Positions 1 to 64,000 of a stretch of 64,000 nucleotides of DNA are shown here, one piece after another. Under the pieces are notes generated by a model. It ran no database searches. It saw only the letters and a list, made by a program, of their open reading frames with translations, and was not told the origin of the DNA. The translations under genes and the position numbers were made by a program. Numbering within the stretch: position 1 is the stretch's first letter; each line of letters begins with the position of its first letter. Source of the stretch: Candidatus Latescibacterota bacterium (lineage in GTDB: Bacteria; Latescibacterota; UBA2968; SICM01); the NCBI GenBank assembly GCA_965217865.1, contig CBDCJO010000002.1, positions 576,001 through 640,000 of the forward strand, in the 5' to 3' direction.

Positions 1-213
1 TCTGCATCGCACCCCGTGCTCAACCTGAAGGTTCTCCAACATTACTGTTGGTAGGGCGTGGGCTGGAATGGTGTAAAACAATATTAATGGATTACCGTCT
101 TTGTCTTTTGCAAGGTGACGATCATCATACCCTGGAATCTTCTTTCCTGTAAGGACCGTGGGATCATTTGAGGGATGAAGGCCTGAAGAAAGTAACTCTA
201 GAGATTCAACCAT
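1..213 (-). CDS. PD-(D/E)xK motif (DUF4420-like) protein, N-terminal part running off the window
   Basis: Hand translation MVESLELLSSG...HLAKDKDGNPLILF...LENLQVEHGVRC; GGAGG RBS; lies directly downstream of a Z1-domain gene, the usual context for this family. Confidence 0.5.
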   Translation of the reverse strand, partial: MVESLELLSSGLHPSNDPTVLTGKKIPGYDDRHLAKDKDGNPLILFYTIPAHALPTVMLENLQVEHGVRCR

Positions 214-1406
214 TCATAACCTCCTCAATCCCTCCTTGATCTTGGATAAGAACATCATTCTCCAAACGGCCAGGTATGTGAATTGCTACATTTGGGACAT
301 AATTCAGTAGCATCTGGATCTTCAGGATTGCCCAGTGTTCTCTGCCAATGACCAAGGATTTCGGTAATCCAATCGAAATATTGTTGATGACCTATGGTAC
401 GGTGAGATGGGTGAACCATCATTGAGCGATTTCCATGTCCATCTTCTTTAACTAAGCCAGAAGCCACGCCAAGAAAGAAAATACGCATCGCCTGGAGGAG
501 GCTATCTGGTGGGCCGAGTAATGGATTGTTCCTCGTAGGAATCTCGTCGGGAGGAATCTCTCTCACAAGTTGTTGATTCTCAAGAAAGAAATGGCGAGCA
601 CCAATATAGGCATCCCCAGGTGTCAACGTTACTGCAAAGCTAGGTGATAGGACATCAATTAAGTTGATTAGCAGCGGCCCTTGTGGAGTAGCAGTGTACT
701 GCAGAAAGGTATGGTGTGGTATTGTCTCTTTAAGTTCTCGTAGCCGGCGATATGTTGTGCTTTCCTCGCCCTCATTGATTAGGTTGTTAAGGCCAGCCTG
801 ATCACCCTCGTCATCGATAAGCAGCACCGGAACACCGTTAAGAGTTACGTGAGATAGGACATCAATTAAATGCTGAAGATGTCGGTGATGCTTCATAACA
901 GTGATAAGTATAGTGGCTCGCTGGGAAGAGGGAGCGTTAGAATCTCGCCAATCTTCGAGAGCACTGGTAATCCTTGTGTGATCTTGGTTTTCGACTCTGG
1001 GATTGTGCAGATGTCGCCAACATCTATCCTCACGCGTATCTAAACTCAAATCACGACGCAATCTGCTTTGAGATTGATTTGTTAATGGGATGGATGTCCC
1101 TGCGATTACAATGACCAAGGGATAATTGTTATCTCTCGCTAAAGCCGTTACAACTGTAAACGATAGAGTCTTTCCACTTTGAACGTAGCCAACCACAAGT
1201 CCTGTTCGCTGCCCTCTGTGTATGATAGGTGGAACACATTTTGATAGCACCGAAACAGCTTCATTTCGCAGTGCATCGCAACTCGGCTGATTAAGAGGTA
1301 GTCTTTCCATAAGCTCGTAAGTCTCTACTCCGATAGAAGGCCGCCATACGTCCATGTTATTTCTTATTATCTCTATTTGCTCGTGGTTGTTCTGGTCGCA
1401 GTTCAT
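207..1406 (-). pseudogene. Z1-domain/helicase-like protein with probable internal deletion
   Basis: GLVVGYVQSGKT, LLIDDEGD, YTATPQ and SMMVHPS motifs; only 383 aa; a C-terminus-like tail (PNVAIHIPGRLENDVLIQ) follows in another frame. Confidence 0.65.
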
Positions 1407-1544
1407 TTATTATATTCCGGGGCCTACGCAACACTAAGTGCGCCAGAGAGCATTGCGCAACAGAGTATTCACATTTCTGCGGATCGTACCAGCCATTCTA
1501 ATTCCACTATCTCGCGCTATCTCCCTTTTGTCTGATCGGCTCGT

Positions 1545-2014
1545 CCGCTGCAGATGGCCGGGCGGATGTCTCGCCCAGGGGCGATCCCCCGGGGTTCGTG
1601 GCGGTGCTGGACCGCCAGACCCTGCTGATTCCCGACCGCCCGGGAAACCGTCAAGTCGACTCGTTACAGAACATCATCGAGCAGCCGCGGGTGGGGCTGC
1701 TCTTCCTGGTGCCGGGCATGAACGAGACGCTGCGCTTGAGTGGGACGGCGGAGATCGTCACCGATGCGGCCCTGCTGGCGCCCCTGTCCGTGGGCGGCAA
1801 ATCCCCGATCTCTGGGCTGCGCGTCACGGTTGAGGAGGCATTCCTCCATTGCGGGAGAGCCCTGATCCGCTCTCGGCTTTGGGAACCAGAGGTTCAGATC
1901 GAGCGCTCCAGTTTTCCCACATATGGACAGGTACTGGCGGATCAGATCAAGGGGGCGGAGGCCAAGGAAATCGACGCCTCAGAAGATGAGGCCAATCGCA
2001 ACCGGCTCTATTGA
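1545..2014 (+). pseudogene. Pyridoxamine 5'-phosphate oxidase-like FMN-binding protein, 5'-truncated
   Basis: DVSPRGDPPGFV, IPDRPGNR, VGLLFLVPG..ETLR and FLHCGRALIRSRLW motifs; N-terminus missing. Confidence 0.75.
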
Positions 2015-2194
2015 AGAGAAGATCGTCCGTGGGTGGATCCCCTTTTGCGGGTGGTTTTTTGTTTTGGCCAATGGCCAAACGGAAAGGATGCGAACCAGCG
2101 TCGTTCTTCGTGAATGGTGAAATCCCACCACACCTCTACCGACGACTTTCTCGAGGTATCTTTGATAAAAAGGTGTGGAAAAAAGATATGGTAA

Positions 2195-3000
2195 TTAGGA
2201 AGATATTGGTACGAGATTCACCAGATATGAAGCAATAATTGGGAAGAGATCCTCGTCTTCCTGGTTGAATCTGAACTCTGTTTCCTTCAGGTATAAATGG
2301 AAATGATGTCGAGGGATTCCTCTGTATTGATATAGCCAATTTTTAGAAAAACTCCAGAAGCCTTCGATGCCATTGATGTGATGTCGGCCTTTGCCTTTGG
2401 GCACCCCTTCTTCTTTTCGAACAACCACGTGGTCACCTTTGACTGAGAACCAAGTATAGGCGGCCAGTCATCGGTGTAGTATAGACTGCCTGCTTTGGTG
2501 TGTGAGGTCACAAGCGGTGTAAGGGTGTTTCGACTTCGATCCGGAATGGGAAAGGTGAGGACTTTTCCGTTCCTCTGATAGAGCCCGAAAACTAAGTGTT
2601 TTCCGGCTGCTCCCCATCCACGCTTACCCTTATGATGACCTCCATACATCGCCTCGTCCAGCTCGATCTCACCCCAAAGCATCTGGTCCGTAAAGCTGTG
2701 ATCGTAGATGGACTGGCGAAACGTGGTATAAATCCGCTGAGCCGTTTTCAGCGATATGGTCAGGTAGTGCCTGGATCGGTAGGAGGGAACTCCCAATACA
2801 AACAGATAAAGTAAATGGGCAAGCTCGTCAAATGGAATTCGAAGCCTTTCAAGGTAAGTGCCGGTGAAATCTTTAAACCGATATCCACACCGTGAACACC
2901 TGAACTGATCGCCTTTTACTATGGGCAACCTGCGTTGATAATCGCAGCTTGGACATCGCCTTTTTCCGCCCCATCGGGCTGCACGAAAAGACCTAAATTA
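2195..3000 (-). mobile_element. IS1595-family transposase, frameshifted near 2460; element ends not resolved
   Basis: N-terminal Cys pairs (CSRC), EIELDEAMYGG...KRGWGAAGK, YYTDDW, then HINGIEGFWS...YLKETEFRFN in a second frame. Confidence 0.85.
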
Positions 3001-3055
3001 ACCCAAATTAACCTGAAAAAATCGATTTTCAATACCGAGAATATTTTCCACAAAA

Positions 3056-3101
3056 AAGAGGCAACACCTTAATTAATCAAGGTTTGCCCCTTATCTTTTT
3101 T
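3056..3101. terminator. Imperfect hairpin downstream of the tRNA fragment
   Basis: AAGAGGCAACACCTT...AAGGTTTGCCCCTT inverted repeat flanked by A and T runs. Confidence 0.4.
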
Positions 3102-3102
3102 A

Positions 3103-3143
3103 TCGGGCCGGCCGGATTTGAACCGGCGACCACTTGCACCCCA
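3103..3143 (-). tRNA. 3' half of a tRNA-Pro (fragment; possible att-site remnant)
   Basis: Reverse complement TGGGGTGCAAGTGGTCGCCGGTTCAAATCCGGCCGGCCCGA contains the T-arm GGTTCAAATCC and the acceptor strand; 5' half absent. Confidence 0.7.
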
Positions 3144-3208
3144 ATATCACCGTTGTTCGCTCCTGCCGAACTTCCATTCGGCTTGGGTTTTGTAGGAAAA
3201 ACTCCTCT

Positions 3209-3583
3209 CTACAAGGAAGGTAGGGCCACCCTTATCTTTTTACCACACCTTTTTATGTGCCTTTCCTTTACCTCGATCAGGATGTGGGGTTGATCGAAGA
3301 TGACCCTAAGAATCGCCTGCTGGTAGTTGATCTCCTGGTTGATAAAGGACGCTTTTGTCTGTTCGAACTCCTCCCTGGAGATCAGCTCCCGCTTCACCAG
3401 TTCGAGGGCGGAATTGTATCCCGATTTTGCCGTGTCATACGCGGCTTTCTGCTTCTTGAGCGCCAGGATCAGGAAAATTTCGTCATTCCGTTCCGAGTAG
3501 AAACTCTGGGAATACCCCGGGATCCAAAAACACGGAATCGAAAACAATACCAAAAACCACAATGTCAGAATTTTTGTTTTCAA
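3209..3583 (-). CDS. Secreted hypothetical protein, probably 3'-truncated
   Basis: Signal-peptide-like N-terminus followed by a coiled-coil-like segment. Confidence 0.4.
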   Translation of the reverse strand: MKTKILTLWFLVLFSIPCFWIPGYSQSFYSERNDEIFLILALKKQKAAYDTAKSGYNSALELVKRELISREEFEQTKASFINQEINYQQAILRVIFDQPHILIEVKERHIKRCGKKIRVALPSL

Positions 3584-3629
3584 CTGTGTCCGCTCCGTGA
3601 CGGCCGGCCTACGACCCTGACCCCGCTTC

Positions 3630-5069
3630 TTATCTTACATCATACCTCAAAATTGCCACATACGCACCGACAAAGCCCAGAACAGCAAGAAGGACAAGAT
3701 TCAGGATTCCGAAGACGTTTCGAGGCAAGCAGTCCCAAACGGTTTCCTCGTCCTTGTAATCGAAGGGGACAAAACCGGAAAGGTCGGGGTGCTCCTCAGC
3801 CCGCTTTTCCCGCATAAAGCCAGCCAAATAGGACCAATGCCGGTCCAATGCTTTTTTAAGACGCTCCTGCTGTATGATCCCGGTGTGAGCAAAGTCCATG
3901 GAGACAAAACTAACGGCACCGATTGGTGAGATGGACGCGAGAACCAAGGCAAGATTGTTTTGTTTTTGAATCTCGTTTTGCCGTTTCTCCATCAATGGTC
4001 TCAGGTGTGTATAGTACCTTTCCTCGATCTCGGTATTAGCTATCCTGTTTATCCTCACCCATTCTCCATACAATTTATCTGATATGTTCATCATCCAATC
4101 CTTCGGGGTGGTGAGACCGTGACGTCTCTTGAAGGCTTCTTGAACGTCTTCTCTCTCACTTGTACTTTCGGCCCTTAATTTAGGACCGATCTTGGAGGCT
4201 TCCCTTTCCTGATTGTAAATAATGGCCACGGGCTCAATGCTCCGCGCGGCCCGCACTGCGAGGTTTGGCAAGATGAAGACCCAGAGTGTCCAGAGTCCAA
4301 GAAGTGCGAGAAGGGAGGTCAAGCGCTTCTGTGTAAGGGCGGATGCCCATAGGCCGAATGCTGCAAATACCGTCAGATACAAAATAAACACCCCCAACAG
4401 TGCGGCCATTCGACCCCATTCGTCTCCTTCGATCTCCAGTTCAGGAGAGAAGGTCATAACCAGCGATGCAAGCAGGTACGAAAGCACGAAGGGAACGAGA
4501 ACGGCGATGGTCGATCCGGCAAGTTTGCCCAATGCCAAGGTCGATCGTGGTACTGGAAAGGAAGAAAAAATGCTGAGTGTTCCGGACTCCTTTTCACCGC
4601 ACACCGAATCAAATGTGAGCAGAAGTATACACAGACTCAGGATAAACTTGACGACGAATGCGAAATCGAGCATCCCAAACAGGGCTCGAATTGGATCGAC
4701 CGAGAACAAGCTTCGGCTGAAGATCAACAGGCGTCTATGATAGATCTGGACCTCCTGACCCAGTTTTCCAGACATTCCGTATACCAGAGGGCTGAGGGTC
4801 TCCGGCCTCCTGTTCCAGGTATAGCCGTAGGCCAGTAGAGGCCTGAGCCAGCTGTGCTGGGTTATATTCTTTATATGGCTTCGATTTCTTTCAAAGGCTG
4901 TGCTGTACTCATCCTTCTGCTTCTGATATGTCTTTGTTCCGACGTAGACACTCAGAAGCGACAGCAGTATACAGAGGGTCATGACCGCAATAAACCGCAA
5001 ATCGAGAAGGTGGTGCAAAAGTTCCTTCTGAAGAATCCTGCGAAACATCAAACAAACGCCTCCTCTCAA
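3630..5069 (-). CDS. ABC-2 type transporter permease
   Basis: KELLHHL N-terminus, FDSVCGEKESGTL motif, multiple TM helices, C-terminal RYDVR. Confidence 0.85.
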   Translation of the reverse strand: MRGGVCLMFRRILQKELLHHLLDLRFIAVMTLCILLSLLSVYVGTKTYQKQKDEYSTAFERNRSHIKNITQHSWLRPLLAYGYTWNRRPETLSPLVYGMSGKLGQEVQIYHRRLLIFSRSLFSVDPIRALFGMLDFAFVVKFILSLCILLLTFDSVCGEKESGTLSIFSSFPVPRSTLALGKLAGSTIAVLVPFVLSYLLASLVMTFSPELEIEGDEWGRMAALLGVFILYLTVFAAFGLWASALTQKRLTSLLALLGLWTLWVFILPNLAVRAARSIEPVAIIYNQEREASKIGPKLRAESTSEREDVQEAFKRRHGLTTPKDWMMNISDKLYGEWVRINRIANTEIEERYYTHLRPLMEKRQNEIQKQNNLALVLASISPIGAVSFVSMDFAHTGIIQQERLKKALDRHWSYLAGFMREKRAEEHPDLSGFVPFDYKDEETVWDCLPRNVFGILNLVLLAVLGFVGAYVAILRYDVR

Positions 5070-5145
5070 CTCTACACCGATTCCAAGGTTCCGTCACCAC
5101 AACGCGTTGGTCTTAAAATTGGGTACGTGGAACCTGGAATTGCTT

Positions 5146-6249
5146 TTACCTGGGATCATATCGAACCATGGCCACATATGCGGCGATAAAAAAAACCAGA
5201 CCCCACACGATAAGAATCCCCAGATCGATTGAGGCTTCAAGCAGCTCCTTTTTTGGCCAGGCCTCTCGATAGGTGAAGCGCGGCATGTCCGAAAAGTCCC
5301 TGATGGGAGGGCCGTATTTGGCTGAGTAGACCTCCCGGAGGCCATCGATTTGCTCAGAAGTATGCAGCCAGTGTCCTAGCACCAGCAGAAAGTCCCGCTT
5401 GAAAGCATCTTTGAATCTTTGATCCCTGTCGATTCCGGCGCCGGCGAGTCGAACTGTCCCGTTATGAAACGTAAACGCAGGAGAAAATCGGGCAAGTGTC
5501 GTGGCGAACCGCAGCCTGGCCTGATAGCGATTTCCAAACCATTCGTCCAATGTTCTGGTTACAACTTTTAGATTGCTCCTTTCCTCCTCCCGCCTTTCCC
5601 ATTCAATGATCTGTCTGACCTCCCTACCCTCCGGTGTGAGCCTCCAATCAGGATTTTCCTTATACCATTCTTCATAATGAGGATTTTTAAATTCTATTGT
5701 AGACCACAGCCCTTCTTTCTTCTCCACCCGTTCGCGAAGTGAAGGGACGGGCTGGGTCGCTTCAGCAGCAATTAGACTCATTCGAGGCATCACAACAACC
5801 GTCGCCACCCAAAACGTGAGGAGGAGTATGAACGAAGTCGATGAACGGCTTGAAAGGGATGATACGAACAGGCCTGCACTCGTGAGGGTCGTCAGATACA
5901 GGCCGACTGCGATCACAATAGCCAGAAGACGCTGCCATTCCTGAACCGAGAGCGCCACGTGAGGCGACGCCAGGATGACCCCTATGCCAAGTAGGAGCGA
6001 AAGACCGAAGACCGTCAAAATCGGAACCAGGGACCCGAGTAATTTCCCCAGAAGTAGTTTGAAATGGGGAATGGAGAACGAGGCGGTGAGGCGTAGGGTC
6101 CCTCTCTCTTTCTCTCCGGAAACGGCGTCGTAGGTGAGAAGAAGAACAAAAAGTCCGAGGATAAACTGGACGACCAGACCCAGGTCGAGCGGGGGAAAAA
6201 CCCCCGTAATCGGCTCCAATTCCACGGGGCTGCCGAGGCGGAGATCCAC
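5146..6249 (-). pseudogene. ABC-2 type permease paralogue, 5'-truncated
   Basis: YDAVSGEKERGTLRL motif, TM helices, C-terminal RYDPR; lacks the N-terminal part present in its neighbour. Confidence 0.75.
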
Positions 6250-6400
6250 ACGCAGACCTACTAACGGTGGCGGGGAAAGAGTGTCGGATAAGCGATTGCA
6301 TCGCTTTGACAGAAATCAAGGAATCAGGAAGAATCTCAATAGAATCAAGGACTGGAGGACTGTCTCAGGGGCGCGCAGATGGGTCGATAAGGGGAAGTGA

Positions 6401-7012
6401 ATGAAGCATGCTGGCATTTTCGTGATGGGTGCCCTGAGCATTTTCTATATCGCCGCCATTCTCTTGCTTCGTGGTAACGATGCTTGGGAGCTCTTAAGGG
6501 CAGGCAACCTCAACGAGTTGGGAGACTTCCTCGCAGGTGTTTTCACACCCCTGGCTTTCGGTTGGTTGGTATACGGGTATCTCCTACAGTCCAAAGAGAT
6601 CCGCCTTCAGCGCGAGGAACTAACGCTTACACGGAAACAGCTCGGCAAGCAGATTGAATTGTTACAGGAGCAAGTAACAGCAGACTACCAGGATTCCATA
6701 CCCCGTCTCGTTCTTAGAATCGCTTCCCACGCGGATTGGTGGTGGTGGATAGTCGAAAACAAAGGGGGCCATGCGAAAGGTATAGAACTGTTGAATCGTA
6801 ATGAAAACCTGAGAGTCGCAGAGAAGAACTCCTTGGCACATGGTGAATCTTTCCAATTCGAAGTTTCGACAATCAGCTCTGTTAACTCATATGAGGCGCG
6901 CTTCAACTCGGACCGTTCAGAAAGGTTCCGTCAATGCTGGGAGATCGACGCAGGCAAGTGTAAGGAAATCACGGAAGGGCCGGAGCGGCTAAATGAAGGT
7001 CAAGAGGGTTAG
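6401..7012 (+). CDS. Hypothetical membrane protein (two TM helices plus coiled coil)
   Basis: NELGDFLAGVF.PLAF.WLV.GY..Q..E...QREEL pattern; RBS upstream. Confidence 0.6.
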   Translation: MKHAGIFVMGALSIFYIAAILLLRGNDAWELLRAGNLNELGDFLAGVFTPLAFGWLVYGYLLQSKEIRLQREELTLTRKQLGKQIELLQEQVTADYQDSIPRLVLRIASHADWWWWIVENKGGHAKGIELLNRNENLRVAEKNSLAHGESFQFEVSTISSVNSYEARFNSDRSERFRQCWEIDAGKCKEITEGPERLNEGQEG

Positions 7013-7019
7013 GAAATAA

Positions 7020-7450
7020 TCTATGACACCCAGCGTCCCGTTGATGGAAATCATTACCACAAACACACGGAAGGCGGCGAACTGCAGTGGCCCGAACCCG
7101 GTCGCCCAATGTTGTTGATCGGCACGTTCAACAAGATCTCGCAATACAGCTCAGGAATATTTCTCGACCTTCGCTGGCGTTTTCGGTCGACAATCGGAGA
7201 AGCTAGTCAAATGGTCGTTTGTGGCTACGGTTTCGGAGACAAAGGAATCAACACCGAGATAACCGCATGGTATGAGCAAGGGCGACGGCTCGTAATAATT
7301 CACCCGGATCCTGACAGCCTTGTCGCCAATGCACGAGGTGCAATACACAAAATTTGGCCTGAGTGGCGGAGAACCGGCTCGATCTCAATCATAAAAAAAC
7401 GATTCGAGGAAGTTGATTGTGATGAGTTTGTGGCGGCGATTTGCACCTAA
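7020..7450 (+). pseudogene. SIR2-like domain protein, C-terminal fragment
   Basis: LLIGTFNK...VVCGYGFGDKGIN resembles the SIR2_2 GYSFxD motif. Confidence 0.55.
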
Positions 7451-7592
7451 CCAAGTGCTGCGAGCACGTTGCCCAGGTGGGTTCTGTTCAACCTAGGCCT
7501 GCGGGATGCGGTCGGGAGCCACAATCTGTCGGGAGCCACAATCTCATGTCTTGTGTGGGGAAGCCTTTACGTTAGTCACAAAGGGGGTAGCT

Positions 7593-7886
7593 ATGGCTGG
7601 TAAAAAGAGCGGTAAACTCGACAAGAAAGGAATTGAAGGCCTCGCGAAGGACAAGCCTGTCGTGTATAAGATCGAGGACGACAAGGGGAAGAATCTGTAT
7701 ACCGGTGTCGCACAGAGAGGGAGAGTTGAGGCCCGGATGAAGGAGCATCTGCCAGGTGGCGCTGATCCCGTGAGGGGTGGTGTGAAGGTCCGAATTCAAC
7801 AAAAGTCGACCATAGCGGAGGCTGAAAAGTCCGAGGCAAGAATGATCAAAAGAAGTCAACCACCTCAAAACAAAAAGGGTAAGTGA
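7593..7886 (+). CDS. Small GIY-YIG-like nuclease domain protein
   Basis: VVYKI...LYTGVA...EARMKEH and a later conserved E and N; GGGGG RBS. Confidence 0.65.
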   Translation: MAGKKSGKLDKKGIEGLAKDKPVVYKIEDDKGKNLYTGVAQRGRVEARMKEHLPGGADPVRGGVKVRIQQKSTIAEAEKSEARMIKRSQPPQNKKGK

Positions 7887-8044
7887 TCCATAGTATCGGT
7901 AGCGGATCGACGCGGGGCCGTCAGACTCGCGCGAGCTCACCCCTGAAGACTCCTCTTTCCGCACAGGTTGCATGAACCCGGCCAAGCTGATTATAGTGGT
8001 GTATATAGCAATTCACTGATCAATATGATTGGAAGTTCATATCC

Positions 8045-11000
8045 ATGGAACGGACCCCGGAATTGACGCCCGACCGGATACGAGCGATTCGCGAAGGCAA
8101 GCTTCATCCAGCGAGTTCTCGGGTGCCCGCCCCGTTCGAAGTGGAATCCGACGACATCGCGTCGTTTGGGCCTCCTGCGTTTCCCAATCTTCTGCGACGA
8201 CTCCTCTCTGCTGAGGCCCGAGAGTACGGCCTCCCCCAAGACGGCATCCGCGTCGCCAGCAACATCCATGTCCCCGATGGAGGGGAAGACGGGCGCATCT
8301 CATGGAGGGGCGGTCCCGAGCGCACTCCATTCCTGCCGTCCCGGCTATGCCAGTTTCAGTTGAAGGCCGGCAAGATATCGCCCGCTCGGGCGGGCAAGGA
8401 TGTGCTGACGAACGAAGCCGAAGTGAAGACGATGGTCCGTTCGGTCCTCGAGCGGGGCGGAAACTACATCATGCTCTGTGTGCAGCCCTATAACCAACGG
8501 CAGGTAGAGGCGCGGCAGCGTGGTATCTGTGACGCTCTGGCGAAGGCCGGATTGTCGGTCCTGGATCACCTGATCGGCTTTTGGGAAGCCAATCAAATCG
8601 CCGCGTGGGTGAATACCCACCAATCGGTTGCCCTCTGGGTCAGGGAAGAGGTGGGGCTCGGGACGCCAGGCGGCTTTACTTCGTGGAACCATTGGAATGG
8701 CCGGAGTGAGCACTCTGTGCCATGGGTAGACGATCCCCGACTGGCCGACCTGCGCCGCACGATTCGGGACAAGGTGACGGAGTCCGGCGCGGTTCTCCGG
8801 GTGGTCGGATTGTCGGGCATCGGCAAGTCCCGGCTCTGTCTCGAAGCTCTGAAGACGGTCGGCGAAGACGAAATTGCCAGCCGCTCGCTTCGGGACTTCG
8901 TAATGTACGCAGTACAGTCTGAAGTGGGTGCGGAAGCGATTCATCCCCTCGTCGAGAAACTGGCCGTCTCCGGCGGACGCGCCGTCGTGGTCGTGGACGA
9001 CTGCGACGCGCGAGGACATGCCATCTTGGCCGGGATGGTGTCGCGCCCGGGGAGCCGCCTCTCGCTGGTCACCATCGATAATGAGATTCCCTCTCATATC
9101 GATGCCGCCACCATCAAGATCGACGAAGCCCCAGCGACTGTCATCGAACCCATCGTCGACCATGCCGCCGCGACACTACAGGATGTGGACCGGCACCGCC
9201 TTGCACGCCTCTCGCGGGGATTCCCGGAAGTTGCAATCCGAATCGCCAAGGAATCTGATACGAGGCGGCGATACCTAACCTATCCGGCCGACGACCACCT
9301 CATTGACGAATTCGTCTTGGGTCGGAGGCCAACGGACCGAGCGCTATTGCTCCAATCTGCCCAACTGCTCGCCGCGTTCGGGCCGGTAAGAGTAGAGCCT
9401 ACGGCAGAGGCACACCTCGGCGCGTTTCAAACGGTCGGAACGGAGTCCTTAGCTGAAGAACATCTCGCGAGAATTGCCGACCTTGGTCGCCATCTGACCC
9501 GCGATGACCTGTACGCAGGAATCCAACGACTCGTCCAACGAGACGTAGTCAAGCGTAGAGGAGGACTCGGGACGATTCAACCGCGCCCAATCGCCGTCAG
9601 GCTCGCGGAACGACAGTGGAAGGAATGGGACAACAGGAAGTGGGACCGCGTGCTGTCGGGCGACATCGGCTCCGACCTAAGTGTCTCGGCGGCCCGGCGC
9701 CTCGCTGAACTGAACGCTTCGGAGGTAGCGAGCAACGTGGTGGATCACGTCTGCCGGGAGAGCGGGCACTTCGACCGAGTCGATGAGATTGTCCTTCCAG
9801 GTCGTGCGGAGGTCCTCTCAGCCCTCGCCCAGATCAATGCGGATGCCGTCGCGGAGCTCATCGGCCGTTCCCTGGATCGCTTGGGCGACCTGGGGCAACT
9901 CGGAGACGGTGTTCGCCGTCCTATCGTCCGTGCGCTGAGAACGATTGCCTTCCCCTCCAGCACATTCATGGTCGGGGCTCGTATGATGCTTCGACTGGCG
10001 GTCACCGGGAACGCGTCGGGGGTATCGGCAGCAGCATCACGTCCCTTTGTGGAACTCTTTTCCCCGGTCCTTGGGGGCACCGAAGCCGACGGCGGCGCTC
10101 GACTGCTGTTCCTCGACGAGGCCGCTGACACGAGTCACCAGGCGCAGTTGAGCCATGTCGTCGAAGCGCTGGTCGCCGGCTGCAGCGTGGGAGGGTACTC
10201 GCGGACGGTCGGCCCGGAGATTCAGGGCTCCCGGAGAGCATTGCATCCCTGGTATCCGAACTCGAAACAGGAACTGGCCAGGTACATCGCGGGATGCGTG
10301 AACCGCCTGGGCGGACTCGCGGCGAGAGACGACGATGTGGGGGCGAAGGCCCGTTCCGATCTCGGCGGGGCAATCTCGTCTCTGATGTGCCACGGCTTCG
10401 TCGAAGCGGTCGAGGAGGCTATCCAACGAGTTGTCGGTGCGGGCTGTTCCTGGTCACTGGCGCTGAGGCAGTTGAAGGCTGTCCTCGAGCATGACTCCGA
10501 GCTCATCGACGACAAGACGGCCGATCGCGTTCGGTCCCTGGTCGACAAACTCGAGCCGACGAGCCTTCGAGAACGGGTACGGGTGTTCGTTACCGAGCCT
10601 CCGATGCCGGGGTTCATGGAAACGGAATTGTCGATATCGGCACAGTCTGAGCGTCATCGCGCCATCGTGCTTGCCTTGGCCGACGAACTCCTAGGGGAAT
10701 TACCGACCCTCAGGGAACTCCTGCCTGAGCTCAGCAGAGGAAGGCAGTCGATGGCGGACGAACTCGGAGAATCGCTCGCGAAGTCTGCGCCGTCACCGCT
10801 TGAGTGGCTAGAGCCGATTGTTAAGGCCGTCGTGGGCATACCCACGTCCGAACGTAACTATGGCTTGCTTTCTGGATTCGTCGCGGGTCTCCCAGCGCGA
10901 TTCCACGATGAAGCCGAGGCTTTCAGGACGAGGGCGGTAGGATCACCCGATCTCGCCCCGGCATTTCCCAGGATTTGCAGGCACGCCGGTCTCACCCCGA

Positions 11001-12046
11001 AGGACATCACCCGCGCCATAGACGCTCTGGATCGAGGCACTCTGTCGCCGTGGGACCTGCACCACTGGGCCTTTACCTGGGTGCTCGACAAGGTGTCCCC
11101 CGCCACCGTGGCGCTGCTGCTTGACGCGATGCTCGACCATAGCGCCCCGTCCTTTGCGCTCGCGGTCACCATCTTGGGCCGGATTCTCACCGATGAAGGA
11201 GAGACGACCGAGGAGTCCGGACCGGACATCTCCAAGCTCGCAGATTTTCGGCCCCAAGTTCTAACGATGGCCCGGAACGCCGGTCGTTGGAGCAGGACGG
11301 AATCCAAGCCTCCACGGAGCCTAGCGGGATCCGGAATCGACCTGAACGTGACGGACTACTACTTCGAGAAGATTGTACTGAGGATGCTGGCCAAGGGTCG
11401 CGAGGATTCCAACGCTCGCGCGACGGCTCTGGCCCTCGCTCGAACCCTGGCTCACGGAGACCACCACGGTTGGCTCAATCCGAGGAGCACCAAGCCGACT
11501 TCTGTGCTCACCAGAATGCTGGCCGGTTTTCCGGAGATCGTGTGGCCGCTCATCGGAGGAGCCATCGTGGGGAATCGTCGGTTCGCAAGTCGCATGAGGT
11601 ATGTTCTCGGGCGTCCGTACACTTTCGGCCGCGACGTCAGGCCACCGATCCTGGACGTTCCTGAAGACACGCTGTTCGCATGGTGCCATGCCAACCCCGA
11701 TGGCGCTCCCACCTTCCTGGCGCAGTGCTTGCCGATTCTATCGCCGGAAGACGACGATGCGGAAGCCGGCTTCCTCCATCCTGTGATGTCCCGACTCTTA
11801 GACGAGTTCGGCGAACGCGACGATGTACACCAAGCCTTAGAAAGCAACATCCATACCTACAGCTGGTCCGGTTCTTCAGCCAGCTACTATCCCCGCTACA
11901 GGGAGCCCCTCGAACGGCTTTGCACCCACCCAAAGGCCGGAGTGCGGCAGTGGGCGGAGAAGATGCGTGGCCAAGTTGCGCGCTGTATCACGCGCGAGAC
12001 GATCCGAGACGAGGAACGGGAGGCAAAGGGACGTTGGCTCTGTTAG
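8045..12046 (+). CDS. Nuclease-like N-terminus, P-loop (STAND-like) NTPase and long helical C-terminal region, 1333 aa
   Basis: PDGGEDG...QLKAG (D...QxK nuclease-like motif), Walker A GLSGIGKS, Walker B VVVVDDC, GFP motif. Confidence 0.7.
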   Translation: MERTPELTPDRIRAIREGKLHPASSRVPAPFEVESDDIASFGPPAFPNLLRRLLSAEAREYGLPQDGIRVASNIHVPDGGEDGRISWRGGPERTPFLPSRLCQFQLKAGKISPARAGKDVLTNEAEVKTMVRSVLERGGNYIMLCVQPYNQRQVEARQRGICDALAKAGLSVLDHLIGFWEANQIAAWVNTHQSVALWVREEVGLGTPGGFTSWNHWNGRSEHSVPWVDDPRLADLRRTIRDKVTESGAVLRVVGLSGIGKSRLCLEALKTVGEDEIASRSLRDFVMYAVQSEVGAEAIHPLVEKLAVSGGRAVVVVDDCDARGHAILAGMVSRPGSRLSLVTIDNEIPSHIDAATIKIDEAPATVIEPIVDHAAATLQDVDRHRLARLSRGFPEVAIRIAKESDTRRRYLTYPADDHLIDEFVLGRRPTDRALLLQSAQLLAAFGPVRVEPTAEAHLGAFQTVGTESLAEEHLARIADLGRHLTRDDLYAGIQRLVQRDVVKRRGGLGTIQPRPIAVRLAERQWKEWDNRKWDRVLSGDIGSDLSVSAARRLAELNASEVASNVVDHVCRESGHFDRVDEIVLPGRAEVLSALAQINADAVAELIGRSLDRLGDLGQLGDGVRRPIVRALRTIAFPSSTFMVGARMMLRLAVTGNASGVSAAASRPFVELFSPVLGGTEADGGARLLFLDEAADTSHQAQLSHVVEALVAGCSVGGYSRTVGPEIQGSRRALHPWYPNSKQELARYIAGCVNRLGGLAARDDDVGAKARSDLGGAISSLMCHGFVEAVEEAIQRVVGAGCSWSLALRQLKAVLEHDSELIDDKTADRVRSLVDKLEPTSLRERVRVFVTEPPMPGFMETELSISAQSERHRAIVLALADELLGELPTLRELLPELSRGRQSMADELGESLAKSAPSPLEWLEPIVKAVVGIPTSERNYGLLSGFVAGLPARFHDEAEAFRTRAVGSPDLAPAFPRICRHAGLTPKDITRAIDALDRGTLSPWDLHHWAFTWVLDKVSPATVALLLDAMLDHSAPSFALAVTILGRILTDEGETTEESGPDISKLADFRPQVLTMARNAGRWSRTESKPPRSLAGSGIDLNVTDYYFEKIVLRMLAKGREDSNARATALALARTLAHGDHHGWLNPRSTKPTSVLTRMLAGFPEIVWPLIGGAIVGNRRFASRMRYVLGRPYTFGRDVRPPILDVPEDTLFAWCHANPDGAPTFLAQCLPILSPEDDDAEAGFLHPVMSRLLDEFGERDDVHQALESNIHTYSWSGSSASYYPRYREPLERLCTHPKAGVRQWAEKMRGQVARCITRETIRDEEREAKGRWLC

Positions 12047-12102
12047 TGCCGGGGAACTCGGGCGTTGATTGCCGCTGGGTGCCCGATTCTTCCTTCGAGA
12101 GA

Positions 12103-13345
12103 TCAGCAACCGTTTCGGGCAAGTAGTCCGTCCAGCGCCGCGTCGTCCGTGATGTCGACAGGCCAGCCGTAGGCGGCGGCCACGGCGGCGTCCAGTTGGT
12201 TGTGCACGTCGCCGAGCCACTGTGGCCGGGCGTTGTAGAGGTTGGTCAGGGTCCGCTTCTTGAGCGCTATTGCAGCCTTCTTGTCACGCGGGACCGGGCG
12301 TGGGGGATAGCCGGGAACGGACTCCTCGACCCATTCCACCCACTCGGGCGGGTTGAGCCAGCGGTCGCGGAGTTCGACGAGCCGCCGTGCCGCCGAAGCG
12401 ATGGCCACGACGCGCGGCTTTTCCGCATATTCCGCAGCGGGAATATTGGGAGAGAGACCATCCGGGAAGGGGAAAGTCTCGAAAGTCGTGGTCGGGGTGT
12501 AGCGCGGACGGTCCTCCAGGCTAGTGCCCATGCGGAGCGGCCAGACCTCGTGGAAGCGGCTGTGTAGGATCCCGAACGTGGTGTCGTCGTCGCGCACGAT
12601 GACGATTAGTTGGCTGTCAGGCCGGATGCGGGCGTCGAGCCAAGCGAAGAGGCGGTGCTTGGCGACACGCGGCGTTGCAAGGTACCGCGCCAGTCCGTCA
12701 AGCGCCTTCCACATCCCTTGTCTGGGCTCGACGTGCCGCCACCAGTTGAGGCGGTAGGATTCGCGACGGTTCCGTTGCCGCATCGGATATACTTTTTCCA
12801 AGGTGTGCTGGAACGGAGCCTCGTACAGGGCAGCCTCCTCCTTGTCCATGGTCCAGCCGAGGCGCCGCGCCTTCGTCAAATCGACGCCAGCCCCACCGCG
12901 CCGCGCCGTCAGATCGGTATAGATCTCGTCCACCGCCTCTCCGTCGAGGCGGCGCTCCGGTGTGAGGTCGTCGTCCGACTGCGAGAAGCACACCAATGAG
13001 ACGCGCACGGCCGCGCCATCGATCACCCAAGGCTCGTCGCTCCAGGCGTCGAAGATTGGCCTGCCACCAGTCGCCCTTTCAAGCGCCCGGCAGTTTGCAC
13101 CACCCCGGATGGAGTTGGTCGCAACCAAGCCAACCCGCTTCGAGGTCCCTCCGCCTAAGGGTTCTCCGGCCTTCACGAACCAGAAGCAGACCAGATCGGC
13201 CTCGCGGGGCACCCGGCCCTCGTACACCTGGGAACAGGGTCGAGACGTATTCCTCGCCGAGGTTGGTGATGAGCAGCTTGCCGCCCAGGAACGGCGGGTT
13301 ACCGATAATGACATCGGCCTCGGGCCACTGCGGCTCCCCGCCCTC
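12103..13345 (-). pseudogene. MmeI-like type IIG/IIL restriction-modification enzyme, C-terminal fragment
   Basis: IIGNPPFLG in a shifted frame near 13290; ADLVCFWF, GLVATNSIRGG, RYTPTTTFETFPFP, RTLTNLYN, LDAAVAAAYGW. Confidence 0.8.
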
Positions 13346-13471
13346 GGACGTCAGAATCGCACCACGTCAGGCCCATGAAACAAGGGAAGGCAAACGTCCA
13401 CAATAAATCACTTTCCGAATCAAGCAATTCAATAAATGTCATAACTCCTCCTTACCTTTAAGAGGGCAACC

Positions 13472-13963
13472 GTGGGCACCTTTCTTTTTGCGATTACGGC
13501 CGTAATCGCCATAGTTCTGGCAATAGTCGCAGAATGTGGCGACAGAAAGTTTCGCACGCAGCGATTTGTGGCGTCATTTCTAGTCATTGGTGTGTTGGCC
13601 ACAGCGGCAGGAATTTATATTCACAAGTCACAGAGTCAAAAACCTAGTGAATCGGAGCGCCATAAAATTTATTTTGATAATACCCGTAGATTCCAGGACA
13701 AGTTTCTTCCTGGAGGCAAAGGGATAATTAGTGCTTTTTCATACCAAAGCATACTTGTGCTCAAAATTACCGATGAACTAGCCTATGGTTTTTTGAACGA
13801 TCGCCTCCTAGCTGAGAGAATACTTAGAAAATGGATGGATGGATGGAAGAATATTTCGGGTCACGATGTGGTAACAATCATCATAAAATTGGATGATATT
13901 GAAATCATCACCGCCCAAACTGCTGGTTTTTCAGGGGATGATCAAGTGGAGTTTAACCGATGA
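13472..13963 (+). CDS. Hypothetical membrane-anchored protein
   Basis: AT-rich ORF with two N-terminal TM helices and an RBS. Confidence 0.5.
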   Translation: MGTFLFAITAVIAIVLAIVAECGDRKFRTQRFVASFLVIGVLATAAGIYIHKSQSQKPSESERHKIYFDNTRRFQDKFLPGGKGIISAFSYQSILVLKITDELAYGFLNDRLLAERILRKWMDGWKNISGHDVVTIIIKLDDIEIITAQTAGFSGDDQVEFNR

Positions 13964-14228
13964 ACTGGGTTAAGCGAACGGACCCAGGGGAACTAGCAAG
14001 TCGCCATTAGGGGGGGGTTATATGCGGTCCCTCGGCAGAGAAGACGAGATAGCTTCATTCGACGAGCAGCAAGCGGCGCAACGCGACATCCAAGCTCTCC
14101 TGATCCCCCCAGGCTTGACCGATGAGCAGGTCCGAATGTGGGCATCGACTTGTCTGCTCGCCGCCCCTTTTGCCAACACCGTGATGCGGGACTCAGCGTG
14201 ACGGACGCCGCAAAGAAGGTCGGGAGGA

Positions 14229-15281
14229 ATGAGAATGAGAAAGTCTGTCTACGTGATACTGTCGGTTCTGATCGCCGGGATAGCATCGGCGAGGCCCAAG
14301 CCGATCGAGATACCGGAAGGTTACGAGCACGACAAGTGGAACACCGCACCTGACGATGCTATTCGTAAATTCGGGGCATTCACGAGTTCATTCGACACCG
14401 ACGCCGACACGGGCGATGGCGTAAATGACCTCTGGGGTATTCCCCAGTGGGTCGCCTACCACATGAAAGCGTTTCGAGGCTCGCCGAATACTGAGAACCG
14501 GCCGGCTTGGTTCACCGACAACGGACTAAAGAACCAGGGTTTCGCCCCAACGGACGATACCTATAAATACTCGAAGGCTTTTCGAAAAGCCCATCCCAAC
14601 TGGTACGTCCGCGGCCACCTCTGCATGAAGCTGCACGCTGCAAGGATCAGCCCCGAGGCCGAATGGAACACCCATACGATGCTGAACGCTGTGCCCCAGC
14701 GCCAGGAGTTCAATGCCGGTATCTGGCTGGATCTCGAGCACAAGACGGCAGATTGGGCTGATCTGTACGGCGAAGTTTGGATCATCGCAGGGCCGATCGT
14801 CGACCTGGATGAGCCGCCTGCCCTTCTGGGGGAACCGGACAAAGACGAGATGCTCATCGCCATCCCTGACGCTTTGTTCAAGATTGTCGTGCGCAGTTCT
14901 CCAGACGATCACCGTCCGGACGTTCTGGCCTTCATCTACCCACAGCAGGACGATGGTTATGATGACGGCCCTTACGATCACACCAAATACCTGGTCAGAG
15001 TTGACGACATCGAGGCTGCGACAGGCCTCGATTTCTTCACCAGTCTGTCTGAGGCTGACCAGACAGCAATCGAACGAAAGGCGGCCACGGGTCTTTGGGA
15101 GAAGATCAACATCAACACGGCAACCGCCAACCAGATCGAAACCATCGACGGAATCGGGGGAATTCTGGCCGGGAGGATTATCGAAGGCAGGCCATACAAA
15201 ACTCTTGAAGAGCTTTTAAATGTGAGAGGCATCGGACCGGCAAAACTGAATGTCATCCGGCCGCACGTAACCACAGACTAG
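14229..15281 (+). CDS. Secreted DNA/RNA non-specific endonuclease fused to a ComEA-like helix-hairpin-helix domain
   Basis: Signal peptide; YVRGHL, NAVPQ...FNAGIW..LE, IPDALFKI; C-terminal KININTA...GIG...RGIGP. Confidence 0.85.
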   Translation: MRMRKSVYVILSVLIAGIASARPKPIEIPEGYEHDKWNTAPDDAIRKFGAFTSSFDTDADTGDGVNDLWGIPQWVAYHMKAFRGSPNTENRPAWFTDNGLKNQGFAPTDDTYKYSKAFRKAHPNWYVRGHLCMKLHAARISPEAEWNTHTMLNAVPQRQEFNAGIWLDLEHKTADWADLYGEVWIIAGPIVDLDEPPALLGEPDKDEMLIAIPDALFKIVVRSSPDDHRPDVLAFIYPQQDDGYDDGPYDHTKYLVRVDDIEAATGLDFFTSLSEADQTAIERKAATGLWEKININTATANQIETIDGIGGILAGRIIEGRPYKTLEELLNVRGIGPAKLNVIRPHVTTD

Positions 15282-15589
15282 CACTTACCTTCTAAAGAGG
15301 GTGCGATCCATGGGGAGCTAATATCGAGTTGGTGGGCCAGGTGAGTTTCTTTCAGAGCGCGCCAGCGATCATCTTCTGTGGGGGCTTGTCTCAGAGGGGC
15401 TTGGGAGAATGGACAGACTGATTGGGGGAAAGCATGAGCGTTGAGCCAATCAGCATTATTGACCGCGATCGTGGCGGTGGGAGTGGTCTTGGCCGAGGCG
15501 GCGATGTTCGCCTGTCTGAGCTTCGCCCGCCTGCAAGGCGTCGAGGCTGATCGCGGGCGGCCCTAACTGCGGTGGGAAGGGCGGTACGA

Positions 15590-16187
15590 ATGTGCGTGTT
15601 TCTGGCAAATTGTCCATATTGCGGCACCAAAGAAGTTGCGTTCACGATTCTCTGTGAAAATCACTTGGATGGATCTCTCTGGGATACATTTGCTAAATGC
15701 GGTTACTGCGGCCATGGGATTGTCGCGACATTTAACGCGTTCGACGGGCAGGCTCCAAGTGCAAGCCTCACACTCCATCTTCTGGGAATTGCTCCGCCGC
15801 TTCCCGACACCGGTGCGCCGGACTATACTCCTGAAAATGTCGCGCGCTTCTTCGAGCAAGCTTATTGATAACCTGCCTAAAAACTGGGACGCCGCCGGCA
15901 GTATGTTCCGCAAGGCACTGGATACTGGCTTGAAAAGCAAGTTTCCCGAGATGAAAGGCATGTTGTACAATCGTATAGAGGAGGCTGCCAAGAAACAGGA
16001 TTTGACGCCCGCTTTGGCCGAATGGGCGCATCAGATACGGCTTGGCGGCAATGACGCCGCACATGAGGAAGAGCCAATTTCTAAAAATGATGCGGAGGAA
16101 TTATCCAAATTTACCAGGCTTGTTTTCCTCTACTTGTTCACACTGCCTGGCATGCTGGAGGAAGCTCAAAAGCGAACCGGAGAATAG
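15590..16187 (+). pseudogene. Zn-ribbon plus DUF4145 (HEPN-like) protein, frameshift near 15860
   Basis: CPYC...CGYC, then MFRKALD...IRLGGNDAAH in another frame. Confidence 0.7.
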
Positions 16188-16229
16188 ACCGGTGATTTTG
16201 GAGGAAGCATGGAGCAGCGAGGGAATCAA

Positions 16230-16440
16230 CATACGCTGGCGGGCGTCGCAGATAAGGGGCTGTTCATCACCACAGGAGGGTTCACCAAGGATGCGGAGCG
16301 CGAGGCCGTGAGGGACGGGACGCCAGCGATTGATCTGGTCGACGGTATCGATCTTTGCATTCTTCTGAAGGATCTCGGACTGGGTGTGGGCACTGGGGCC
16401 GTCGAAGTTGTCAAGCCGAGGCCGGAATTCTTAGGGCCTT
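16230..16440 (+). pseudogene. mrr: Mrr-type restriction endonuclease C-terminal fragment
   Basis: ADKGLFITTGGFTKDAEREAVRDGTPAIDLVDG. Confidence 0.75.
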
Positions 16441-16499
16441 TGAGACGCATAGCCGCACCTCACCGATCCCGGCGTAGGTCATGGAGCGGCGTTCTATAG

Positions 16500-16680
16500 C
16501 CGGAAAGAATGACGGTTTCGCCCGTATCGTATCGACCAATAACATCAAGAGCAGAGAATTCGCAATCTGGACGCGCTGGAACCGTTGGGTTATATCTGGA
16601 AGCCCCTCTACGGATCCGAGCCACCGGGACACAGCACCAGCGCCGAGGGCAGCAGTTCCTATCGCCAAGCGATTGACCCA
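16500..16680 (-). pseudogene. Dam-like (D12 class) adenine methyltransferase fragment
   Basis: VSRWLGSVEGLPDITQRFQRVQI and ALDVIGRYDT, split across frames. Confidence 0.5.
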
Positions 16681-17109
16681 CTACAGCCCCTTTTTTATTA
16701 AGAGAAAGCTGCGAACCGCATAAAGAAAGCCAAAAATCGAGCATTAAAGAAGTATGTTAATAGCCCGGTCTTGTTTTTCTTGGGTTTGAACGTCTGTTAG
16801 GATTTCGTCGGGTTTGGGGGGTTCGCCTTCTCGAAGGGCGTCCTCGACATCACTCCACTCGCTGAAAAGGCCTCCCGCGTGTTCGGGTTGCCAAAGCTGG
16901 TCCCGCTTTGATCTCTAGCGGCTGCGGGTAGAACCCGAACTCCTTACGCATACTCTTTAGTCTCCCATGCTGGGCAGGCACCCACAGAGCGTGTCACTTT
17001 TCGCTTTGTTCTTTGTGAGGGGATCCGATCGAAATTTGAGGAACAACCCTGTGCAAAGTAGATTGCCCATGCACCGGAGCCCGCGATGCGGTGCCAGGAC
17101 GAGAAGCGC

Positions 17110-17360
17110 AGTCCCCACAGAGCCAGTAGAGCGACGTCAATCATGGCCTCTTGCAGCTCTGCCTCCGGCCATGTCTCTCGATAGGTTAAACGGGGCATGT
17201 CTGAAAAGTCCCTGTAGGGATAACCGTAATTTGCCGGCCAAACTTCTCTTAACGAATTGAGGTACTCAGACGTATAAACCTAGTCCCACCAGACTCTCAA
17301 ATAATCGCGTTTGAAAGTGGTTTCAAACCTCCGATGGCGGTCAATTCCTGTGCCGGCACC
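17110..17360 (-). pseudogene. Third ABC permease copy, C-terminal fragment
   Basis: DFSDMPRLTYRETWP...IDVALLALWGL is similar to the 3' end of 5146..6249. Confidence 0.65.
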
Positions 17361-17539
17361 TCTTATGGAGACGGCCGGAAACTTCACTGAATTCCAACTT
17401 TCAGTGTCTCAAAATTGTTGACATGTTCCGTTCTGTGAGGTGAAAAATGAGCCTTCATGCGGGTCTTCGCTCTTGAACAGATTCGTCCCTACCTACAATT
17501 CACGGGTAGTTGCGTCCCACGATCTGTGATAATCTGGTA

Positions 17540-18043
17540 TTATCTGTGGTGCTTTTTTGCCGGATTAAGGTTAGCCACTCGTCTGCATCGGTTTTCAGTA
17601 AGAAATGTTTCCCTTTCGGCGTCCGTCCCCTTAACTGGATATAATTTTGTCTGCTCTCCAATTACCTTTGGAACGACATCCTTGAAGTCGTGCTTCAAAT
17701 CATTATCGTTCGTACAAAGAATTTTCGCCTTATAAGCAATGGCCAATGCAAGTGTCTGAGAATCATTCGACCTTAAGTTAAATCCCTCAATTGCATTCCT
17801 GGCTTCATCTATTTTATCAAGAGATGCCCTAATCGCTCTTCCTCTGCTTTGCCATGTTTCGAGCTTCTTCATGAAGCTCTTCGTCTTACGGGTTTCATCG
17901 CCAAGCTTCCCGTAAACTGTATAACACAACGTTCCATGCCCTTGCCCGATCCATGCTGTCAAGTAAGGATCTCTTTTTTTGCCGACTTTATCATCTAAAA
18001 CGATATTTGACACGTTGGTGTCCAAGATAAGCCGTTCACACAT
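17540..18043 (-). CDS. PIN-like domain protein
   Basis: LILDTNV at the N-terminus, SNDSQTLALA and LCTNDNDL acidic PIN-type motifs. Confidence 0.6.
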   Translation of the reverse strand: MCERLILDTNVSNIVLDDKVGKKRDPYLTAWIGQGHGTLCYTVYGKLGDETRKTKSFMKKLETWQSRGRAIRASLDKIDEARNAIEGFNLRSNDSQTLALAIAYKAKILCTNDNDLKHDFKDVVPKVIGEQTKLYPVKGTDAERETFLTENRCRRVANLNPAKKHHR

Positions 18044-18056
18044 GCGGTGTGCCTTA

Positions 18057-19292
18057 TTAAAATCCCAGGAATTCCTCGGTTTCACGCTCAAAAAATTCTC
18101 GATAATTCGCGGGAGCATCTATCAAATTCCCCTCCTCATCGATTTTAATCTCGTGAATGACCACGTCATTTCCTCTTTCCCTTTGTTCAAACCAAAAAAT
18201 TTCTACGTCGCCGGGTGTTACTTCACCCTTTCTCACACAGATACATAAACGATTAATGATATGGTCGGCATGGGTCTCGATTACATAGCGTCCTTCGGAC
18301 TCAGCTATAAACTGCGCGAGCAATGCCTGTGCCATGGGATGAAGGTGTGTTTCAGGTTGTTGCATCAAGATTGTCGCTCCGGAATCTTCGCCAATCAACT
18401 TCAGCATCGGTAAAACACAGTGTACGCCAAAACCGACATCCACAATGTTACGTCTACGGCCGAAAACGGTAACCTCAAGTGCGTAACCTCCACCCGGCTC
18501 GCGTTGAATATCAATGTCCGAGAAAAGTTTCAGTTGGCTTCCAGCTCTGGCAATGCGTTCCCGGGCCACTTCTAATTCATGCGTGCGGTCAAACCCACCC
18601 GGAAATAGCGGGTGATTAGTGTACTCTCTGCGAGGAGACAAAATTTGCGGAGAAATCGTGCGGATCTTAGGCTGCGATGCCGGAAGGGCTGACGACAATT
18701 TGGTGAGATGATTAACAAGACGCACGTAATGAGTTATTTCGGAATCCGAAGATTTATACCGCTTTACTTTTTTTAAAATCCCAATGTCGCCTCCATATGG
18801 CAATTGTTGATACCTCACCGCCATACCAAGCCATTGAGAGAACTGCCTGTAAGAAACGTTATTGGAATCGAGATTGAAAGCAAACGACGGGCTGGTCAGT
18901 TTCCAAATCCCCGCAGACCGCACGCGTTCAAATTGCAACTCCGGCATTCCTTGAGGCTTAACCATTGCCCTTTGTTCACAGAGGGTTCCATCCTTCGAAG
19001 CAAACTCGAACCTCATGTCTACTCCGTCAACACAACCACCTAGTATGAACGAGTCGGACTCCTGCCTCGCAATCGTTTCAAAAGTTCCCATGTCGATGAG
19101 ATCAATTTTAAATGGGTTGTAGGAACGTTCTTGGTTGCACGCCAAATGAGCAAATACAGAGCAACAGGCCAGAAAGGTAGTTTTTCCAGTGCTGTTTTCA
19201 CCTACAAGAAGCGTGATTCGAGGCAGTGTGACTGTTTGTTCGCCCGCAAAACAACGGATATCTTTAAGGGAAAGTTTGGTGATGGATGTCAT
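18057..19292 (-). CDS. AAA_15/AAA_21 ABC-type ATPase with DUF3696-like C-terminus
   Basis: Walker A GENSTGKT, DVGFG signature, QQPETHLHP, IETHADHII. Confidence 0.85.
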   Translation of the reverse strand: MTSITKLSLKDIRCFAGEQTVTLPRITLLVGENSTGKTTFLACCSVFAHLACNQERSYNPFKIDLIDMGTFETIARQESDSFILGGCVDGVDMRFEFASKDGTLCEQRAMVKPQGMPELQFERVRSAGIWKLTSPSFAFNLDSNNVSYRQFSQWLGMAVRYQQLPYGGDIGILKKVKRYKSSDSEITHYVRLVNHLTKLSSALPASQPKIRTISPQILSPRREYTNHPLFPGGFDRTHELEVARERIARAGSQLKLFSDIDIQREPGGGYALEVTVFGRRRNIVDVGFGVHCVLPMLKLIGEDSGATILMQQPETHLHPMAQALLAQFIAESEGRYVIETHADHIINRLCICVRKGEVTPGDVEIFWFEQRERGNDVVIHEIKIDEEGNLIDAPANYREFFERETEEFLGF

Positions 19293-20755
19293 TTGAACAA
19301 ATCCAGGAATTTGCGCAGGACTTCCGTGAAAAGGCTGCGCCAGCGCGTGGTGCCAAGGTCGTGAGAGCTCGGCTCAATGAACGGATACTGCGACGTGTCT
19401 CCCGCCCCTATTCGGTCATGTACTGAACAATGTGGTTTGCATGTCAAAGAATCAAAACGCTCCTGGTTTCCTCGGACAAAGTAATACGTCGTCTTAGCGC
19501 CTTTAGCAGGCCACCAGTCCTCAGCAATCAGGTAGCGGACCATTTCGATCACCAGCAAGCTACCTAGATTGGCGCTAAACGGGAAGACATTCTGATTGCG
19601 CAGTGTGACTGAAAACTCACCGTGCTGTTTCAGATATTCAGGGTTGTCAAGAGATCTATCCATCTCTTGAACAACCTCTGAACTGGAATACTGGCCGTCG
19701 CAACGGAGACAACGGTTGCCCGGCCCGGCGATTGACACGGTCCAATTTGCATGCGCGAGACGGCCGTCAGTTTTGTTATCTACAAACACGCCCCCAAAGA
19801 TGACCGGTATGCAGTGCGCATAGGCGATATGGTTGAGGAGGTCTTTTGCAAGGGGACGATCAACGCACGAGAACAGAAGGTCGCAGTCTAGCGCAGCTTG
19901 ATAACTGTAGTTATTCTGGAGATTGCCGACAATCGGAGCCACTTGGAAATCATTAGCGGTCGCCGCAAGCTTTGCGTGCTTTGCTGCGAGTTGCACTTTG
20001 TGAGTACCGATATCCCGGGGTGCCGCATTGAGAAGTCTGTCAAGATTATGCGTTTCTATCTTGTCGGAATCGATCAGAGTCAGATTCGCTATACCCATCC
20101 TTGCAAGCGCTTCTGCTACAACGGCTCCCACACTACCAAGACCAACAATACCGATACTGAGTCTTGCCATCCGTTGCTGCATCGCCAATCCCCAACTGTC
20201 AATCGTACGCTGCAGTTGCGGGCGTCGCCCATATGCGGGAAACATTGAATCATTGTACATCACCTTCATCGTGCCACCGTCCACGACCCGCACCTTGTGA
20301 CACCAAATGGGCCTACGCTGCTTCCGTTCGATCCAAAAGCGGGCACTCAGACTGCCATCTGTTCCCATTGTCAAACCGACAAGCGGTAACCCCGTGACTG
20401 CCGCAACCGGAGCAATTCTGTCCCGTTCCGCTACGATGTCTTCGTCGCTCATTCCTTGCCAGCCAACCGAGAGGTGGTTATGCATGAACGCGAGGCCCAT
20501 GTGCTGGTCAAGGGCTAGGCGCAAAGACCGGGAGAGGTATTCGGAGTCGAAAGCGGCATTGCCATGAAGCGTCCGCTCTCCTTCAATCGGCTTGATGATG
20601 TCTGAAACAATTGCGGAATATCTGGCTTTTCCCGTACTGGGCCGCCAGAGGCAAAAGCAGAGATCCTCCTGCCGTTTGGACGCACGGGTGTGCTGCAACA
20701 GATGGTCGCAGGTCTGTTTGTAGGTGTGCCAGGGAAGGACCGCATCATAGCTCAT
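19289..20755 (-). CDS. JAB-like peptidase fused to ThiF/E1 ubiquitin-activating-like domain
   Basis: N-terminal E...HNH...S.ED JAB-like motif; [26 protein letters not shown] and a C-terminal C...C. Confidence 0.8.
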
Positions 20756-20940
20756 ACATCGGCCCAAAATCGACGCACGTGTTTGTTAAGAAAAGTCTTC
20801 ATGTTCTTGTGTTCGACCGGTAGGCTATCCCAGAAATCACTTGGCGGCACGCTGAACACACGCCACTTCGCCTCGCCCTCGTCGTGTGTCGAATGCGCTG
20901 TCCGATTGAGGGGCGGCGCATTGCAGATGTGGATGAAATT
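20752..20940 (-). pseudogene. C-terminal half of a probable prokaryotic E2-like protein
   Basis: Hand translation [10 protein letters not shown]...[14 protein letters not shown]...[16 protein letters not shown]; its stop overlaps the JAB-E1 start (ATGA); 5' end is cut at a dispersed repeat. Confidence 0.45.
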
Positions 20941-21239
20941 ACGCCCGCACCGTCGAGGCGGAAACCATATGAAGGACCGGGTACAGCCTGGAATGGAGGG
21001 CGAAGGCCGAGAAAATGGAACACATGAAAAAGTGGAACAGCTTGGCCGAAGCCGTCCGCCTGGTCAACGGCGCCGGGATCCCCTCGGCCTTCGCTCTGGA
21101 AGGCGCACACACCGACAGGAATGGGCACGGTGTAATCATCTCCGACTCCGGGGGGTGTTGGATGCGCCTTCGGGCGATCGGGCCTTAGGAGCCGTATCCT
21201 TCTTCCGGCTATACCAGACACCGGTGAGCTCTTCGACCT

Positions 21240-21335
21240 GTTGGGAGGCCTGGAAATGTGATCGAAACGAGAAACACAGAACCGTTGATTGGCAGTTCAC
21301 GACCACCGACGCCCGCATCAAACTGAAGAAGCCGC
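21240..21335 (+). mobile_element. IS630-family transposase C-terminal remnant
   Basis: AW...RN......[15 protein letters not shown]. Confidence 0.65.
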
Positions 21336-21339
21336 TAGG

Positions 21340-22639
21340 ACGTTACGACATCACCGGTGACGTTCTGGTAACGTCGCTTTCTACGACCGCGGCGGCGAGC
21401 GTGCTGGTTCTGTACCTCTGGCTGCTGGGCGGGCTTCTCGGCATCTGGTCGAAGACGGGCGCTGCGCAGGCCTTTGCCGAGTGTATGGCGCGCCGATTCG
21501 TGACCGGACCTCGTTCTGTCAAGCTGGTCGCTTGGCTGCTGGGGATCGTGTTTTTCCAGGGAGGAACGGTCAGTACGGTGCTGGTCGGAACGACGGTCAA
21601 GCCGCTGGCGGACGACCAAAGAGTCAGCCACGAAGAGCTTTCCTACATCGTGGACTCCACCGCCTCTCCGATCGCTTCGCAGTTGGCGTTCAACGCGTGG
21701 CCAGGCTACGTTCAGGCCTTTATCTACGTCGCGGGGGTCGGTTTCCTGGCGACGGAGACCGATCGTGTGCTGTTCTTTTTCAAGAGCGTGCCTTTTTGTT
21801 TCTACGCGATTTTCGCCGTGCTGGGGACGTTTCTGCTGAGCATCGAGAAACCGCTCTTTGTCGGGAAACGGTTGATGGCGGCCATCGACCGCGCTCGGCA
21901 AACAGGCCGATTGGACGCGCCCGAGGCAACTCCCCTGGCGGCCCGTGAACTCCACGACGTGCAGGTGCCGGAAAACTACAGGCCCCATCTGCTCGACTTC
22001 GTTTTACCCCTTGTGGTGCTGATCGCCATCGCGATCGGAACGTTTGTCGCTTTCGGCTCGCCTAACGTGTTATGGGCTTTCGGGTGTGCGCTCCTTCTGT
22101 GCGCGTTCATGGCCCTGGGCCGCGGGATGGCCTTGAAGGATCTGATCGACGGGATCACCGACGGGATGAAGGGGGTGGTCGGCGGCTCGGTCATTCTCCT
22201 TCTGGCCATCACGATCGGCGGCGTGAGCAAAGAGGCCGGCGGAGGCGCTTATCTCGTCGATCTGTTGAGCGCCCGCATTCCGTTCTGGGCGTTGCCCGTG
22301 ATGCTCCAGGCGTTGACGATCGTGATCGCTTTTTCGACCGGGACGAGTTGGGGGACCTACGCCGTCGCGTTTCCGCTGGCGATGCCGCTGGCCTGGGCCG
22401 TTGCCGGAGCGAACGGTCTGGCCCATCCGGAATTCTTCATGACGCTTTGCTTTGCAGCGGTCATGGACGGAAGTGTGTTCGGCGATCAGTGTTCTCCGAT
22501 ATCCGATACGACCGTTCTGAGTTCGATTTCCACGGGGTGTGACCTGATGGATCACGTCAAGACGCAAATCCCGCAGGCGAGTATGGCCGCCGGGTTGGCC
22601 GCGATCTGTTGGACGCTCGCGGCCCTGCTCTTCGCATAG
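21340..22639 (+). pseudogene. NhaC-family Na+/H+ antiporter, 5'-truncated
   Basis: [40 protein letters not shown]...DHVKTQ. Confidence 0.85.
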
Positions 22640-23544
22640 GATCCTTTCCGCTCAATACATACGGTCTACCACAAAGGTTCACCTTGACTTTGTCGATAGC
22701 TCAACACGAGACGGAACTCGACCATCTCACTACCCCTCATGGGGATCAGAAACCGGCTGACCGGGCCGCATCGGCCTTCGTGCAACCTGCTCACTATCCC
22801 TCAAGGGGATCAGATAACAGGAAACGCCAACGGTTGGGCGTCCATGCCGTTATGTCGGCACCGATGTAAAAAAGGACGACCTGCCTGCGTCTCTCCGGGC
22901 GTGTAATTCGTGTACATCACCGCCATGTCTCCCCATTGCTGACGCAATGACCTTACCAGTCCGCTTCGCCGCCTCGACGAGATGCTCGTCGGAGGTGTGT
23001 GTAGCTGCGGTGGTTCGGTGCCGTCGGTGTCCGAGCAGGCAGCCGACGGGGGCAGGTTCTCGCCCGACATGACGGCGTGGCTGGCTACCGCGTGTGGCGG
23101 AATCACGAATCCACAGGTGCCGACTCCAACATCCTCGCACACTGTGAGGCTGTATGTGCCCCCGTTGCGGGTGTAGCGTGGGAGCAGGAACGCATCGGTG
23201 CTCCGCTCGCCGGGGAACGTGTCCAGAAAGGCCTTCGCGGCTCGAGATACCAGCCGCTTGACCGTCGGCATTCCTCTCTCGCTGGCTCAACGCGCATACT
23301 TGAGGCGGGCGATTCGCACCCATTATCCGCAAGCTGGCCTCGCACTGTAATGCGCGGGCATTTTTATGGAGACTGCCAGCGGCCTGCCGTCTACATCTCG
23401 ACTACATCGCACGCTTGAACACGAGAGGGGACGCCGGCTGGTTAAGAGCCTGCCAATAGTTCATGTTCCCGGCGTTCAAGACGATGTCGCGGCGCACATT
23501 CGGTAGGAGGTCAGCCCTTTATCGGGCTTAATTAAGTACCGTCT

Positions 23545-24216
23545 TTACCTCATCCTGTCAGCCCGGCACGGTCTTACGAAACGTAACCAGAATTTACGGA
23601 TCAACACCGGGAGCCCGACCAGGAGCAGATAAGGGACCAGAGCTCCAATCAGTACGACAGGTGGACCGAGCAACCCTCCGAATAAACTGAATAGGACCGC
23701 GAACGGAGTCGCCAGCGTCACACCGACCATCAAGGCGGTGCGCCAAGCTCCGGTACAGCCCTTCAAGAGGCGTTGCACCAGCAACCCCACCATCAGGCCG
23801 CACAGGAAGAACATAGCGAGCCCGAATAGTATTGCCGGTATCGCGAACAGGATGGCCGGGTTCCAACCCTCCCGGCTGCTGAATCGCACAATGGCCACCA
23901 GGATTTGCAGGATGCATAGGCCGGCGCCAAAGAGCACGGGCGTCTTCCAATAACGCCAGGAAAGTTTCGGTCTCGTGGTTGGTTTGGCGTTTCTTGAGGT
24001 TCTTATCGTTGGTGTTAAGCCCGTTGAAATCGCGTTTTCTTGTGCCCGAGAACGAATAATCCCGTTCTCAACGGATCCGTCGCTGCTTGTCGTCTTCTTC
24101 CCGACTGCGGTTGAGACGGCGAACCGCCGGTCCTCCCGGTATGGGACCATCTGTCCCGATTTCAGCCGCCCCCAGTATTCGTTCAGAGTCGCCTTGATCT
24201 GCGGACTCAGGATCAC
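23545..24216 (-). CDS. Hypothetical membrane protein
   Basis: Four hydrophobic segments in the C-terminal half; start uncertain. Confidence 0.45.
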   Translation of the reverse strand: MILSPQIKATLNEYWGRLKSGQMVPYREDRRFAVSTAVGKKTTSSDGSVENGIIRSRAQENAISTGLTPTIRTSRNAKPTTRPKLSWRYWKTPVLFGAGLCILQILVAIVRFSSREGWNPAILFAIPAILFGLAMFFLCGLMVGLLVQRLLKGCTGAWRTALMVGVTLATPFAVLFSLFGGLLGPPVVLIGALVPYLLLVGLPVLIRKFWLRFVRPCRADRMR

Positions 24217-24437
24217 GACCCCGATACGTGTCGACCCAACGGCAGATGGAATCCCTGGCTGCCTGTAGATGGGCAGAGACCTCCACTATACCGGCCCGGC
24301 CTTCTTCAGCAGCCGTCTTCGAGCAATCTCTCTTCAAGGGAAACCAACGAACACTGCGGAAAATATATGATAATTGGCGTATCCGGTCAATTCTTGAATC
24401 CCGTGTAGCCAATGAATCTGTTTCAAAGTCCGCTACG

Positions 24438-24500
24438 TGTTTCTTCACCGACAACTTCACACTTCCGGCACGGACCATCTCTGGGCTTTACAAGTGCCGG
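24438..24500 (+). mobile_element. IS4-family transposase micro-remnant
   Basis: FFTDNFTLPARTISGLYKCR resembles the FLTN...IA.LY..RW motif. Confidence 0.45.
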
Positions 24501-25102
24501 CGGCGGGCCCAAGGCGCCGCCATCGCGCCTCCCGCCGACTACGTCCACCAACAGGGCCGGGTTCTGACAACGTTCCGCAACGCCCTCCGGCAACTCTTCC
24601 ATGCGCGAAACCTGGAGGGAGCCGTGGTGGACACGGTCATGCACGGCGGAGGTTACCGCCTGTCGAATCTCATGTTTTCTTACGCTATCATAAGCAGTAG
24701 GAATCAGGCCTGGAAAATCTTCCAGGAACATCGTTATATCCGTAGAACCTTGATCCATACCGCTCGTAGACTTGTGTAGAAGCACGTACGGTGGCGTGAG
24801 CATATCCAGAGCTTTTTTAGCATCGAGCAAACCATATCCCGAGGTTTCATCAAAGCCCGGGTCCTGAATATCCTTCGCGAGCGGGCTTTTGACAACTGGC
24901 TCGAACGGGGCGAGGCGGCGAAGTCTGGAAATTCATGCAGTTTGCGCAGTCCCTAAAAAGGCCGGGGCGGATCTCAAGGCCTCGAACCTCGCCGTCATCC
25001 AACGGGCCGCGACTGGAACGTGTCAATAGGAATGAGACTACCTCGCGGTCCAGGATGGAGTGTCGAAAAAATGTCCTTGGTAGTATTGGTAGTATATGAC
25101 GG

Positions 25103-25825
25103 TTAGAGGGGTTCACGCACCAGGTCGAGGAGCCGTGGCACCGGCGACGAATCAAAGAGACGGGGCTCCTCGTCTCTGGGTGCAGTTCCCAAGAATTCAC
25201 CGACGCGAAGAATCGTGGCGCGCTGCTGGCTTTCGCTCCCTCCCCCATCTGCTCCCACGAGTTCCTCGAACGACAACTTTGCCACCAAGGGATGGAATAG
25301 CAGCCAGCTGTTCCGACTGTACTTCTCCACGTGCTCACCCATGTGCGCGATTGCGAAGTCCAACTGAGCTGAAGCGCTTGGCATCGCCTCGAGTATCTCG
25401 GCGAAGATGACGTTCGAAGCGAATTGGCTGTAGGGCTCATTCGCCCGCTGAAGGAGATAGTTGACAAGGGACAGCAGCGAATCCCGTGGATCTCGATAGT
25501 TGAAGAGCATGCGAGGCTCCCGCTTAGAGCACCAGTCCAGGAGATGACTCCCAACCTTAAGTCCATGAAGGAACAGACAAGTCTGAGGAGGGTATTCTTC
25601 AAGCACACCCAACATCATGTCGGGTCGCGAACAACGAACGCCTGTCGCTTACACCAGGATCCTTCACATGAAGCCGAGTCAGGAGCTCGTCGAAACTGTC
25701 ACGAATGCCGTGGCCAATGCAGCGGTAGCCAAATACATCCGCCATCATGTGCGCCACCAGATTGGTGCCACTCTTCTGAAGTGACACGACCACTACGTAC
25801 GGCGGTGGACTGACCTTACCCATAC
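25103..25825 (-). pseudogene. Sulfotransferase-like protein, frameshifted and 3'-truncated
   Basis: SLQKSGTNL (5'-PSB loop), NYRDPRD (3'-PB motif), SFEELV. Confidence 0.65.
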
Positions 25826-25899
25826 ACAAACCTCTGATATCAAAATACGGCAAGAACAGGAAAGAGGGCAGGGGAATTGATACCCCATTGATTCGGAAT

Positions 25900-26544
25900 T
25901 CAGGATTCAGGATTCAGGATAATGTTCTTTAGTTCACTGAGCGACTGAATTCTGTAAGTGGCCTGTGTAAAATCATGGGATTTTGTGAAGTCATTATGAA
26001 CAATTGCACAGTCAATACCGGCAGCCACAGCCGAATTCAAGCCTCTGGACGAATCCTCGACAACCAGTGTTTCCTCTTTGGCAGCCCCCAAACGTTTCAA
26101 ACCGGTCAGGTAGGGTTCTGGATGCGGTTTGGTTTTATCATAATCCTCACGTACAAGAACAAAATCCATAAGTTTTGTGACCTGTCGCTTTTCATGGATG
26201 ATTTCAAAATCCACACCTTTGGCAGTAGTAACAATAGCCATACGTACATAATTTGAGAGTTCTTCAAGTGTTTCCAGAACACCATCAATCTCAATATCTT
26301 CTGTTCTGAGGTATTCCTGATAATAGACATCGCGTACTGCTCGCTGCTGACTGATTGTTGCTTCATCTATACCGGATGCTCTGGCCTGTGCCCATGTACC
26401 CATACTCTGGGTCATGTTTCGAAGGTACTGTTCTTTATCCAGAGTGAATCCAATGTCAGCCAGGGCCCGTTCACCAGCTTTGTAATACCAGAATTCAGTA
26501 TCCACCAGAACACCGTCATGATCAAAAAGTATGTATTTCTTCAT
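25900..26544 (-). CDS. HAD-superfamily hydrolase
   Basis: FDHDGVLVDTE, IVTT, KPHPEPY, VEDS..G. Confidence 0.9.
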   Translation of the reverse strand: MKKYILFDHDGVLVDTEFWYYKAGERALADIGFTLDKEQYLRNMTQSMGTWAQARASGIDEATISQQRAVRDVYYQEYLRTEDIEIDGVLETLEELSNYVRMAIVTTAKGVDFEIIHEKRQVTKLMDFVLVREDYDKTKPHPEPYLTGLKRLGAAKEETLVVEDSSRGLNSAVAAGIDCAIVHNDFTKSHDFTQATYRIQSLSELKNIILNPES

Positions 26545-26859
26545 TATTCCAATCTCCTTAAACGCATTTGTTGGCCGGGCAAGCCAAGCGGTTTTCCTCA
26601 TATGTGGGGCAATTTATGGCTGAAGCGCTTGATTCGATGTCCAGCGTAGAGGTGAACGAATAGTTCCCGCGTGGCAGTTGGGTCGGGGCCGCAAGTTTCC
26701 TCATGGTTGGCTGGTGCGTCAGCACCTCGCTGGCGCACGAAACGGTACTCACGGCCCTGTCACGCGCAGTATTTTTCTCGATTTCACCGTAGCCCGACTA
26801 GTATCTATTGACATTTAAAACGAGCGTGCCGAATATTTGGTATCTCCCCGATCCGTTCG

Positions 26860-27317
26860 CTGTTGGGCTTGGCGACCGCCGCGACCGTGGAGTCCTCCGT
26901 CTTCTATGTCAATCATCCGACGAAGTGCGACGTGCTGCTCTATTCCGATCCGGGCATGGCTCCGACCGGCGCGGCGGAATGCAGCGACGATACCCCGGGA
27001 ATGAGCTCCAACGGCTTCGATCCGGGAGCCGGGTTCTCGGGCGGCCTCTCAGTGCAGGCTACGACTTGGGCAGGCTGCGCTTCGAGGTCGAACACCTGAG
27101 CCGCTACCAGGGGGATGACGTTTCGCCCCTCCGCGGGCGGGCGGCGGGAATGAAGTGCTGGCAGGCAAGTCCGGCGAGTGGAGTCCGGAAGAACCGCCCT
27201 CGGAAAGAATTTCCGGCTTCCGCGCCCACCAGTTCTTCGTGAACGCATACTATGATTTCGAGAACAACTCGCCCTGGAGGCCCTATGTGGGCACAGGTGC
27301 CGGCCTTGCCCGCGCAA
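26860..27317 (+). pseudogene. Opacity-like outer-membrane beta-barrel fragment
   Basis: AGYDLGRLRFEVE and NAYYDF...WRPYVGTGAG, split across frames. Confidence 0.6.
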
Positions 27318-27558
27318 GGCCGCTTCCGCTGTCCGGTGAACTGCCGTAAGCTGATGACCGGACCCACCGGGTCCGGCCGACGGGAAAAACAGAGAATCAG
27401 AGAATCCGGAGGAGATATCTCTGCTCAGCGGACGCAACCCCGCGGTTGTGCTCGGACCACAGGGGGAAACGCTTCGAAACAGAGAATCGGCAGAGAGGGG
27501 AAGGAGGTGGCACAAGTGTTTGTGAATACGACAGAAACGACAAGACCCCGAAGGGTTG
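27318..27558 (+). repeat. Dispersed repeat A, copy 1 (IS-end or MITE-like)
   Basis: Highly similar to 49860..50151 (GGCCGCTTCCGCTGTCCGGTGA...AAACAGAGAATCAGAGAATCC...GAAGGGTTG). Confidence 0.8.
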
Positions 27559-27820
27559 CCACTTACATCCGCGGCCGGCTCGACTTTCTCGCTGTTCTGA
27601 AATTCATGCCACTCCGCTACGACCTTGCCTTCCGGAAAGTCCATGAATCTAGGGGCGACACCCATCAGTATCTCCCGGGCTACTTCTTCGGGTGTCGATT
27701 GAAGAATGGCAGGCACTTCGCGTGAGGGGACATAGGGACGTTGGGTGTTGTCACATCACGGGATCTTTCGACCGCTGTTGCACATGGCACAGGCATCTTG
27801 ATGCATAGCCGGAATATTGG

Positions 27821-28354
27821 TCAACCCGCCAATTCTTTGTCAATCTGTTCGCGTCTGTCCGGGTATTTGTCCCTAAGCACGTGAACGATTCTGCGACTTC
27901 GTACATGATCATCGAACTTGGCCGTAGTCAGCCCGAGCGCTCTCGTGCATTGGGCACTCACTGTGTTGTATCTGACGTCAAGGTCTTTGGCAACGTGTCT
28001 GAATGCATCGCGGTATCCTTTACCGTTATACATCAGCTTGATTACCGGTATCAAGTAGTCCTCAAGGTTTTCGTTGCCCCGACGGCCTAGCTTCCGTTGT
28101 TCAACTGCGGAGGGCACGAGCCCTAGAGACGTGTCGCTCGTCCCTGCCGAGGGGTGACCCTCTACACCCAGATTCCCGAATTGGTTCTTGAGAGACCTAA
28201 AGCGTGCCTCCAGCGCGTTGTAGCTGCTTAGGAGTTTCTCTGCAGCCTCTAACAGTCGAGATCCGTCCATCACTTCACGTGCAGGTTCATTCCGCGCGGC
28301 CTGTTCAACACGTTTGCGTATTGATTCAATCATGTTGGCGATCTCCGTTCGCAT
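27821..28354 (-). CDS. Hypothetical protein, possible HTH at the C-terminus
   Basis: Clean ORF from MRTEIANM; VAKDLDVRYNTVS segment. Confidence 0.45.
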   Translation of the reverse strand: MRTEIANMIESIRKRVEQAARNEPAREVMDGSRLLEAAEKLLSSYNALEARFRSLKNQFGNLGVEGHPSAGTSDTSLGLVPSAVEQRKLGRRGNENLEDYLIPVIKLMYNGKGYRDAFRHVAKDLDVRYNTVSAQCTRALGLTTAKFDDHVRSRRIVHVLRDKYPDRREQIDKELAG

Positions 28355-28934
28355 GTGCTCTTGCAGCCTCCTCTTTGGACCTTGTGGTGGTTGTCTAAGT
28401 GAATTGTTTGGGTATTGTGGACACACCAAGAAGCAGTATATTTCCCAACGCGAGGCCGGAGAAGGTCCCGGCCCCGTCAAACGCTTATCGATCCGCCCGA
28501 GGTAGGTGCATACGAATGCGCCGATGGCCGACTCACAGGTAGCACTCAGCCATGCCTTGTGCCTTCCCTTCCTCCAGGTATGCCCATAGTGCGGGATACC
28601 GTTCCTGGATCTGAGCTTCTTGCAACCTACAATCTAGCAGAAACAGCCGCCGCTCCAGCACTGGATTTCCGTTGCCGTCAGCCGTAACTTCGTCTTCCTG
28701 CAGATAGCGGGGACTTGGCAAAATCTTTCGATTTCCTGAACCGGTAGTGCGTGATCCTCGCCCGGGTCACGCAGCCGAGGCGCGCCAGGTCCGCATAGTC
28801 CCGCACCTCGCCCCACCGGACCAGCCCCTCGAACCGTATCGCCAGGGCCGTCAGTCTCGATATGCGAGGTTTGGGAACGGACAACTTCGACGCCCGCCGC
28901 TCTTGAGGCGTGATTCAACAAAACTCAATGACGG

Positions 28935-29864
28935 TCAAGCAGTTTCGCTAAAGCTTGGTGATCCATTGGTCTGGATAACATAGTCGAAAGTAATCTCATC
29001 GAATTGACTACCACGAGTGTCATCCTTAATGTCGATGATCTTAACTGCTGCGAAAAACCCGTTCGCGTTCTTTAACACTGCGATCTGCCCGACTTTGGGG
29101 CGGCGAATCCAGGAAGAATCGTCGTAAGCCCTTGCGTCGTCTATTTCACCTATCTCTTGCTTGTCCTTGACCACTGCAACTGTGGAGATGCTATCAGAAT
29201 TCCTGAGAAGTTGGATGTCATGATCACTGGACTTGGACCAGCCCGTTTCAAACATTAGCTCGCCAGACCCAATGCTGAATCTTCCATCGTTGTTTGAATA
29301 GTCAAAAACTACCTTCCCTCTAGTCGCGGGCGATACGTACTTTTCGGAACTAGGGATGAATTTCTGGTTCGCAAATTGTTTGACTACTTCAAATGGATTT
29401 TTGCCAAGCGGGGGTATCGGTAGCAGGGGTTCATCCAGCAGAGACCTAAGAAGTTCCTCGTATCTTGCTTCGTAGAGATGATCATCATCGAAATCAATAT
29501 ACAAGGCGCCTTTCAAGAAAACCGGTAGCTTCTGATCGCCTGGGTTGTTTCGTATGACGGGAATTATCCACTCACGGTCAAGGTCGACCATGATCTCGGC
29601 GCTCATTATTCTCTTCTCGTAACCAACTCCGCCCTTTTTGTCATTCGCCTTCTTGACGTAGTTTTCCGAGCAAACACAAAGAATCCGGTGGGATTTTGTA
29701 AACCCGTTTTCGATAAATGCCGCCACGTCTTGACCCAGATCTAAGTTCCATCTATCCAAAATCGCATTCACGCCATTGGAGCGTAAACGGGTAGCCAGTT
29801 GAAGCACCCAGTTGGAGTGATCGTCACCGTCATGGGAGTAAGAAAAGAATACAGTTGGGGTCAT
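28935..29864 (-). CDS. TIR/SEFIR-domain protein with a beta-rich C-terminal domain
   Basis: VFFSYSHD...WV..LA..LR..GV...LDRW...ILCVCSENY..KA...GGVGYE. Confidence 0.85.
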   Translation of the reverse strand: MTPTVFFSYSHDGDDHSNWVLQLATRLRSNGVNAILDRWNLDLGQDVAAFIENGFTKSHRILCVCSENYVKKANDKKGGVGYEKRIMSAEIMVDLDREWIIPVIRNNPGDQKLPVFLKGALYIDFDDDHLYEARYEELLRSLLDEPLLPIPPLGKNPFEVVKQFANQKFIPSSEKYVSPATRGKVVFDYSNNDGRFSIGSGELMFETGWSKSSDHDIQLLRNSDSISTVAVVKDKQEIGEIDDARAYDDSSWIRRPKVGQIAVLKNANGFFAAVKIIDIKDDTRGSQFDEITFDYVIQTNGSPSFSETA

Positions 29865-30241
29865 ACTGGAGCCCTGATAGGTCTCGTTGTTTTCGGCGAT
29901 AACCGGAGTGCTCGCTCTACAATCTGCTTGTTTTGACGCCGTTGCGTGCACCGCTTCCCCCACTTTGCAATGGTCGTCAGGGACCGGACGACTCTCCACG
30001 AGGTGTGGATTGAGACGTCTCTAAGCCCAAGGCGGGCATTAAGGGGGTAGGCTCAAGATGGGGTATGGACCCGGTGGCCCTCCGGTTTTCAGTGCAGAGG
30101 AAGTGCTGGATTTGGTGGCATGGATGGTCAAGCGTGGCTGCCTTGACACGGGTAGAAAGCCCCCAAGGGCGCGTTTCGCATCCACGGCACCCTAACCCCT
30201 AGGAAGGGTTTTGGGAGAGCGGACGCCGTAGGGCCGCGCTT

Positions 30242-30309
30242 GCCGACCACCCCCTTCATCCCGTCGGTGATCCCGTCGATCAGATCCTTCAAGGCCATCC
30301 CGCGGCCCA
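30242..30309 (-). repeat. Exact 68-bp inverted copy of an internal piece of the NhaC gene (22116..22183)
   Basis: Direct sequence comparison; both translate to [22 protein letters not shown]. Confidence 0.9.
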
Positions 30310-30347
30310 ATTCGTTTGACAGGGTGCAATACCATGAACCCTTGACG

Positions 30348-31174
30348 GCTTCAATGGGGCCGCGATCTAACGATCGCGGAAATGAACCTGGATCACCGTC
30401 GAACAACTCACGCATTTCCTGCTTCAATGGGGCCGCGATCTAACGATCGCGGAAATATCCCGTTTTCCTCCCGTAGATTACCAGGGCAGAGGGCTTCAAT
30501 GGGGCCGCGATCTAACGATCGCGGAAATAAAGCATTCTCCTGCGGTTTGAAAGGTACCTGTTTGCTTCAATGGGGCCGCGATCTAACGATCGCGGAAATC
30601 CGGCTCTGGAACTCCGACTCCAGCCTTCTCCGAAAAGCTTCAATGGGGCCGCGATCTAACGATCGCGGAAATACGGACCAACGCTGCTTCTCATGTCGGC
30701 CGCGTCAAGCTTCAATGGGGCCGCGATCTAACGATCGCGGAAATTACATCCGTGCGGGCAGGAGGAGTAACTTATACTGCGCTTCAATGGGGCCGCGATC
30801 TAACGATCGCGGAAATAACGAGCTTAGGACCGGAGGCCTTGAAGTGGTGGGGCTTCAATGGGGCCGCGATCTAACGATCGCGGAAATAAGCTGGAGTTCC
30901 ACACTGTGCCGGTATTCCGGCCAGCTTCAATGGGGCCGCGATCTAACGATCGCGGAAATGGAGATGGGGCTCGCCGACGAAATTGTAGAGGTTGGGCTTC
31001 AATGGGGCCGCGATCTAACGATCGCGGAAATCATTCCGAATACCACGGCTGTATCTTCCTGTACATTGCTTCAATGGGGCCGCGATCTAACGATCGCGGA
31101 AATCCGGCCTTTCCGCAAAGGTCGCGGAGATTTGTGAGGCTTCAATGGGGCCGCGATCTAACGATCGCGGAAAT
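30348..31174 (-). CRISPR. CRISPR array with 12 identical 36-bp repeats and 11 spacers of 35-37 bp
   Basis: Plus-strand repeat GCTTCAATGGGGCCGCGATCTAACGATCGCGGAAAT; the minus strand ends ATTGAAGC and contains a CCGCGATC/GATCGCGG hairpin; I-G-type repeat; cas1 lies on the right. Confidence 0.98.
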
Positions 31175-31358
31175 AGCCGGCACCTTAACCAGAGTATTTT
31201 CAACGATCTGTCCGGACAAATGCGAGCGGCGACCTCCCAAACACCGATATCCGGGTCATTCATCTATCTCTCCTGCGTCCAACCGACTGTAAACATTGCC
31301 TGTTCAACCGACGCGAGCGCCCCCGGAATTTTCCGCGCCGCCTCGTCGCTCGCAACGT
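31175..31358 (-). promoter_or_regulatory. Probable CRISPR leader
   Basis: Non-coding gap between the cas1 stop and the nearest repeat; contains repeated GCGAGCG/CGCTCGC motifs. Confidence 0.6.
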
Positions 31359-33133
31359 TCAACGCGTTACAAAAACGGGGTACTTGCCCAACTCGCCCTG
31401 GAGCGTTTTGGCGAGCAGACGGGCCTGGATTTCGAGTAATCGCCGATAACTGACACGATAGTCGAAGAGAGGATGCGTAACGAGCGTGTCCATCCGGGCC
31501 TCATACGCGCGGAAGAACCCCTTTCGCCCCGCAGCCGTCAACGAGACCGCGTCCCCCGCCGTCACGAAGTCACGCTCGGAGACCATCTTCGTGTTCACCG
31601 CGCTCAGCACGGCCGAATCCGCGATCAGGGGCCGTAACGGCTCCATCAGGTCCAGCGCCAGCGCCGGCCGGCCATGACGCGGCTGGTGATAGAAACCGAT
31701 CATCGGATCAAAGCCGACGGCGTAGCAGGCGACGGTCAGATCCTTCGCCAGGAGGCTATAGCCGAGCGACAACAGGGCGTTAACGGGGTCACGCGGCGGT
31801 CGCCGGTTCCGGGCCTGAAAATTGAAAGCGAACGCCGGATCGCCGTCCCACGCTTCGTCGCGTTTCAACATGCCGCCGAACAGCCCGAAATAGATGCGTG
31901 CCGCCCAGCCCTCGACGCCCAACAGCTCTTCGAGCGAACCTGCGGTTTCCGCTCGGCCCACGAGCCACTTCAATTCCCGCAACGCTGCCGTGGGCGGTTC
32001 GACGTGATTGCGCCGCAGCATCGTCCGTTGATTGCGAATCTTGCCCGCCACGAACTGGCGGGCCAAGCGCAGGCAATACCAGGACTCGTCGGACAGACGG
32101 AACTGCGCCTGCCGCAAGAAGACGTTCTTGGTGTTTAGCCCGGACGTAACACCGTAGAACCAGCCCCCCTGGGAGAAGTAGCAGACAGGGATCTCCGCCT
32201 CACACAACGCCTGCACGGCCTGCGTGCTGATTTGGATACTGCCCATCAAGCTGACCTGGCAAATCGCGTTGATGCGCGCTTCCTGAACCACCTTGTCGCG
32301 CTCTTTGATGCGGAGGACTCTACCGCTCTTGCCCACGCGCAGTCTCTGGAATTCAAATACAGAGGCTTCTGATCGGCGCGCGGCGCGACAAGGAGTCGGG
32401 GCTCTCGGACCGCAGGGTTCGGGCTTCGCCGTCTCCCCTCGAACAAGTCGAGTTGTTCCACGCCCTCGGTTTCGGTGTGAGCTTGCAGACGCCAGGTTTC
32501 ATCCGGCAGGCAGATGCCGACCAACGAACAACCGGGACACTTGGGCGAGTCGATGAGCGGCGGAGGTATTGCGGTCGCCGCCGCCGTCGCCCACGCCTTG
32601 GCGATGGCTCGCTCGGCTTCGGCGATCGTCTCGTCGTCGAACGGGACACGCACCCGCTGCCGCGTCTTCCGGTAGAAAACAACGCCCTCGTCACAGCAAT
32701 AGCCATTGGCGCGCAGCACGAGCGCCTGGACGGCCAGTTGGACGCGGTCGCTGGGCCAGGCTGCCACACCGTGCTCACCGTCCATCGGACGGCCGTGCTT
32801 GTAGTCGACCGGCGTGGCCCGGCCCTCTGCGAATTCCGCCAGGTCGAGCTTGGCGATGACACCATGTTCTTCCGACGACAGCGTGATCGAGCGCGCCACG
32901 ACGGGCGCTTCCGGTTCTTCACCCGGCCGGGGTGCCGACTGCGCTTCCCTGTCGACGTGCCTGTGCTGGGCGGCACCCTCGGCGGTGTGCTCGTTGTGTA
33001 CGAAGACACCTTCCACCTGCTCGAAGTAGAACAGCCGCGGGCAATAGACATACTCGTTGATCATGCGCGCGGAAAGATAGTCGGGCAATGGCCGACGGGA
33101 TGAGTGGAGTTCTTGCGCGGGGAGAGCGCTCAT
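31359..33133 (-). pseudogene. cas1: Cas4-Cas1 fusion with a single frameshift near 32345
   Basis: Cas4: EYVYCPRLFY, KLD...VDYKHG, QL, CPGCSL..IC. Cas1: LLGVEG.AA..YF, RNRRPPRDPVNALLSLGY, GFYH, LALDLME..RP..AD. The linker reads LYLNS then LRVGKSG in different frames. Confidence 0.9.
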
Positions 33134-33150
33134 GACAACTTTTGCCTCCG

Positions 33151-33660
<510 letters not shown>

Positions 33661-33718
33661 CTAGGCAAGGACGAGTTGGCGGTCGTGGTCATACGATGGG
33701 GCCTAAACCCCGTTCTCT

Positions 33719-34963
33719 CTATACGGTTAGAGGCAGCTTCAGTTCCAGTTGCGGCCAACGTAGGATATCCGAGTCGCAAAGGTCGAGGGCCGAGAGCGCT
33801 GATTCCCAAAACGACTCGAAAGACTCTTTCTTGACGGACAGCAAGCCGTGAGCCAGCAGCGAGTTATTCCGTTTTTGTAAATGGTCCTTGAGGCAATCGT
33901 AAATATGAGATTGCTTACCAGGCGCCTCGTCCGCGCTGAACTCCAAAATCCGGAACAGATTCCGGACACCGAGTTTATATGGGCCATCGTTAGGTTGTCC
34001 AAGCCTCTCAATAACGTCTTCACGACGAACAGCCGGAAAACATTCTATCGAGACCTTGCCCATTTCAGCGCCGAACGCCTGCTTTACGAGTTGCTGACCG
34101 CGCAGCTCGACGGCGCGGTATAGCCTGCTGATGGCGTCGTCATAGCGCGACTGTTTTGCGCGTCTGTCGGCGTTGGCAAGAAGTTCAAGCAGGGTTTCAT
34201 GCCCCGCAGTCTTATCGTTTTGTGCCACCTGATCCTTGACGGCCGTCCAATGCTCATCCAGAGATACCAGCCTCTCGTAGAGCGGATGGTCGAGCGAGAG
34301 TTCCAGTTTTTGCCGCCAACGGCGAAACTCATTGTGGGCTCCCTTAAAGTCAAACCGGTCGGCCAGCCCGAGAGCCTTGGCGAGCCCGGCGAACGCCTCC
34401 AAGCGCGCTCGCTGCGACTCGTCACTCTTTTGTGCGGCATTCTCAAGAATCGCGGCGGCGGAATCGGCGTAGAATTCCGCCAACAACCCGTTCGCACGCT
34501 CAAGTTCGCGCACGGCGTACGTAATCCACGGGTTTTGGCATCTGACGACACGTTCGGATCCGGTAATGACCGTGCCAAGATTGTTGGAGTCGCGGCTGGA
34601 GCCGCCCACATAAACAAAATTTTTGAAATGCTCGACAGCGGCAAGCGTGAGTGCGGCCGACATGGGTTTGGTGCCGCCGGTAATGTCTACATATACCTCC
34701 TCGGGGTCCAGCTTGCGCTCGCTGAGCCACCTCTCTATATCGGTCCGAATCTCCTGATAGCAGATCCCGATATCCTGGTGATCTGAGATCTCCGAATACC
34801 CGTATTGAGGAACATAATCCAGCCCGGGCAGGATCTCGTTTTCCACCTGAGACCTTGAATCACCGGAGACAACAAATAGAACATAAGCGGGCCGGGCTTC
34901 CAAAGCCTTGCGCACCGGTTCTGGTGAACCTCCAACACTGGCGATCGTTCCGCGTAGGCTCAT
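33719..34963 (-). CDS. CARF-HEPN type III accessory ribonuclease (TIGR02710/Csm6-like)
   Basis: SVGGSPEP, VDITGGTKPMSAAL (CARF); DDA..RLYRAVE, RNNSLLAHG (HEPN). Confidence 0.9.
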   Translation of the reverse strand: MSLRGTIASVGGSPEPVRKALEARPAYVLFVVSGDSRSQVENEILPGLDYVPQYGYSEISDHQDIGICYQEIRTDIERWLSERKLDPEEVYVDITGGTKPMSAALTLAAVEHFKNFVYVGGSSRDSNNLGTVITGSERVVRCQNPWITYAVRELERANGLLAEFYADSAAAILENAAQKSDESQRARLEAFAGLAKALGLADRFDFKGAHNEFRRWRQKLELSLDHPLYERLVSLDEHWTAVKDQVAQNDKTAGHETLLELLANADRRAKQSRYDDAISRLYRAVELRGQQLVKQAFGAEMGKVSIECFPAVRREDVIERLGQPNDGPYKLGVRNLFRILEFSADEAPGKQSHIYDCLKDHLQKRNNSLLAHGLLSVKKESFESFWESALSALDLCDSDILRWPQLELKLPLTV

Positions 34964-35910
34964 TGGTCGGTTTCCTTTCGCCAGATCATGGGGACGGCGA
35001 GCCCGAAGGCGGCTTGAACCGGGTGGATGCTCCGTGCGGCAAGCGATTGACGAGCACTCTTGCTGAGCAAGCGTTCCGGGCCAATAGGGGCGCCGTAGAA
35101 AGGTTTTGGAGGGAGATTCGTGCGGAAGCAGGCACCCGCCGCCAGCATGACCTGCGGACGTTTGAACACGGCGCTGGAGTGGAACTCCGGGGCCAGTTTT
35201 CCGTATTTGACAAAAAGTCGCCAGAAGCCTTCCGTCGGGTCATCGGCCGCCGGTTGGAAAGTCGAGAGTGAGATGAAGCCGTCGGCACCGGGAATATCAT
35301 TCAGTTCAGGACAGGGCGTCGGATTGCCGTCCAGTTCAAAGCCGCCATGGCCCACCGAGGCATCGGCGCCGTATCCGGTCCGCCCCAGCATTTCAAGAGC
35401 TTCCATCAAAATCCGCATGCCGCCAGCGGAAGCCCGAGCAAAAATGGTCAAGTCGCCGTCGGACTTGCTGAGACTCGAAAACGGAACTTCAAAAAGTTCA
35501 CCGCCGTCGCCCGTGGTATTGGAAGCGCGGGAGATGGAGTTGCGTAGCCGCACGTGATCACGGATAGAGATGCCGGGATATTCCAGCTTGGGTTTCCCTC
35601 CACCTTGGACCCAACAAAAATCGGCAGTAGTCATCCAGCGATATTTCTTGATGTCCTTGCGCTCCTCTGGAGGCCAATCCCACCACAACGGGAGGCTCGC
35701 CGGCGCTGGCAGCGAATCGCCGGGAAAAGCGTCCGAGATGACAAATAGCGGCTCGCGGGCGAGCCATGGATCCAGAAAATCCCGCCGGAGCGCGGTCGGA
35801 CCCCGAGAACGCGCCCATGCGCACGCCATAGCGCCAAGAAGCGAATCCGCCTGCCAGGGCGTGGTCCAAACCCCGAGGGGCTTCAGCTTCAGGCGGATCA
35901 ATGTGTCCAT
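34960..35910 (-). CDS. csm4: Csm4 (Cas5-group RAMP)
   Basis: ADSLLGA, ISDAFP, RNSISR, GYGADASVGHGGF, K....M...GA.F. Confidence 0.85.
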   Translation of the reverse strand: MDTLIRLKLKPLGVWTTPWQADSLLGAMACAWARSRGPTALRRDFLDPWLAREPLFVISDAFPGDSLPAPASLPLWWDWPPEERKDIKKYRWMTTADFCWVQGGGKPKLEYPGISIRDHVRLRNSISRASNTTGDGGELFEVPFSSLSKSDGDLTIFARASAGGMRILMEALEMLGRTGYGADASVGHGGFELDGNPTPCPELNDIPGADGFISLSTFQPAADDPTEGFWRLFVKYGKLAPEFHSSAVFKRPQVMLAAGACFRTNLPPKPFYGAPIGPERLLSKSARQSLAARSIHPVQAAFGLAVPMIWRKETDQ

Positions 35911-36548
35911 GGCTCCCCGTCCAATTTGAAATCGTCGAAACTCACCGCTCCCGAACCCCGACTCGTCCCACCTCCCAATCCCGTCATTTGCACCAGATTC
36001 AAGCCGTTGGCAACGACTGCTTGGAGAGCTTCATCGCCGTTACGCCCCCCGTACTCGAATCCGGCGTCGAGATCGAAGACTTGCAGAACAATCTACATCT
36101 TGAACTCCGTGCCCTCGACTACACGCTCGTTCGACCGCGGATGTTCGGCCGCGCCCGTTTGGCGGTTGATCACGTTTTCCGTCTTATTCTCAATGCGACC
36201 GCCCTGAAGAAGCCGTCCGTCGCGGACGATGATGCGGGAAGGACCGAGGTTGCTCTTGGGATTCATGTGCGCTCCAAATACCCGACAGACGGGGCACTCC
36301 GCATTTGCACATCCACAAGGTTTGTCCTTCTGGTTCTGGCCGCCGAATCGACCCAGCTTTTTCTCCAACTCGGCCCGCATCTTTCCCTTGAGCGACGAGC
36401 CTGGAATGTAGGGCTTGTGAGTTTCCGGGTTCTTGATCACCGGGTTGTCGGAGCCGCCAATGGCCAACTCGTCTTGCGAACCTCCGATATGAAGGCCGCT
36501 TTCGCAGCGAACAGTAAAGGTAATGGTGTGAATGGCTGTTCTTTGCAT
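35898..36548 (-). pseudogene. csm3: Csm3 (Cas7-group RAMP) interrupted by an in-frame TAG at 36093-36095
   Basis: GLHIGG...GGSDNPVIK, PYIPGSSLKGKMR, CPVCRVFG; the same frame resumes after TAG and contains GLGGGTSRGSG. Confidence 0.9.
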
Positions 36549-36549
36549 G

Positions 36550-37080
36550 TCAGCGTCTCTCCTTCATGTATGCGGCCCCAAATCCGACCAGCGCCTCGAA
36601 ATGTGGTAGAAAGCCTTCCAGAAATGTCTTTTCAGGCTCTTCCGCGGCGACTACCCGTTTCACGTTCCTATTGATGAAATCTTGAAATTCTGGCGGAATC
36701 TTGCGCGCCTCGACCGCGTTCTGAGCATGGTAACAAAGTGCCTCGAAGCGGGCAGATACGCGAAGCCAACTTTCGCCGTCAACTTTCAATTGGCGTTCAA
36801 TCTCACGACAGTGATTGAAGAAACGGCGTAACTGGCCGGTAGTCAGTTTGGGATTAGACTGAGTTGCAAGCTGCTTGGCCAAATGATCAACGTTCTTCTT
36901 GGAGACGAAGTCGGGTTGAAGATAGCTTTGGCCCCGGTCATCAATCTTGAAGTACGAGTCCGGTAATTTCGGAAGGGCTTTCCCTGGTGGCCTGCTACGA
37001 TCATCGCGGCCACGGTCTCGTCGCTCTGATTGTGTAGATTGTAATCCCGCCCGTTTCATAGCATCTCGCATGTCAGCCAC
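36550..37080 (-). CDS. csm2: Csm2 small subunit
   Basis: LTTGQLRRFF...HFEALVGF; located between cas10 and csm3. Confidence 0.85.
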   Translation of the reverse strand: MADMRDAMKRAGLQSTQSERRDRGRDDRSRPPGKALPKLPDSYFKIDDRGQSYLQPDFVSKKNVDHLAKQLATQSNPKLTTGQLRRFFNHCREIERQLKVDGESWLRVSARFEALCYHAQNAVEARKIPPEFQDFINRNVKRVVAAEEPEKTFLEGFLPHFEALVGFGAAYMKERR

Positions 37081-38542
37081 GGCGTTCTTCCTTTCCCGAT
37101 CGTGTTGCCAGCAAGGCATAGCGCAGACTTGCCGCCGGTTCGGTTACGCGCCGATCGTTGCGCTCCAGATATTCGAGCACACGGTCCGCCCAGCGACGAA
37201 AGTCGGTGTGACGGCGGGGGCACATGCGCTCGATTTGATAAGCCCAGCGAGCCGCCCGCAGAGGCTCACTGTTCTCTGCGAGCCGGAGTAAACGATGCAG
37301 CAGTGCGCGAGGAGCCACGCCGGCTTCAACCCAGTCCGCAAGCCGCTTGCCATCGCCTACCACAGACTCATGTTGCTTCCAACTCCAATCCGTCCCCAGG
37401 GCGGCGCAGCGGTTCTTGCCCGGACGTTGCTTGGCCGACTCCAGGAGTTCCTCTGCGCGCTCGACGGCGTGACGAATCGGCACCCGGTAAGGGGTCAAGG
37501 CGACTCCGGCGCTGAAAGTCATTGGCACATACTCGCGGCCTGGCCCGGACTCAAACTCTCTTGCCAAAAACCCGGCAAAATCGAGCACGATGTTCCAAGG
37601 GCCAACTAGCAGCAGATCGTCCCCACCGGCATACAGCGTATAGATCAAAGGCCATGACTCTGCCAACAATTCCTGAATTGTCTGCCCGAAGAACTCATGC
37701 AGACTGTAACTGAAAGACCTCAGCCGCTGATACGACGGATCTTCTCCGGCTATCTGTCCAACCCGCACACCCATATCGTCCACATCGGCTTTCAGCACAG
37801 CCAAACGACGGTCGCCGCGGGATTGGTCCGCAATCTCCTGGAATGTCAGCGGTTCGCCGGAGTCGGAATGGCGCGGTATCCAGCGACTCACTCGAAAGGA
37901 TCCAGGAGTCCGGCTTTCCGATGCCTCAAAGGCGATGCCCAACGCTCGCGCCGAGCTGCCGCCGGGGCGCATCCATTTCCACTGTGTCAGCTTTTCACCG
38001 AGTTTGCGGGCCTCCAGACAGCTCTTACAATGGAGAACCTCCTTACCTTTATCCTGTACGCTCTGCTGCCCCGGAGATTGTCGGCAGACTTCACACGGTT
38101 CGTCAAGTGGAGGTTGACTCCAACCGTCCGGGTTCCAGCCGCTATTGTTTTGCAGCATGGAAGCTCCTATACGGCGCTTCTGAACTTCCAGATGATAGCG
38201 GGCGGCGTGGAGTGTCTCTGCCCAGTCCAGCGAGAACTGAACTTCTCCGCCGGATTCATCCCAAAGCTTGCGTTGCAAGCCGGAACGAATCTCCTCGATC
38301 AGAACGGGGTCAGTATCAGGTGGAATCCGCACCAGAAAACCACCCCCACCCCGGACCAGAACCTCATCATTGGCAATACTCAAACGTTCCTTTATCGTCC
38401 AAAGTGCGGCATGTTCGAAGAGTTCGAGCAGGAACGACCGGGATCGCAGGCGCTTCGCCTGCGCTTTGCCCGCGCTCTTCACTCGCAACACGAAGTGCTG
38501 GATTCCCGAGAGGTCACCGATCAAGTAGATTGCATCATTCAT
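37073..38542 (-). CDS. cas10: Compact Cas10/Csm1 lacking the HD domain (489 aa)
   Basis: Starts at Palm1 (GDLSGIQHFV...LRSRSF); Zn finger CEVC/CKSC; Palm2 KADVDDMG and YAGGDD. Confidence 0.92.
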   Translation of the reverse strand: MNDAIYLIGDLSGIQHFVLRVKSAGKAQAKRLRSRSFLLELFEHAALWTIKERLSIANDEVLVRGGGGFLVRIPPDTDPVLIEEIRSGLQRKLWDESGGEVQFSLDWAETLHAARYHLEVQKRRIGASMLQNNSGWNPDGWSQPPLDEPCEVCRQSPGQQSVQDKGKEVLHCKSCLEARKLGEKLTQWKWMRPGGSSARALGIAFEASESRTPGSFRVSRWIPRHSDSGEPLTFQEIADQSRGDRRLAVLKADVDDMGVRVGQIAGEDPSYQRLRSFSYSLHEFFGQTIQELLAESWPLIYTLYAGGDDLLLVGPWNIVLDFAGFLAREFESGPGREYVPMTFSAGVALTPYRVPIRHAVERAEELLESAKQRPGKNRCAALGTDWSWKQHESVVGDGKRLADWVEAGVAPRALLHRLLRLAENSEPLRAARWAYQIERMCPRRHTDFRRWADRVLEYLERNDRRVTEPAASLRYALLATRSGKEERRG

Positions 38543-38545
38543 GTG

Positions 38546-38758
38546 TCACGACTTACCTCTGCTCTCCATAGCGCGTCCGACCTGCATGGAGTCCTCAATG
38601 CCAGCGCCGGAGATACCGTCTGTGGACTCGTCACGGAGGTGCTGCCGAATGTAGGTTTGTTCTTCCTCGAATGTCATGTCTCTGACCTGCTCACAAAGTG
38701 CATCTCGGATTGAGCGCATCATGTGTACGGCGTCGAACCGCTTCTCAGTATTCTCCAT
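38546..38758 (-). CDS. Small putative antitoxin partner of the PIN protein
   Basis: KRFDAVHMMRSIRD...MTFEE; overlaps the end of the PIN gene. Confidence 0.55.
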   Translation of the reverse strand: MENTEKRFDAVHMMRSIRDALCEQVRDMTFEEEQTYIRQHLRDESTDGISGAGIEDSMQVGRAMESRGKS

Positions 38759-39209
38759 AGTCGATTACCTCCCTGGGCGTTCTGATTTCGAGTATTGGAT
38801 AGCCTTGGCGCAGATTCACTGAGTTGTACGCATGAATCCGTCGCAGGTTCACAACGTGCTTGAAGTTCCAGCTCACCATGACATCGACTCGGCTGGTTGT
38901 AGCGATAGCAATGTGTTGGGCATCTATCCTGTTTGCCGTGCCGATAACTCCCGAATCAACATACCGGTGTGCGAGTGCGGCAGCTTCTTCAGTCAATTCA
39001 ACATGCTCTCGATGTGTTTCTGGCACTTTCTTGAGTACTGCTCGCACGGCCGCTGGCGCTGACAGAAGCTCCAATGAGGTCAGGCTGGATAGCACAATCG
39101 TTGCCTCGCCACGCTTGAATGCATCCACCAACAGTTGTGACGCTTCCTCGAATTCGGCGTCGAGACAGCCTCCAATGACCGATGTGTCGGTGTAGATTCT
39201 TCGTTTCAT
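38745..39209 (-). CDS. PIN-domain (VapC-like) protein
   Basis: IYTDTSVIGG, EL, DAQHIAIA, VSWNFKH, EIRTPREV. Confidence 0.85.
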   Translation of the reverse strand: MKRRIYTDTSVIGGCLDAEFEEASQLLVDAFKRGEATIVLSSLTSLELLSAPAAVRAVLKKVPETHREHVELTEEAAALAHRYVDSGVIGTANRIDAQHIAIATTSRVDVMVSWNFKHVVNLRRIHAYNSVNLRQGYPILEIRTPREVIDYGEY

Positions 39210-39464
39210 CGTGGGTTCCGTTGCATCTGGCCACGGGAATCCAGTGTTCGATTTCAATCAACCGAATCAGTGCCCGTATAGCGCTCGATGATCGAGTCGC
39301 CGACCTCAGCGAGGCGGGCTGGTTCCGTAAGCTGCCTTAGCAGCCTGGATCGCCTTTCGGCCGTTTCAGCATCGTATTTCCGCGCGTTCGGGCTGAACAT
39401 TCCCCCGCAGTGATTGGACGCGGACAAACGATATGGTGAGTTGTCAAGTATCAAGCATGCAGTC

Positions 39465-41135
39465 TCACTGGCAACGAAACAAACCCAAGCCAAAATGCGA
39501 TGCATATCCAAGCGCTAACGGACCTCGAATCGGACGATCAAACTCGATCCGGATGGCGAAGCCACAGCGGATGGGAGGCTCCGGCCTATCCCGCCGCGCA
39601 AGCACAAAATGCCGCAGGCGGGACCAGCGCGGATTGTGGTCCTTCGGACTAGCTCCACTTGCTTCTTCCACCAAACGGATGAACCGAGACGGACACGGAT
39701 TCGGCGCGAGTTGATGCACCGACTTGGGCTCCGGTAGATTACGAGAACGTAACTCTGCACGCACCTGTTCAGTAAGGGAATTTTTCCCTTGAACCTTGAG
39801 GTAGCGTGGGGGGACGAAGGGCGTCAGTGTCTCCCAGACGCGCGCATTCCCGGCACCTAAAAGACGCCCCATCTGATCTCCAAGACTACCCGGCAGGCGT
39901 TCCAAATCGGCTAAGGAACCAGTTGCGGAAACGGCCAACCGCAATGGGTCGACGCCGCCTTTGGTAAAAGTTTTGCGTGCATCTCGGATAGCCGCTTGCG
40001 CATCGGCGTCGAGACCCATGCGCGCCCAGATGACGATATGATCGAGGTGACCGTCATCGTCGAGGTCCAGAGGAATGACGTGGGCATGTTTGTGAGCGCC
40101 TTTCAGGGGTCGGCTGTCTTTATCGCGACCAGTGAGTACCGAGGGAACCGCCCCCTTCTTCGCAGCGATGCTCACCAGAGCCTTGTGGAGCAATTCGCCT
40201 TGCGGTAGCGTCCTTGTCACCGGCGGCAACGCATGGTCATTGCGGCTGGCATTGGTCAGGGACAACAGCATGGCCTGGACCGGCTCGGCAGATTGCATTC
40301 TCCTCGTGGCTTTGGGCGCACCAACCTCAATGGCGTTGGTTCGCCGCCAATAGAAGACGCGTCGGCTGCCCGGCGGCTGGCTCCACCCATGCTGGCGCAG
40401 CCAGTTTGTGTCCTTCTGCAAGCAATCGAGTAGATCAACGGGGAAAGGGTCCGCGGCTCTTTTCCGGTCCTGCGGGCTCTTCTTCGACGGTTCTTTTCCG
40501 TCTGTAAGGGGCAAGCGGACCAATGCCTCTTCCAGACGCTCCAATCGCCAATTCTCGAAATCGCGAGCACCCACGGCCGCAAGCATCGCGACCTGCTCCC
40601 AGCCAAGTCCGGGTGATGCGCCCATCTGTTCGGGAAAACAGTTGCTTTCTGGCGCGACTTCGCCTTGCCCAATCACACGGCCCATGATCCAGCTTTCCGA
40701 ACGCCCCAGATAACCGAGACGCTCCACTAGGGAACCAAGGATGGCAGACTCCTCTTGACTCAGGTTCACGTCGTTCCACGTGACCGTTAACTCCTCATCT
40801 TCGACTCGTCCCCAGGTGTCGAAGACCAAAGTGGTTTTTTCAACCTTCTTTCCGTCCAGTACGGCAGTGGGCATGTAATGGCGGCTATGCGCACCCACGG
40901 CAGGCGGCAGGTGATAGCTCGGAAGTTCTGCGGCCAACTTCTCCACCAGACGGCGGGCGACGGATGGCAGGCGGTCGCCATTCCAAATCCCGGAGGTGTA
41001 GCTAACCGAGACCAGCGCACGGAGCAGACGCCATGGCGAGGGCGGCCACTCGATCAAGCCTTCGTTGACGTGATGACCCCAAGGAGTGGCGTGATACCGC
41101 CCAGCGGGAAAGTGAAATGCAAGGGTGACGGCCAT
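39465..41135 (-). CDS. csb2: Type I-G Cas5/Cas6 fusion Csb2
   Basis: GRYHATPWG...EWPPSPWRLLRAL; C-terminal GPLALGYASHFGLGLF. Confidence 0.93.
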   Translation of the reverse strand: MAVTLAFHFPAGRYHATPWGHHVNEGLIEWPPSPWRLLRALVSVSYTSGIWNGDRLPSVARRLVEKLAAELPSYHLPPAVGAHSRHYMPTAVLDGKKVEKTTLVFDTWGRVEDEELTVTWNDVNLSQEESAILGSLVERLGYLGRSESWIMGRVIGQGEVAPESNCFPEQMGASPGLGWEQVAMLAAVGARDFENWRLERLEEALVRLPLTDGKEPSKKSPQDRKRAADPFPVDLLDCLQKDTNWLRQHGWSQPPGSRRVFYWRRTNAIEVGAPKATRRMQSAEPVQAMLLSLTNASRNDHALPPVTRTLPQGELLHKALVSIAAKKGAVPSVLTGRDKDSRPLKGAHKHAHVIPLDLDDDGHLDHIVIWARMGLDADAQAAIRDARKTFTKGGVDPLRLAVSATGSLADLERLPGSLGDQMGRLLGAGNARVWETLTPFVPPRYLKVQGKNSLTEQVRAELRSRNLPEPKSVHQLAPNPCPSRFIRLVEEASGASPKDHNPRWSRLRHFVLARRDRPEPPIRCGFAIRIEFDRPIRGPLALGYASHFGLGLFRCQ

Positions 41136-41141
41136 GAAACC

Positions 41142-42146
41142 TTACTCGTTATCTGTATCTTCCGCATCATCAGCAGTAGCGTCGTCTTCTGCCTTGCCTT
41201 TCTTGAGTTCGTCTTCGAACTTGATCTCGCTCACCTTCATACGATCTTGGCAGGTGGCGACTGCTGACGTCAGATCTGCTTCCAAATCCACCAAAGTCGG
41301 CAAAGCCCATTGGGAAGGCATGAAGGCTTTGACATCCTCGTCCTTGAGTTGAAAATCGCAAGCGGTTCGCAGCCGAATCCCTTCATCGGTTAGAGCCCGT
41401 ATTTTATACAGCGCCAATAGGATCAGGAGGCGTTCCGCACTGTCGCCCAGTCCGTAACCACGGATTTGGGCCAAATCGAGATTGACATAGAGCGTGATCG
41501 ATTCCGCCGTGTATTCGTCTCGTGCGAACGGAACGTTTCCGAATCCTTTCTTCGTGTCGCCCTGGGGGTTGACGTGATCGTTCTTCACACCGCCGGAAGG
41601 AGCGACCTGTACATTGTCCGCTTCTATAAAAGCTGACAGAGCACGAGCGACTCGAAGGCGCCCACCCGCCAGTTGTTTCTTGGCCAGGAACACACCATGC
41701 AGTAGAGAATTGATATCGTACTTTAGAATCACGTCAGCTAGCTTCTGACGATCGATAGGGCCGGTCTCCATCACCCCCAACTCTTCTCTGAGCGAATTAA
41801 TAAAAGTATTATCACTGTTTTCCAGCAGGTACGGGCTATTCAGCCGGTGGGACTCCAGTATCGTGTCCGTCAGAAATCCGCCGTTACGAGTTACACACAC
41901 GTGCGAAAGACCTTCCAATTCCTCCTTGACGTCCTGTTTCGCCGAATCCCAGATGGTCATCTCCAAGTGGTTGGCCATGCTCTGCACCGACTCCACCAGC
42001 AAGCTTGCGCCGTCCTGAACTTGGAACGTCGCAGCGCCCAGGGACGGGAATCCAGTGGGTTGGAAGCGATGGCCTAAAATCGGCTCCAATGGGATCTTAA
42101 ACAGCAGGCGGTTGGTGTCCTTGAGCGACTTCAGATTGATGGACAT
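41142..42146 (-). CDS. csb1: Type I-G Cas7 (Csb1)
   Basis: RFQPTGFP, LLVESVQSMANHLE, HRLNSPY, SLLHGVF, GGVKND, GFGNVPF. Confidence 0.92.
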   Translation of the reverse strand: MSINLKSLKDTNRLLFKIPLEPILGHRFQPTGFPSLGAATFQVQDGASLLVESVQSMANHLEMTIWDSAKQDVKEELEGLSHVCVTRNGGFLTDTILESHRLNSPYLLENSDNTFINSLREELGVMETGPIDRQKLADVILKYDINSLLHGVFLAKKQLAGGRLRVARALSAFIEADNVQVAPSGGVKNDHVNPQGDTKKGFGNVPFARDEYTAESITLYVNLDLAQIRGYGLGDSAERLLILLALYKIRALTDEGIRLRTACDFQLKDEDVKAFMPSQWALPTLVDLEADLTSAVATCQDRMKVSEIKFEDELKKGKAEDDATADDAEDTDNE

Positions 42147-42150
42147 GGTC

Positions 42151-44601
42151 TCACTCCTTGTTCGGATCGAGGCGGTCGAGAAATCGTCCAGCGGTTCGTT
42201 GCGTAATGGGAAAGGCCAGCCCTGCCACCCAGAGGCGGGCAGTTTCGGGAGACGTGGTACCGCCGCGCACGGTGCAACGGACACCAGCGGCATGCAGACG
42301 ACGCAAAGCAAGGGCGATGGCTGACGCGGCATTGCCCGCAGCAAGACGGCGGACAATCACCGGGTCGGCGCCGATATCGAGCTTGTTTCCGGAGCGGGTT
42401 TTGAGAGGCCAGGGAAGCATGCAGAGGCGAATCGCCATCCAGGCGTCGTCAGGCCAGTTCGACGTCTGGGGCAGTTCCATGGGGAGGCATTGCTCCGCCC
42501 AGGCCTTGCGGTCCAGAGCCATAAGGGCGCGCGCCATAGCCAATGTTCGATCCAGGTCCACGCCTCCTGATAGCAACGCGACGAGATCGGCGGTGCAGGC
42601 CGCGGCGCGAGGCCCAGCTTTGAGCGGCAGATGTCGATCGCCGCGTTGTGAAGCCTCAACTAAGCGCCGTTCGATCAAGGCGACGGCATCGTCAACCCCG
42701 CGGCGACCATGCATGACGACTTCAGGTTGCACATCCAGCCGTGTACCGGCTCCCGTGCCGGTCGTAGCGAAGCGCCACGGCTGCTTACGATCCAAGGACA
42801 GCCAATGCCGTCGGATCGGATCGATTGGCGTTCCCTTTTCACGGCGGAACCCGCGTGCCTGTAACGCGAAGGCGACCGCTAATCGAGCCTCGGGGGTTCC
42901 ATCATAGGTGGCGGCCACCCACTCAGGACGCAAGCGAGGCACAGGTTGAGCACCGTAGCCACTGCCATGGGCCATTATCTCTTCAACTTCCCCCAACTGT
43001 AGGATGACACGCTGCCAGGATTCGTGCTGGTAGGGATGTTGGGTCGCAGTGAAGAGAGCCTCGACGAGACGCCTCTCGACCGCAACAAGGCGAGCCGGCG
43101 CGTTCTGGTCGCGCGCCTCTCGGCGTATGTGACGTAGCCATGTATCAAGATCGTCAATGCAGGCCAAGTGTTCGGACTGCTGATCCGCAACATCGAATCG
43201 ACCCAACGGTACGGCGAGATTGGATTTACCGTTACGTTCGATGTAGCCGTATCGTTGAAACGCACTGATGCCTCGCGCTGTGCCCAGCCGCACAACGGCC
43301 CGCGCAAGGTCCAGAGGTTCGCGTACGGCCTTGGCGCCAACCTGTGCGCGTCCCTCTGCAAGCAAATGGCGTAGCTCCGTAAAGGTCGATGGGTGCGACC
43401 AAAGCGGCATCCACTGCTCGCCCCGGGCGCTCTCATCGTGGGCTGATGCACTGGCGTAGCCCGCGCTGCACGCATTGACGACAAACGGTGAGGCCGCACG
43501 CGATGAATCCAACGACCCGAAGCGGCGCGTTGCATGCGAAATGAATACAGTGGCGCCCTCAAGCATGAGCACAAAGTCCAACGGATTCACCATGCTGTTC
43601 CCCTCCGGGCCATTGCCGTTGTTCGCTCCTCCGGCAGTGCCAGGCAGGTATTGGCCGACAGGTCGCCCCGTCGGATAGTCAGAAATGAGCACACCCCAAA
43701 GCGAACCTTGAACCCAAGAAGTCGCAGTATGTCGGGGTTTGCCTTGGTCACTAGCAAGGTCGAAGACCTCAACGAGCCACTGCATAAAGTTGTTTGTGAA
43801 GTCAAGATTGCCGTCGTTGCCTCCGGTGCCAAGCAATGCCGGACTATTGAACTGATTGTTCGATTCTCTAAGCCGTCTTTTGTAGTTTTCCGATCCCTTC
43901 ATCCTGGAGAATAGCTCTTTTAGGCGTTGGTTTTCTTCCTTAAGCTGGTCCTTTTCTGCTCCTTTTGTCTTCAAATCCTTGATTGTTTTTTCGGCTATAT
44001 CTCTGGTATGCAAGAATTCTTTATAATCTTCGGCAGCCTTGATCTGTTCTTTTGCCTTCTTGAGTCGTTGTTCTGCTTTCTCCAAGTCACGTTTGTTCTC
44101 GGAATCTCTGATTTGATCTCTGTCTTTTTGGGCTTTACTTAGGTCAGAATGCAGCCGCTCGTAGTCTTCCAAATATCTGCGCCGATCTCTCTCCACGTCG
44201 TGCTCACCGGTCTTGGTCTCCGCCTTTATATCTCTGACTTTTTTATCAGCCCTTGATAGATCATCAAGCGCAGAACGGCTGGCTTTGATTGCATTGCGGA
44301 AGTTTTTGAATCGAACGGCCTTGGATTTCTCGATTTGAGATAGAGCTGAGCCCTTAGCGATGAAGAACCCGGATCCCTTGTTCCACGGCGACACAAGGGG
44401 CGTCGGTTGATACCGGTATAAGAAAAATCTCTCAAGCTCCTCGCGGGTTAAGGTGGTCGCTAGTTGAAAGTGATCCCCGTCCCACCAACCACGAGCGTTG
44501 GCGTCAACCTGTTCGGAAACCAAGCGCAGGATGCCAAGCGCCTTGAGGTAGTGTGCGAGTGGAGCCGGTGCACAGCCGTGGAGTCGATGGATGTGAATCA
44601 T
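42151..44601 (-). CDS. csx17: Type I-G large subunit Cas8u1/Csx17
   Basis: GCAPAPLAHYLKALGILR, PWNKGSGF, LLGTGGNDG.LDF, NP.DFVLMLEG, RGE.WMPLW, F.RYG..ERNG. Confidence 0.92.
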   Translation of the reverse strand: MIHIHRLHGCAPAPLAHYLKALGILRLVSEQVDANARGWWDGDHFQLATTLTREELERFFLYRYQPTPLVSPWNKGSGFFIAKGSALSQIEKSKAVRFKNFRNAIKASRSALDDLSRADKKVRDIKAETKTGEHDVERDRRRYLEDYERLHSDLSKAQKDRDQIRDSENKRDLEKAEQRLKKAKEQIKAAEDYKEFLHTRDIAEKTIKDLKTKGAEKDQLKEENQRLKELFSRMKGSENYKRRLRESNNQFNSPALLGTGGNDGNLDFTNNFMQWLVEVFDLASDQGKPRHTATSWVQGSLWGVLISDYPTGRPVGQYLPGTAGGANNGNGPEGNSMVNPLDFVLMLEGATVFISHATRRFGSLDSSRAASPFVVNACSAGYASASAHDESARGEQWMPLWSHPSTFTELRHLLAEGRAQVGAKAVREPLDLARAVVRLGTARGISAFQRYGYIERNGKSNLAVPLGRFDVADQQSEHLACIDDLDTWLRHIRREARDQNAPARLVAVERRLVEALFTATQHPYQHESWQRVILQLGEVEEIMAHGSGYGAQPVPRLRPEWVAATYDGTPEARLAVAFALQARGFRREKGTPIDPIRRHWLSLDRKQPWRFATTGTGAGTRLDVQPEVVMHGRRGVDDAVALIERRLVEASQRGDRHLPLKAGPRAAACTADLVALLSGGVDLDRTLAMARALMALDRKAWAEQCLPMELPQTSNWPDDAWMAIRLCMLPWPLKTRSGNKLDIGADPVIVRRLAAGNAASAIALALRRLHAAGVRCTVRGGTTSPETARLWVAGLAFPITQRTAGRFLDRLDPNKE

Positions 44602-44739
44602 AGTCAACTCTTTTGCTCGAAACGACGGCACCAAATTGCGGCGTGGAGTAGTGAATCGTGTCGGTCGTAGTTTCGTAGGGCGGTTAAGTAGCGCGGGGAT
44701 TCTTCTCCAGTCGATATAGCGAGATCTACGAGCGGCAGG

Positions 44740-47538
44740 TCAAGCCAGCACATTGGTCTCTTTCTCGAGTAAAGGATCAGCAACCGCTTGAGCCGAGGCC
44801 CGAAGGTCGGCGGCGCGCAGTATTGCTTCCAGCCAGGCAAGGGTAAATGGTCCAAAGCGTTCGACCAGATTCAGCACGCGTTCGGTCCAACTCTTGCCCG
44901 TGCGCGGGCTCAGGCCAGCCGCAGACGGTGAGAGGTCAAGCGCGGTAGCTGGCAGTTGGTGAAGCACTCCGTCAGAGGTTGCCAGCGGTAGCGTCGGCAA
45001 CATCTCACCTTCGCGAACGCCGCGGATGCGTAGCCGGGTATCGTCCGCCTTCTGGTCCGCAGGGCCGGAGTGCCATGTCATGCGAACCTTACCGTGATGG
45101 GCGCAGACGAGGTAGGCGACCAGATCGAACTCCTCACCGCTTAGATCGAGGATTTCCTGTTCGATGGTCGTGAGTTCAGCGGGCGCTGGGTCTACGCAAA
45201 CGGCATCTTCCCCCGGATTGAAAAAAGCGCTGTTTGTTTCACTTATGGCGCCCAACCACTCGCGCCAAGGACCGAGAAGAGCCTGATGTTCCGGATCGTG
45301 ACGTTGGAGCACGCCAAACAGGCCCAGTGTGCTGGCCAATTCGTGGCGGAAACCGCGCCGCTGGTCAGTAGAGTCGATGCGGTAATAGTTGCTCGCACTG
45401 CACGGCCACGCGATATCCGGCGCCTTGGCAATGTCGTCGCGTACGGGACGGTTTTCAGCCTTGATCGAGCCCTGAAAAGCGGGATGTGCCTTGCCGAGAT
45501 CATGCCAGCGTCCTGCCAAGTGCAACAGTTTGGCGAGGGCCGGGGGGACTTGGTCCGCGATGCGTTCGACTTCCCGTCCCACCTGCAGGCCGTGGCTGGC
45601 GATGGTTTGCCAGCCGTCGGTGAGACTCAGGGATTCGTCGTCTTCACTCGCGTCCGCATACTCGTCAGGTGGAAGTTCACGCACGCGCCGCTCGCCCGGG
45701 CACCAGCCGTCGCCATCGCGTTTCCAGCAAGGATGTCTGGCGTACTGAACTGCCTCGTCCACTGGTACGGGGTCAACTTGGCCCTTCGCGTGTGGGTCCC
45801 AGCCGCGACCTTCGTCGTACCCCCCCACGCGACTCTCCACCAGCACTGTCTGGCCGGGGTAGAGATCACGGCGCTTGACCTCACGCCATTCGCGGTTCAG
45901 CCAATCCCAGACCCAGGCATGCTTGTCAGGTTTCAGGTTCTCGGACTTCGGTCTGCATAGCCAGTCACGGGCTTTGAGAAAGGGCACGCTACAAAGCTCG
46001 CTACGAGTAGGTTTCATATCCGAGGATGGCTCACCACCATCGACGTCGGCCCAGAAGACCTGTACGTCGCGTTCATCGCCCGACCGGATAAAGCGGCTGA
46101 TATCGATGTCTGCCCCCGATAGATCTGGTGAGGTGTCGAACAGTTCGTTCAACTCGTGGCGCAGCAGCAGATGCGTGGGTTGATAGGGATAGAGGCGCGG
46201 CAGCAACTCAACGTTCTCTTCCTCGAAGCGCTCAAGATGGCTCGGCGCAACGTCGTGCAACAAGTTGCAGGCATCGCGCGCAACGGCAAGCTCGTCCATC
46301 GTATATGGCGACGCCTTCTTATCGGTGCCGTGCTCGAAATCGGCGACAATGACCTCACCTGCACCGCCCCATCGAGCGCAACGACCGAATCGTTGCACCA
46401 GGCTGGTCCATGGCGCAAGTTCGGTGACCAACAGTGATGCCGAGATGTCCACACCAGCTTCGACCACCTGAGTGGAAACGATGATGCGATTCGTCCCGGC
46501 GGTACAAGCTGCGCGATTGAGGAAATCGCCGCACCAAGCTAAGCGTTTGGTGGGGCGAAACCGGCTGTGTACCAAGCGAACATCTGTGTCAGCCAGCGCC
46601 TTTTCTGACTTGAGTGCTTTCCAAACGTCAACGGCCCGCTCGACCGTATTGAGCACGACCAGCGTTGGTTCTTCTTTCCCACGGCCGAGATGTCTGTGAC
46701 GCTGAGAAACGTATCGAGCGAGCGCCTTTGGATTCTTGAATGCGGCGACTTCGACGGGCTTCTGTACACCGTCCCATAGACGACCGGTCCTGTCCTTGGG
46801 TTCGATGCTGTGGGTTCTTTGCGCCAGTTCGGGGACCAAGTCGGCGGTGTCCGGGCTCGTCTCCAGCCAGTCACGCTGTAACGTGGCGCTCATCCACCAA
46901 GTGAAACAGGGGCGCAGCGACTTGCTGGCTTCCCGGTCTTCGGTCCGAAAAACCTGAATCTGTCCCGAGGTGGCAAGGCCCACATCCATCAACTGCACTT
47001 CATCCATCACCCAAAGGGCGTCCTGGTTCAGCAGACCGAATTCCATGGGCCAACGCGCCCGTGGGCTGGCGTAGCCCCGGTTCATGGCGCGCGACAGCAA
47101 CATGTCCTGCGTGCCGATCAATACGGCATCGCACTCGGGATAAAGATGCCACTGACCGGCGTCCACACCGCCCATGAGCAAATGGACGCCGATCTTTCCG
47201 TCATGCGCGCTCTTCTTATCCCACAGCACTCCGAGACGTTCGAGTACTGCCCGGGCTTCTTTCTCTGTCTGCTCGACAAGCACCCGCATAGGTAGGCACC
47301 AAATCAGGCGGCGAGGCCAATCGTCGTTTCGTTGCCGCACCCGATGCCATGTCCAGGCCGCGAACACGCCCAGCGTCTTTCCAAATCCGGTCGGGATGCG
47401 TATTAGCCGGTTACCGCAATCTTTGGAAGTTGCCAGTTTCGTTTGCCAAGTGAGCGGTTCCGTCTTGCCGCACAACTTGGTAAAGAACTTGGCGAAATCT
47501 GTCGCGTTCATCTCACTTACGACCATCGCTTCGCTCAT
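44740..47538 (-). CDS. cas3: Type I-G Cas3 (helicase with C-terminal HD domain)
   Basis: PTGFGKT, DEVQ, SAT, QVVEAGVD, QRFGRCAR; C-terminal H...WHDLGK...RHE...HHG...AD. Confidence 0.95.
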   Translation of the reverse strand: MSEAMVVSEMNATDFAKFFTKLCGKTEPLTWQTKLATSKDCGNRLIRIPTGFGKTLGVFAAWTWHRVRQRNDDWPRRLIWCLPMRVLVEQTEKEARAVLERLGVLWDKKSAHDGKIGVHLLMGGVDAGQWHLYPECDAVLIGTQDMLLSRAMNRGYASPRARWPMEFGLLNQDALWVMDEVQLMDVGLATSGQIQVFRTEDREASKSLRPCFTWWMSATLQRDWLETSPDTADLVPELAQRTHSIEPKDRTGRLWDGVQKPVEVAAFKNPKALARYVSQRHRHLGRGKEEPTLVVLNTVERAVDVWKALKSEKALADTDVRLVHSRFRPTKRLAWCGDFLNRAACTAGTNRIIVSTQVVEAGVDISASLLVTELAPWTSLVQRFGRCARWGGAGEVIVADFEHGTDKKASPYTMDELAVARDACNLLHDVAPSHLERFEEENVELLPRLYPYQPTHLLLRHELNELFDTSPDLSGADIDISRFIRSGDERDVQVFWADVDGGEPSSDMKPTRSELCSVPFLKARDWLCRPKSENLKPDKHAWVWDWLNREWREVKRRDLYPGQTVLVESRVGGYDEGRGWDPHAKGQVDPVPVDEAVQYARHPCWKRDGDGWCPGERRVRELPPDEYADASEDDESLSLTDGWQTIASHGLQVGREVERIADQVPPALAKLLHLAGRWHDLGKAHPAFQGSIKAENRPVRDDIAKAPDIAWPCSASNYYRIDSTDQRRGFRHELASTLGLFGVLQRHDPEHQALLGPWREWLGAISETNSAFFNPGEDAVCVDPAPAELTTIEQEILDLSGEEFDLVAYLVCAHHGKVRMTWHSGPADQKADDTRLRIRGVREGEMLPTLPLATSDGVLHQLPATALDLSPSAAGLSPRTGKSWTERVLNLVERFGPFTLAWLEAILRAADLRASAQAVADPLLEKETNVLA

Positions 47539-47699
47539 CCACGTGGCGGTCGGTCGACAATTATGTCTTGGACAAGGTGCGGTACTTCTTGCAGAGACGG
47601 CACTCGCGAGGCACCCAGAAGTTCAGTGATTGAGGTGGTGTTTGGCCAGCGGGAAGTGATCCGGCTACGGCATATGTATAATACACTTTTGCGAGGTAT

Positions 47700-47914
47700 G
47701 CGTCAAGTTGCCCCGGCCGCTGACGGCAAGCGAGGACGCGGCGATCCACGCCAACAACGTCTTCGCCTTTGAACTGCTGCGCGAGGTGGCTGAAGAAACC
47801 GAACCGGGTAAGAATGTGTTCGTGTCTCCGCTGAGCGTGTCGATGGCGATTGGAATGACCCTGAACGGCGTCGCGGCAGATTCGACTGCCATGACGCTCA
47901 CGTTTAGCGGGTGA
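47700..47914 (+). pseudogene. Serpin N-terminal fragment
   Basis: NNVFAFELL...NVFVSPLSVSMA.GM..NG. Confidence 0.7.
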
Positions 47915-47925
47915 GCTCCACGGCT

Positions 47926-48777
47926 TCAGAACACGTAGCGCAAGGATATCCGAAGTCCATGGCTCGACAGATTCGCTCTGGTTTCGGCAAGATCGATCTC
48001 CAGCGGGTCGCGACTTCCGTCGCGCCAGACAATCCGACCCTTGGTCTTGCCGGTTTCGACGATGCCGGAATCCGTGTAACGCCAAGCAAGACCAAGGATC
48101 ATCCTCTTCCGTAGCGATGTCGACACTCCCGCGGTCAGCATCCAGGCGAAATTAACCGTCGTCCCGCGCGGAACGACGGTCGTCGTCTTCAGGAACGCCA
48201 TCCGCGTTTCATCAATACCGATGCGGGACAGGCCGACGCCACCCCCGGTAAAGGGGCTGAAGGGACCGAGCCGGGGCAGGCCAGATTCGGCAAGGTCCAG
48301 GTAAGCGGCAAGCATGCCGGACAGGGAGGCCAAATTCGCCGAAACCGCCTGCCTGTCCGTGGCCTTGGGTTGCACAAAATTGGCGCGACCCTCGAATGAA
48401 AAGCCCGGATGATACTGAATCACAGCCTCCAGCCGCAGGGCAGGCACCACGACATAGCCAACCCCGAGATTGAAACCGGCCATTGGTCCGAAATCGCCGA
48501 GCGAGCTCAAAGGTGCGCCGTCCACGCCGGTCCCGCAGCCATAAAGCGCATTCGGAGAGGCGCTCGAACAATCCTTATCCTTGAATCGCGTTTTTCCCGA
48601 CCAGTCGAAAACAACTCCCGTCACCAAATAGAAATCTTCAGGCGACATAGTGGGCAGGCCCGCCTGCGCGAATGCCATGACCGGAATGACAGCCGCCATA
48701 ACAGCCGAGACGAGTGCCGTCCGGAGCCATAATGCACAAAAACCGATCATCGATTCGTGGCGTTTGGACGTTTTCAA
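47926..48777 (-). CDS. Opacity-like outer-membrane beta-barrel protein
   Basis: Signal peptide, GVGY...LRLE, FAW...AGV, terminal LRYVF. Confidence 0.75.
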   Translation of the reverse strand: MKTSKRHESMIGFCALWLRTALVSAVMAAVIPVMAFAQAGLPTMSPEDFYLVTGVVFDWSGKTRFKDKDCSSASPNALYGCGTGVDGAPLSSLGDFGPMAGFNLGVGYVVVPALRLEAVIQYHPGFSFEGRANFVQPKATDRQAVSANLASLSGMLAAYLDLAESGLPRLGPFSPFTGGGVGLSRIGIDETRMAFLKTTTVVPRGTTVNFAWMLTAGVSTSLRKRMILGLAWRYTDSGIVETGKTKGRIVWRDGSRDPLEIDLAETRANLSSHGLRISLRYVF

Positions 48778-49289
48778 GATGTGTTATTCCCTTGTACATA
48801 TCCCATATTTACCAGCATATTGAGTTTTTTTGACATTCGGTTTTTTCCCCTTCATCGTGCAATGGAGTTCTGGAATGTCCGAGCTCGAACTCCAGGAAAT
48901 CACACGGCAGCCGGAGAACCCTCAAGTTCACCACTTCATCCATTTTGTTCCGGATACGCAGAAGCGTAAAACATGGCTGATCCGATGGTTCTGTCCGGAA
49001 AATCACACGGAAGCCGGAAAATCCTTCACCCCATTTTGTCCTTCCGTACATCAAAAATAGCCCTTTTTCGAAGTTTTTTCCGGCCTCCTTTTCGATTTCC
49101 ACAATAATTCAGTGTTCATCCCACCCATCCTCCTTCAAAACGTTGTATATAATACAATTTTGCAAGATATTCGTCAAGATTTCATCTAAAGAGATCAATG
49201 ATTTTTTTCCTGAATTTTTGCTTGCAACAAGAACCTCGCGGTTTCCGGTATGGGAGTGCAATTCACTTTTGTCCCCCCCCCTTGAAAGT

Positions 49290-49881
49290 ATGACGCGCCG
49301 AGAAGGAAAGTACGAGCGCCCAAGATGACGAACTCGCCCACCGGGAATCGGAGAACATGCCGGAGTGGGCCGAGGGCAATGAAGCCGCCTATTGGGAGGC
49401 GGCGGACCAGCATGAGCGGGTCAACGGGCGGCTTTTCCGTGAAGTGGAATTTGCCTTGCCCAGAGAGTTGAACGAGGGCGATCAGGTTGAACTGGCGCGG
49501 GAATTCGCTGGCCGGTTGACCCGCAGCGGCGACGGAGAGCGGTTGCCTTACACGCTTGCCGTGCATCGTGGGAAGGGGGAGAACCCCCACGCCCACCTGA
49601 GGATCTCGGAGTGGGCCAATGATGGCATCGAGCGGGACGCGGCGCAGTGGTTCCGGCGTTACAACGGCAAGGCCCCGGAGAAAGGCGGCGCGCGCAAGAG
49701 CATGACAACGAGGCCGAAGGATTGGCTGGAGCAGACCCGCAAGGATTGGGCCGATCATGTGAACCAGGCGCTGGAGCGGGCGGGGAGCCGGGAGAGGATT
49801 ACCGGAGCGAGCCTGCAGCAGCAGTACCGGGACGCCCTGGAGGCCGGTGACGAGCGCGCGGCCGCTTCCGCTGTCCGGTGA
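49290..49881 (+). pseudogene. MobA/MobL (MOBQ) relaxase, truncated
   Basis: REGKY, MPEWA...W.AAD..ER.NGRL.RE.E.ALP.EL, H....NPHAH. Confidence 0.85.
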
Positions 49882-50151
49882 TCTGCCGTAAGACCGGACC
49901 ACCGGGTTCGGCTTCCAGTGAATACGTACCGGAAGACCTTCCCAAACGTCGAACCAGGCTGTTAAACAAGGCCGACGGGAAAAACAGAGAATCAGAGAAT
50001 CCTGAGGAGACATCTCTGCTCAGCGGACGCAACCCCACGGTTGTGCTCGAACACCGGGGGAACGCTTCGAAACAGAGAATCGGCAGAGAGGGGAAGGAGG
50101 TGGCCCAAGTGTTTGTGAATACGGCAGAAACGACAAGACTCCGAAGGGTTG
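49860..50151 (+). repeat. Dispersed repeat A, copy 2
   Basis: Similar to 27318..27558 but with an extra internal segment. Confidence 0.8.
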
Positions 50152-50744
50152 TCCCACGGGGTCTTGCGTTAACGGACGACCGCCGAAGTTGGCGGATTGG
50201 AATATGGCTCCCCATATGATCCTTTCCCCGGAACCATTCTCTGTTCGTCAGACGTAACATGCCGTATTGAAAGGATCTATCGTAATTGCGCCCGCACCGT
50301 CGAGGCGGAAACCATGTCAAGACGTCAAGATCGATTCCCGTTTTTCCAGTCATATCAGTCGTTTCTTCCACATTGGGACCGGCTCCCCAACTGCACCCTT
50401 TTCCTAGCCGCTCACCTTCACGCCAGAGAGAGAAACCTCTTATATTTGAGGGAGTTGTGGAACATGGACGCCTGGAGGGTGCGGGAATCAGTCGACTTTT
50501 TGTCACTGGCCTCAGGTCGGCGTGACGGCGAAGTCGGGGCGATTTCTGGAGTTTTTGGAGATCCTGAAAAGGCCGGGGCGAATCTCAATGTCTCGAACCT
50601 GGCCGTCATCCAACGGGCCGCGACCGCTTCTGATCACTTGGATCTGAAGCTTCCCTAGGTTGACAGCTTCCGGCCAAACGGCTATATTACTGTATTCCGG
50701 GGGAGGGGGAGAGGGGATTCGATCGAAATTTGAGGAACAACCCC

Positions 50745-51002
50745 ATGCAAAGTAGATTGCCCATGCACCGGAGCCCACGATGCGGTGCCAGGACGAGAAG
50801 CGGGATGCCGTGCCGGTCACCCGCGATGACGAACGGCCGTTGCCGGATGCACGGGGGAGCATCGCCCGGCGCACCGGTCGGTAACACGAACGCCTTCAAA
50901 CACGGTCTTTTCACCGCCGCGGCGACCGCCGAGCGGCGGGAAGTGGCTGCGCTCATTCGTGAGATGAAGAGTCTTGTCGAGCAGGTCGACGGTCAAGACT
51001 GA
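50745..51002 (+). CDS. HGGxSTG-like domain protein, copy 1
   Basis: CGARTRSG.PC..PAM.NGRCRMHGG.SPG...GN.NAFKHG. Confidence 0.75.
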   Translation: MQSRLPMHRSPRCGARTRSGMPCRSPAMTNGRCRMHGGASPGAPVGNTNAFKHGLFTAAATAERREVAALIREMKSLVEQVDGQD

Positions 51003-51491
51003 CCAGCCGTGCAGCCTGTGCGGTTCCTTTTCGCCCCCCGAGACGCTGACCGGCGACGGACGGACGGTGCTGATCGTCGAAGGCGAAAAGTGCGCGGACG
51101 TGGCGGCCCGGGTTTTCAACCGTATCTGACGCTGGCCTTGGCGGCGAAGGGGACCGGTGATCCTTCCCAACGAGTTGGAGAGAGTGATCGGCCCGGGTGA
51201 CCTTTACGGCGGCAGCGATCCGCAGCCTGGGCGCGCGGTCTACACTCCATTCCAGGTAGTATCGCATGGGCTCGAACCGACTTGTGGTTGACAGATATAT
51301 ATCCGTGCACTATATATCGAGGTCGGCTTCAAGTGCGAAGGCCGGGGGAGGACCCGCGTCATTTGCATCTCCGCCACACCAGCGAACCCCGCCCACCCGG
51401 AATACAACGGGGCACGACCGTTCACACCGTCCGCCCGTCCGAACCGCCGAGGCCGTCGCCGTGCTGTCGGCGATGGGTATCGAGAAAAGGG

Positions 51492-51565
51492 GCATTCACC
51501 CATGACCAAAAGGAAATCCGCCAAAGGAAAGGAGCATTCACCCATGACCAAAAGGAAATCCGCCA
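51492..51565 (+). repeat. Direct tandem repeat with a 42-bp period
   Basis: GCATTCACCCATGACCAAAAGGAAATCCGCCA occurs twice. Confidence 0.85.
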
Positions 51566-52080
51566 GGGGAGATAAGGTCATGAAAGTCGTCGTAAACGAT
51601 CCGGACGACCGTAAAGGCGAGTTTAAGACCATCGGCGGCTCGCAGTCCGATCACTGGAACAACCTGCTCGGCAATCAGGCGGCGCAGTCCCTCTGGATCG
51701 GGAACTCCGAGACCGAGACCCACAGACAGCAGATCAGTGCCACCGCCGCCGCGCTGGCCAGCATCGGTCCGAGGGACGAGTTGGAGGGCATGATGGCGGC
51801 GCAGCTGATCGCCGCCCACAACGCCGCGATGGAGTGCTATCGCCGCGCCATGTTCGTCGACCAGACCTTCGTGGGGCGGCGCGAGAGCCTGAACCAGGCG
51901 AACAAGCTGTCCCGAACGTGGACGACCCTGCTGGAGGCCCTCGACAAGCATCGCGGCAAGGGGCAGCAGAAGGTGACGGTCGAGCATGTGTACGTCCACG
52001 CGGGTGGGCAGGCAGTGGTCGGCATGGTCGAAACACAGGGGAGGGATCGCACTAAATCGGAGGCACAATCCCCTGCATAG
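51502..52080 (+). CDS. Conserved hypothetical protein upstream of the HGGxSTG gene
   Basis: PRDELEGM.AAQ..A.H.AAM.C...RGKGQQKVTVEHV.V..GGQAVVG. Confidence 0.7.
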   Translation: MTKRKSAKGKEHSPMTKRKSARGDKVMKVVVNDPDDRKGEFKTIGGSQSDHWNNLLGNQAAQSLWIGNSETETHRQQISATAAALASIGPRDELEGMMAAQLIAAHNAAMECYRRAMFVDQTFVGRRESLNQANKLSRTWTTLLEALDKHRGKGQQKVTVEHVYVHAGGQAVVGMVETQGRDRTKSEAQSPA

Positions 52081-52089
52081 CACTTGCCC

Positions 52090-52341
52090 ATGCACCGGAG
52101 CCCGCGTTGCGGCGCCTGGACGAGAAGCGGGATGCCGTGCCGGTCACCCGCGATGACGAACGGTCGTTGCCGGATGCACGGGGGAGCATCGCCCGGCGCA
52201 CCGGCCGGTAACACGAACGCCTTCAAACACGGTCTTTTCACCGCCGCGGCGATCGCCGAGCGGCGGGAAACGGCTGCGCTTATTCGTGAGATGGAGGGCC
52301 TTTCTGCCGCTGGGATACCTACCCTACCGGAGACCGTCTGA
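52090..52341 (+). CDS. HGGxSTG-like domain protein, copy 2
   Basis: Near-identical to 50745..51002. Confidence 0.7.
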   Translation: MHRSPRCGAWTRSGMPCRSPAMTNGRCRMHGGASPGAPAGNTNAFKHGLFTAAAIAERRETAALIREMEGLSAAGIPTLPETV

Positions 52342-52446
52342 AAGTGTCGGAGAAGAGGTCAGGAGACGATCTGGCCCAGGATGGAGTGTCGAAAAAATAT
52401 CCTTGGTAGTAGTATATGACGGTTAGAGGGGCCACCCGGGAGTGAT

Positions 52447-53292
52447 ATGAATAATCCGGACGACGATCCGAAATATACGATGGGTCGCAGCTGGGAGGAG
52501 ACGGACCGGTTGATTCGGCAGTCGCGGCTGTATGAGGGTCTGACCCGGCGTTTTCTCAAGGAGGCGGGCCTGGTCAGCGGGATGAGGGTCCTCGATATCG
52601 GCAGTGGTGCCGGAGACGTGGCGCTGGCCGCAACTGAACTGGTTGGTCCGGCAGGTCAGGTTGTGGGCGTGGATGTCAACGGGAAGATTCTGGAAACGGC
52701 TCGAGTGCGGGTCGGAAAAGCGGGATGGACAAATGTCGAATTCGTGGCGGGGGACGCGCGAACCCTTGATCTGGGGGGCGACTTCGATGCCCTGGTGGGC
52801 CGGTTTGTCCTCATGTATATGTCCGACCCCTCAGAGGCTCTGAAACAATTCGCCGGGTGCCTTCGCCCGGGGGGCATCGTGGCTTTTCAGGAGATTGATT
52901 TCATGTTTCGACGCTCGTTTCATCCTCCGAATACCCCCCTTGCGAAAAAGCTGATCGGTTGGGCTATCGCAGTGTTTGAGTGTTCGGGTGTGCATACCGG
53001 TATGGGCTTCGACCTGTATCGTGCTTTCGTCGATGCCGGTCTGCCTGAACCTGTCCTGGAGGGCACGGTGCTGGGGGGCGGTTCAGCAGGGTGGCCCGGA
53101 TACGAATACATCGCTGACAGCGTTCAAAGCGTTCTTCCTCTTATGGAGGAGTATGGAATTGCAACCTCTGAAGAGGTGGATGTGAAGACGTTGCCGGAGC
53201 GGCTTCGGAAAGAAGTCGTTGCGGCGAAATCTCCGGTTTTATTGCCGATGAATATAACCGCATGGACACGGCTGACGATGGACAGCGCATGA
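52447..53292 (+). CDS. Class I SAM-dependent methyltransferase
   Basis: VLDIGSGAGD, GVD, FDALVGR, LRPGG. Confidence 0.9.
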   Translation: MNNPDDDPKYTMGRSWEETDRLIRQSRLYEGLTRRFLKEAGLVSGMRVLDIGSGAGDVALAATELVGPAGQVVGVDVNGKILETARVRVGKAGWTNVEFVAGDARTLDLGGDFDALVGRFVLMYMSDPSEALKQFAGCLRPGGIVAFQEIDFMFRRSFHPPNTPLAKKLIGWAIAVFECSGVHTGMGFDLYRAFVDAGLPEPVLEGTVLGGGSAGWPGYEYIADSVQSVLPLMEEYGIATSEEVDVKTLPERLRKEVVAAKSPVLLPMNITAWTRLTMDSA

Positions 53293-53419
53293 CCTATGAC
53301 ACGGGATGTTCCATGTTTTACATTTTATCAAATTATTCATTGTTTTATTAAGACTCTTTTAATATTTTGGGGCTGTCAACATTCGAAGATTCCCCGTATG
53401 TCGGGTAGCCTGCCGAACG

Positions 53420-53662
53420 GACCCTGGCACGTCTTGTCGAAGCAACGGAGCCCATGAGCACGGACCCTGCCGGGCTTCCGGCTTGCATTGAAGGGTAATC
53501 ATTGCCGGTTACTGGTCGGTTAGTTCCGGCAACTGACGCATCGTGTTCCGCTTCGAGGGGGTGCATGCCTACGACAATGAACTTGATCGATTACCACTAG
53601 TGAGGAGGACTCTGATATGCCGATGAAAACGCCACCCCATCCGGGCCTGTCCGTCCGTCACG
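53420..53662 (+). pseudogene. Degraded higB-higA toxin-antitoxin remnant
   Basis: Broken LPGFRL..LKG...GYWSV.SGN*RIVFRFEG...LIDYH*, followed by MPMKTPPHPGLSVR. Confidence 0.7.
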
Positions 53663-53718
53663 CTTTGGCTGATGCTCGAGAAGAACACCTTGCGTGACAC
53701 GCTCGCCGAGGTTCCCAA

Positions 53719-54135
53719 ATGAACGCTGCCGACGGCAGGACAGGAAGCAGCAGTGTGACCTCCAGCGCTGGAGACGATCCAGCGCTGGAGCATGTGCTGC
53801 TGACGGTGCTCGGGAAGAATCCGAAGTCGGCGCGTTACGCCCTTGGAGATCGGGAGGCTGAGGCCAAGCTCGCGCCCGTCGCCCTGTTCAACCTTCTGTG
53901 GCCAACAAAGCGCCCCGACCGTGTACTGGCCCTCTGCTGCACGCGTGAGGCGAAGCGGGATAGCTGGCCGCTGCTTTACGACGCTCTGGGTGACAGGTGC
54001 CAAGTGGTGTTGGTCGAGGTCTCCGGTGGCGATACTCAGGAGGATGTCAACGCCTACTTGGCGACAGTTGCCGACCACATTCCTCGGGATGTTGATCTGA
54101 CCGTGGACGTCACCCGCGGCTTCCGACATTTCTCG
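53719..54135 (+). pseudogene. csx1: Csx1/DxTHG-family CARF protein, N-terminal fragment
   Basis: LLTVLG...Y..., VDVTRGFRH (variant of DxTHGxR); the sequence becomes unrelated immediately after. Confidence 0.65.
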
Positions 54136-54423
54136 AAATTGGATTCCAAACGGCACAATCGCTTTAAAAACAAACGACGAGAACATGCAAGATCAGTTTG
54201 CAGACCAGCGAGTCGACTACGGAAAGAAGATTGCTGAAATTAAGTCGGATATGGTTGAACTCAAGTGGATCGTGATCAAAACGGGAGTTGATCTATACGA
54301 AGAATCCCTTGAGGAATGGACCAAACACGTTTGGTTCATTATCACTTTGTCAAGTATATAATTACCAAATATTTCTGGGTAGTCAGCCAGCAGAAACGCG
54401 GTGGCTCGGGATAGGGCGCGCGC

Positions 54424-55830
54424 ATGACCTCGGAGGAATTCGCAGCCAAGAACTGGATCGACCGCCTCGCGCGGGCGCTTCGCAAACTGGACGAAGCACA
54501 GGAGCCTCACCTACAAGAATATTACAGACAGAATCCGCATACGCATGTCGTGTTCAAAGAACGGGGCGGCAATCCGCCAGCCTTTCCGCTGGACGATTTA
54601 CGCGACCTCTATGCCATGGCTTATCACAGCAACGTGTTCGGCGGAGAGGAGTATTACGAGCCCCTGTGCGCGGTGCTGGACCCCGTTCGGAGCATTATGC
54701 GGTCGCATCCCACGCTGGCGCGGGTCGCGAGTCCGATCATCGGCCGGGACGAATTCTGTATGGAAATCCTCAATATCGGCAACTCGACCTCCCCAGCGGA
54801 CCTGATCGCGGGACTGATGGCGCGTGCGGCAGAGCTGTCCGGCGACCGCTTCTGGACGGCGGCGGGCGAACTAAACGCGCTCCTCACTCCGGCCGCGGAA
54901 GGAGGACCGGCCGGTGTGACGGGAGAGCTGGATGTCGGATACGACGCGGTGCTGTTTTACGGCCTGACCCTGAAGGAAAGGATCGATGTCGTGGATGGCA
55001 TGGTGATCCTTCCTTTCAAACAGATGCGGGCGTTTGTGGACGAGAGCTTGGTGGAAGAGCTCGCCCCGCCGGGCGCCGGGTTCCACGACTGGCGATCGGT
55101 CGGGGCGGTGGTCAGACCGTTCCGGTGGAGACCCGCGTTCCGACGAAGCGGCTATGAAAGGGATCTGGGAGTGGAAAATCCGTGGCCTTTTTTCCGGGAG
55201 GCGCGGATCTTCCTGGAACTTCTTGCCGTGGCGCACGCGGCGCCGGTGCTGTGCCTTGCAACGTTGGCCCATTGCATCGACCGGTCCGCCGGTCGGCTCC
55301 TGGGTCTGGCGGATCATCACGGTAGCCTCCACCGTGGCCATACGGCGCAAAGTTCCGATGGGTTCGACGAGTGTCCAAAGCTAGAGCTGGAGAGGCTCGC
55401 CGAGGCGAGGAAAGCTTTCGAGAGCCGAGGGAGTGAGTGGTACGCCAGAGTGGCTCCGATCGTAGGTCGGCTTTCCGAAGCGCTCGCAAGGGACGGACGA
55501 TTCGCAGACGAAGTCAGGATCGTGGATGTCGCGATAGCGTTGGAAAGGATGTACGACCTGCCCCAGAGGAACATCTCCAGGAAATTGCGGAACAGGGTTT
55601 CCTCGTATCTGGGAACCGACGCGGAAAGCCGGGAAAGGGTTAAGGAGAGCGTCAAGGAGTTCTACGACGCACGGTCAAATATCGTTCACAGCGGGTTGGA
55701 CAATGTGTCTCCGCAGAGAAATCTCGAGGCGTTCGACAAGGGCTTCGACATCGCCAGAAGGACATTGTTCAAGCTGTTACACGAAGGCCCACCGGAGAAT
55801 TGGGACGAGTTGGTGATCGCGGGCAACTGA
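54424..55830 (+). CDS. ApeA-like HEPN domain protein
   Basis: IALE....., KLRNRVS..L, FYDARSNIVHSG (RxxxxH). Confidence 0.75.
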   Translation: MTSEEFAAKNWIDRLARALRKLDEAQEPHLQEYYRQNPHTHVVFKERGGNPPAFPLDDLRDLYAMAYHSNVFGGEEYYEPLCAVLDPVRSIMRSHPTLARVASPIIGRDEFCMEILNIGNSTSPADLIAGLMARAAELSGDRFWTAAGELNALLTPAAEGGPAGVTGELDVGYDAVLFYGLTLKERIDVVDGMVILPFKQMRAFVDESLVEELAPPGAGFHDWRSVGAVVRPFRWRPAFRRSGYERDLGVENPWPFFREARIFLELLAVAHAAPVLCLATLAHCIDRSAGRLLGLADHHGSLHRGHTAQSSDGFDECPKLELERLAEARKAFESRGSEWYARVAPIVGRLSEALARDGRFADEVRIVDVAIALERMYDLPQRNISRKLRNRVSSYLGTDAESRERVKESVKEFYDARSNIVHSGLDNVSPQRNLEAFDKGFDIARRTLFKLLHEGPPENWDELVIAGN

Positions 55831-55877
55831 GCCGAAGCGGCCAGGTGCGATCGGCGAAGCCACGCACGTATCAGATC

Positions 55878-56786
55878 ATGCCGCACGCAGAGTACAAGGC
55901 GCTTGGGAGTATCGCGGAGCGCAATCAGGTCTACTGGCAGGAAATCCTCTACCGCGCGCACTTCGGGGCCTGCGCGGCGCTGATGCGGCTTCGCGAGTGG
56001 CTGCACGGAAGCGAGCGCGCAGTCGCAGATGAGAACGTGCTGATGCTGGCCTCGGGAATTCGTGGTTTCTTGGAGGCCGCGGCGGATACCTTTCAGTCCT
56101 TTTCAGATGTGCCGTCCAACCTGGCCGACTGCCACATGGTGGTGCGCAGGGCGATTAAAGGTAAGTTGTCCGAGCAGCCGGTTGTGGCACCAGAACTCGA
56201 AAGCATGCTCATTTATTTTGCGTATGCGCGGAAACTCAAGCCAGACGAAGGCCCGGCCCTGCACAGTGCCACGACGGCGAAGGATACGATATCAGCAATC
56301 GAAGAGTCAGTACCGGCGATTGGTAGCGTTTACGCGGCGCTCTGCGACTACGCGCACCCAGCCCGGTCGAGTGTGTTCCGTTTCGCCGGTGAGATAACGC
56401 AGCCGGACAAGGTCACGTTTGACCCGCATGTTGGGCCGGAGAAGACTCACGAGATTCTCACGCTATCTGGGGAGGTCGGTCGTATGGCGCTGATGCTCGG
56501 TGTGGTGCCGGTCGTAATGACACTGAAGGTGCTGAACGATTTCGCGTTTGTACCCGTGGCTACGCGTTGGGCGGATGGAGTCTCGCTGCCCTTCTCGGAT
56601 GTGTGGCGCGAACTGAAACGCCGCCTGCAAAGCCAAACGGCGACGCGGGTCGCGACGGGCGCAGAATCAGACAAGCTCTGGGCCGATACCATGGGGCAAT
56701 ACCGTCCCGTGGGGAAGGCGAAGCGCCGACGCAAGGACAACAAGCAAGAGCTTGCAAGAGGGACCGCAAGGGAGGATTCGTTCTGA
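55878..56786 (+). CDS. Hypothetical protein with weak HEPN-like features
   Basis: R.FLE and Y..LCDYAHP motifs; start uncertain. Confidence 0.5.
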   Translation: MPHAEYKALGSIAERNQVYWQEILYRAHFGACAALMRLREWLHGSERAVADENVLMLASGIRGFLEAAADTFQSFSDVPSNLADCHMVVRRAIKGKLSEQPVVAPELESMLIYFAYARKLKPDEGPALHSATTAKDTISAIEESVPAIGSVYAALCDYAHPARSSVFRFAGEITQPDKVTFDPHVGPEKTHEILTLSGEVGRMALMLGVVPVVMTLKVLNDFAFVPVATRWADGVSLPFSDVWRELKRRLQSQTATRVATGAESDKLWADTMGQYRPVGKAKRRRKDNKQELARGTAREDSF

Positions 56787-56829
56787 CACCTCTTCTTCAG
56801 ACCCTTTGTGGGCTTCCCTTGCGCTGAAA

Positions 56830-57720
56830 ATCCTCTAGACGTCAGTCGTCACCCACTGTTTCAATTGGGAGCCCTTTGAACGACAACCCAAATACCAGGT
56901 CAAGACCTCCCAGAGACAGAAACGCGAGAACGTGAAAGCCCGGATCATCCGGGAGCGCGGCTTCAAAAACATCCGACTTGCCAGTGAACGTGTTGCCGGG
57001 GTTTCGTATCGTCCTGCTCGATGCAGGAAGACCTGTCGACTCGTGATCCTCGAAAAGAACCTGAGCGTCGAACGCGGCGAAAACGCCCTGTTCGATGACA
57101 AGCGCTATTTCTTCTACATTACCACCCGAAAAGATCTTACGGCCGCGGAAATCGTGAGGCTGGCCAATGGACGGTGCGATCAGGAAAACGTGATTGAACA
57201 ACTCAAGAACGGGGTCAACGCCATGCGGATGCCCGTCGACAACCTGATGAGCAACTGGGCTTACATGGTCATGACCGCCCTGGCGTGGAACCTCAAAGCC
57301 TGGTTCGCGTTGATGATCCGAAAGCGTGAGCGTCGCGATCAACTTCTGAGAATGAAGTTTCGCGCCTTCCTCCAGAATCTGATCTGGATCCCTTGCCAGA
57401 TCGTGACCCGGGGAAGACAGATCATCTATCGTGTCTTGGGCTACAACCGGTGGATGACTGACTTCTTCCCGGCCTGGAACAGAATCAGATGGCTCAAACC
57501 GGCCTGACTGCCATGTCAGCACCTGTCGTCGTAACATCACAGGGACAAGTCCGTCCACCCCGGCTAAAACACGTCCGCAAACTCAGTTAATTAGACAATC
57601 GCATGCCGAAACAATCACAAAAACAGCCCAGACATCATCTCCACCAAGTCACAAGTCTGAAATGCTCCGAAATCTTGTATAACACACCGCTCAACAAGCC
57701 TATTCGCTTATTTTAGGGCT
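56830..57720 (+). mobile_element. IS1380-family transposase 3' half and probable right end
   Basis: YFFYIT...N.RCDQEN.IEQLKNG...NWAYM...LAWNLKAW. Confidence 0.8.
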
Positions 57721-57800
57721 AGTGCGAAAATAGCAGCCGGGTCAACACTCGTGGGAGCTGTTCGGTACAGATCAGCCGTTGGAATTGGAGGAGATATCGG

Positions 57801-58391
57801 ATGCTGAAAAAAGGGTTTAGGCGCGTTATCAAATCCGGAGTCTTCGTATGGCCGTGGACCGAGTCGCATGGTCTGCTGGTTATTGGCGGAGCGCCTGGTG
57901 GGGGGGGCGGCGGCGGCGGCGCATTCTGTCTCAAAGACCTGAATCTTTACGGTGCGGGCGGTGGCGGGGGTGGTGGCGGCAGCGAGGAAACTAGCGTGAA
58001 GCGTGGAAAAACGACCTATCAGGCGGCGGGTGGTAATGGCGGCGACGGCGGCGATGGGGGTGGGCTTCACGAGGGCAAGCCTGTCGAAGGTAAGCACGGC
58101 AAGGGATGCCACTACGGCGATGGCGGCGATGGCGGACGTGGGGCGGTCGTGCCTCCGACCGACGGCCGCCTCGCGTCAAATGGCGGTAATGGCGGCAAGG
58201 GCTTTCCGGGAGAAACTCAGATTGTTGAACTTGCCGATCTGTCTGTCGGTGATCGTTTCGAGATCAAAATTGGTAGAGGCGGCGTCGGTGGCGACGGCGG
58301 CAAAGGCTACGAGAAAGGCGATGTAGGTGTCGCTGGAGCAGACGGATTTGTGCTTTTTGTTCCAGTGTTAGCGGAAGAGGGAGACAGATAA
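57801..58391 (+). CDS. Glycine-rich protein
   Basis: GGGGGGG and GG.GG.GG runs framed by beta-strand-like segments; GGAGGA RBS. Confidence 0.65.
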   Translation: MLKKGFRRVIKSGVFVWPWTESHGLLVIGGAPGGGGGGGGAFCLKDLNLYGAGGGGGGGGSEETSVKRGKTTYQAAGGNGGDGGDGGGLHEGKPVEGKHGKGCHYGDGGDGGRGAVVPPTDGRLASNGGNGGKGFPGETQIVELADLSVGDRFEIKIGRGGVGGDGGKGYEKGDVGVAGADGFVLFVPVLAEEGDR

Positions 58392-59005
58392 TGCTGTCTG
58401 GACGGGCAGAAGCCGGACACGCAAGCAAGCTAGACAGCCTGCCGGCGGCGATGGACTTGAAAGGCTTTGGCGTTCTAGGAGACGGATGCCTTCGGATTGA
58501 CGAAAGCTGTCACCTACCAAAAATGACATGGATTCCGAATCGGAATATCGAATTTACCTTCTTCAGTCAGGACGATGGTAAGGTCAAAGAGACGTTCCGA
58601 GCCTTGGAGCGGTTCAACGCTGAGGCGGTTGCGTTAGGTGGTGCAAGCGATAAGTTGGATGCCTACATGTCGCGTATGAAGATCTTGCAGAATGAGGCTA
58701 TGCATGACGGCTATGTACTGAATCTTTCCTCCGAAATCGATTTCCGGCAGTTTGTTCGGGCCGGGCCTGACATTCGGAAAGGCAACTTGGTGTTGATGGA
58801 TAACGGAAACCTGAGAGCGATCTGGAAGAATGAACAGGGATCGCGTCTAGGCTTGCAGTTCCTTGGCGGCAGAATGGTGCAGTATGTGATCTTCAAGCGG
58901 CGCAAGCATGGACAACCGATTTCGAGGGTCACTGGACGCGATTCCTTGGAAGGACTGGAACAGCAGATTGATGCCTTTGAACTGTATTCGTTGCTCTACG
59001 AATGA
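58391..59005 (+). CDS. Hypothetical protein, translationally coupled on both sides
   Basis: TAATG and ATGA overlaps with neighbours; DNGNLRAIW motif. Confidence 0.6.
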   Translation: MLSGRAEAGHASKLDSLPAAMDLKGFGVLGDGCLRIDESCHLPKMTWIPNRNIEFTFFSQDDGKVKETFRALERFNAEAVALGGASDKLDAYMSRMKILQNEAMHDGYVLNLSSEIDFRQFVRAGPDIRKGNLVLMDNGNLRAIWKNEQGSRLGLQFLGGRMVQYVIFKRRKHGQPISRVTGRDSLEGLEQQIDAFELYSLLYE

Positions 59006-59460
59006 AGCGGGACGATCTGCCTGCGGGCGACCAAATCGTCCGTTACGTCAAGCCGAGCATGATCCAAGAGGATGGGACCGCTGACGGTTCGGACTTCCGT
59101 TTACGCTCCGCCAGACCGGACGAAACAGGCCTGTCTGTCAATTGGCTCAAGGCCTTTGAACCGGGAAAGGTCCATCAACTGGGCGAAGTGCGACGTTTGT
59201 ACCGTCTGCACTTAAGGCCAAACGGGCGTTTTGCGGAGATGAATGTTGGCACTGTCATACGCGAGGTAGCCAAGGAGTTGGACACGCTGCGCATTATCCA
59301 CGATCCACTTGAAGCAACGGAAGGTTTCGATGCCAACCCTTCGCATGCAGAAATTATCGGTCTGCCGCCGGGAGATTCCGATCAAGCTGTATTGGTGGGC
59401 GATCTCATCGCGGAGTGCGTAATCGACATGCACCCGGCGATCGTCAGGCATGACGGATGA
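59002..59460 (+). CDS. Hypothetical protein, possible ART/RES-like fold
   Basis: IVRY...F...GLSVNW...PSHAEI pattern. Confidence 0.5.
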   Translation: MKRDDLPAGDQIVRYVKPSMIQEDGTADGSDFRLRSARPDETGLSVNWLKAFEPGKVHQLGEVRRLYRLHLRPNGRFAEMNVGTVIREVAKELDTLRIIHDPLEATEGFDANPSHAEIIGLPPGDSDQAVLVGDLIAECVIDMHPAIVRHDG

Positions 59461-59479
59461 AATCTTGGCTCGATCGCAA

Positions 59480-59825
59480 GGCCTTCATTATGCTTGGCGT
59501 CAGCCATCGCGAAAGTCGTCAAACCCAGCTTCAACGTTGGCGAACGGCTTGTAGTCCTCGAGCGAGAAGCCATCGAGGTCCTGGAACAATTCAAAGACCA
59601 CCTTGCGAGCTTCGGTGGCATTTGACATTGCCGCCTCGAGCTCCTCCTTCGTGCGACGCAGCTCTGGATCGGAGAGTGCTTCCCGGTAAAGCGTGTCGTA
59701 GGTCAAACGCTCCGAAAGCTGCCCGAGGACTTGCAGCCGGAGATCCTCCGCGACGTAAAAAGTCGTAGACATCCACCTTTATTCCGATCTGGACGTTGAA
59801 ATAGAGCCGGGTGGGGACGTAACGC
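59480..59825 (-). pseudogene. Internal fragment of a larger protein, possibly an SNF2-type helicase
   Basis: YDTLYREALSDPEL...VVFELFQDLDGFSLEDY; both ends broken. Confidence 0.3.
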
Positions 59826-59827
59826 AC

Positions 59828-60030
59828 GTGTACGTCTTTTTTCTCATTGCTACCTTCATTCTCGTTATTGCTGCAGTAAACTTCGTTAACCTAACCATGT
59901 CGATGGCCGGGAAAAGATCAAAAGAGATAGGAGTGCGCAAAACAGCCGGTGCACAAAGGCGACAACTCGCTCAACAGCTCATCGGAGAGTCAGTTGTATT
60001 GAGTCTATTTGCAGCATTGTTCGCCTTGGG
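59828..60030 (+). pseudogene. FtsX/MacB-like ABC permease fragment
   Basis: IAAVNFVNL...R.KEIGVRK..GA.R.QL..Q..GES. Confidence 0.8.
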
Positions 60031-61093
60031 GGACGGACTTTTTCATAGAACTCCTTCTGGTCAAAACCAAGATCCCTATGCAGGAAGTCGACAATTTTGG
60101 GCGTTGTTGCTTCCCCCACTCCGATTATAGGTATTTTCGACGACTCGACCAAGGAAATCGACGCGTATGGTACTTTCTTGTGCAAAGACAGGGCTGCCAG
60201 GTATCCAGCTGAACCGCCACCTATTACGCCAATGGAAAATCGATTGTCGACTCCCGCCTTGTAGCGTTTTTTAAGTGTAAACGCGTGACCATCTCTATAA
60301 GGAAAATGACTCTTAATGGCGACCGAAATGGATGCTTTTACAACCAGAGGGTTGTGTTCCTGAGTTGGCTGGCGCGAACAACGTGGGCAGTTCTCAATCG
60401 GTGAAATCAGATCACTACTTGCTCGCAGTGTCGTCGATTCCTCACGCGACAAGACCTCGATTTCGTCCACATACCGGGGGGATGGTCTATCTTCCTTTCC
60501 AAGGATGCGATGAACTTCCCGCGCCGTTCGCAGCGCGATTTGCTGTCTAAGAAGATCGTCTTGGGCGCTATTACCTAAAGTCGAGCATTGCCTTTGCCTG
60601 ATATTCGCCAATCCTTTTCTGTTCCAATGAGAAACACTGCAGCTAAAACAAGTAGATATTCCCGGTAGTACCGTAGGTCCCAAAACGGCTTTGCCCCTTG
60701 TTATACACACAAAGACACAAGGTACCGATGCTTCTACGCACGCCTCATCTACTTCGAAGAGCGTGAGATACTTGCAACCCTCAATGGCACATATTGCAGC
60801 ATCATATCCCTTCACAATAGTAACGAGGTTGGTCACCTCGACATCACCTGCAGACAACCCACGCCTATTTTCGTTCCCCGATTTTCCCTCACGTACCATG
60901 CGCTCACGGGCCTCACTAACACTCCTTTCTCCCTTCTTGCAGCCCGTGACGGAGGCTACGTTCCAATACACCGATCTAATACACTCTATTTTTTGAAGGC
61001 TGCGGCAGATGGTATCGCCTAGCTGCGAATTGCCAAGGAGAGCAACACGCACAAGCCCTAATGAGGCAGGCATAATTTCCTCTTCTTCAATCA
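60030..61093 (-). pseudogene. ThiF-like (TOMM-type) domain fused to the N-terminus of a tryptophan-halogenase-like domain, 3'-truncated
   Basis: LGPTVLPG.S.CFSC...CPRC, then VIGGGSAG..AA...LVES..IP.IGVGEATT. Confidence 0.7.
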
Positions 61094-61186
61094 TTTCGTG
61101 GGGCCAACGTTGTTGTCTCGGATGTGCAGCCCTTACAAAACCTATTTGAGCGCAAGTCCCAGCGGGGATAGTAAGCCGTGACGTCT

Positions 61187-62119
61187 TCAGATATTCTGCA
61201 CGTGTGTAATTTCCAAATCGTAATTTTTGCGAAGTTCTTTCAAAAGAGTGGATTCGATAAACTTGCATTGCTCCTTCGGCGTATATCCACTATGCCGCGA
61301 GCGACATATGTCAATGATCTTAGGCTTGAGACTCTTTCGCTTAAGTTGGTGACCAAACCTTTCAATGGTTTTCCGAATTGAATTCCTATCATTAACGCGT
61401 TTGAGCTCACATTTGTAATGATATTTATAGCCGTCTATCAAGTAATAGTACTTGTCGCCAGACTGAACAACCTCAACCCTATTGCGTAATAGCCGTAGCC
61501 GCATGGGGTGATATATGTCGTTTACGAATTCATTGTACTCATCTTTCGTAATCTCAATGGTAACTGGCTCAATGAAAGGTGGATAATTAATGGCCGAGAA
61601 ATAATCAAGATCTATGTCAAGAACATGATCTCGCATGGCGGGAATTTGCTCGACTGTCCTAAGATGCACCCTCACTTCTCGAAGATCCTCGACATTGGTC
61701 TTCGGAGGATTTTTTTCAAAGAACAATCGTCTCCCCTTTCCCCCATGTGAGTACACATACCGGCTGTACGTCCTACGCTTAAACCGCGGACCTTCCCGCC
61801 TTACCCAATACAGCTTTCCAAAGATCCCCTGACAAAAGGCGGGAACAATAAAGGAAGCAATGTTTAGTTCTTTGTTTGTAAAACGTTTCAGGCTTTCTAG
61901 GCTCGCCGTTGCGTCCGGCAACGACTCGTTACATGATGGTCGATAATTGTCGGGGTGCTCATCAACATGTAATAGAGCGTTGCCTTCAGGCTTGATAAGC
62001 TCTTTCTGAAGCGCATAGTTCCAAACATAGAAGGCCTCGTTGTGCTCTTCTACGATGAAGGTTCTTACACGCCGCCTTCTAGTCCCATCTCTTGCCTCTT
62101 CTTCGGAGCTACCCATCAT
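61187..62119 (-). CDS. UPF0489-like protein (arginase/deacetylase-like fold)
   Basis: EEHNEAF..W, LLHVDEHPD, IASFI.PA, LDIDLDYF, CRS..SGYTP. Confidence 0.75.
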   Translation of the reverse strand: MMGSSEEEARDGTRRRRVRTFIVEEHNEAFYVWNYALQKELIKPEGNALLHVDEHPDNYRPSCNESLPDATASLESLKRFTNKELNIASFIVPAFCQGIFGKLYWVRREGPRFKRRTYSRYVYSHGGKGRRLFFEKNPPKTNVEDLREVRVHLRTVEQIPAMRDHVLDIDLDYFSAINYPPFIEPVTIEITKDEYNEFVNDIYHPMRLRLLRNRVEVVQSGDKYYYLIDGYKYHYKCELKRVNDRNSIRKTIERFGHQLKRKSLKPKIIDICRSRHSGYTPKEQCKFIESTLLKELRKNYDLEITHVQNI

Positions 62120-62133
62120 CTACACAGCACCTC

Positions 62134-62255
62134 AATGTTCCCTGTACGAGTAAACAGGGACGACGTCGGAGCATCCCCTGGGACATATTACGCATTCTTT
62201 TGGTAGGCTACTTCGAAGGCCTGAAATCGGAACGGGCTATGCCATAGATCAACGG
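62134..62255 (-). pseudogene. Possible radical SAM SPASM C-terminal remnant
   Basis: DLWHSP..F..RSSLPKECVICPR across a frameshift, similar to the IW.S..F..FR...C..C pattern. Confidence 0.3.
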
Positions 62256-62259
62256 GCTG

Positions 62260-62514
62260 CTAGTCTCTAGCCGTCCGGTGCAGCAATTCTCTCTCAACAC
62301 ACTCACGAATGTGCCGGAAGCTACTGAAGAACTCCATACTCACTGCATCATCCAAATCCACTTCGAATTCGTCCTCGATTACCACGAGAAATTCCACAGC
62401 GCGCAATGAATCTCTGAGTATCTCTGAAAGCAACCCATCTTCCGTAATAGATTCCTCGACATCTGGGACCAATCCACGCGCTAACTCCGTTATTCGGGAC
62501 TCGATGTCTACCAT
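62260..62514 (-). CDS. Acyl/peptidyl carrier protein
   Basis: Small acidic protein with DSL..VE..V.IEDEF.V. Confidence 0.8.
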   Translation of the reverse strand: MVDIESRITELARGLVPDVEESITEDGLLSEILRDSLRAVEFLVVIEDEFEVDLDDAVSMEFFSSFRHIRECVERELLHRTARD

Positions 62515-62549
62515 TTCAGTCTCTCATATACTTCTATAGCGCTGTCACC

Positions 62550-64000
62550 TTAAGAGAAGTAATCAAGAATGGCCTTCGCGATAACGGCTTCGGAGGTGGG
62601 ATCCATTACATCCACCACCGGCTTGCCAAGTTTTTCTTCTAGAGCGGATAGCCTCTCCTTCTTTTCTGCGGGAGACAACAAAACCTCACGGTCAAGCAAT
62701 CTTCTTTTGCCGTCAGATTTCACGACCCTTTCCCAGGGCGTCATGGCAAACAGTATCGTAGGTGCATTACAAATAATCCTCACTGCCTCGCTTACGTCTC
62801 GGATTGTGTCGACATCATCATTTCCATAGATCGTACAGATAATTGCGTCTGGCCTCACACCACATAGAAACTCAAGTGTACTCATTTCGTTGGTTCTGCT
62901 CGTTGTCGCTGAATGACGTAGAGGAATTGTCATTCCTTGCGTTCCGGTCAGAATGATTTCGGTCTCTTGAAATTGTTGCATCCCCTTGCATATGTTTGTT
63001 AAGAAATCACCCCACTGTTCTCGAGCCAGTGATACAGTACTCATGTAACCATAAGGAAACGAGAAAGTTGCGCCTAATAGGATACCGTACGGTTCCGTTG
63101 CCAGGTGTTGCACGGCGTACCCATGTTTTTCTAGTATTGATCTAATAATCACTTGAGTAGTAAACTTTCCCTGTTTATTTCCTGTGCCGACGACGGCCAG
63201 AACTGGGATTCTTACTTTCGGGAGAAATCGCAACGACGTCGTCAATTCGAAAGTATTCTCATCTATTCCTGGAAAATTCACATCCCCATGGTATGATTGC
63301 GTCTCTCTCGCATTATCAACATCGTTTAGTATTGTCTTGTCGAAAATTAGGAGATTCAGATTTCGGCGCAGTGCTTCCTTCAATAGTGACTCTCCGAACT
63401 TTATGTTACCTTCGAAAATATTACTCTTGAAATATCCAGTTAAAAGGGTATCCACAGCCTCGAGATTTACCTCTGACATGTTGCGCTTTGTTTGTACCAA
63501 TTCGCTATTCCCCTTGTCGCGCGCTCTATTGGTGGAAAAGGGATAGTCGATACATTCGGTAATTGGGCACTTACAATATTCGCGCAATGAAAAAATAGTT
63601 CTTGACTCCTTTTCGCTCAGGGGAAAAAGCCCTATTCGTCCTAGCTTTATGGTACGTAGGTAGTTGTAGAACAAGCGTTTGATTACAACACTCGTACGTT
63701 CAGGCCCAACATGCGGTAGCGTCGTCGTAACGGCCGAGCGCAGGTCATGCAGTGGTTTTGCCCTCTGATCGGCGCGCTCAACTAGACGTTCTGCGATTTC
63801 GTCTACGTTGCTCAAGTTGGAGTTGGTCATCAGCTGGGTGATAATCCCAGTCATGTGCGAACAAGCAAAACTTGATCCGGCCGAAACTCTATATTCGGAG
63901 TTTCTCCAGATTACTCTTTGAAGAGTACCTTTTGCTATGAACTGAATAGGAGAGCCGGGCAAATGTCCGTGGGACTTTTTGTTAGGGACGTACCCAGCGC
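62550..64000 (-). CDS. S8 peptidase-like C-terminal region fused to a DUF1611-like P-loop domain; frame open to the window edge
   Basis: AGSSFACSHMTG (subtilase GTSxAxPHVxG-like), then AVVGTGNKQGKFT, ATEP.G, GTQG, L.G.RPD. Confidence 0.65.
   Translation of the reverse strand, partial: AGYVPNKKSHGHLPGSPIQFIAKGTLQRVIWRNSEYRVSAGSSFACSHMTGIITQLMTNSNLSNVDEIAERLVERADQRAKPLHDLRSAVTTTLPHVGPERTSVVIKRLFYNYLRTIKLGRIGLFPLSEKESRTIFSLREYCKCPITECIDYPFSTNRARDKGNSELVQTKRNMSEVNLEAVDTLLTGYFKSNIFEGNIKFGESLLKEALRRNLNLLIFDKTILNDVDNARETQSYHGDVNFPGIDENTFELTTSLRFLPKVRIPVLAVVGTGNKQGKFTTQVIIRSILEKHGYAVQHLATEPYGILLGATFSFPYGYMSTVSLAREQWGDFLTNICKGMQQFQETEIILTGTQGMTIPLRHSATTSRTNEMSTLEFLCGVRPDAIICTIYGNDDVDTIRDVSEAVRIICNAPTILFAMTPWERVVKSDGKRRLLDREVLLSPAEKKERLSALEEKLGKPVVDVMDPTSEAVIAKAILDYFS

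Follow-up and report, generated by a model that had tools for sequence, protein, structure and literature searches.

The window analysed here, a 64,000-nucleotide stretch of a Candidatus Latescibacterota genome, carries four adjacent genes encoding part of a UBC-fold E2, a JAB peptidase-E1 fusion, an ABC-type ATPase and a PIN-domain protein (Table 1). The initial annotation described four co-directional genes, and all four frames were indeed found on the minus strand; the ATGA overlaps it had reported at the E2/JAB-E1 and JAB-E1/ATPase boundaries were both read in the sequence, and the gap between ATPase and PIN was re-measured as the same 13 bp. Pfam searches identified ThiF in the 488-aa protein and AAA_15/AAA_21 in the 411-aa protein, and the length of the PIN protein was counted from a Met-Cys start common to all 39 aligned homologues. 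Each of the four proteins is present in a single copy in the window's genome. A promoter and terminator scan produced signal no higher than that of shuffled sequence.

Table 1. Features at the locus, in window positions
Feature	Position	Strand	Description
E2 (UBC-fold) 3' remnant	20752-20936	-	residues 64-124 of ~124
JAB peptidase-E1 fusion	19289-20755	-	488 aa, intact
ATPase, ABC-type (AAA_15/AAA_21), DUF3696-like tail	18057-19292	-	411 aa, intact
PIN-domain protein, predicted RNase	17540-18043	-	167 aa, intact
Multi-copy repeat, interior segment, fused to mid-E2	20937-21195		marks rearrangement

The upstream end of the gene group is broken, as had been proposed from the apparent loss of a ubiquitin-like protein (Ubl) gene and the 5' half of the E2 gene at a junction. 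At 20936/20937 the E2 gene is fused to an internal part of a repeat matched 17 times in the genome. An hhalign comparison (probability 99.7) places the fragment at the C-terminus of the family E2, covering 61 of its approximately 124 residues. The modelled structure of that E2 matches BubB best, confirming an E2 fold for the upstream frame; in the fragment the invariant Ser and a near-invariant late His are present, the start and the YPxYPPH motif are gone, and the frame offers no usable start for a complete E2 domain. This fragment is the sole E2 match in the window's genome, and no cognate Ubl was found there (0/1 genome; 96% complete), so relocation of the Ubl gene within the genome was rejected. 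Other copies of the repeat extend leftward with a different sequence common to them, indicating rearrangement into the repeat interior rather than a clean insertion. Contigs from four runs of two studies were unbroken from the operon to position 20966, 30 bases into the repeat, a support that stops one base below the bridging rule and in which one run may be the window's own source. With this rearrangement the locus lost its Ubl gene, the E2 gene's 5' half and, presumably, the native promoter. Because the Ubl and half of the E2 are gone this copy cannot be a working composite, and it is a truncated remnant, non-functional as a composite, of a conserved five-gene operon.

JAB-E1 homologues were numerous: of 7998 proteins scored, 2982 reached E 1e-20. 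Pattern scans derived from a 42-row alignment yielded 65 GTDB loci and 18 metagenome loci, a set biased to one clade, the patterns having been built from close homologues, and genes at these loci were called using iterated profiles over all six frames. The ATPase gene adjoins that for JAB-E1 in 63 of the 65 GTDB loci and the PIN gene in 61, the four loci lacking PIN comprising one contig end, one decayed locus and two distant core-only loci. Intact loci also carry a Ubl gene upstream, in the order Ubl, E2, JAB-E1, ATPase, PIN, and the complete set was found in 56/65. Scorable junctions of no more than 30 bp were observed between E2 and E1 in 60/60 cases, between E1 and ATPase in 47/55 (mostly overlapping) and between ATPase and PIN in 44/46. 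These loci are spread over seven phyla (Acidobacteriota, Pseudomonadota, Rhodothermota, Gemmatimonadota, Binatota, Spirochaetota and Latescibacterota), and many of the relatives are, going by their record names, presumably sponge-associated lineages. Among the metagenome loci, several of them redundant, the ATPase was present in 10/18 and the core occurred without the pair in 8/18. Frameshifts were seen at loci L011, L028, L067 and L069, and no relative was found on viral contigs. When the window's own phylum was searched with less bias, JAB-E1 was detected in 14/168 genomes; the ATPase-PIN pair adjoined it in three of these (the window, L016 and L017), the other 11 having the core without the pair. 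The association of ATPase and PIN with JAB-E1 suggested for the window is thus confirmed as a conserved combination, with the refinement that each half also occurs alone, and its conservation among the GTDB loci eliminates chance adjacency in a repeat-riddled genome.

Residues characteristic of each tagging component were examined across the family. The window JAB-E1 has the JAB residues E30, H92, H94 and D106, a GxGxxG motif, R240, a zinc-type site (C349/C352/C439/C443) and a crossover loop with Y374 and no Cys. The four JAB residues are invariant in 42 aligned rows and the motif was recovered in 75/80 E1 frames (of the five misses, four are incomplete or broken and the fifth reads HAH); the adenylation Arg is invariant in the family, and Tyr was present and Cys absent in 75/75 scorable loops. 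BubCD was both the best and the only full-length PDB match of JAB-E1 (E 9e-20 with the single sequence, 1e-27 with the profile). The E2 from L007, the locus closest to the window's, was modelled with a pLDDT of 94.7, and its best structural match was again a Bub protein, BubB (Z 9.3, rmsd 3.6, 114 aligned), ahead of eukaryotic E2s; this fold assignment depends on a second structural aligner, Foldseek at E 0.001 having returned no match for either the E2 or the PIN model. E2 residue S92 is invariant in 39 rows and lies in a Ser-x-Pro motif in 69/69 linked E2s, none of which has Ser-x-His, and one core-only E2 copy, in L091, has Ser-Arg-His. The Ubl resembles the Multi_ubiq family, and a PDB sequence search with its profile gave no meaningful match. 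A sulfur-carrier role of the ThiF/MoeB kind was rejected, as ThiF/MoeB models scored far under cut-off and the neighbouring genes encode an E2 and a Multi_ubiq-like protein.

The C-terminal ends of the Ubls point to an unusual maturation site. Among 83 Ubl matches 52 end at TPVA or a closely similar motif (with Ser in the distant clade), 22 carry unconserved tails of 2-13 residues past the motif, seven run in-frame into E2 and two are broken. As TPVA is conserved and what follows is either an unconserved tail or a fused E2, this is read as a JAB-processed end placed at Ala, and on these alignments the Ubl appears to mature at Ala rather than at Gly. Maturation at a Gly five residues before the Ubl end is unlikely given the conservation of TPVA beyond it and the presence of several core-only Ubls with no Gly near the end; the tail remaining at such a site would also probably be too short for the E1 site.

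The initial annotation placed these genes with Bil- or Bub-type conjugation operons, and the assignment to a Ubl-conjugation module holds, with Bub (Type I-like) as closest kin and not Bil. Type I Bub is the 6E.1/DUF6527 operon, represented by Citrobacter BubAB-BubCD-BubE (10.1101/2024.11.21.623953; PMC1779556). The order Ubl, E2, JAB-E1, a crossover-loop Tyr without Cys, an E2 Ser, an intact JAB metal site and a Ubl either free or fused to E2 are shared with it. However, the Ubl described here appears to mature at Ala or Ser and that of Bub at Gly, the E2 has Ser-x-Pro rather than the Ser-x-His of BubB, the E1 has a four-Cys zinc-type site whereas Citrobacter BubCD has no CxxC, and ATPase and PIN stand in the place of BubE. 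Matches to BubE (PF20137) were found in 15/51 genomes, none within approximately 49 kb of a locus. Bil (BilABCD) likewise encodes Ubl, E2, JAB and E1 in one operon and has a JAB that trims the pre-Ubl, but its separate JAB, Cys E1 with two adenylation domains, Cys E2 and Gly end (10.1101/2022.05.11.491447, PMC10557695) are all four absent here, where JAB and E1 are fused with one ThiF domain and no loop Cys.

The ATPase has a Walker A motif (GENSTGKT) and QQPE at the Walker B position, the latter common to linked and standalone ATPases, and ATP hydrolysis may consequently be slow given this Walker B. Its best PADLOC match was Menshen NsnB (E 2e-35), confined to residues 279-405; DUF3696 scored 19 bits, under the cut-off of 22, and weak matches to AriA and PtuA covered motif regions only. 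For the PIN protein, a single domain of 155-170 aa in the family, the Pfam match was just sub-threshold and no PADLOC match was obtained across the family; its assignment is based on the ranked matches of the model, which are VapC/PIN structures, together with the sub-threshold Pfam match and conserved residues. D8, E50, D94 and D119 are invariant and D113 near invariant in 39 aligned homologues, and the window PIN retains all five. With the acidic residues kept, a VapC-like predicted fold and no second domain, the PIN protein itself is probably the RNase.

The pair had initially been likened to those of PARIS and Septu; an ATPase-PIN pair is present, but NsnB of Menshen is the closest known counterpart of its ATPase. 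PARIS (AriA-AriB) and Septu or retron-Septu (PtuA-PtuB) also have an ABC ATPase controlling a nuclease. The PARIS effector AriB is TOPRIM-like and the Septu effector PtuB is HNH, and the effector described here differs from both in being PIN, its model matching VapC/PIN. Retron-Septu shows how an ATPase-nuclease pair can acquire an additional sensor module. According to PMC12065111, Septu and PARIS pairs are regulated effectors and Menshen is predicted to be likewise; for NsnB dimers the prediction is that their DUF3696 tails clasp a PIN-like domain, much as in PtuA-PtuB and AriA-AriB. Menshen NsnB-NsnC shares with the present pair an ABC ATPase whose Walker B is altered, and a PIN-fold protein encoded after it; the DUF3696 tail of NsnB has a possible counterpart in the sub-threshold match given above (PMC12065111). 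It differs in that no ParB-DUF262 NsnA is present here, the tagging module, with JAB-E1 upstream, standing in the place of that sensor, and in that NsnC combines an inactive PIN with a nuclease, as against a single PIN keeping its acidic residues (PMC12065111). NsnA was absent from 101 flanking frames of 30 loci, and DUF262 from 30 selected frames, most of them beside standalone pairs. The five-gene unit looks like a Type I Bub to which an effector pair of Menshen type has been attached, and belongs to neither system.

Trees were used to follow how the two halves came together; these were quick builds, midpoint-rooted, with SH-aLRT support only. In the JAB-E1 tree a single branch (SH-aLRT 99) separated linked sequences (38 rows drawn from 64) from 19 core-only ones, and single branches likewise set apart the linked ATPases (57 vs 18 standalone; SH-aLRT 100) and PINs (49 vs 16; SH-aLRT 99). 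In a comparison of 41 complete loci (mean identity 58% for E1 and 43% for ATPase) 18/22 well-supported E1 splits were in common with the ATPase tree and three conflicted, with a distance rho of 0.88. With a single clade apiece for the JAB-E1s, ATPases and PINs of linked loci, and with trees that largely match, the sequence comparisons indicate that the two modules were joined once, anciently, and then moved together between phyla by horizontal transfer, and following a single joining event the 63 linked loci are not independent. Clade-specific inserts were also found, AGxxAxID in the Ubl (linked 64/66 vs unlinked 0/7) and a conserved insert in linked ATPases that is absent from standalone ones; the two are candidate contact surfaces. 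Simple co-inheritance would be expected to give matching trees and clade-specific inserts too. Twenty lower-scoring ATPase places comprised 18 standalone genes, a PIN gene lying behind 17 of them, one second five-gene copy and one broken orphan. A phylum-wide ATPase search returned 25 matches, four of linked type, three of these inside the unit and the fourth accompanied by an E1 tail and a cut PIN only, and a 401-genome sample of another phylum added one ATPase-PIN of standalone type. Both linked-clade ATPases found without a module show decay, L101 carrying an internal stop and lacking a PIN, and L131 retaining the remnant of an E1 tail beside a truncated PIN. This decay fits dependence of the linked ATPase-PIN on the module, yet is inseparable from co-inheritance.

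The combination appears to be an unpublished variant, in agreement with the initial annotation, which knew of no description. None was found in the literature searched, the coverage of which stopped short of PMC7544218 and PMC12885553. Iyer et al. 2006 describe the core of Ubl, E2 and JAB-E1 as type 6e, accompanied by a metal-binding protein since named BubE, with no ATPase or PIN in the available text (PMC1779556), and the portions available of Gong et al. (10.1101/2024.11.21.623966) and Chambers et al. (PMC10557695) mention no such pairing. According to the header of Table S1, the Bub catalogue was compiled from DUF6527-containing operons (10.1101/2024.11.21.623953), so on that header a BubE-less family would be missed by construction.

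We infer that the two halves cooperate in an antiphage role, the latter from family resemblance and a modest context: a PADLOC-matching neighbour occurs at only 7/30 loci (101 flanking frames, E 1e-30; a count without background control), and the window contains restriction fragments and a PD-Lambda-4 A-like gene. On this basis the chances are roughly even that the five-gene operon is an abortive antiphage switch, in which the Bub-like module is the predicted sensor and ATPase-PIN the likely killing arm. End patterns suggest that JAB would trim the pre-Ubl after TPVA to free its Ala end. By analogy with Bub biochemistry, the E1 would then adenylate this end and hand the Ubl to Tyr374 and on to the Ser of the E2, in oxyester linkage each time; Bub conjugation proceeds through Tyr and Ser residues of this kind, as shown by Ye et al. 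(10.1101/2024.11.21.623953). This tagging chemistry is borrowed from Bub and putative here, as Y374 falls approximately five residues before BubCD Y370 in the sequence alignment rather than on it and the E2 has no Ser-x-His. An ATPase dimer would hold PIN via DUF3696-like tails, as in AlphaFold models of Menshen NsnB-NsnC, and upon infection Ubl conjugates might be read by the clade-specific insert of the ATPase, or ATPase or PIN might itself be tagged, whereupon the RNase could be released or activated and the cell arrested. The window's copy is without the Ubl and working E2 for the first two of these steps. A complex prediction for ATPase, PIN and Ubl from L016 scored 0.13 against a mark of 0.32 and was counted neither way. 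That an Ala-ended Ubl, transferred as a Tyr/Ser oxyester tag, is the signal the ABC ATPase reads to unleash the PIN RNase, making this a third Bub-like kind, is a more tentative proposal falling somewhat short of an even chance; if true, it would represent a bacterial instance in which a ubiquitin-like signal triggers a cell-death effector instead of disabling phage proteins outright. With an ATPase-RNase attached, a Bub-like core provides its own readout, growth arrest, along with two evident candidates for its targets, making the role and targets of Bub-type conjugation directly testable.

Three other interpretations were considered. The operon might house two independent defences, with the Ubl tagging phage or host proteins and ATPase-PIN having its own trigger, kept together by co-regulation and joint transfer. 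Each half is found alone, one origin accounts for all linkage, the pair is inverted in L014 and an insert in L041 sets it 1.3 kb from the core, all of which are compatible with independence, and in the window's genome ATPase and PIN are intact despite the missing Ubl, an observation running against the preferred switch. We nevertheless regard independence as unlikely, because no intact linked-clade locus was seen to swap or drop the pair across deep divergence and seven phyla, genes flanking the five show no conservation across loci, and both orphaned linked-clade ATPases are decayed. Cooperation might instead be reversed or unrelated to phage, constitutive tagging restraining an ATPase-PIN toxin in a guard or toxin-antitoxin arrangement, or the system responding to general stress such as DNA damage. 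Bub operons are controlled by DNA-damage regulators and may serve in responses to stress (PMC13373217; 10.1101/2024.11.21.623953); the first of these sources also describes Bub operons as having no demonstrated phage protection, a point against the preferred switch. Distant core-only loci have HTH and metallopeptidase genes upstream, as read from motifs, and survival of the window's genome without the Ubl is compatible with a guard, its deletion having probably also taken the promoter. This interpretation is rendered distinctly improbable by the sister-clade standalone ATPase-PIN pairs, which are tolerated without a Ubl module such that the ATPase alone likely restrains PIN, and by the closest profile matches of the ATPase, which are antiphage proteins. 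Finally, that the core conjugates no protein, an Ala-ended Ubl being just adenylated or serving as a scaffold and the E2 being a binding domain, would accommodate the absent terminal Gly and an E2 active position without Ser-x-His or Cys, but is scarcely credible given the invariant E1 Arg and Tyr, E2 Ser and JAB metal ligands and a conserved TPVA followed by unconserved tails or a fused E2, the pattern of a processed conjugation end. An Ala- or Ser-ended Ubl would widen the known chemistry of Ubl activation.

A standalone two-gene ATPase-PIN family, with QQPE at the Walker B position of the ATPase and the Ubl-E2-JAB-E1 core absent (loci L103-L120), was common in the genomes compared. No PADLOC system was matched via the PIN relatives of this family, whose two genes may make up a defence system or toxin-antitoxin pair that has yet to be described. 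The PIN protein of the window (17540-18043) and its homologues start with Met-Cys and, close to the C-terminal end, have another Cys that is conserved, both features being common to standalone members and to those linked to the core, and forming a possible disulfide or metal site.

Variation was also observed among core-only loci, where the ATPase-PIN pair is absent. The Ubl gene was duplicated in L090 and L093 and the Ubl-E2 pair in L091. In five loci among L090-L093, L123 and L124 the core was followed by a convergently oriented gene that is conserved, encodes about 350-410 aa and lacks any Pfam match, its place being taken in L123 by a co-directional TIR/SEFIR gene. In more distant core-only loci (L081, L082, L084, L087 and L088) the Ubls end in Ser and HTH and/or metallopeptidase-like genes lie upstream of the core, these being CapH/CapP-like as judged by motif, with a kinase gene additionally present in L082 and L084. 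A 728-aa relative, P0131, consists of JAB-E1 fused to a hydrophobic C-terminal domain that is probably membrane-spanning, hinting that other effectors may be joined to this core.

Five matches to DUF6527, the BubE family, were present in the window's genome, at 577759-579630 of contig C1 and near 184700, 525900, 2457900 and 3539900 of contig C2. Several of these sit behind E2-E1-like genes, and the genome therefore also has Type II Bub-like operons.

Short multi-copy repeats form a mosaic on both flanks of the operon (16200-17600 and 20937-21700), and the genome looks heavily rearranged. Other features of the window are listed below; the zinc-ribbon and DUF4145 frames overlap as if derived from a single frameshifted gene.

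Other features in the window
Feature	Position	Strand	Remarks
PD-Lambda-4 A-like protein, 1333 aa	8045-12046	+	PADLOC PD-Lambda-4 A match spanning full length, E 5e-80
MmeI-type restriction fragment	12103-13314	-	Adjoins PD-Lambda-4 A-like gene
Zinc-ribbon frame and DUF4145 frame, overlapping	15572-16187	+	
Mrr fragment	16209-16499	+	Likewise beside PD-Lambda-4 A-like gene

Follow-up and report, generated by a model that had tools for sequence, protein, structure and literature searches.

Type III-A Csm systems, such as those of E. italicus, S. thermophilus, L. lactis, T. onnurineus and S. epidermidis, resemble the module described here in the fold of Cas10 over its whole length, in Csm2, in Csm3 with its catalytic Asp and in Csm4, and share with it a CARF-HEPN effector and the order cas10-csm2-csm3-csm4; our module, however, lacks the HD domain, Csm5, and a Cas6, array and adaptation genes of its own. 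In Haliangium ochraceum III-B, csb2 acts as the Cas6 homologue that supplies type III crRNA, with target-dependent cOA signalling in E. coli (bioRxiv 10.1101/2023.06.23.546230); the available portion of that report describes no csb2-minus control or crRNA analysis. That system differs in its six-subunit Cmr complex, SAVED-CHAT/PCaspase and cA3, and is not a Csm module. The type I-G system of Thioalkalivibrio sulfidiphilus (PMC9638904) is like our host operon in Cas3, Cas8g, Cas7, Csb2, Cas4/1, Cas2 and the 36-nt repeat, but has no nested Csm, its III-B being a separate locus. Marinomonas mediterranea I-F/III-B and the "complex loci" (PMC5576922, PMC7145637) use one adaptation module and type I repeats for both type I and type III; their partners are mainly I-B, I-A and I-F, and the accessible parts of these accounts name no I-G (I-U)/III-A pair and no reduced Csm. 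Variant III-A2 (PMC12669027) is also a reduced III-A with predicted cOA signalling, but it is without Cas11 (Csm2) and is linked to NucC, whereas our module has Csm2 and CARF effectors.

The locus lies in a window of 64,000 nucleotides (the whole stretch of DNA analysed) from a Candidatus Latescibacterota bacterium. All features described here are on the minus strand, in the order cas3g-csx17-csb1-csb2-PIN-70-aa ORF-cas10-csm2-csm3-csm4-CARF-HEPN-cas2-cas4/cas1-array. The named cas genes matched the expected profiles, bearing out the gene order of an earlier sequence-only reading and its claim of a type III module nested in a type I-G operon. The host operon has the components that mark type I-G: a Cas3 with helicase and C-terminal HD nuclease (cas3g, 44740..47538, intact; TIGR02621, 747 bits; Walker A, DEVQ, SAT and HDLGK motifs read), Cas8g (csx17 / cas8g1, 42151..44634, intact frame; TIGR04113, 562 bits; true start probably slightly downstream), Csb1 (csb1 / cas7g, 41142..42146, ATG at 42146; TIGR02570, PF09617) and the Cas5-Cas6 fusion Csb2 (39465..41135; TIGR02165; PDLC01778, 414 bits; C-terminal H-x-GLG loop conserved). 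The I-G-type cas2 (33151..33441) has PDLC01756 Cas2g as its best match. Both domains of the cas4/cas1 fusion (31359..33133) are present with a frameshift between them (NF049935 matched in two pieces); the two are fused in G031 and most relatives. The CRISPR array (30348..31174) has 12 identical I-G-type 36-nt repeats and 11 spacers of 35-37 nt, and the interval between cas1 and the first repeat (31175..31358) is a putative leader. The repeat forms a hairpin and ends in TTGAAGC, the motif reported for I-G (PMC11237760). A promoter/terminator scan gave signals at or below shuffled background.

Between csb2 and cas10 lie a gene for a PIN-domain protein (38745..39209) and an overlapping 70-aa ORF (38546..38758), earlier described as a PIN and antitoxin pair. 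The first part of that description has some support from PF13470 (E 7e-4, below cut-off), but profile searches gave no convincing match for the ORF, and its role as antitoxin is a guess from position only. Among 24 related loci, none has a PIN gene before cas10, and this gene is cargo that relatives do not conserve at this place.

The insert is III-A-like and comprises only Cas10, Csm2, Csm3, Csm4 and the CARF-HEPN effector. The 489-aa Cas10 (37073..38542) has Palm1, a Zn finger, Palm2 (KADVD, GGDD) and D4, and scored 254 bits with TIGR02578 against a cut-off of 170, which places it in the Csm1 group. Residues 1-482 of its model aligned to E. italicus Csm1 247-753 (Z 28.8, rmsd 3.2 over 456 residues), and neither motifs nor this structural alignment revealed an HD domain, as the sequence-only reading had held. 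The model indicates that Cas10 is Csm1 minus the HD domain with GGDD intact, at only 18-27% identity to solved Csm1 structures. Its catalytic residues are invariant in an alignment of 18 sequences. Among Cas10s shorter than 600 aa, GGDD was present in 85/85 and the HD motif in 0/85, against an HD motif in 33/50 longer ones; the HD nuclease, found in 65% of III-A Cas10 (PMC11229360), is typical rather than defining.

The small subunit gene csm2 (36550..37080) encodes a low-complexity N-terminal extension and exceeded the cut-offs of PF03750 and TIGR01870, and csm4 (34960..35910) matched TIGR01903 (75 bits) and PDLC01494. Together with csm3 (35898..36548, 216 codons), a pseudogene in this copy and whole in relatives, these make up the III-A set of Csm2, Csm3 and Csm4; the Cas6 and array that a III-A system would own are missing from the nested module. 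The catalytic D34 of Csm3 is retained here and is invariant in 24/24 aligned sequences. The gene directly 3' of csm4, the usual place of csm5, encodes the CARF-HEPN ribonuclease effector (33719..34963; TIGR02710, CARF1 family; HEPN RNNSLLAH, CARF DITGGTK). The sequence-only reading had missed that csm5 is absent from the locus. A search for Csm5 in this genome returned a single RAMP match in all, and TIGR01899 exceeded its cut-off in one of 24 related genomes, there at another locus. The catalytic residues present predict target-RNA cleavage and cOA synthesis. By manual register, the conserved R115 of Cas10 occupies the K360 position of T. onnurineus Csm1 helix 17 (cA4-like), although HMMER aligns this helix differently. 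Since CARF proteins serve as the effectors, we do not favour SAM-AMP over cOA as the messenger.

Type III-D is defined by Csx10/Csx19 and several Cas7 genes. This module, with one RAMP match, Csm4 rather than Csx10 and III-A profiles scoring best, is not III-D. III-G, like III-H, has an inactive or lost Cas10 Palm and no CARF effectors, and III-I has a Cas7-11i fusion; all three were ruled out by the intact Palm motifs, the CARF protein and the single-domain Csm3. III-A2 was likewise ruled out by the Csm2 match over cut-off and the CARF effectors.

The locus contains no stand-alone cas6, as had been noted from the sequence, and three profiles and two local HMMs found no separate cas6 that might serve Csm elsewhere in the 96%-complete genome; genome searches also found no separate Cas10 or Csm5. 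Csb2 was the only Cas6-like domain found in the genome, which supports it as the only candidate crRNA-processing enzyme here. Comparison of Csb2 with solved structures by sequence gave no match, nor did hhalign of its C-half against one Cas6. Csb1 too has been reported to process pre-crRNA, according to the accessible part of a preprint (bioRxiv 10.1101/2022.08.19.504415). The repeat has an 8-bp hairpin, 4 nt and then the 8-nt handle AUUGAAGC (z -3.9), the same geometry as that cut by T. sulfidiphilus Csb2, for which it is established that the cut falls 4 nt below the hairpin and leaves an 8-nt 5' handle (PMC9638904). The claim of a single array stood for the I-G repeat type (one further lone repeat match), though orphan arrays with other repeat types are present in the genome too, as are cas fragments. 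Among 35 ORFs (of 168) near the orphan arrays, there was no cas interference gene at E 1e-15, and the spacers had no full self-match in this genome.

We consider it probable that the locus is a four-gene III-A add-on with a CARF-HEPN RNase in an I-G operon, likely using Csb2-cut guides as an RNA-triggered alarm, and likely dead in this copy. In an intact copy, Cas4/1-Cas2 would feed one array (one adaptation module and one array were seen), and the Cas6 half of Csb2 would cut the repeat 4 nt below the hairpin to leave an 8-nt 5' handle. The crRNA pool would then be divided: one part would enter Cascade-Cas3 for DNA destruction; of the other, Csm4-Cas10 would bind the handle and Csm3/Csm2 would form the coat, and there would be no Csm5 to cap it. 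On meeting a matching transcript, the Palm domains would make cyclic oligoadenylate, probably cA4 to judge from the intact motifs and the effector families, and Cas10, from which the HD domain is absent, would cut no DNA. From what is known of the family, cOA would turn on the CARF-HEPN RNase, and the cell would go dormant or die, a second line of defence for cases in which I-G fails. The earlier proposal that the Csm module works with Csb2-processed crRNAs gains from Csb2 being the sole candidate enzyme and from the recurrence of such a signalling-only Cas10 in I-G loci; the loading itself we infer. Csb2 stays tightly on the 3' hairpin, with a KD of 43 nM (PMC9638904), which counts against hand-over to Csm.

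Intact copies of this arrangement occur in many uncultured bacteria. The Cas10s form one well-supported clade (FastTree 0.97-1.0; SH-aLRT 100, 23 rows against 26), and Csb2 was present in 22 of 31 clade loci, with canonical Cas6 in one (plus Cas6e in L023) and Csm5 in none, against Csb2 in none, Cas6 in 17 and Csm5 in four of 21 other III-A loci; these loci, taken with at least 1.5 kb of flank on both sides, are related by kinship and include two near-duplicate pairs, making the counts not independent, and the local HMMs were built from the same loci (that for Csm5 from 5 sequences). The Csb2 profile matched 23/24 genomes with the module, compared with 8/59 same-class relatives of this genome without it. 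Three Cas6 profiles were empty and Csb2 was present in 7/25 related genomes (G005, G006, G008, G014, G015, G018, G022) and in G000; 17/25 related genomes have another Cas6 match somewhere, which counts against Csb2-made guides. In four loci (L011, L021, L034, L050), the Cas6 half of Csb2 stands alone directly before cas10, with an I-G-type array and no Cas5 half. These loci fall in two separate branches, and we regard them as the best evidence suggesting Csb2-made guides.

Compared with L001/L002/L020, Cas10, Csm3 and Csm4 are 81-86% identical, against 27-53% for the I-G proteins and 49-50% for Cas1. The module thus appears to be mobile, changing both its host backbone and its effector. The effector slot holds CARF1-HEPN, CARF7-RelE-like or CARF2-HEPN proteins, once with the ring nuclease Csx16. 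A search for the module on plasmids or viral contigs gave no match.

The tie of the module to I-G is not exclusive, because L023 lies in a type I-E operon that has Cas6e and repeats of the I-E kind, L044 combines a Cas6-RT-Cas1 fusion with a repeat that is not I-G, and 9/31 clade loci are without Csb2 in the stretch examined. L023 and L044, together with six genome loci without another cas gene nearby and the common use of type I arrays by type III (PMC7145637), favour a generalist plug-in: whichever class 1 system is present, the module would accept its crRNAs if they had an 8-nt AUUGAA-like handle, and the association with I-G would stem from ancestry and from how abundant I-G is in these bacteria, not from a specific partnership. 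We think this improbable, as the 22 Csb2-bearing loci come from both halves of the clade and represent three orders of I-G genes, two lineages have kept the Cas6 half of Csb2 alone, and G023 also has an I-G locus elsewhere. It is partly compatible with an alarm fed by Csb2, which would still be the only candidate processor here.

Csm5 absence is common to HD-positive relatives and extends to 17/21 comparison III-A loci; therefore it is no sign of I-G partnership, and we rejected it as a mark of one. Its complete absence from the 31 clade loci is nevertheless what would be expected if Csb2 or its Cas6 half stayed on the 3' hairpin and capped the Csm3 filament instead of Csm5, on a full-length 72-nt crRNA. 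Csb2 and its isolated Cas6 domain do remain on the cleaved hairpin (PMC9638904), and the Csm5 of model systems forms the cap at the 3' end and brings in trimming nucleases. In 4/4 cases the stand-alone Cas6 half lies directly before cas10, and L010 has a second csb2 before cas10 besides that of its I-G operon. However, III-A loci without Csm5 but with an ordinary Cas6 exist, and therefore Csm5 loss needs no Csb2; six orphan modules are far from any csb2; and the partner Csb2s belong to Csb2 branches that are unrelated, which speaks against an interface shaped by co-evolution. We regard such capping as rather unlikely. As a similarly tentative extension, this unnamed, widespread clade would form a hybrid I/III RNP in which Csb2, or its Cas6 half set free, both cuts the guide and caps it, competing with Cascade for one crRNA pool, and would be among the smallest natural multi-subunit cOA-signalling effectors.

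The sequence-only reading had proposed a candidate for an undescribed system. We interpret the locus instead as a variant of III-A, because Csb2 feeding type III has a precedent in H. ochraceum, and loci of type I that house a type III module and have a single adaptation module have been described before (PMC7145637). What stands out more is the module, a four-subunit III-A clade without Csm5, HD or Cas6 that moves between I-G backbones and in some cases retains just the Cas6 half of Csb2. Our literature search found no paper describing this clade, and a published survey left out Cas10s shorter than 500 aa (PMC11229360) and hence would drop the 489-aa Cas10. Csm5 is regarded as a fixed part of Csm, as crRNA cap and recruiter of trimming nucleases, and a large natural clade does without it. 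This makes testable how a type III backbone terminates without a cap, and by what route a type III complex receives a crRNA that a type I Cas6 binds tightly. The four loci that have the Cas6 half, cas10, csm2, csm3, csm4 and an array, three of them with a CARF effector besides, are minimal test systems, and a DNase-free Cas10 of ~490 aa, as one of four proteins in a complex, would lend itself to tools for RNA detection or knock-down.

The present copy is mainly a pointer to intact homologues worth study. The reported interruption of csm3 is an in-frame TAG at codon 152 (36093-36095), a position that is Gln in 7/7 relatives checked. The split in cas4/1 is a 1-nt deletion near 32348, its frame change seen against L004, and a Cas1 frame of 325 aa starts from a GTG at 32336. 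Assembly error was ruled out for both lesions, which are also in contigs of other public runs (the csm3 stop in X3, X5 and X7; the frameshift in X1 and X3, with no gap over 32137-32630), one of which may be the source sample, X3 and X5 belonging to another study. Read-through of TAG by pyrrolysine or a suppressor was rejected, with no PylS over cut-off and no CUA-anticodon tRNA among 50. Since csm3 carries a premature stop, the RNA alarm of this copy is likely dead; the division of labour earlier proposed between Cas3 and Cas10 may hold for intact copies, but with a real csm3 nonsense codon it is probably no longer working in this genome.

These lesions, interruptions of the module in L019, L021, L023, L024 and L049, a genome full of cas debris and the use of Csm5 by S. 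epidermidis for recruiting maturation nucleases are what a degenerating remnant would leave, a III-A without HD, Csm5 and Cas6 carried as a non-functional passenger in I-G loci. True of this copy, such decay is unlikely for the family and, as a general account, highly improbable: among the best 150 matches, the clade takes in at least 62 distinct clusters at 50% identity, all with GGDD, Csm3 D34 is universal in the alignment, Cas10, Csm3 and Csm4 are unbroken in most long loci, and in nearly all of them the gene after csm4 encodes a cOA effector.

As far as tested, the locus is not chimeric. Short-read contigs (38760-39580 and 38760-40580) bridge csb2 to PIN with no differences, another (33415-33829) bridges CARF to the cas2 leader, and there were no joints among those listed for 32100-38900. 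At the 38540-38760 junction, no single listed contig spans, and depth was continuous in 2/4 runs. G031, of the same class, has nearly the same gene order, with cas2 after cas4/1.

The co-directional gene order put forward in the sequence-only reading held. On the minus strand of the window, cas3g-csx17-csb1-csb2, a PIN gene and a 70-aa gene are followed by cas10-csm2-csm3-csm4, a CARF/HEPN effector, cas2, cas4/cas1 and the array, and the cas genes match curated profiles. That reading missed a frameshift in cas4/1 and the absence of csm5, csm4 being directly followed by the effector; the I-G interference genes and the effector appear intact. Twelve identical copies of a 36-nt repeat make up the array, separated by 11 spacers 35-37 nt long. 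The minus-strand repeat forms an 8-bp hairpin, then 4 nt, then AUUGAAGC (fold z -3.9; 1 of 200 shuffles equally good), the same hairpin/handle geometry as in the I-G system of T. sulfidiphilus, where Csb2 is reported to cleave 4 nt below the stem, giving an 8-nt handle (PMC9638904). A further defence gene with a TIR/SEFIR domain (28935-29999, minus strand; PADLOC bSEFIR, E 3e-73) lies just past the array, and a CARF2-family (Csx1-like) ORF, truncated in appearance (53719-54237, plus strand), about 6 kb upstream of cas3. The whole CRISPR locus is flanked by direct repeats of 39-96 nt, about 22.6 kb apart and adjacent to a MobA/MobL fragment (27312-27558 / 49854-50151; 49357-49881), and it may have come in on a mobile element.

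Modelling indicates that the Cas10, read from sequence as HD-less, is Csm1 minus the HD domain: in an AlphaFold model (pLDDT 85), residues 1-482 align with E. italicus Csm1 residues 247-753 (Z 28.8, rmsd 3.2, 456 residues), without the HD part. Palm1 residues D10, S12, G13, I14 and Q15, four zinc-finger cysteines, KADVD and GGDD are invariant across 18 aligned sequences. When these were joined with 117 Cas10s of at least 480 aa from the best 150 of 4358 matches in a 50%-identity library, GGDD was present in 135/135, and the HD motif, by a strict pattern, in 0 of 85 Cas10s shorter than 600 aa versus 33 of 50 longer ones. One branch (support 0.97) unites 80 short Cas10s, comprising 62 library clusters from those best 150 matches and the 18 aligned sequences, and in a quick IQ-TREE run on 49 subsampled rows, 23 clade members separated from the rest (SH-aLRT 100). 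HD loss alone is recurrent, since a second, unrelated HD-less group exists, with Csm5 and Cas6 (loci L086 and L113).

Other genomes with this Cas10 clade inside I-G loci, which the sequence-only reading proposed seeking, were found. A species-level genome scan gave 24 loci at 53-82% identity, all in MAGs (G031 is one more), labelled Latescibacterota, Dehalococcoidia, Acidobacteriota, Opitutales, Binatia, Spirochaetia, Rhodothermales and others. Thirteen lie in I-G operons of csx17 type (6), csb1-csb2-cas3-cas8g type (6) or csb3 type (1), one in an I-E operon and two beside a stand-alone Cas6 half; six are orphan modules, and two contigs are too short. Searching metagenomes with an alignment of 43 sequences confirmed 555 stretches, of which the best 80 supplied 22 clade loci, including two near-duplicate pairs, and 58 comparison loci; L068 was placed in the clade by similarity only. 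The cas10-csm2-csm3-csm4-effector core is constant and its host surroundings vary, with insertion after csb2, after cas8g, between csb2 and cas3, or between cas2 and cas4/1. Cas10, Csm3 and Csm4 of the window are 81-86% identical to those of related loci L001, L002 and L020, versus 27-53% for I-G proteins and 49-50% for Cas1, and the adaptation genes are 72-89% identical to those of L004 and L024, which indicates that the module moves as a unit. The effector slot alternates between CARF1-HEPN, CARF7-RelE-like and CARF2-HEPN, with Csx16 added in L016 and no effector in L018; by definition Csx1 is activated by cA4, and Csx16 is a ring nuclease acting on cA4 (PMC12409355). Between the I-G genes and cas10, some loci (L002:9017-9100, L003:1700-1810, L009:8900-9160) contain degenerate mini-arrays with 2-4 I-G repeats, which perhaps mark a past insertion at an array or recombination with one. 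In L049 (7174-9903) a type III-B Cas10 follows an I-G-nested clade module, making three interference systems in succession.

In G000, the genome to which the window belongs (6.43 Mb, 2 contigs, 96% complete, 9.3% contamination), no candidate processing enzyme other than Csb2 was found; it contains one Cas10, one RAMP match (csm3) and one full Csb2. The earlier reading had seen no stand-alone cas6 in the gene run; across G000, PF10040, TIGR01877 and PF08798 gave zero matches, and HMMs of Cas6 and Csm5 built for this analysis, as well as tblastn, had the same outcome. This genome is rich in CRISPR debris, with orphan arrays of other types and I-E and I-G gene fragments scattered through it. Five orphan arrays have other repeat types and only fragmentary cas genes (C2:140202, 373316, 1972713, 2467575, 3275637), a second, truncated I-G operon (L032, C2:509643-512682) adjoins an IS3 transposase, and short 90-100% copies of window cas1/cas3 pieces lie at C2:251934-252265, 377106-377437, 3312262-3312907 and 326469-326528.

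We counted Csb2 in 47 clade and 58 comparison loci, the metagenome part being the best 80 of 555 stretches, with a filter of at least 1.5 kb on both flanks. Among the 31 clade loci that passed, 22 had Csb2, one a canonical Cas6 (L044) and none Csm5, versus 0, 17 and 4 of 21 comparison loci (unfiltered: 29, 1 and 0 of 47 versus 0, 35 and 5 of 58); the Cas6e of L023 lies outside the Cas6 HMM and hence this count. The family labels behind these numbers were checked. Csb2 was matched in 23 of 24 module genomes (E 1e-3), the remaining one being a MAG in which I-G repeats precede cas10 on a 2.9-kb contig, and in 8 of 59 relatives from the class of G000 that lack this Cas10 (E 1e-6; one class only, of non-independent kin). 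For each of the six orphan modules, the same genome has a Csb2 match at another place (partial in G019). Another Cas6-family match occurs somewhere in 17 of 25 genomes, and 7 of 25 have Csb2 but no other Cas6.

The strongest sign of a link between Csb2 and the module comes from four loci with an I-G-type array (L011, L021, L034, L050), in which an ORF of 284-349 aa directly before cas10 resembles only the Cas6 half of Csb2. No Cas5 half was found within these loci, and the halves fall in two separate branches of the Csb2 tree. Since the C-terminal domain of T. sulfidiphilus Csb2 on its own is reported to cut repeats but to be unable to build Cascade (PMC9638904), these genes would by analogy hardly serve anything except the Csm module. 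In L010 (8489-9952) a second, distinct csb2 immediately precedes cas10, the upstream I-G operon having its own, and Csb2s of 786-822 aa (L001:3582-5942, L007:7536-10004, L009:2679-5039) carry an insertion of about 200-250 aa separating the Cas5 and Cas6 halves.

Csm5 loss as a consequence of the I-G link is ruled out: Csm5 is missing in 17 of 21 comparison loci from the best 80 of 555 stretches, mostly with a long HD-bearing Cas10 and their own Cas6, so the loss is wider than the clade. In L054-L113, many long III-A loci that have a Cas6 and an array of their own (e.g. L064-L067, L089, L091), most of them HD-positive, lack csm5; three of these csm5-less loci, among the same best 80, carry a CRISPR-associated primase-polymerase. 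Hosts other than I-G also occur. L023 (11204-14260) has the module in an I-E operon; a 527-aa ORF there contains three repeats resembling Csm2, and csm3 is present twice. The second csm3, without the catalytic Asp motif and glycine loop, could be a Csm5 substitute. L044 (3720-6476) has a Cas6-RT-Cas1 fusion and a non-I-G repeat beside the module.

We consider it likely that the module behaves like a type III-A system whose sole output is signalling and whose crRNA comes from I-G. Csb2 supply to type III has a precedent in H. ochraceum, where cmr1-6 expressed with csb2 as Cas6 homologue is reported to give target-dependent cA3 signalling (Steens et al., bioRxiv 10.1101/2023.06.23.546230), and Bernheim et al. 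describe complex loci in which one type I adaptation module serves type III (PMC7145637). The earlier note called the locus its best candidate for an undescribed system, but crRNA sharing has been described before. As for the reduced module, the full-text literature searched, with subscription papers mostly outside it, gave no account of a natural III-A clade in I-G loci that lacks both Csm5 and HD. Makarova et al. 2025 define III-A2 (without Cas11, with NucC), and the terms Csm5 and Csb2 are absent from the main text and readable supplements (PMC12669027); its figures, one scanned supplement and Zenodo data files may list the clade. Hoikkala et al. report leaving out Cas10s below 500 aa and incomplete genomes (PMC11229360), a length filter that is only a partial explanation since many clade Cas10s have 500-580 aa. 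The module departs from strict III-A in Csm5 and Cas6 and is none of III-A2, III-G, III-H or III-I, so it is filed as a new variant of III-A. With crRNA sharing already known, the specific and easily testable part is a reduced, mobile, widespread module with a twice-derived stand-alone Cas6 half.

The interruption of csm3 noted from sequence is a TAG as codon 152 of 216; at that position CAG or CAA stands in each of the 7 relatives checked. The stop is covered without difference by short-read contigs of public runs X3 and X5 (one study) and X7 (another), none of which lists an alternative allele, although contigs lose rare variants; the cas4/1 frameshift is covered without a gap by contigs of X1, which may be the source sample, and X3. 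Both lesions are real. A search for TAG decoding found neither pyrrolysine machinery nor a CUA tRNA. The stop removes the last 65 residues of Csm3, including the glycine-rich loop, so the truncated protein is unlikely to form a backbone. The cas4/1 split may be tolerated, as a GTG just downstream opens almost the entire Cas1 domain. Module genes are also broken in five other clade loci, and the window copy of the module is likely inactive.

Follow-up and report, generated by a model that had tools for sequence, protein, structure and literature searches.

A III-A-derived CRISPR-Cas lineage without Csm5 and the Cas10 HD domain that likely uses type I-G guides

Introduction

Csm5 is regarded as one of the five core Csm subunits, the one that terminates the filament and brings in trimming nucleases. 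The locus described here, in the window (the whole stretch of 64,000 nucleotides analysed, from a Candidatus Latescibacterota bacterium), raises the question of how a type III-A-like effector could operate without this subunit and without the HD domain of Cas10, and whether such an arrangement is a local accident or the property of a lineage. A preliminary description favoured a streamlined variant that acts by signalling only.

Results

Gene content of the module

The module and its associated effector comprise the following features:

37073..38542 (-), cas10/csm1: 489 aa, HD-less; Palm1, zinc finger, Palm2 with GGDD, C-terminal helical domain
36550..37119 (-), csm2 (Cas11 small subunit): longest ORF 189 aa; TIGR01870, 33.9 bits (cut-off 30.6); PF03750
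35898..36548 (-), csm3 (Cas7 backbone): 216 codons with a premature stop inside; both halves match Csm3 profiles
36093..36095 (-), premature TAG at csm3 codon 152: the final 64 codons resume in frame behind it
34960..35910 (-), csm4 (Cas5): 316 aa; TIGR01903, 75.4 bits (cut-off 55); PADLOC Csm4, 9e-53
33719..34963 (-), CARF-HEPN ribonuclease, in the usual csm5 slot: 414 aa; TIGR02710, 197 bits (cut-off 83.9)

Cas10 scores 254 bits against TIGR02578 (cut-off 170), and Pfam detects Csm1_B and Palm2 in it and nothing else. The top Foldseek match of its AlphaFold2 model (pLDDT 85) is Lactococcus lactis Csm1 (9ash, TMq 0.74), and all the best PDB matches are Csm1. The Cas10 profile aligns to solved Csm1 only from residue 234 (6kbd) or 249 (9ash) on; thus, some 230-245 N-terminal residues, including the HD domain, are missing. 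As the preliminary description had it, the protein opens at Palm1, 3 bp past the upstream gene, with the zinc finger, KADVD and GGDD kept: the Palm1 motif GDLSGIQ occupies residues 9-15, positions 38543-38545 separate the stop of a 70-aa ORF from the cas10 start, and two CxxC pairs, KADVDD and YAGGDD are all present. The likely start of csm2 is the ATG at 37071, 1 bp past the cas10 stop, which would give a protein of 173 aa. Csm3 scores 141 against TIGR02582 (cut-off 90) and contains the catalytic Asp motif GGSDNP, and the overlap of the csm4 stop with the CARF-HEPN start, also described before, is the ATGA at 34960-34963.

The core, which spans 3.6 kb from cas10 to csm4, shares with canonical III-A a Csm1-family Cas10 with Palm cyclase motifs, Csm2, Csm3 with the catalytic Asp, and Csm4; absent are Csm5 and the Cas10 HD domain, the latter being common (65%) but not defining. 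Given the absence of Csm5, we file the module as a III-A-derived variant rather than canonical III-A.

Absence of csm5 in the genome and in relatives

Searches of the locus and of the window's genome (2 contigs, 96% complete, 9% contaminated) with TIGR01899, the Pfam RAMP model and a home-built Csm5 profile found no csm5, and the top match of all three in the genome is csm3 itself; the earlier claim that the locus has no Csm5 is therefore upheld, and the orphan copy that it proposed to look for did not turn up. In 24 related loci from several phyla (53-82% identity), all of which align from query residue 1-5, csm5 is absent in 22 of the 22 that could be assessed, two being too short. It is likewise absent in five of ten metagenome sister loci, the remaining five being too short, and in locus L116. 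Among the relatives' genomes, one of 24 has a csm5 above the cut-off, at a different locus. A 357-aa gene 3' of csm4 in six relatives was considered as a hidden Csm5 and proved to be a CARF7 effector (two of the six scanned). The shared start and the shared lack of HD and csm5 bear out the streamlined variant of the preliminary description and do not support a local deletion.

Conservation and phylogeny of the lineage

The best 120 of 867 Cas10 homologues are all 477-541 aa long (length range searched 267-902 aa), and 119 of these 120 have GGDD. The dN/dS of the four core genes, in pairs of the window with relatives and of relatives with each other, is 0.07-0.42. The Csm3 motif GGSDNP is kept across the lineage, so that intact copies should cut target RNA as well, and the description as signalling-only needs correction.

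In a Cas10+Csm3+Csm4 tree of 48 loci, which carries no inferred root, 20 csm5-less rows split from 28 csm5-bearing rows with support of 100/99, and 11 HD-less csm5-less rows (including L059, whose csm5 state could not be assigned) form a subgroup with 100/100. This tree left out 21 of 69 rows for speed; a quick tree of all 69 gives the same two groups at 100. When trees of Cas10 alone are rooted on type III-B/C/D-like sequences, the root falls beside the HD-less clade, and the HD-bearing csm5-less rows did not come together in a 208-row FastTree. These HD-bearing csm5-less sister loci, two of which (L143, L145) have an ordinary cas6, contain no csb2 in the locus, and their repeats are weakly folded (z -0.2 and -1.2). 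Thus, a Csb2 cap cannot be the reason why csm5 was lost, and a module can do without Csm5 even where there is no strong hairpin with Csb2. The loss of csm5 likely preceded that of HD and did not need Csb2, an order valid only with a root among csm5-bearing III-A. Under that rooting, the tree suggests a single csm5 loss in an HD-bearing ancestor, with HD loss and a switch to the I-G Cas6 following later.

No member of the lineage was found in 50,697 phage records and none was confirmed in viral contigs, and the CRISPR repeat had no match in viral sequences; a plasmid search gave 21 distant matches, none above 38% identity.

The type I-G partner

The host locus has a type I-G set, namely cas3g, cas8g, cas7g, csb2, a frameshifted cas4-cas1 fusion and a hairpin repeat:

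30348..31174 (-), CRISPR array: 12 repeats of 36 nt; 11 spacers of 35-37 nt
31359..33133 (-), cas4-cas1 fusion (type I-G): NF049935 matches both halves; one-base frameshift near 32350
33151..33441 (-), cas2: PF09827, TIGR01573
38546..39212 (-), two small genes between csb2 and cas10: weak PIN-domain protein and the 70-aa ORF, toxin-antitoxin-like
39465..41135 (-), csb2 (Cas5-Cas6 fusion, type I-G): TIGR02165, 182 bits (cut-off 45)
41142..47538 (-), cas7g, cas8g (csx17) and cas3g (type I-G interference): open frames; TIGR02570, TIGR04113 and TIGR02621 above cut-off

Csb2, whose C-terminal His (H547) is invariant in all ten aligned sequences, is the predicted source of crRNA processing for the type III module. 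The array repeat consists of an 8-bp hairpin, 4 nt and an 8-nt handle (fold -14.6 kcal/mol, z -3.9), a geometry identical to the published Csb2 cut site (PMC9638904). In the HD-less branch, csb2 is present in 24 of 25 module genomes; within the window's own phylum it occurs in 7/7 module genomes versus 18/161 others, counts that include kin and are not independent. Moreover, in eight loci (L011, L021, L027, L029, L030, L035, L036 and L133) a stand-alone Cas6 half of Csb2, with the C-terminal His kept, lies directly before cas10; L035 and L133 have it besides a full csb2, and L010 has a second full csb2. Within this branch, the genomes thus lend indirect support to the cap role that the preliminary description speculatively gave to Csb2. 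Complex prediction for Csm3 and the stand-alone Cas6 half, both from L011 and with alignments, scored 0.00 twice and is evidence for neither side.

State of the window's copy

The TAG would cut Csm3 short at 151 aa, and the 64 residues then lost include the glycine-rich loop. All 23 relatives that were checked have a sense codon at this position. Neither this stop nor the cas4-cas1 frameshift was mentioned in the preliminary description. The TAG allele is spanned by 0-difference contigs from runs X3 and X4, and also X1, X2 and X7, that is, at least four samples from two studies, and an assembly error was rejected on this ground, with the reservation that the source sample itself may be among them (as X1 and X2) and that rare variants are lost from contigs. 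None of the nine runs listed is of RNA. Recoding of TAG was rejected in view of the lack of a CUA-anticodon tRNA among the genome's 50 tRNAs and of the ordinary use of TAG as a stop, at the end of 368 of 1777 long ORFs. Self-targeting as the origin of the stop was also rejected: none of the 11 spacers matches its own genome outside the array beyond 21 nt. Given the in-frame stop and no suppressor tRNA, the window's copy is probably inactive. The segment past the stop has a dN/dS of 0.10-0.18, with no relaxed selection, which would fit a recent stop but read-through as well. The junction of the cas4-cas1 frameshift, compared with L004, is spanned by 0-difference contigs in X1, X3 and X5; the cas1 half, with a GTG at 32336, might be made separately.

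Effector and cyclase

The CARF-HEPN protein shows 29% identity over 421 aa to the TIGR02710 protein of Thermus thermophilus HB8 pTT27, which we take, from its place upstream of cas1, to be TTHB144 (PMC6599890). The positions of the CARF Lys94 and of His368 in the HEPN Rx4-6H motif are kept in this likeness by sequence, with Thr10/Thr11 of TTHB144 replaced by Gly/Ser. The gene 3' of csm4 is a CARF effector in 22/22 relatives (six checked by PADLOC). Cas10 retains the equivalents of L. lactis D253, S277, D520, S546, Y572 and D577, with D281 replaced by Glu; the cA6 residue T542 is missing, and in place of Y304, the Palm1 aromatic that binds the donor ATP in L. lactis, all 20 aligned members have Val or Ile, a change by which signal yield or type may differ.

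Comparison with known systems

Type III-A Csm complexes (L. lactis 9ash, T. onnurineus 6mur, S. epidermidis, T. thermophilus HB8) resemble the module in the Csm1-type fold, cyclase residues, Csm2, Csm3 Asp, Csm4, gene order and CARF-HEPN; in contrast to them, the module lacks Csm5, HD and a canonical cas6 of its own, its Cas10 has 489 aa against about 750-820, and its repeats are of type I-G. Loss of HD alone is ordinary, since HD is recognisable in just 65% of III-A (PMC11229360). The HD-less loci of that survey, such as those of Arcobacter cloacae pACLO and Fulvitalea pFA8, likewise combine a short HD-less Cas10 with defence by signalling and RNA cutting, but they retain csm5 and cas6 and are placed elsewhere in the tree, so that HD was lost separately. 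III-A2, as far as presented in the accessible part of its description (PMC12669027), is also a reduced III-A clade with an active cyclase, but is linked to NucC and has no identifiable Cas11, whereas here Csm2 is present and Csm5 is missing. The word csm5 does not occur in the accessible text and three supplements of that paper, in whose Cas10 tree the csm5-less clade may sit unnamed. In III-G and III-H as well as III-I, the Cas10 cyclase is inactivated or lost, with HD kept in III-G/H; the present lineage has no HD and a near-invariant GGDD. The type I-G Cascade of Thioalkalivibrio sulfidiphilus (PMC9638904) has the same Csb2, 36-nt repeat, hairpin, 4-nt linker and 8-nt handle, but here the same guide would load onto a type III backbone, and the Cas6 half stands alone before cas10 in eight related loci. 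The literature searched, mostly outside subscription journals, yielded no account of a III-A lineage that naturally lacks csm5.

Discussion

Gene content, the lack of both HD and csm5 in relatives, the signs of purifying selection and linkage to csb2 and I-G repeats together point, with good though not full confidence, to a conserved III-A-derived lineage without Csm5 and HD. In S. epidermidis, a complex without csm5 still assembles although maturation is lost, and anti-phage function was kept on overexpression (PMC9762709). Intact members of the lineage likely load I-G guides that the Csb2 Cas6 domain has processed; cleavage of target RNA and synthesis of cA4 for the adjacent CARF effector are predicted for them. 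The window's copy is probably inactive through the csm3 stop. By analogy with published Csb2 biochemistry, Csb2 would cut the repeat 4 nt past the hairpin. Csm4 would then receive a handle of 8 nt, and the crRNA would measure about 72 nt (8+36+28), its 3' end staying untrimmed without Csm5. At about even chances, the stable hairpin, probably still bound by the Cas6 domain, would then terminate the Csm3 filament. Judging from the conserved residues, Csm3 would cleave the target, the Cas10 Palm domains would synthesise cA4, and the TTHB144-like CARF-HEPN would degrade RNA and probably its own activator.

How the filament ends in this working lineage can be envisaged in two ways. We advance tentatively, as a suggestion short of an expectation, that this is a type III variant so far unrecognised, with Csb2's Cas6 domain, split off before cas10, replacing Csm5 on the 3' hairpin of the crRNA; such an RNA-tethered, type I-style cap would fix the guide at 72 nt, share the array with the I-G Cascade and make these effectors among the smallest that signal by cOA. 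It is also quite conceivable, though less likely than not, that Csb2 departs after cutting, that the crRNA is trimmed by host exonucleases as far as the last Csm3, and that the filament has no cap. The HD-bearing csm5-less sisters cope with ordinary cas6 and weak repeats; no csb2 lies in the examined flanks of nine of 24 genome loci (three with short upstream flanks; one more, L003, has csb2 on another contig); and S. epidermidis has yielded a Cas10-Csm4-Csm3(5) particle that contains neither Csm2 nor Csm5 (PMC10289348). Against trimming, the Cas6 domain of Csb2 binds the hairpin product with a KD of about 43 nM and stays bound (PMC9638904), it is Csm5 that recruits the trimming nucleases (PMC9762709), and the second Cas6 copy beside cas10 in L010, L035 and L133 fits stoichiometric use.

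The remaining alternatives concern the signal, the window's copy and the status of the lineage. A messenger other than cA4, for which the Y304 replacement and a weak mCpol match in 5/20 members could speak, is decidedly unlikely: the linked effector is similar to an enzyme activated by cA4, and its key Lys and His align, the cA6-specific Thr is missing, and the module is also linked to CARF-RelE and Csx16, families that we take to be cA4-type. That the window's copy still functions by read-through fits the unrelaxed selection past a TAG that is the sole lesion across four core genes and the effector and recurs among samples of two studies; it is nonetheless unlikely, with TAG read normally as a stop, several Csm3 copies needed per complex and the cas4-cas1 fusion frameshifted as well. 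Supply of a diverged Csm5, or of another type III system's cap subunit, from elsewhere in the genome is very unlikely, even though the genomes are incomplete assemblies and nine of the 24 relatives' genomes, with at least three RAMP matches, hold other RAMP-rich type III loci, since csm3 is the single RAMP match in the window's genome and one such match is likewise all that 12/24 relatives' genomes and the genomes G603, G736 and G534 contain. Finally, the module could be what is left of a normal III-A operon in decay, passive inside I-G islands, given that core genes are broken in the window's copy and in four of 23 relatives with a complete module (L019, L021, L023 and L024, some of them perhaps through assembly errors). 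We regard this as extremely improbable: 19 of the 23 are intact, dN/dS is low and the catalytic motifs are near invariant, effectors have been exchanged between families while the core was retained, and the lineage lies deep in the trees.

A deep csm5-less lineage under purifying selection makes the true role of the cap and the need for crRNA maturation testable, and the HD-less branch would be a case of type III effectors running on type I-G guides, with RNA-triggered signalling added to a DNA-targeting system. The suggested use of the small module in RNA sensing stands for intact relatives, whose compact core without a DNase makes them candidates for RNA detection; the window's copy is unsuitable and, because its backbone gene csm3 is broken, a poor subject for study in general.

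In the slot between csb2 and cas10 of the window, one of the two small genes matches PIN_3 weakly, with an E value of 7.5e-4 that falls short of the cut-off, and in L003 and L009 the same slot is occupied by other PIN pairs.

A conserved lineage without HD domain and csm5

The type III module of the window combines an HD-less Cas10 with Csm2, Csm3, Csm4 and a CARF effector, and the following features are relevant here:

minus strand, in this order: cas3g, cas8g, cas7g, csb2, small PIN pair, cas10, csm2, csm3, csm4, CARF-HEPN, cas2, cas4-cas1, array
37073-38542, minus strand: cas10, 489 aa
end of the minus-strand series, after cas4-cas1: CRISPR array, 12 repeats

Sequence coordinates bear out the preliminary description in that the 489-aa Cas10 starts 3 bp past the upstream stop and the csm4 stop codon shares bases with the start of the CARF-HEPN gene. 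The HD domain is indeed missing: the Cas10 profile pairs with solved Csm1 only from residue 234-249 on, and the best match of the predicted structure (pLDDT 85) is L. lactis Csm1 (TMq 0.74). The same description allowed for an orphan csm5 elsewhere; three different profiles detected none in the window's genome.

The relatives decide between a streamlined variant, as originally proposed, and a local deletion, and they favor the former. The 24 related genome loci (53-82% identity) all align from residue 1-5 of the window Cas10, and csm5 is missing from 22 of the 22 that are assessable; their titles name Latescibacterota, Chloroflexota, Acidobacteriota, Opitutales, Rhodothermales, Binatia and Spirochaetia, together with one short Enterobacteriaceae contig. 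Ten metagenome loci (40-44% identity) form a sister branch, with identical layout wherever the contig is long enough and without csm5 in all five assessable cases. The csm5 profile exceeded its cut-off in a single one of the 24 relatives' genomes, at another locus. The slot after csm4 is occupied by a CARF effector, of a family that varies among relatives. Of the 23 complete modules, 19 have no broken core gene, and these genes evolve under purifying selection (dN/dS). The best 120 of 867 Cas10 homologues are 477-541 aa long. As background, a search of 800 genomes from two phyla, using a profile biased towards the window's lineage, gave a sample of 50 III-A-like loci: 41 with csm5, 5 without and 4 too short to judge.

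This is a real, conserved variant derived from type III-A, apparently undescribed. Type III-A without HD is common according to PMC11229360. The III-A2 group of the 2025 classification lacks Cas11, whereas the window locus has csm2; csm5 goes unmentioned in section 8, other passages and three supplements of that work (PMC12669027), as do both Csm5 and III-A in passages of PMC10910872. Literature searches turned up no account of a csm5-less lineage occurring in nature; such an account may lie in subscription papers, figures or data files outside their reach. Taken together, we consider it likely that the module represents a conserved HD-less, csm5-less lineage predicted to function through type I-G guides and cA4 signaling, and that the present copy is inactive.

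Proposed order of the losses

The preliminary description had asked whether relatives likewise lack HD and csm5; the 24 genome loci do, wherever they can be assessed. Among 50%-cluster representatives, the window falls in an 86-row group (support 99; genome context known for part of the rows), and the HD extension is missing from every member of that group. In the Cas10+Csm3+Csm4 tree, which holds 48 of 69 rows (a second tree over all 69 recovers both groups), all csm5-less loci are split from all csm5-bearing loci (100/99), and the HD-less loci are grouped within the csm5-less side (100/100). Should the root lie among csm5-bearing III-A, csm5 would have been lost once and HD later. Against this order, Cas10-only trees with distant outgroups root beside the HD-less clade, and the 50%-cluster tree leaves the HD-bearing csm5-less rows un-united. 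Arcobacter and Fulvitalea loci lost HD separately and kept csm5.

HD is present and csm5 absent in the III-A loci L040, L046, L049, L055, L057, L065, L068, L080, L081, L082, L135, L143 and L145. Loci of this kind have weak repeats and no csb2 nearby; in two, an ordinary cas6 follows csm4, in the csm5 slot. A primase-polymerase is present in L065, L081 and L082, and a reverse transcriptase lies upstream of cas1 in L057.

Association with type I-G and predicted mechanism

Arrays next to HD-less modules carry I-G-type repeats, except for locus L023, which adjoins a type I-E operon and has I-E repeats. When folded, the window repeat shows an 8-bp stem, then 4 nt, then an 8-nt handle. PMC9638904 reports this geometry for cleavage by Csb2, the Cas5-Cas6 fusion of type I-G, and also describes the Cas6 domain alone as cutting and remaining bound to the hairpin. 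csb2 is present in 24 of 25 module genomes; within the window's phylum, it occurs in 7/7 module genomes versus 18/161 others, counts that include non-independent kin. In eight loci, the Cas6 half is a separate gene directly upstream of cas10 (two of these also encode full csb2), with its terminal His, by position the inferred equivalent of published H503, retained. Some Csb2 proteins are enlarged to 730-822 aa (L001:3582-5942, L007:7536-10004, L009:2679-5039, L024:6590-8782), either by a long insertion in the middle or by an additional Cas6-like part at the C terminus.

Gene content, conservation and linkage are directly observed, and the following steps can be predicted. Csb2 processing would yield a crRNA of ~72 nt, with Csm4 binding the handle and Csm3 covering the spacer; the filament would be terminated by the untrimmed hairpin, probably with Cas6 still on it. 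That Cas6 replaces Csm5 as the cap is a tentative idea, which we regard as somewhat doubtful. Csm5 is described as stopping filament growth and bringing in trimming nucleases (PMC10289348); in S. epidermidis, according to PMC9762709, the complex assembles without Csm5 and defense persists under overexpression, and a role for Csm5 in immunity is cited in PMC8964682. Csm3 would cleave target RNA, which would also set off cA4 synthesis, and the TTHB144-like effector would then break down RNA. The window effector is 29% identical to the T. thermophilus CARF-HEPN reference taken to be TTHB144 (PMC6599890), with Lys and His conserved. Measured against L. lactis Csm1 (PMC11417356), the window Cas10 retains the residues for catalysis and adenine binding, with the exception of Y304, a Palm1 aromatic that grips the donor ATP in L. 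lactis; it lacks the cA6 residue T542. The Y304 site, residue 63 of the Cas10 at 37073-38542, is Val or Ile in 20/20 members.

At L023:11204-14260, three Csm2-like units share a single open frame, and csm3 is present twice. The second csm3 is degenerate, without catalytic motif or glycine-rich loop, and might be a home-made cap or a product of decay. The cas10 of L023 is frameshifted.

State of the copy in the window and its surroundings

The preliminary description overlooked that csm3 stops at a TAG at codon 152, a sense codon in 23/23 relatives; the remaining 64 codons stay in frame and still match Csm3. Five runs, which stem from two studies and at least four samples, contain contigs that span the TAG with zero differences; two of these runs, X1 and X2, may represent the source sample itself. 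TAG is a normal stop codon across the window's genome, in which a CUA tRNA is absent. As dN/dS shows no increase past the TAG, the stop is either recent or read through. The cas4-cas1 fusion is frameshifted too, again confirmed by contigs, and the array spacers have no target in their own genome. The type III copy in the window is probably dead.

A contig of run X1 (depth 6.7) joins 33759 to 38419 with 23 other letters at the junction, leaving out 4659 bases and with them almost all of the type III module. Its short side measures just 29 letters, so the contig may come from the I-G locus of a different organism, one that has no such module. The whole CRISPR-cas region is flanked by long direct repeats (27312-27558 / 49854-50151 and 50757-50975 / 52084-52302; 92-96% alike) that lie ~22.6 kb apart and may be island ends. 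Just past the array lies a TIR/SEFIR protein (28935-29999, minus strand; PADLOC bSEFIR, 246 bits). Together with the stretch at 12106-20767, which holds an AAA/AbiEii-like ATPase, ThiF, an MmeI fragment and a nuclease, it looks like a defense island. Elsewhere in the genome are a second I-G gene set with weak matches (G000:C2:509600-512700), pieces 98-100% identical to the window cas1 at four other places, and four other short arrays with different repeat types.
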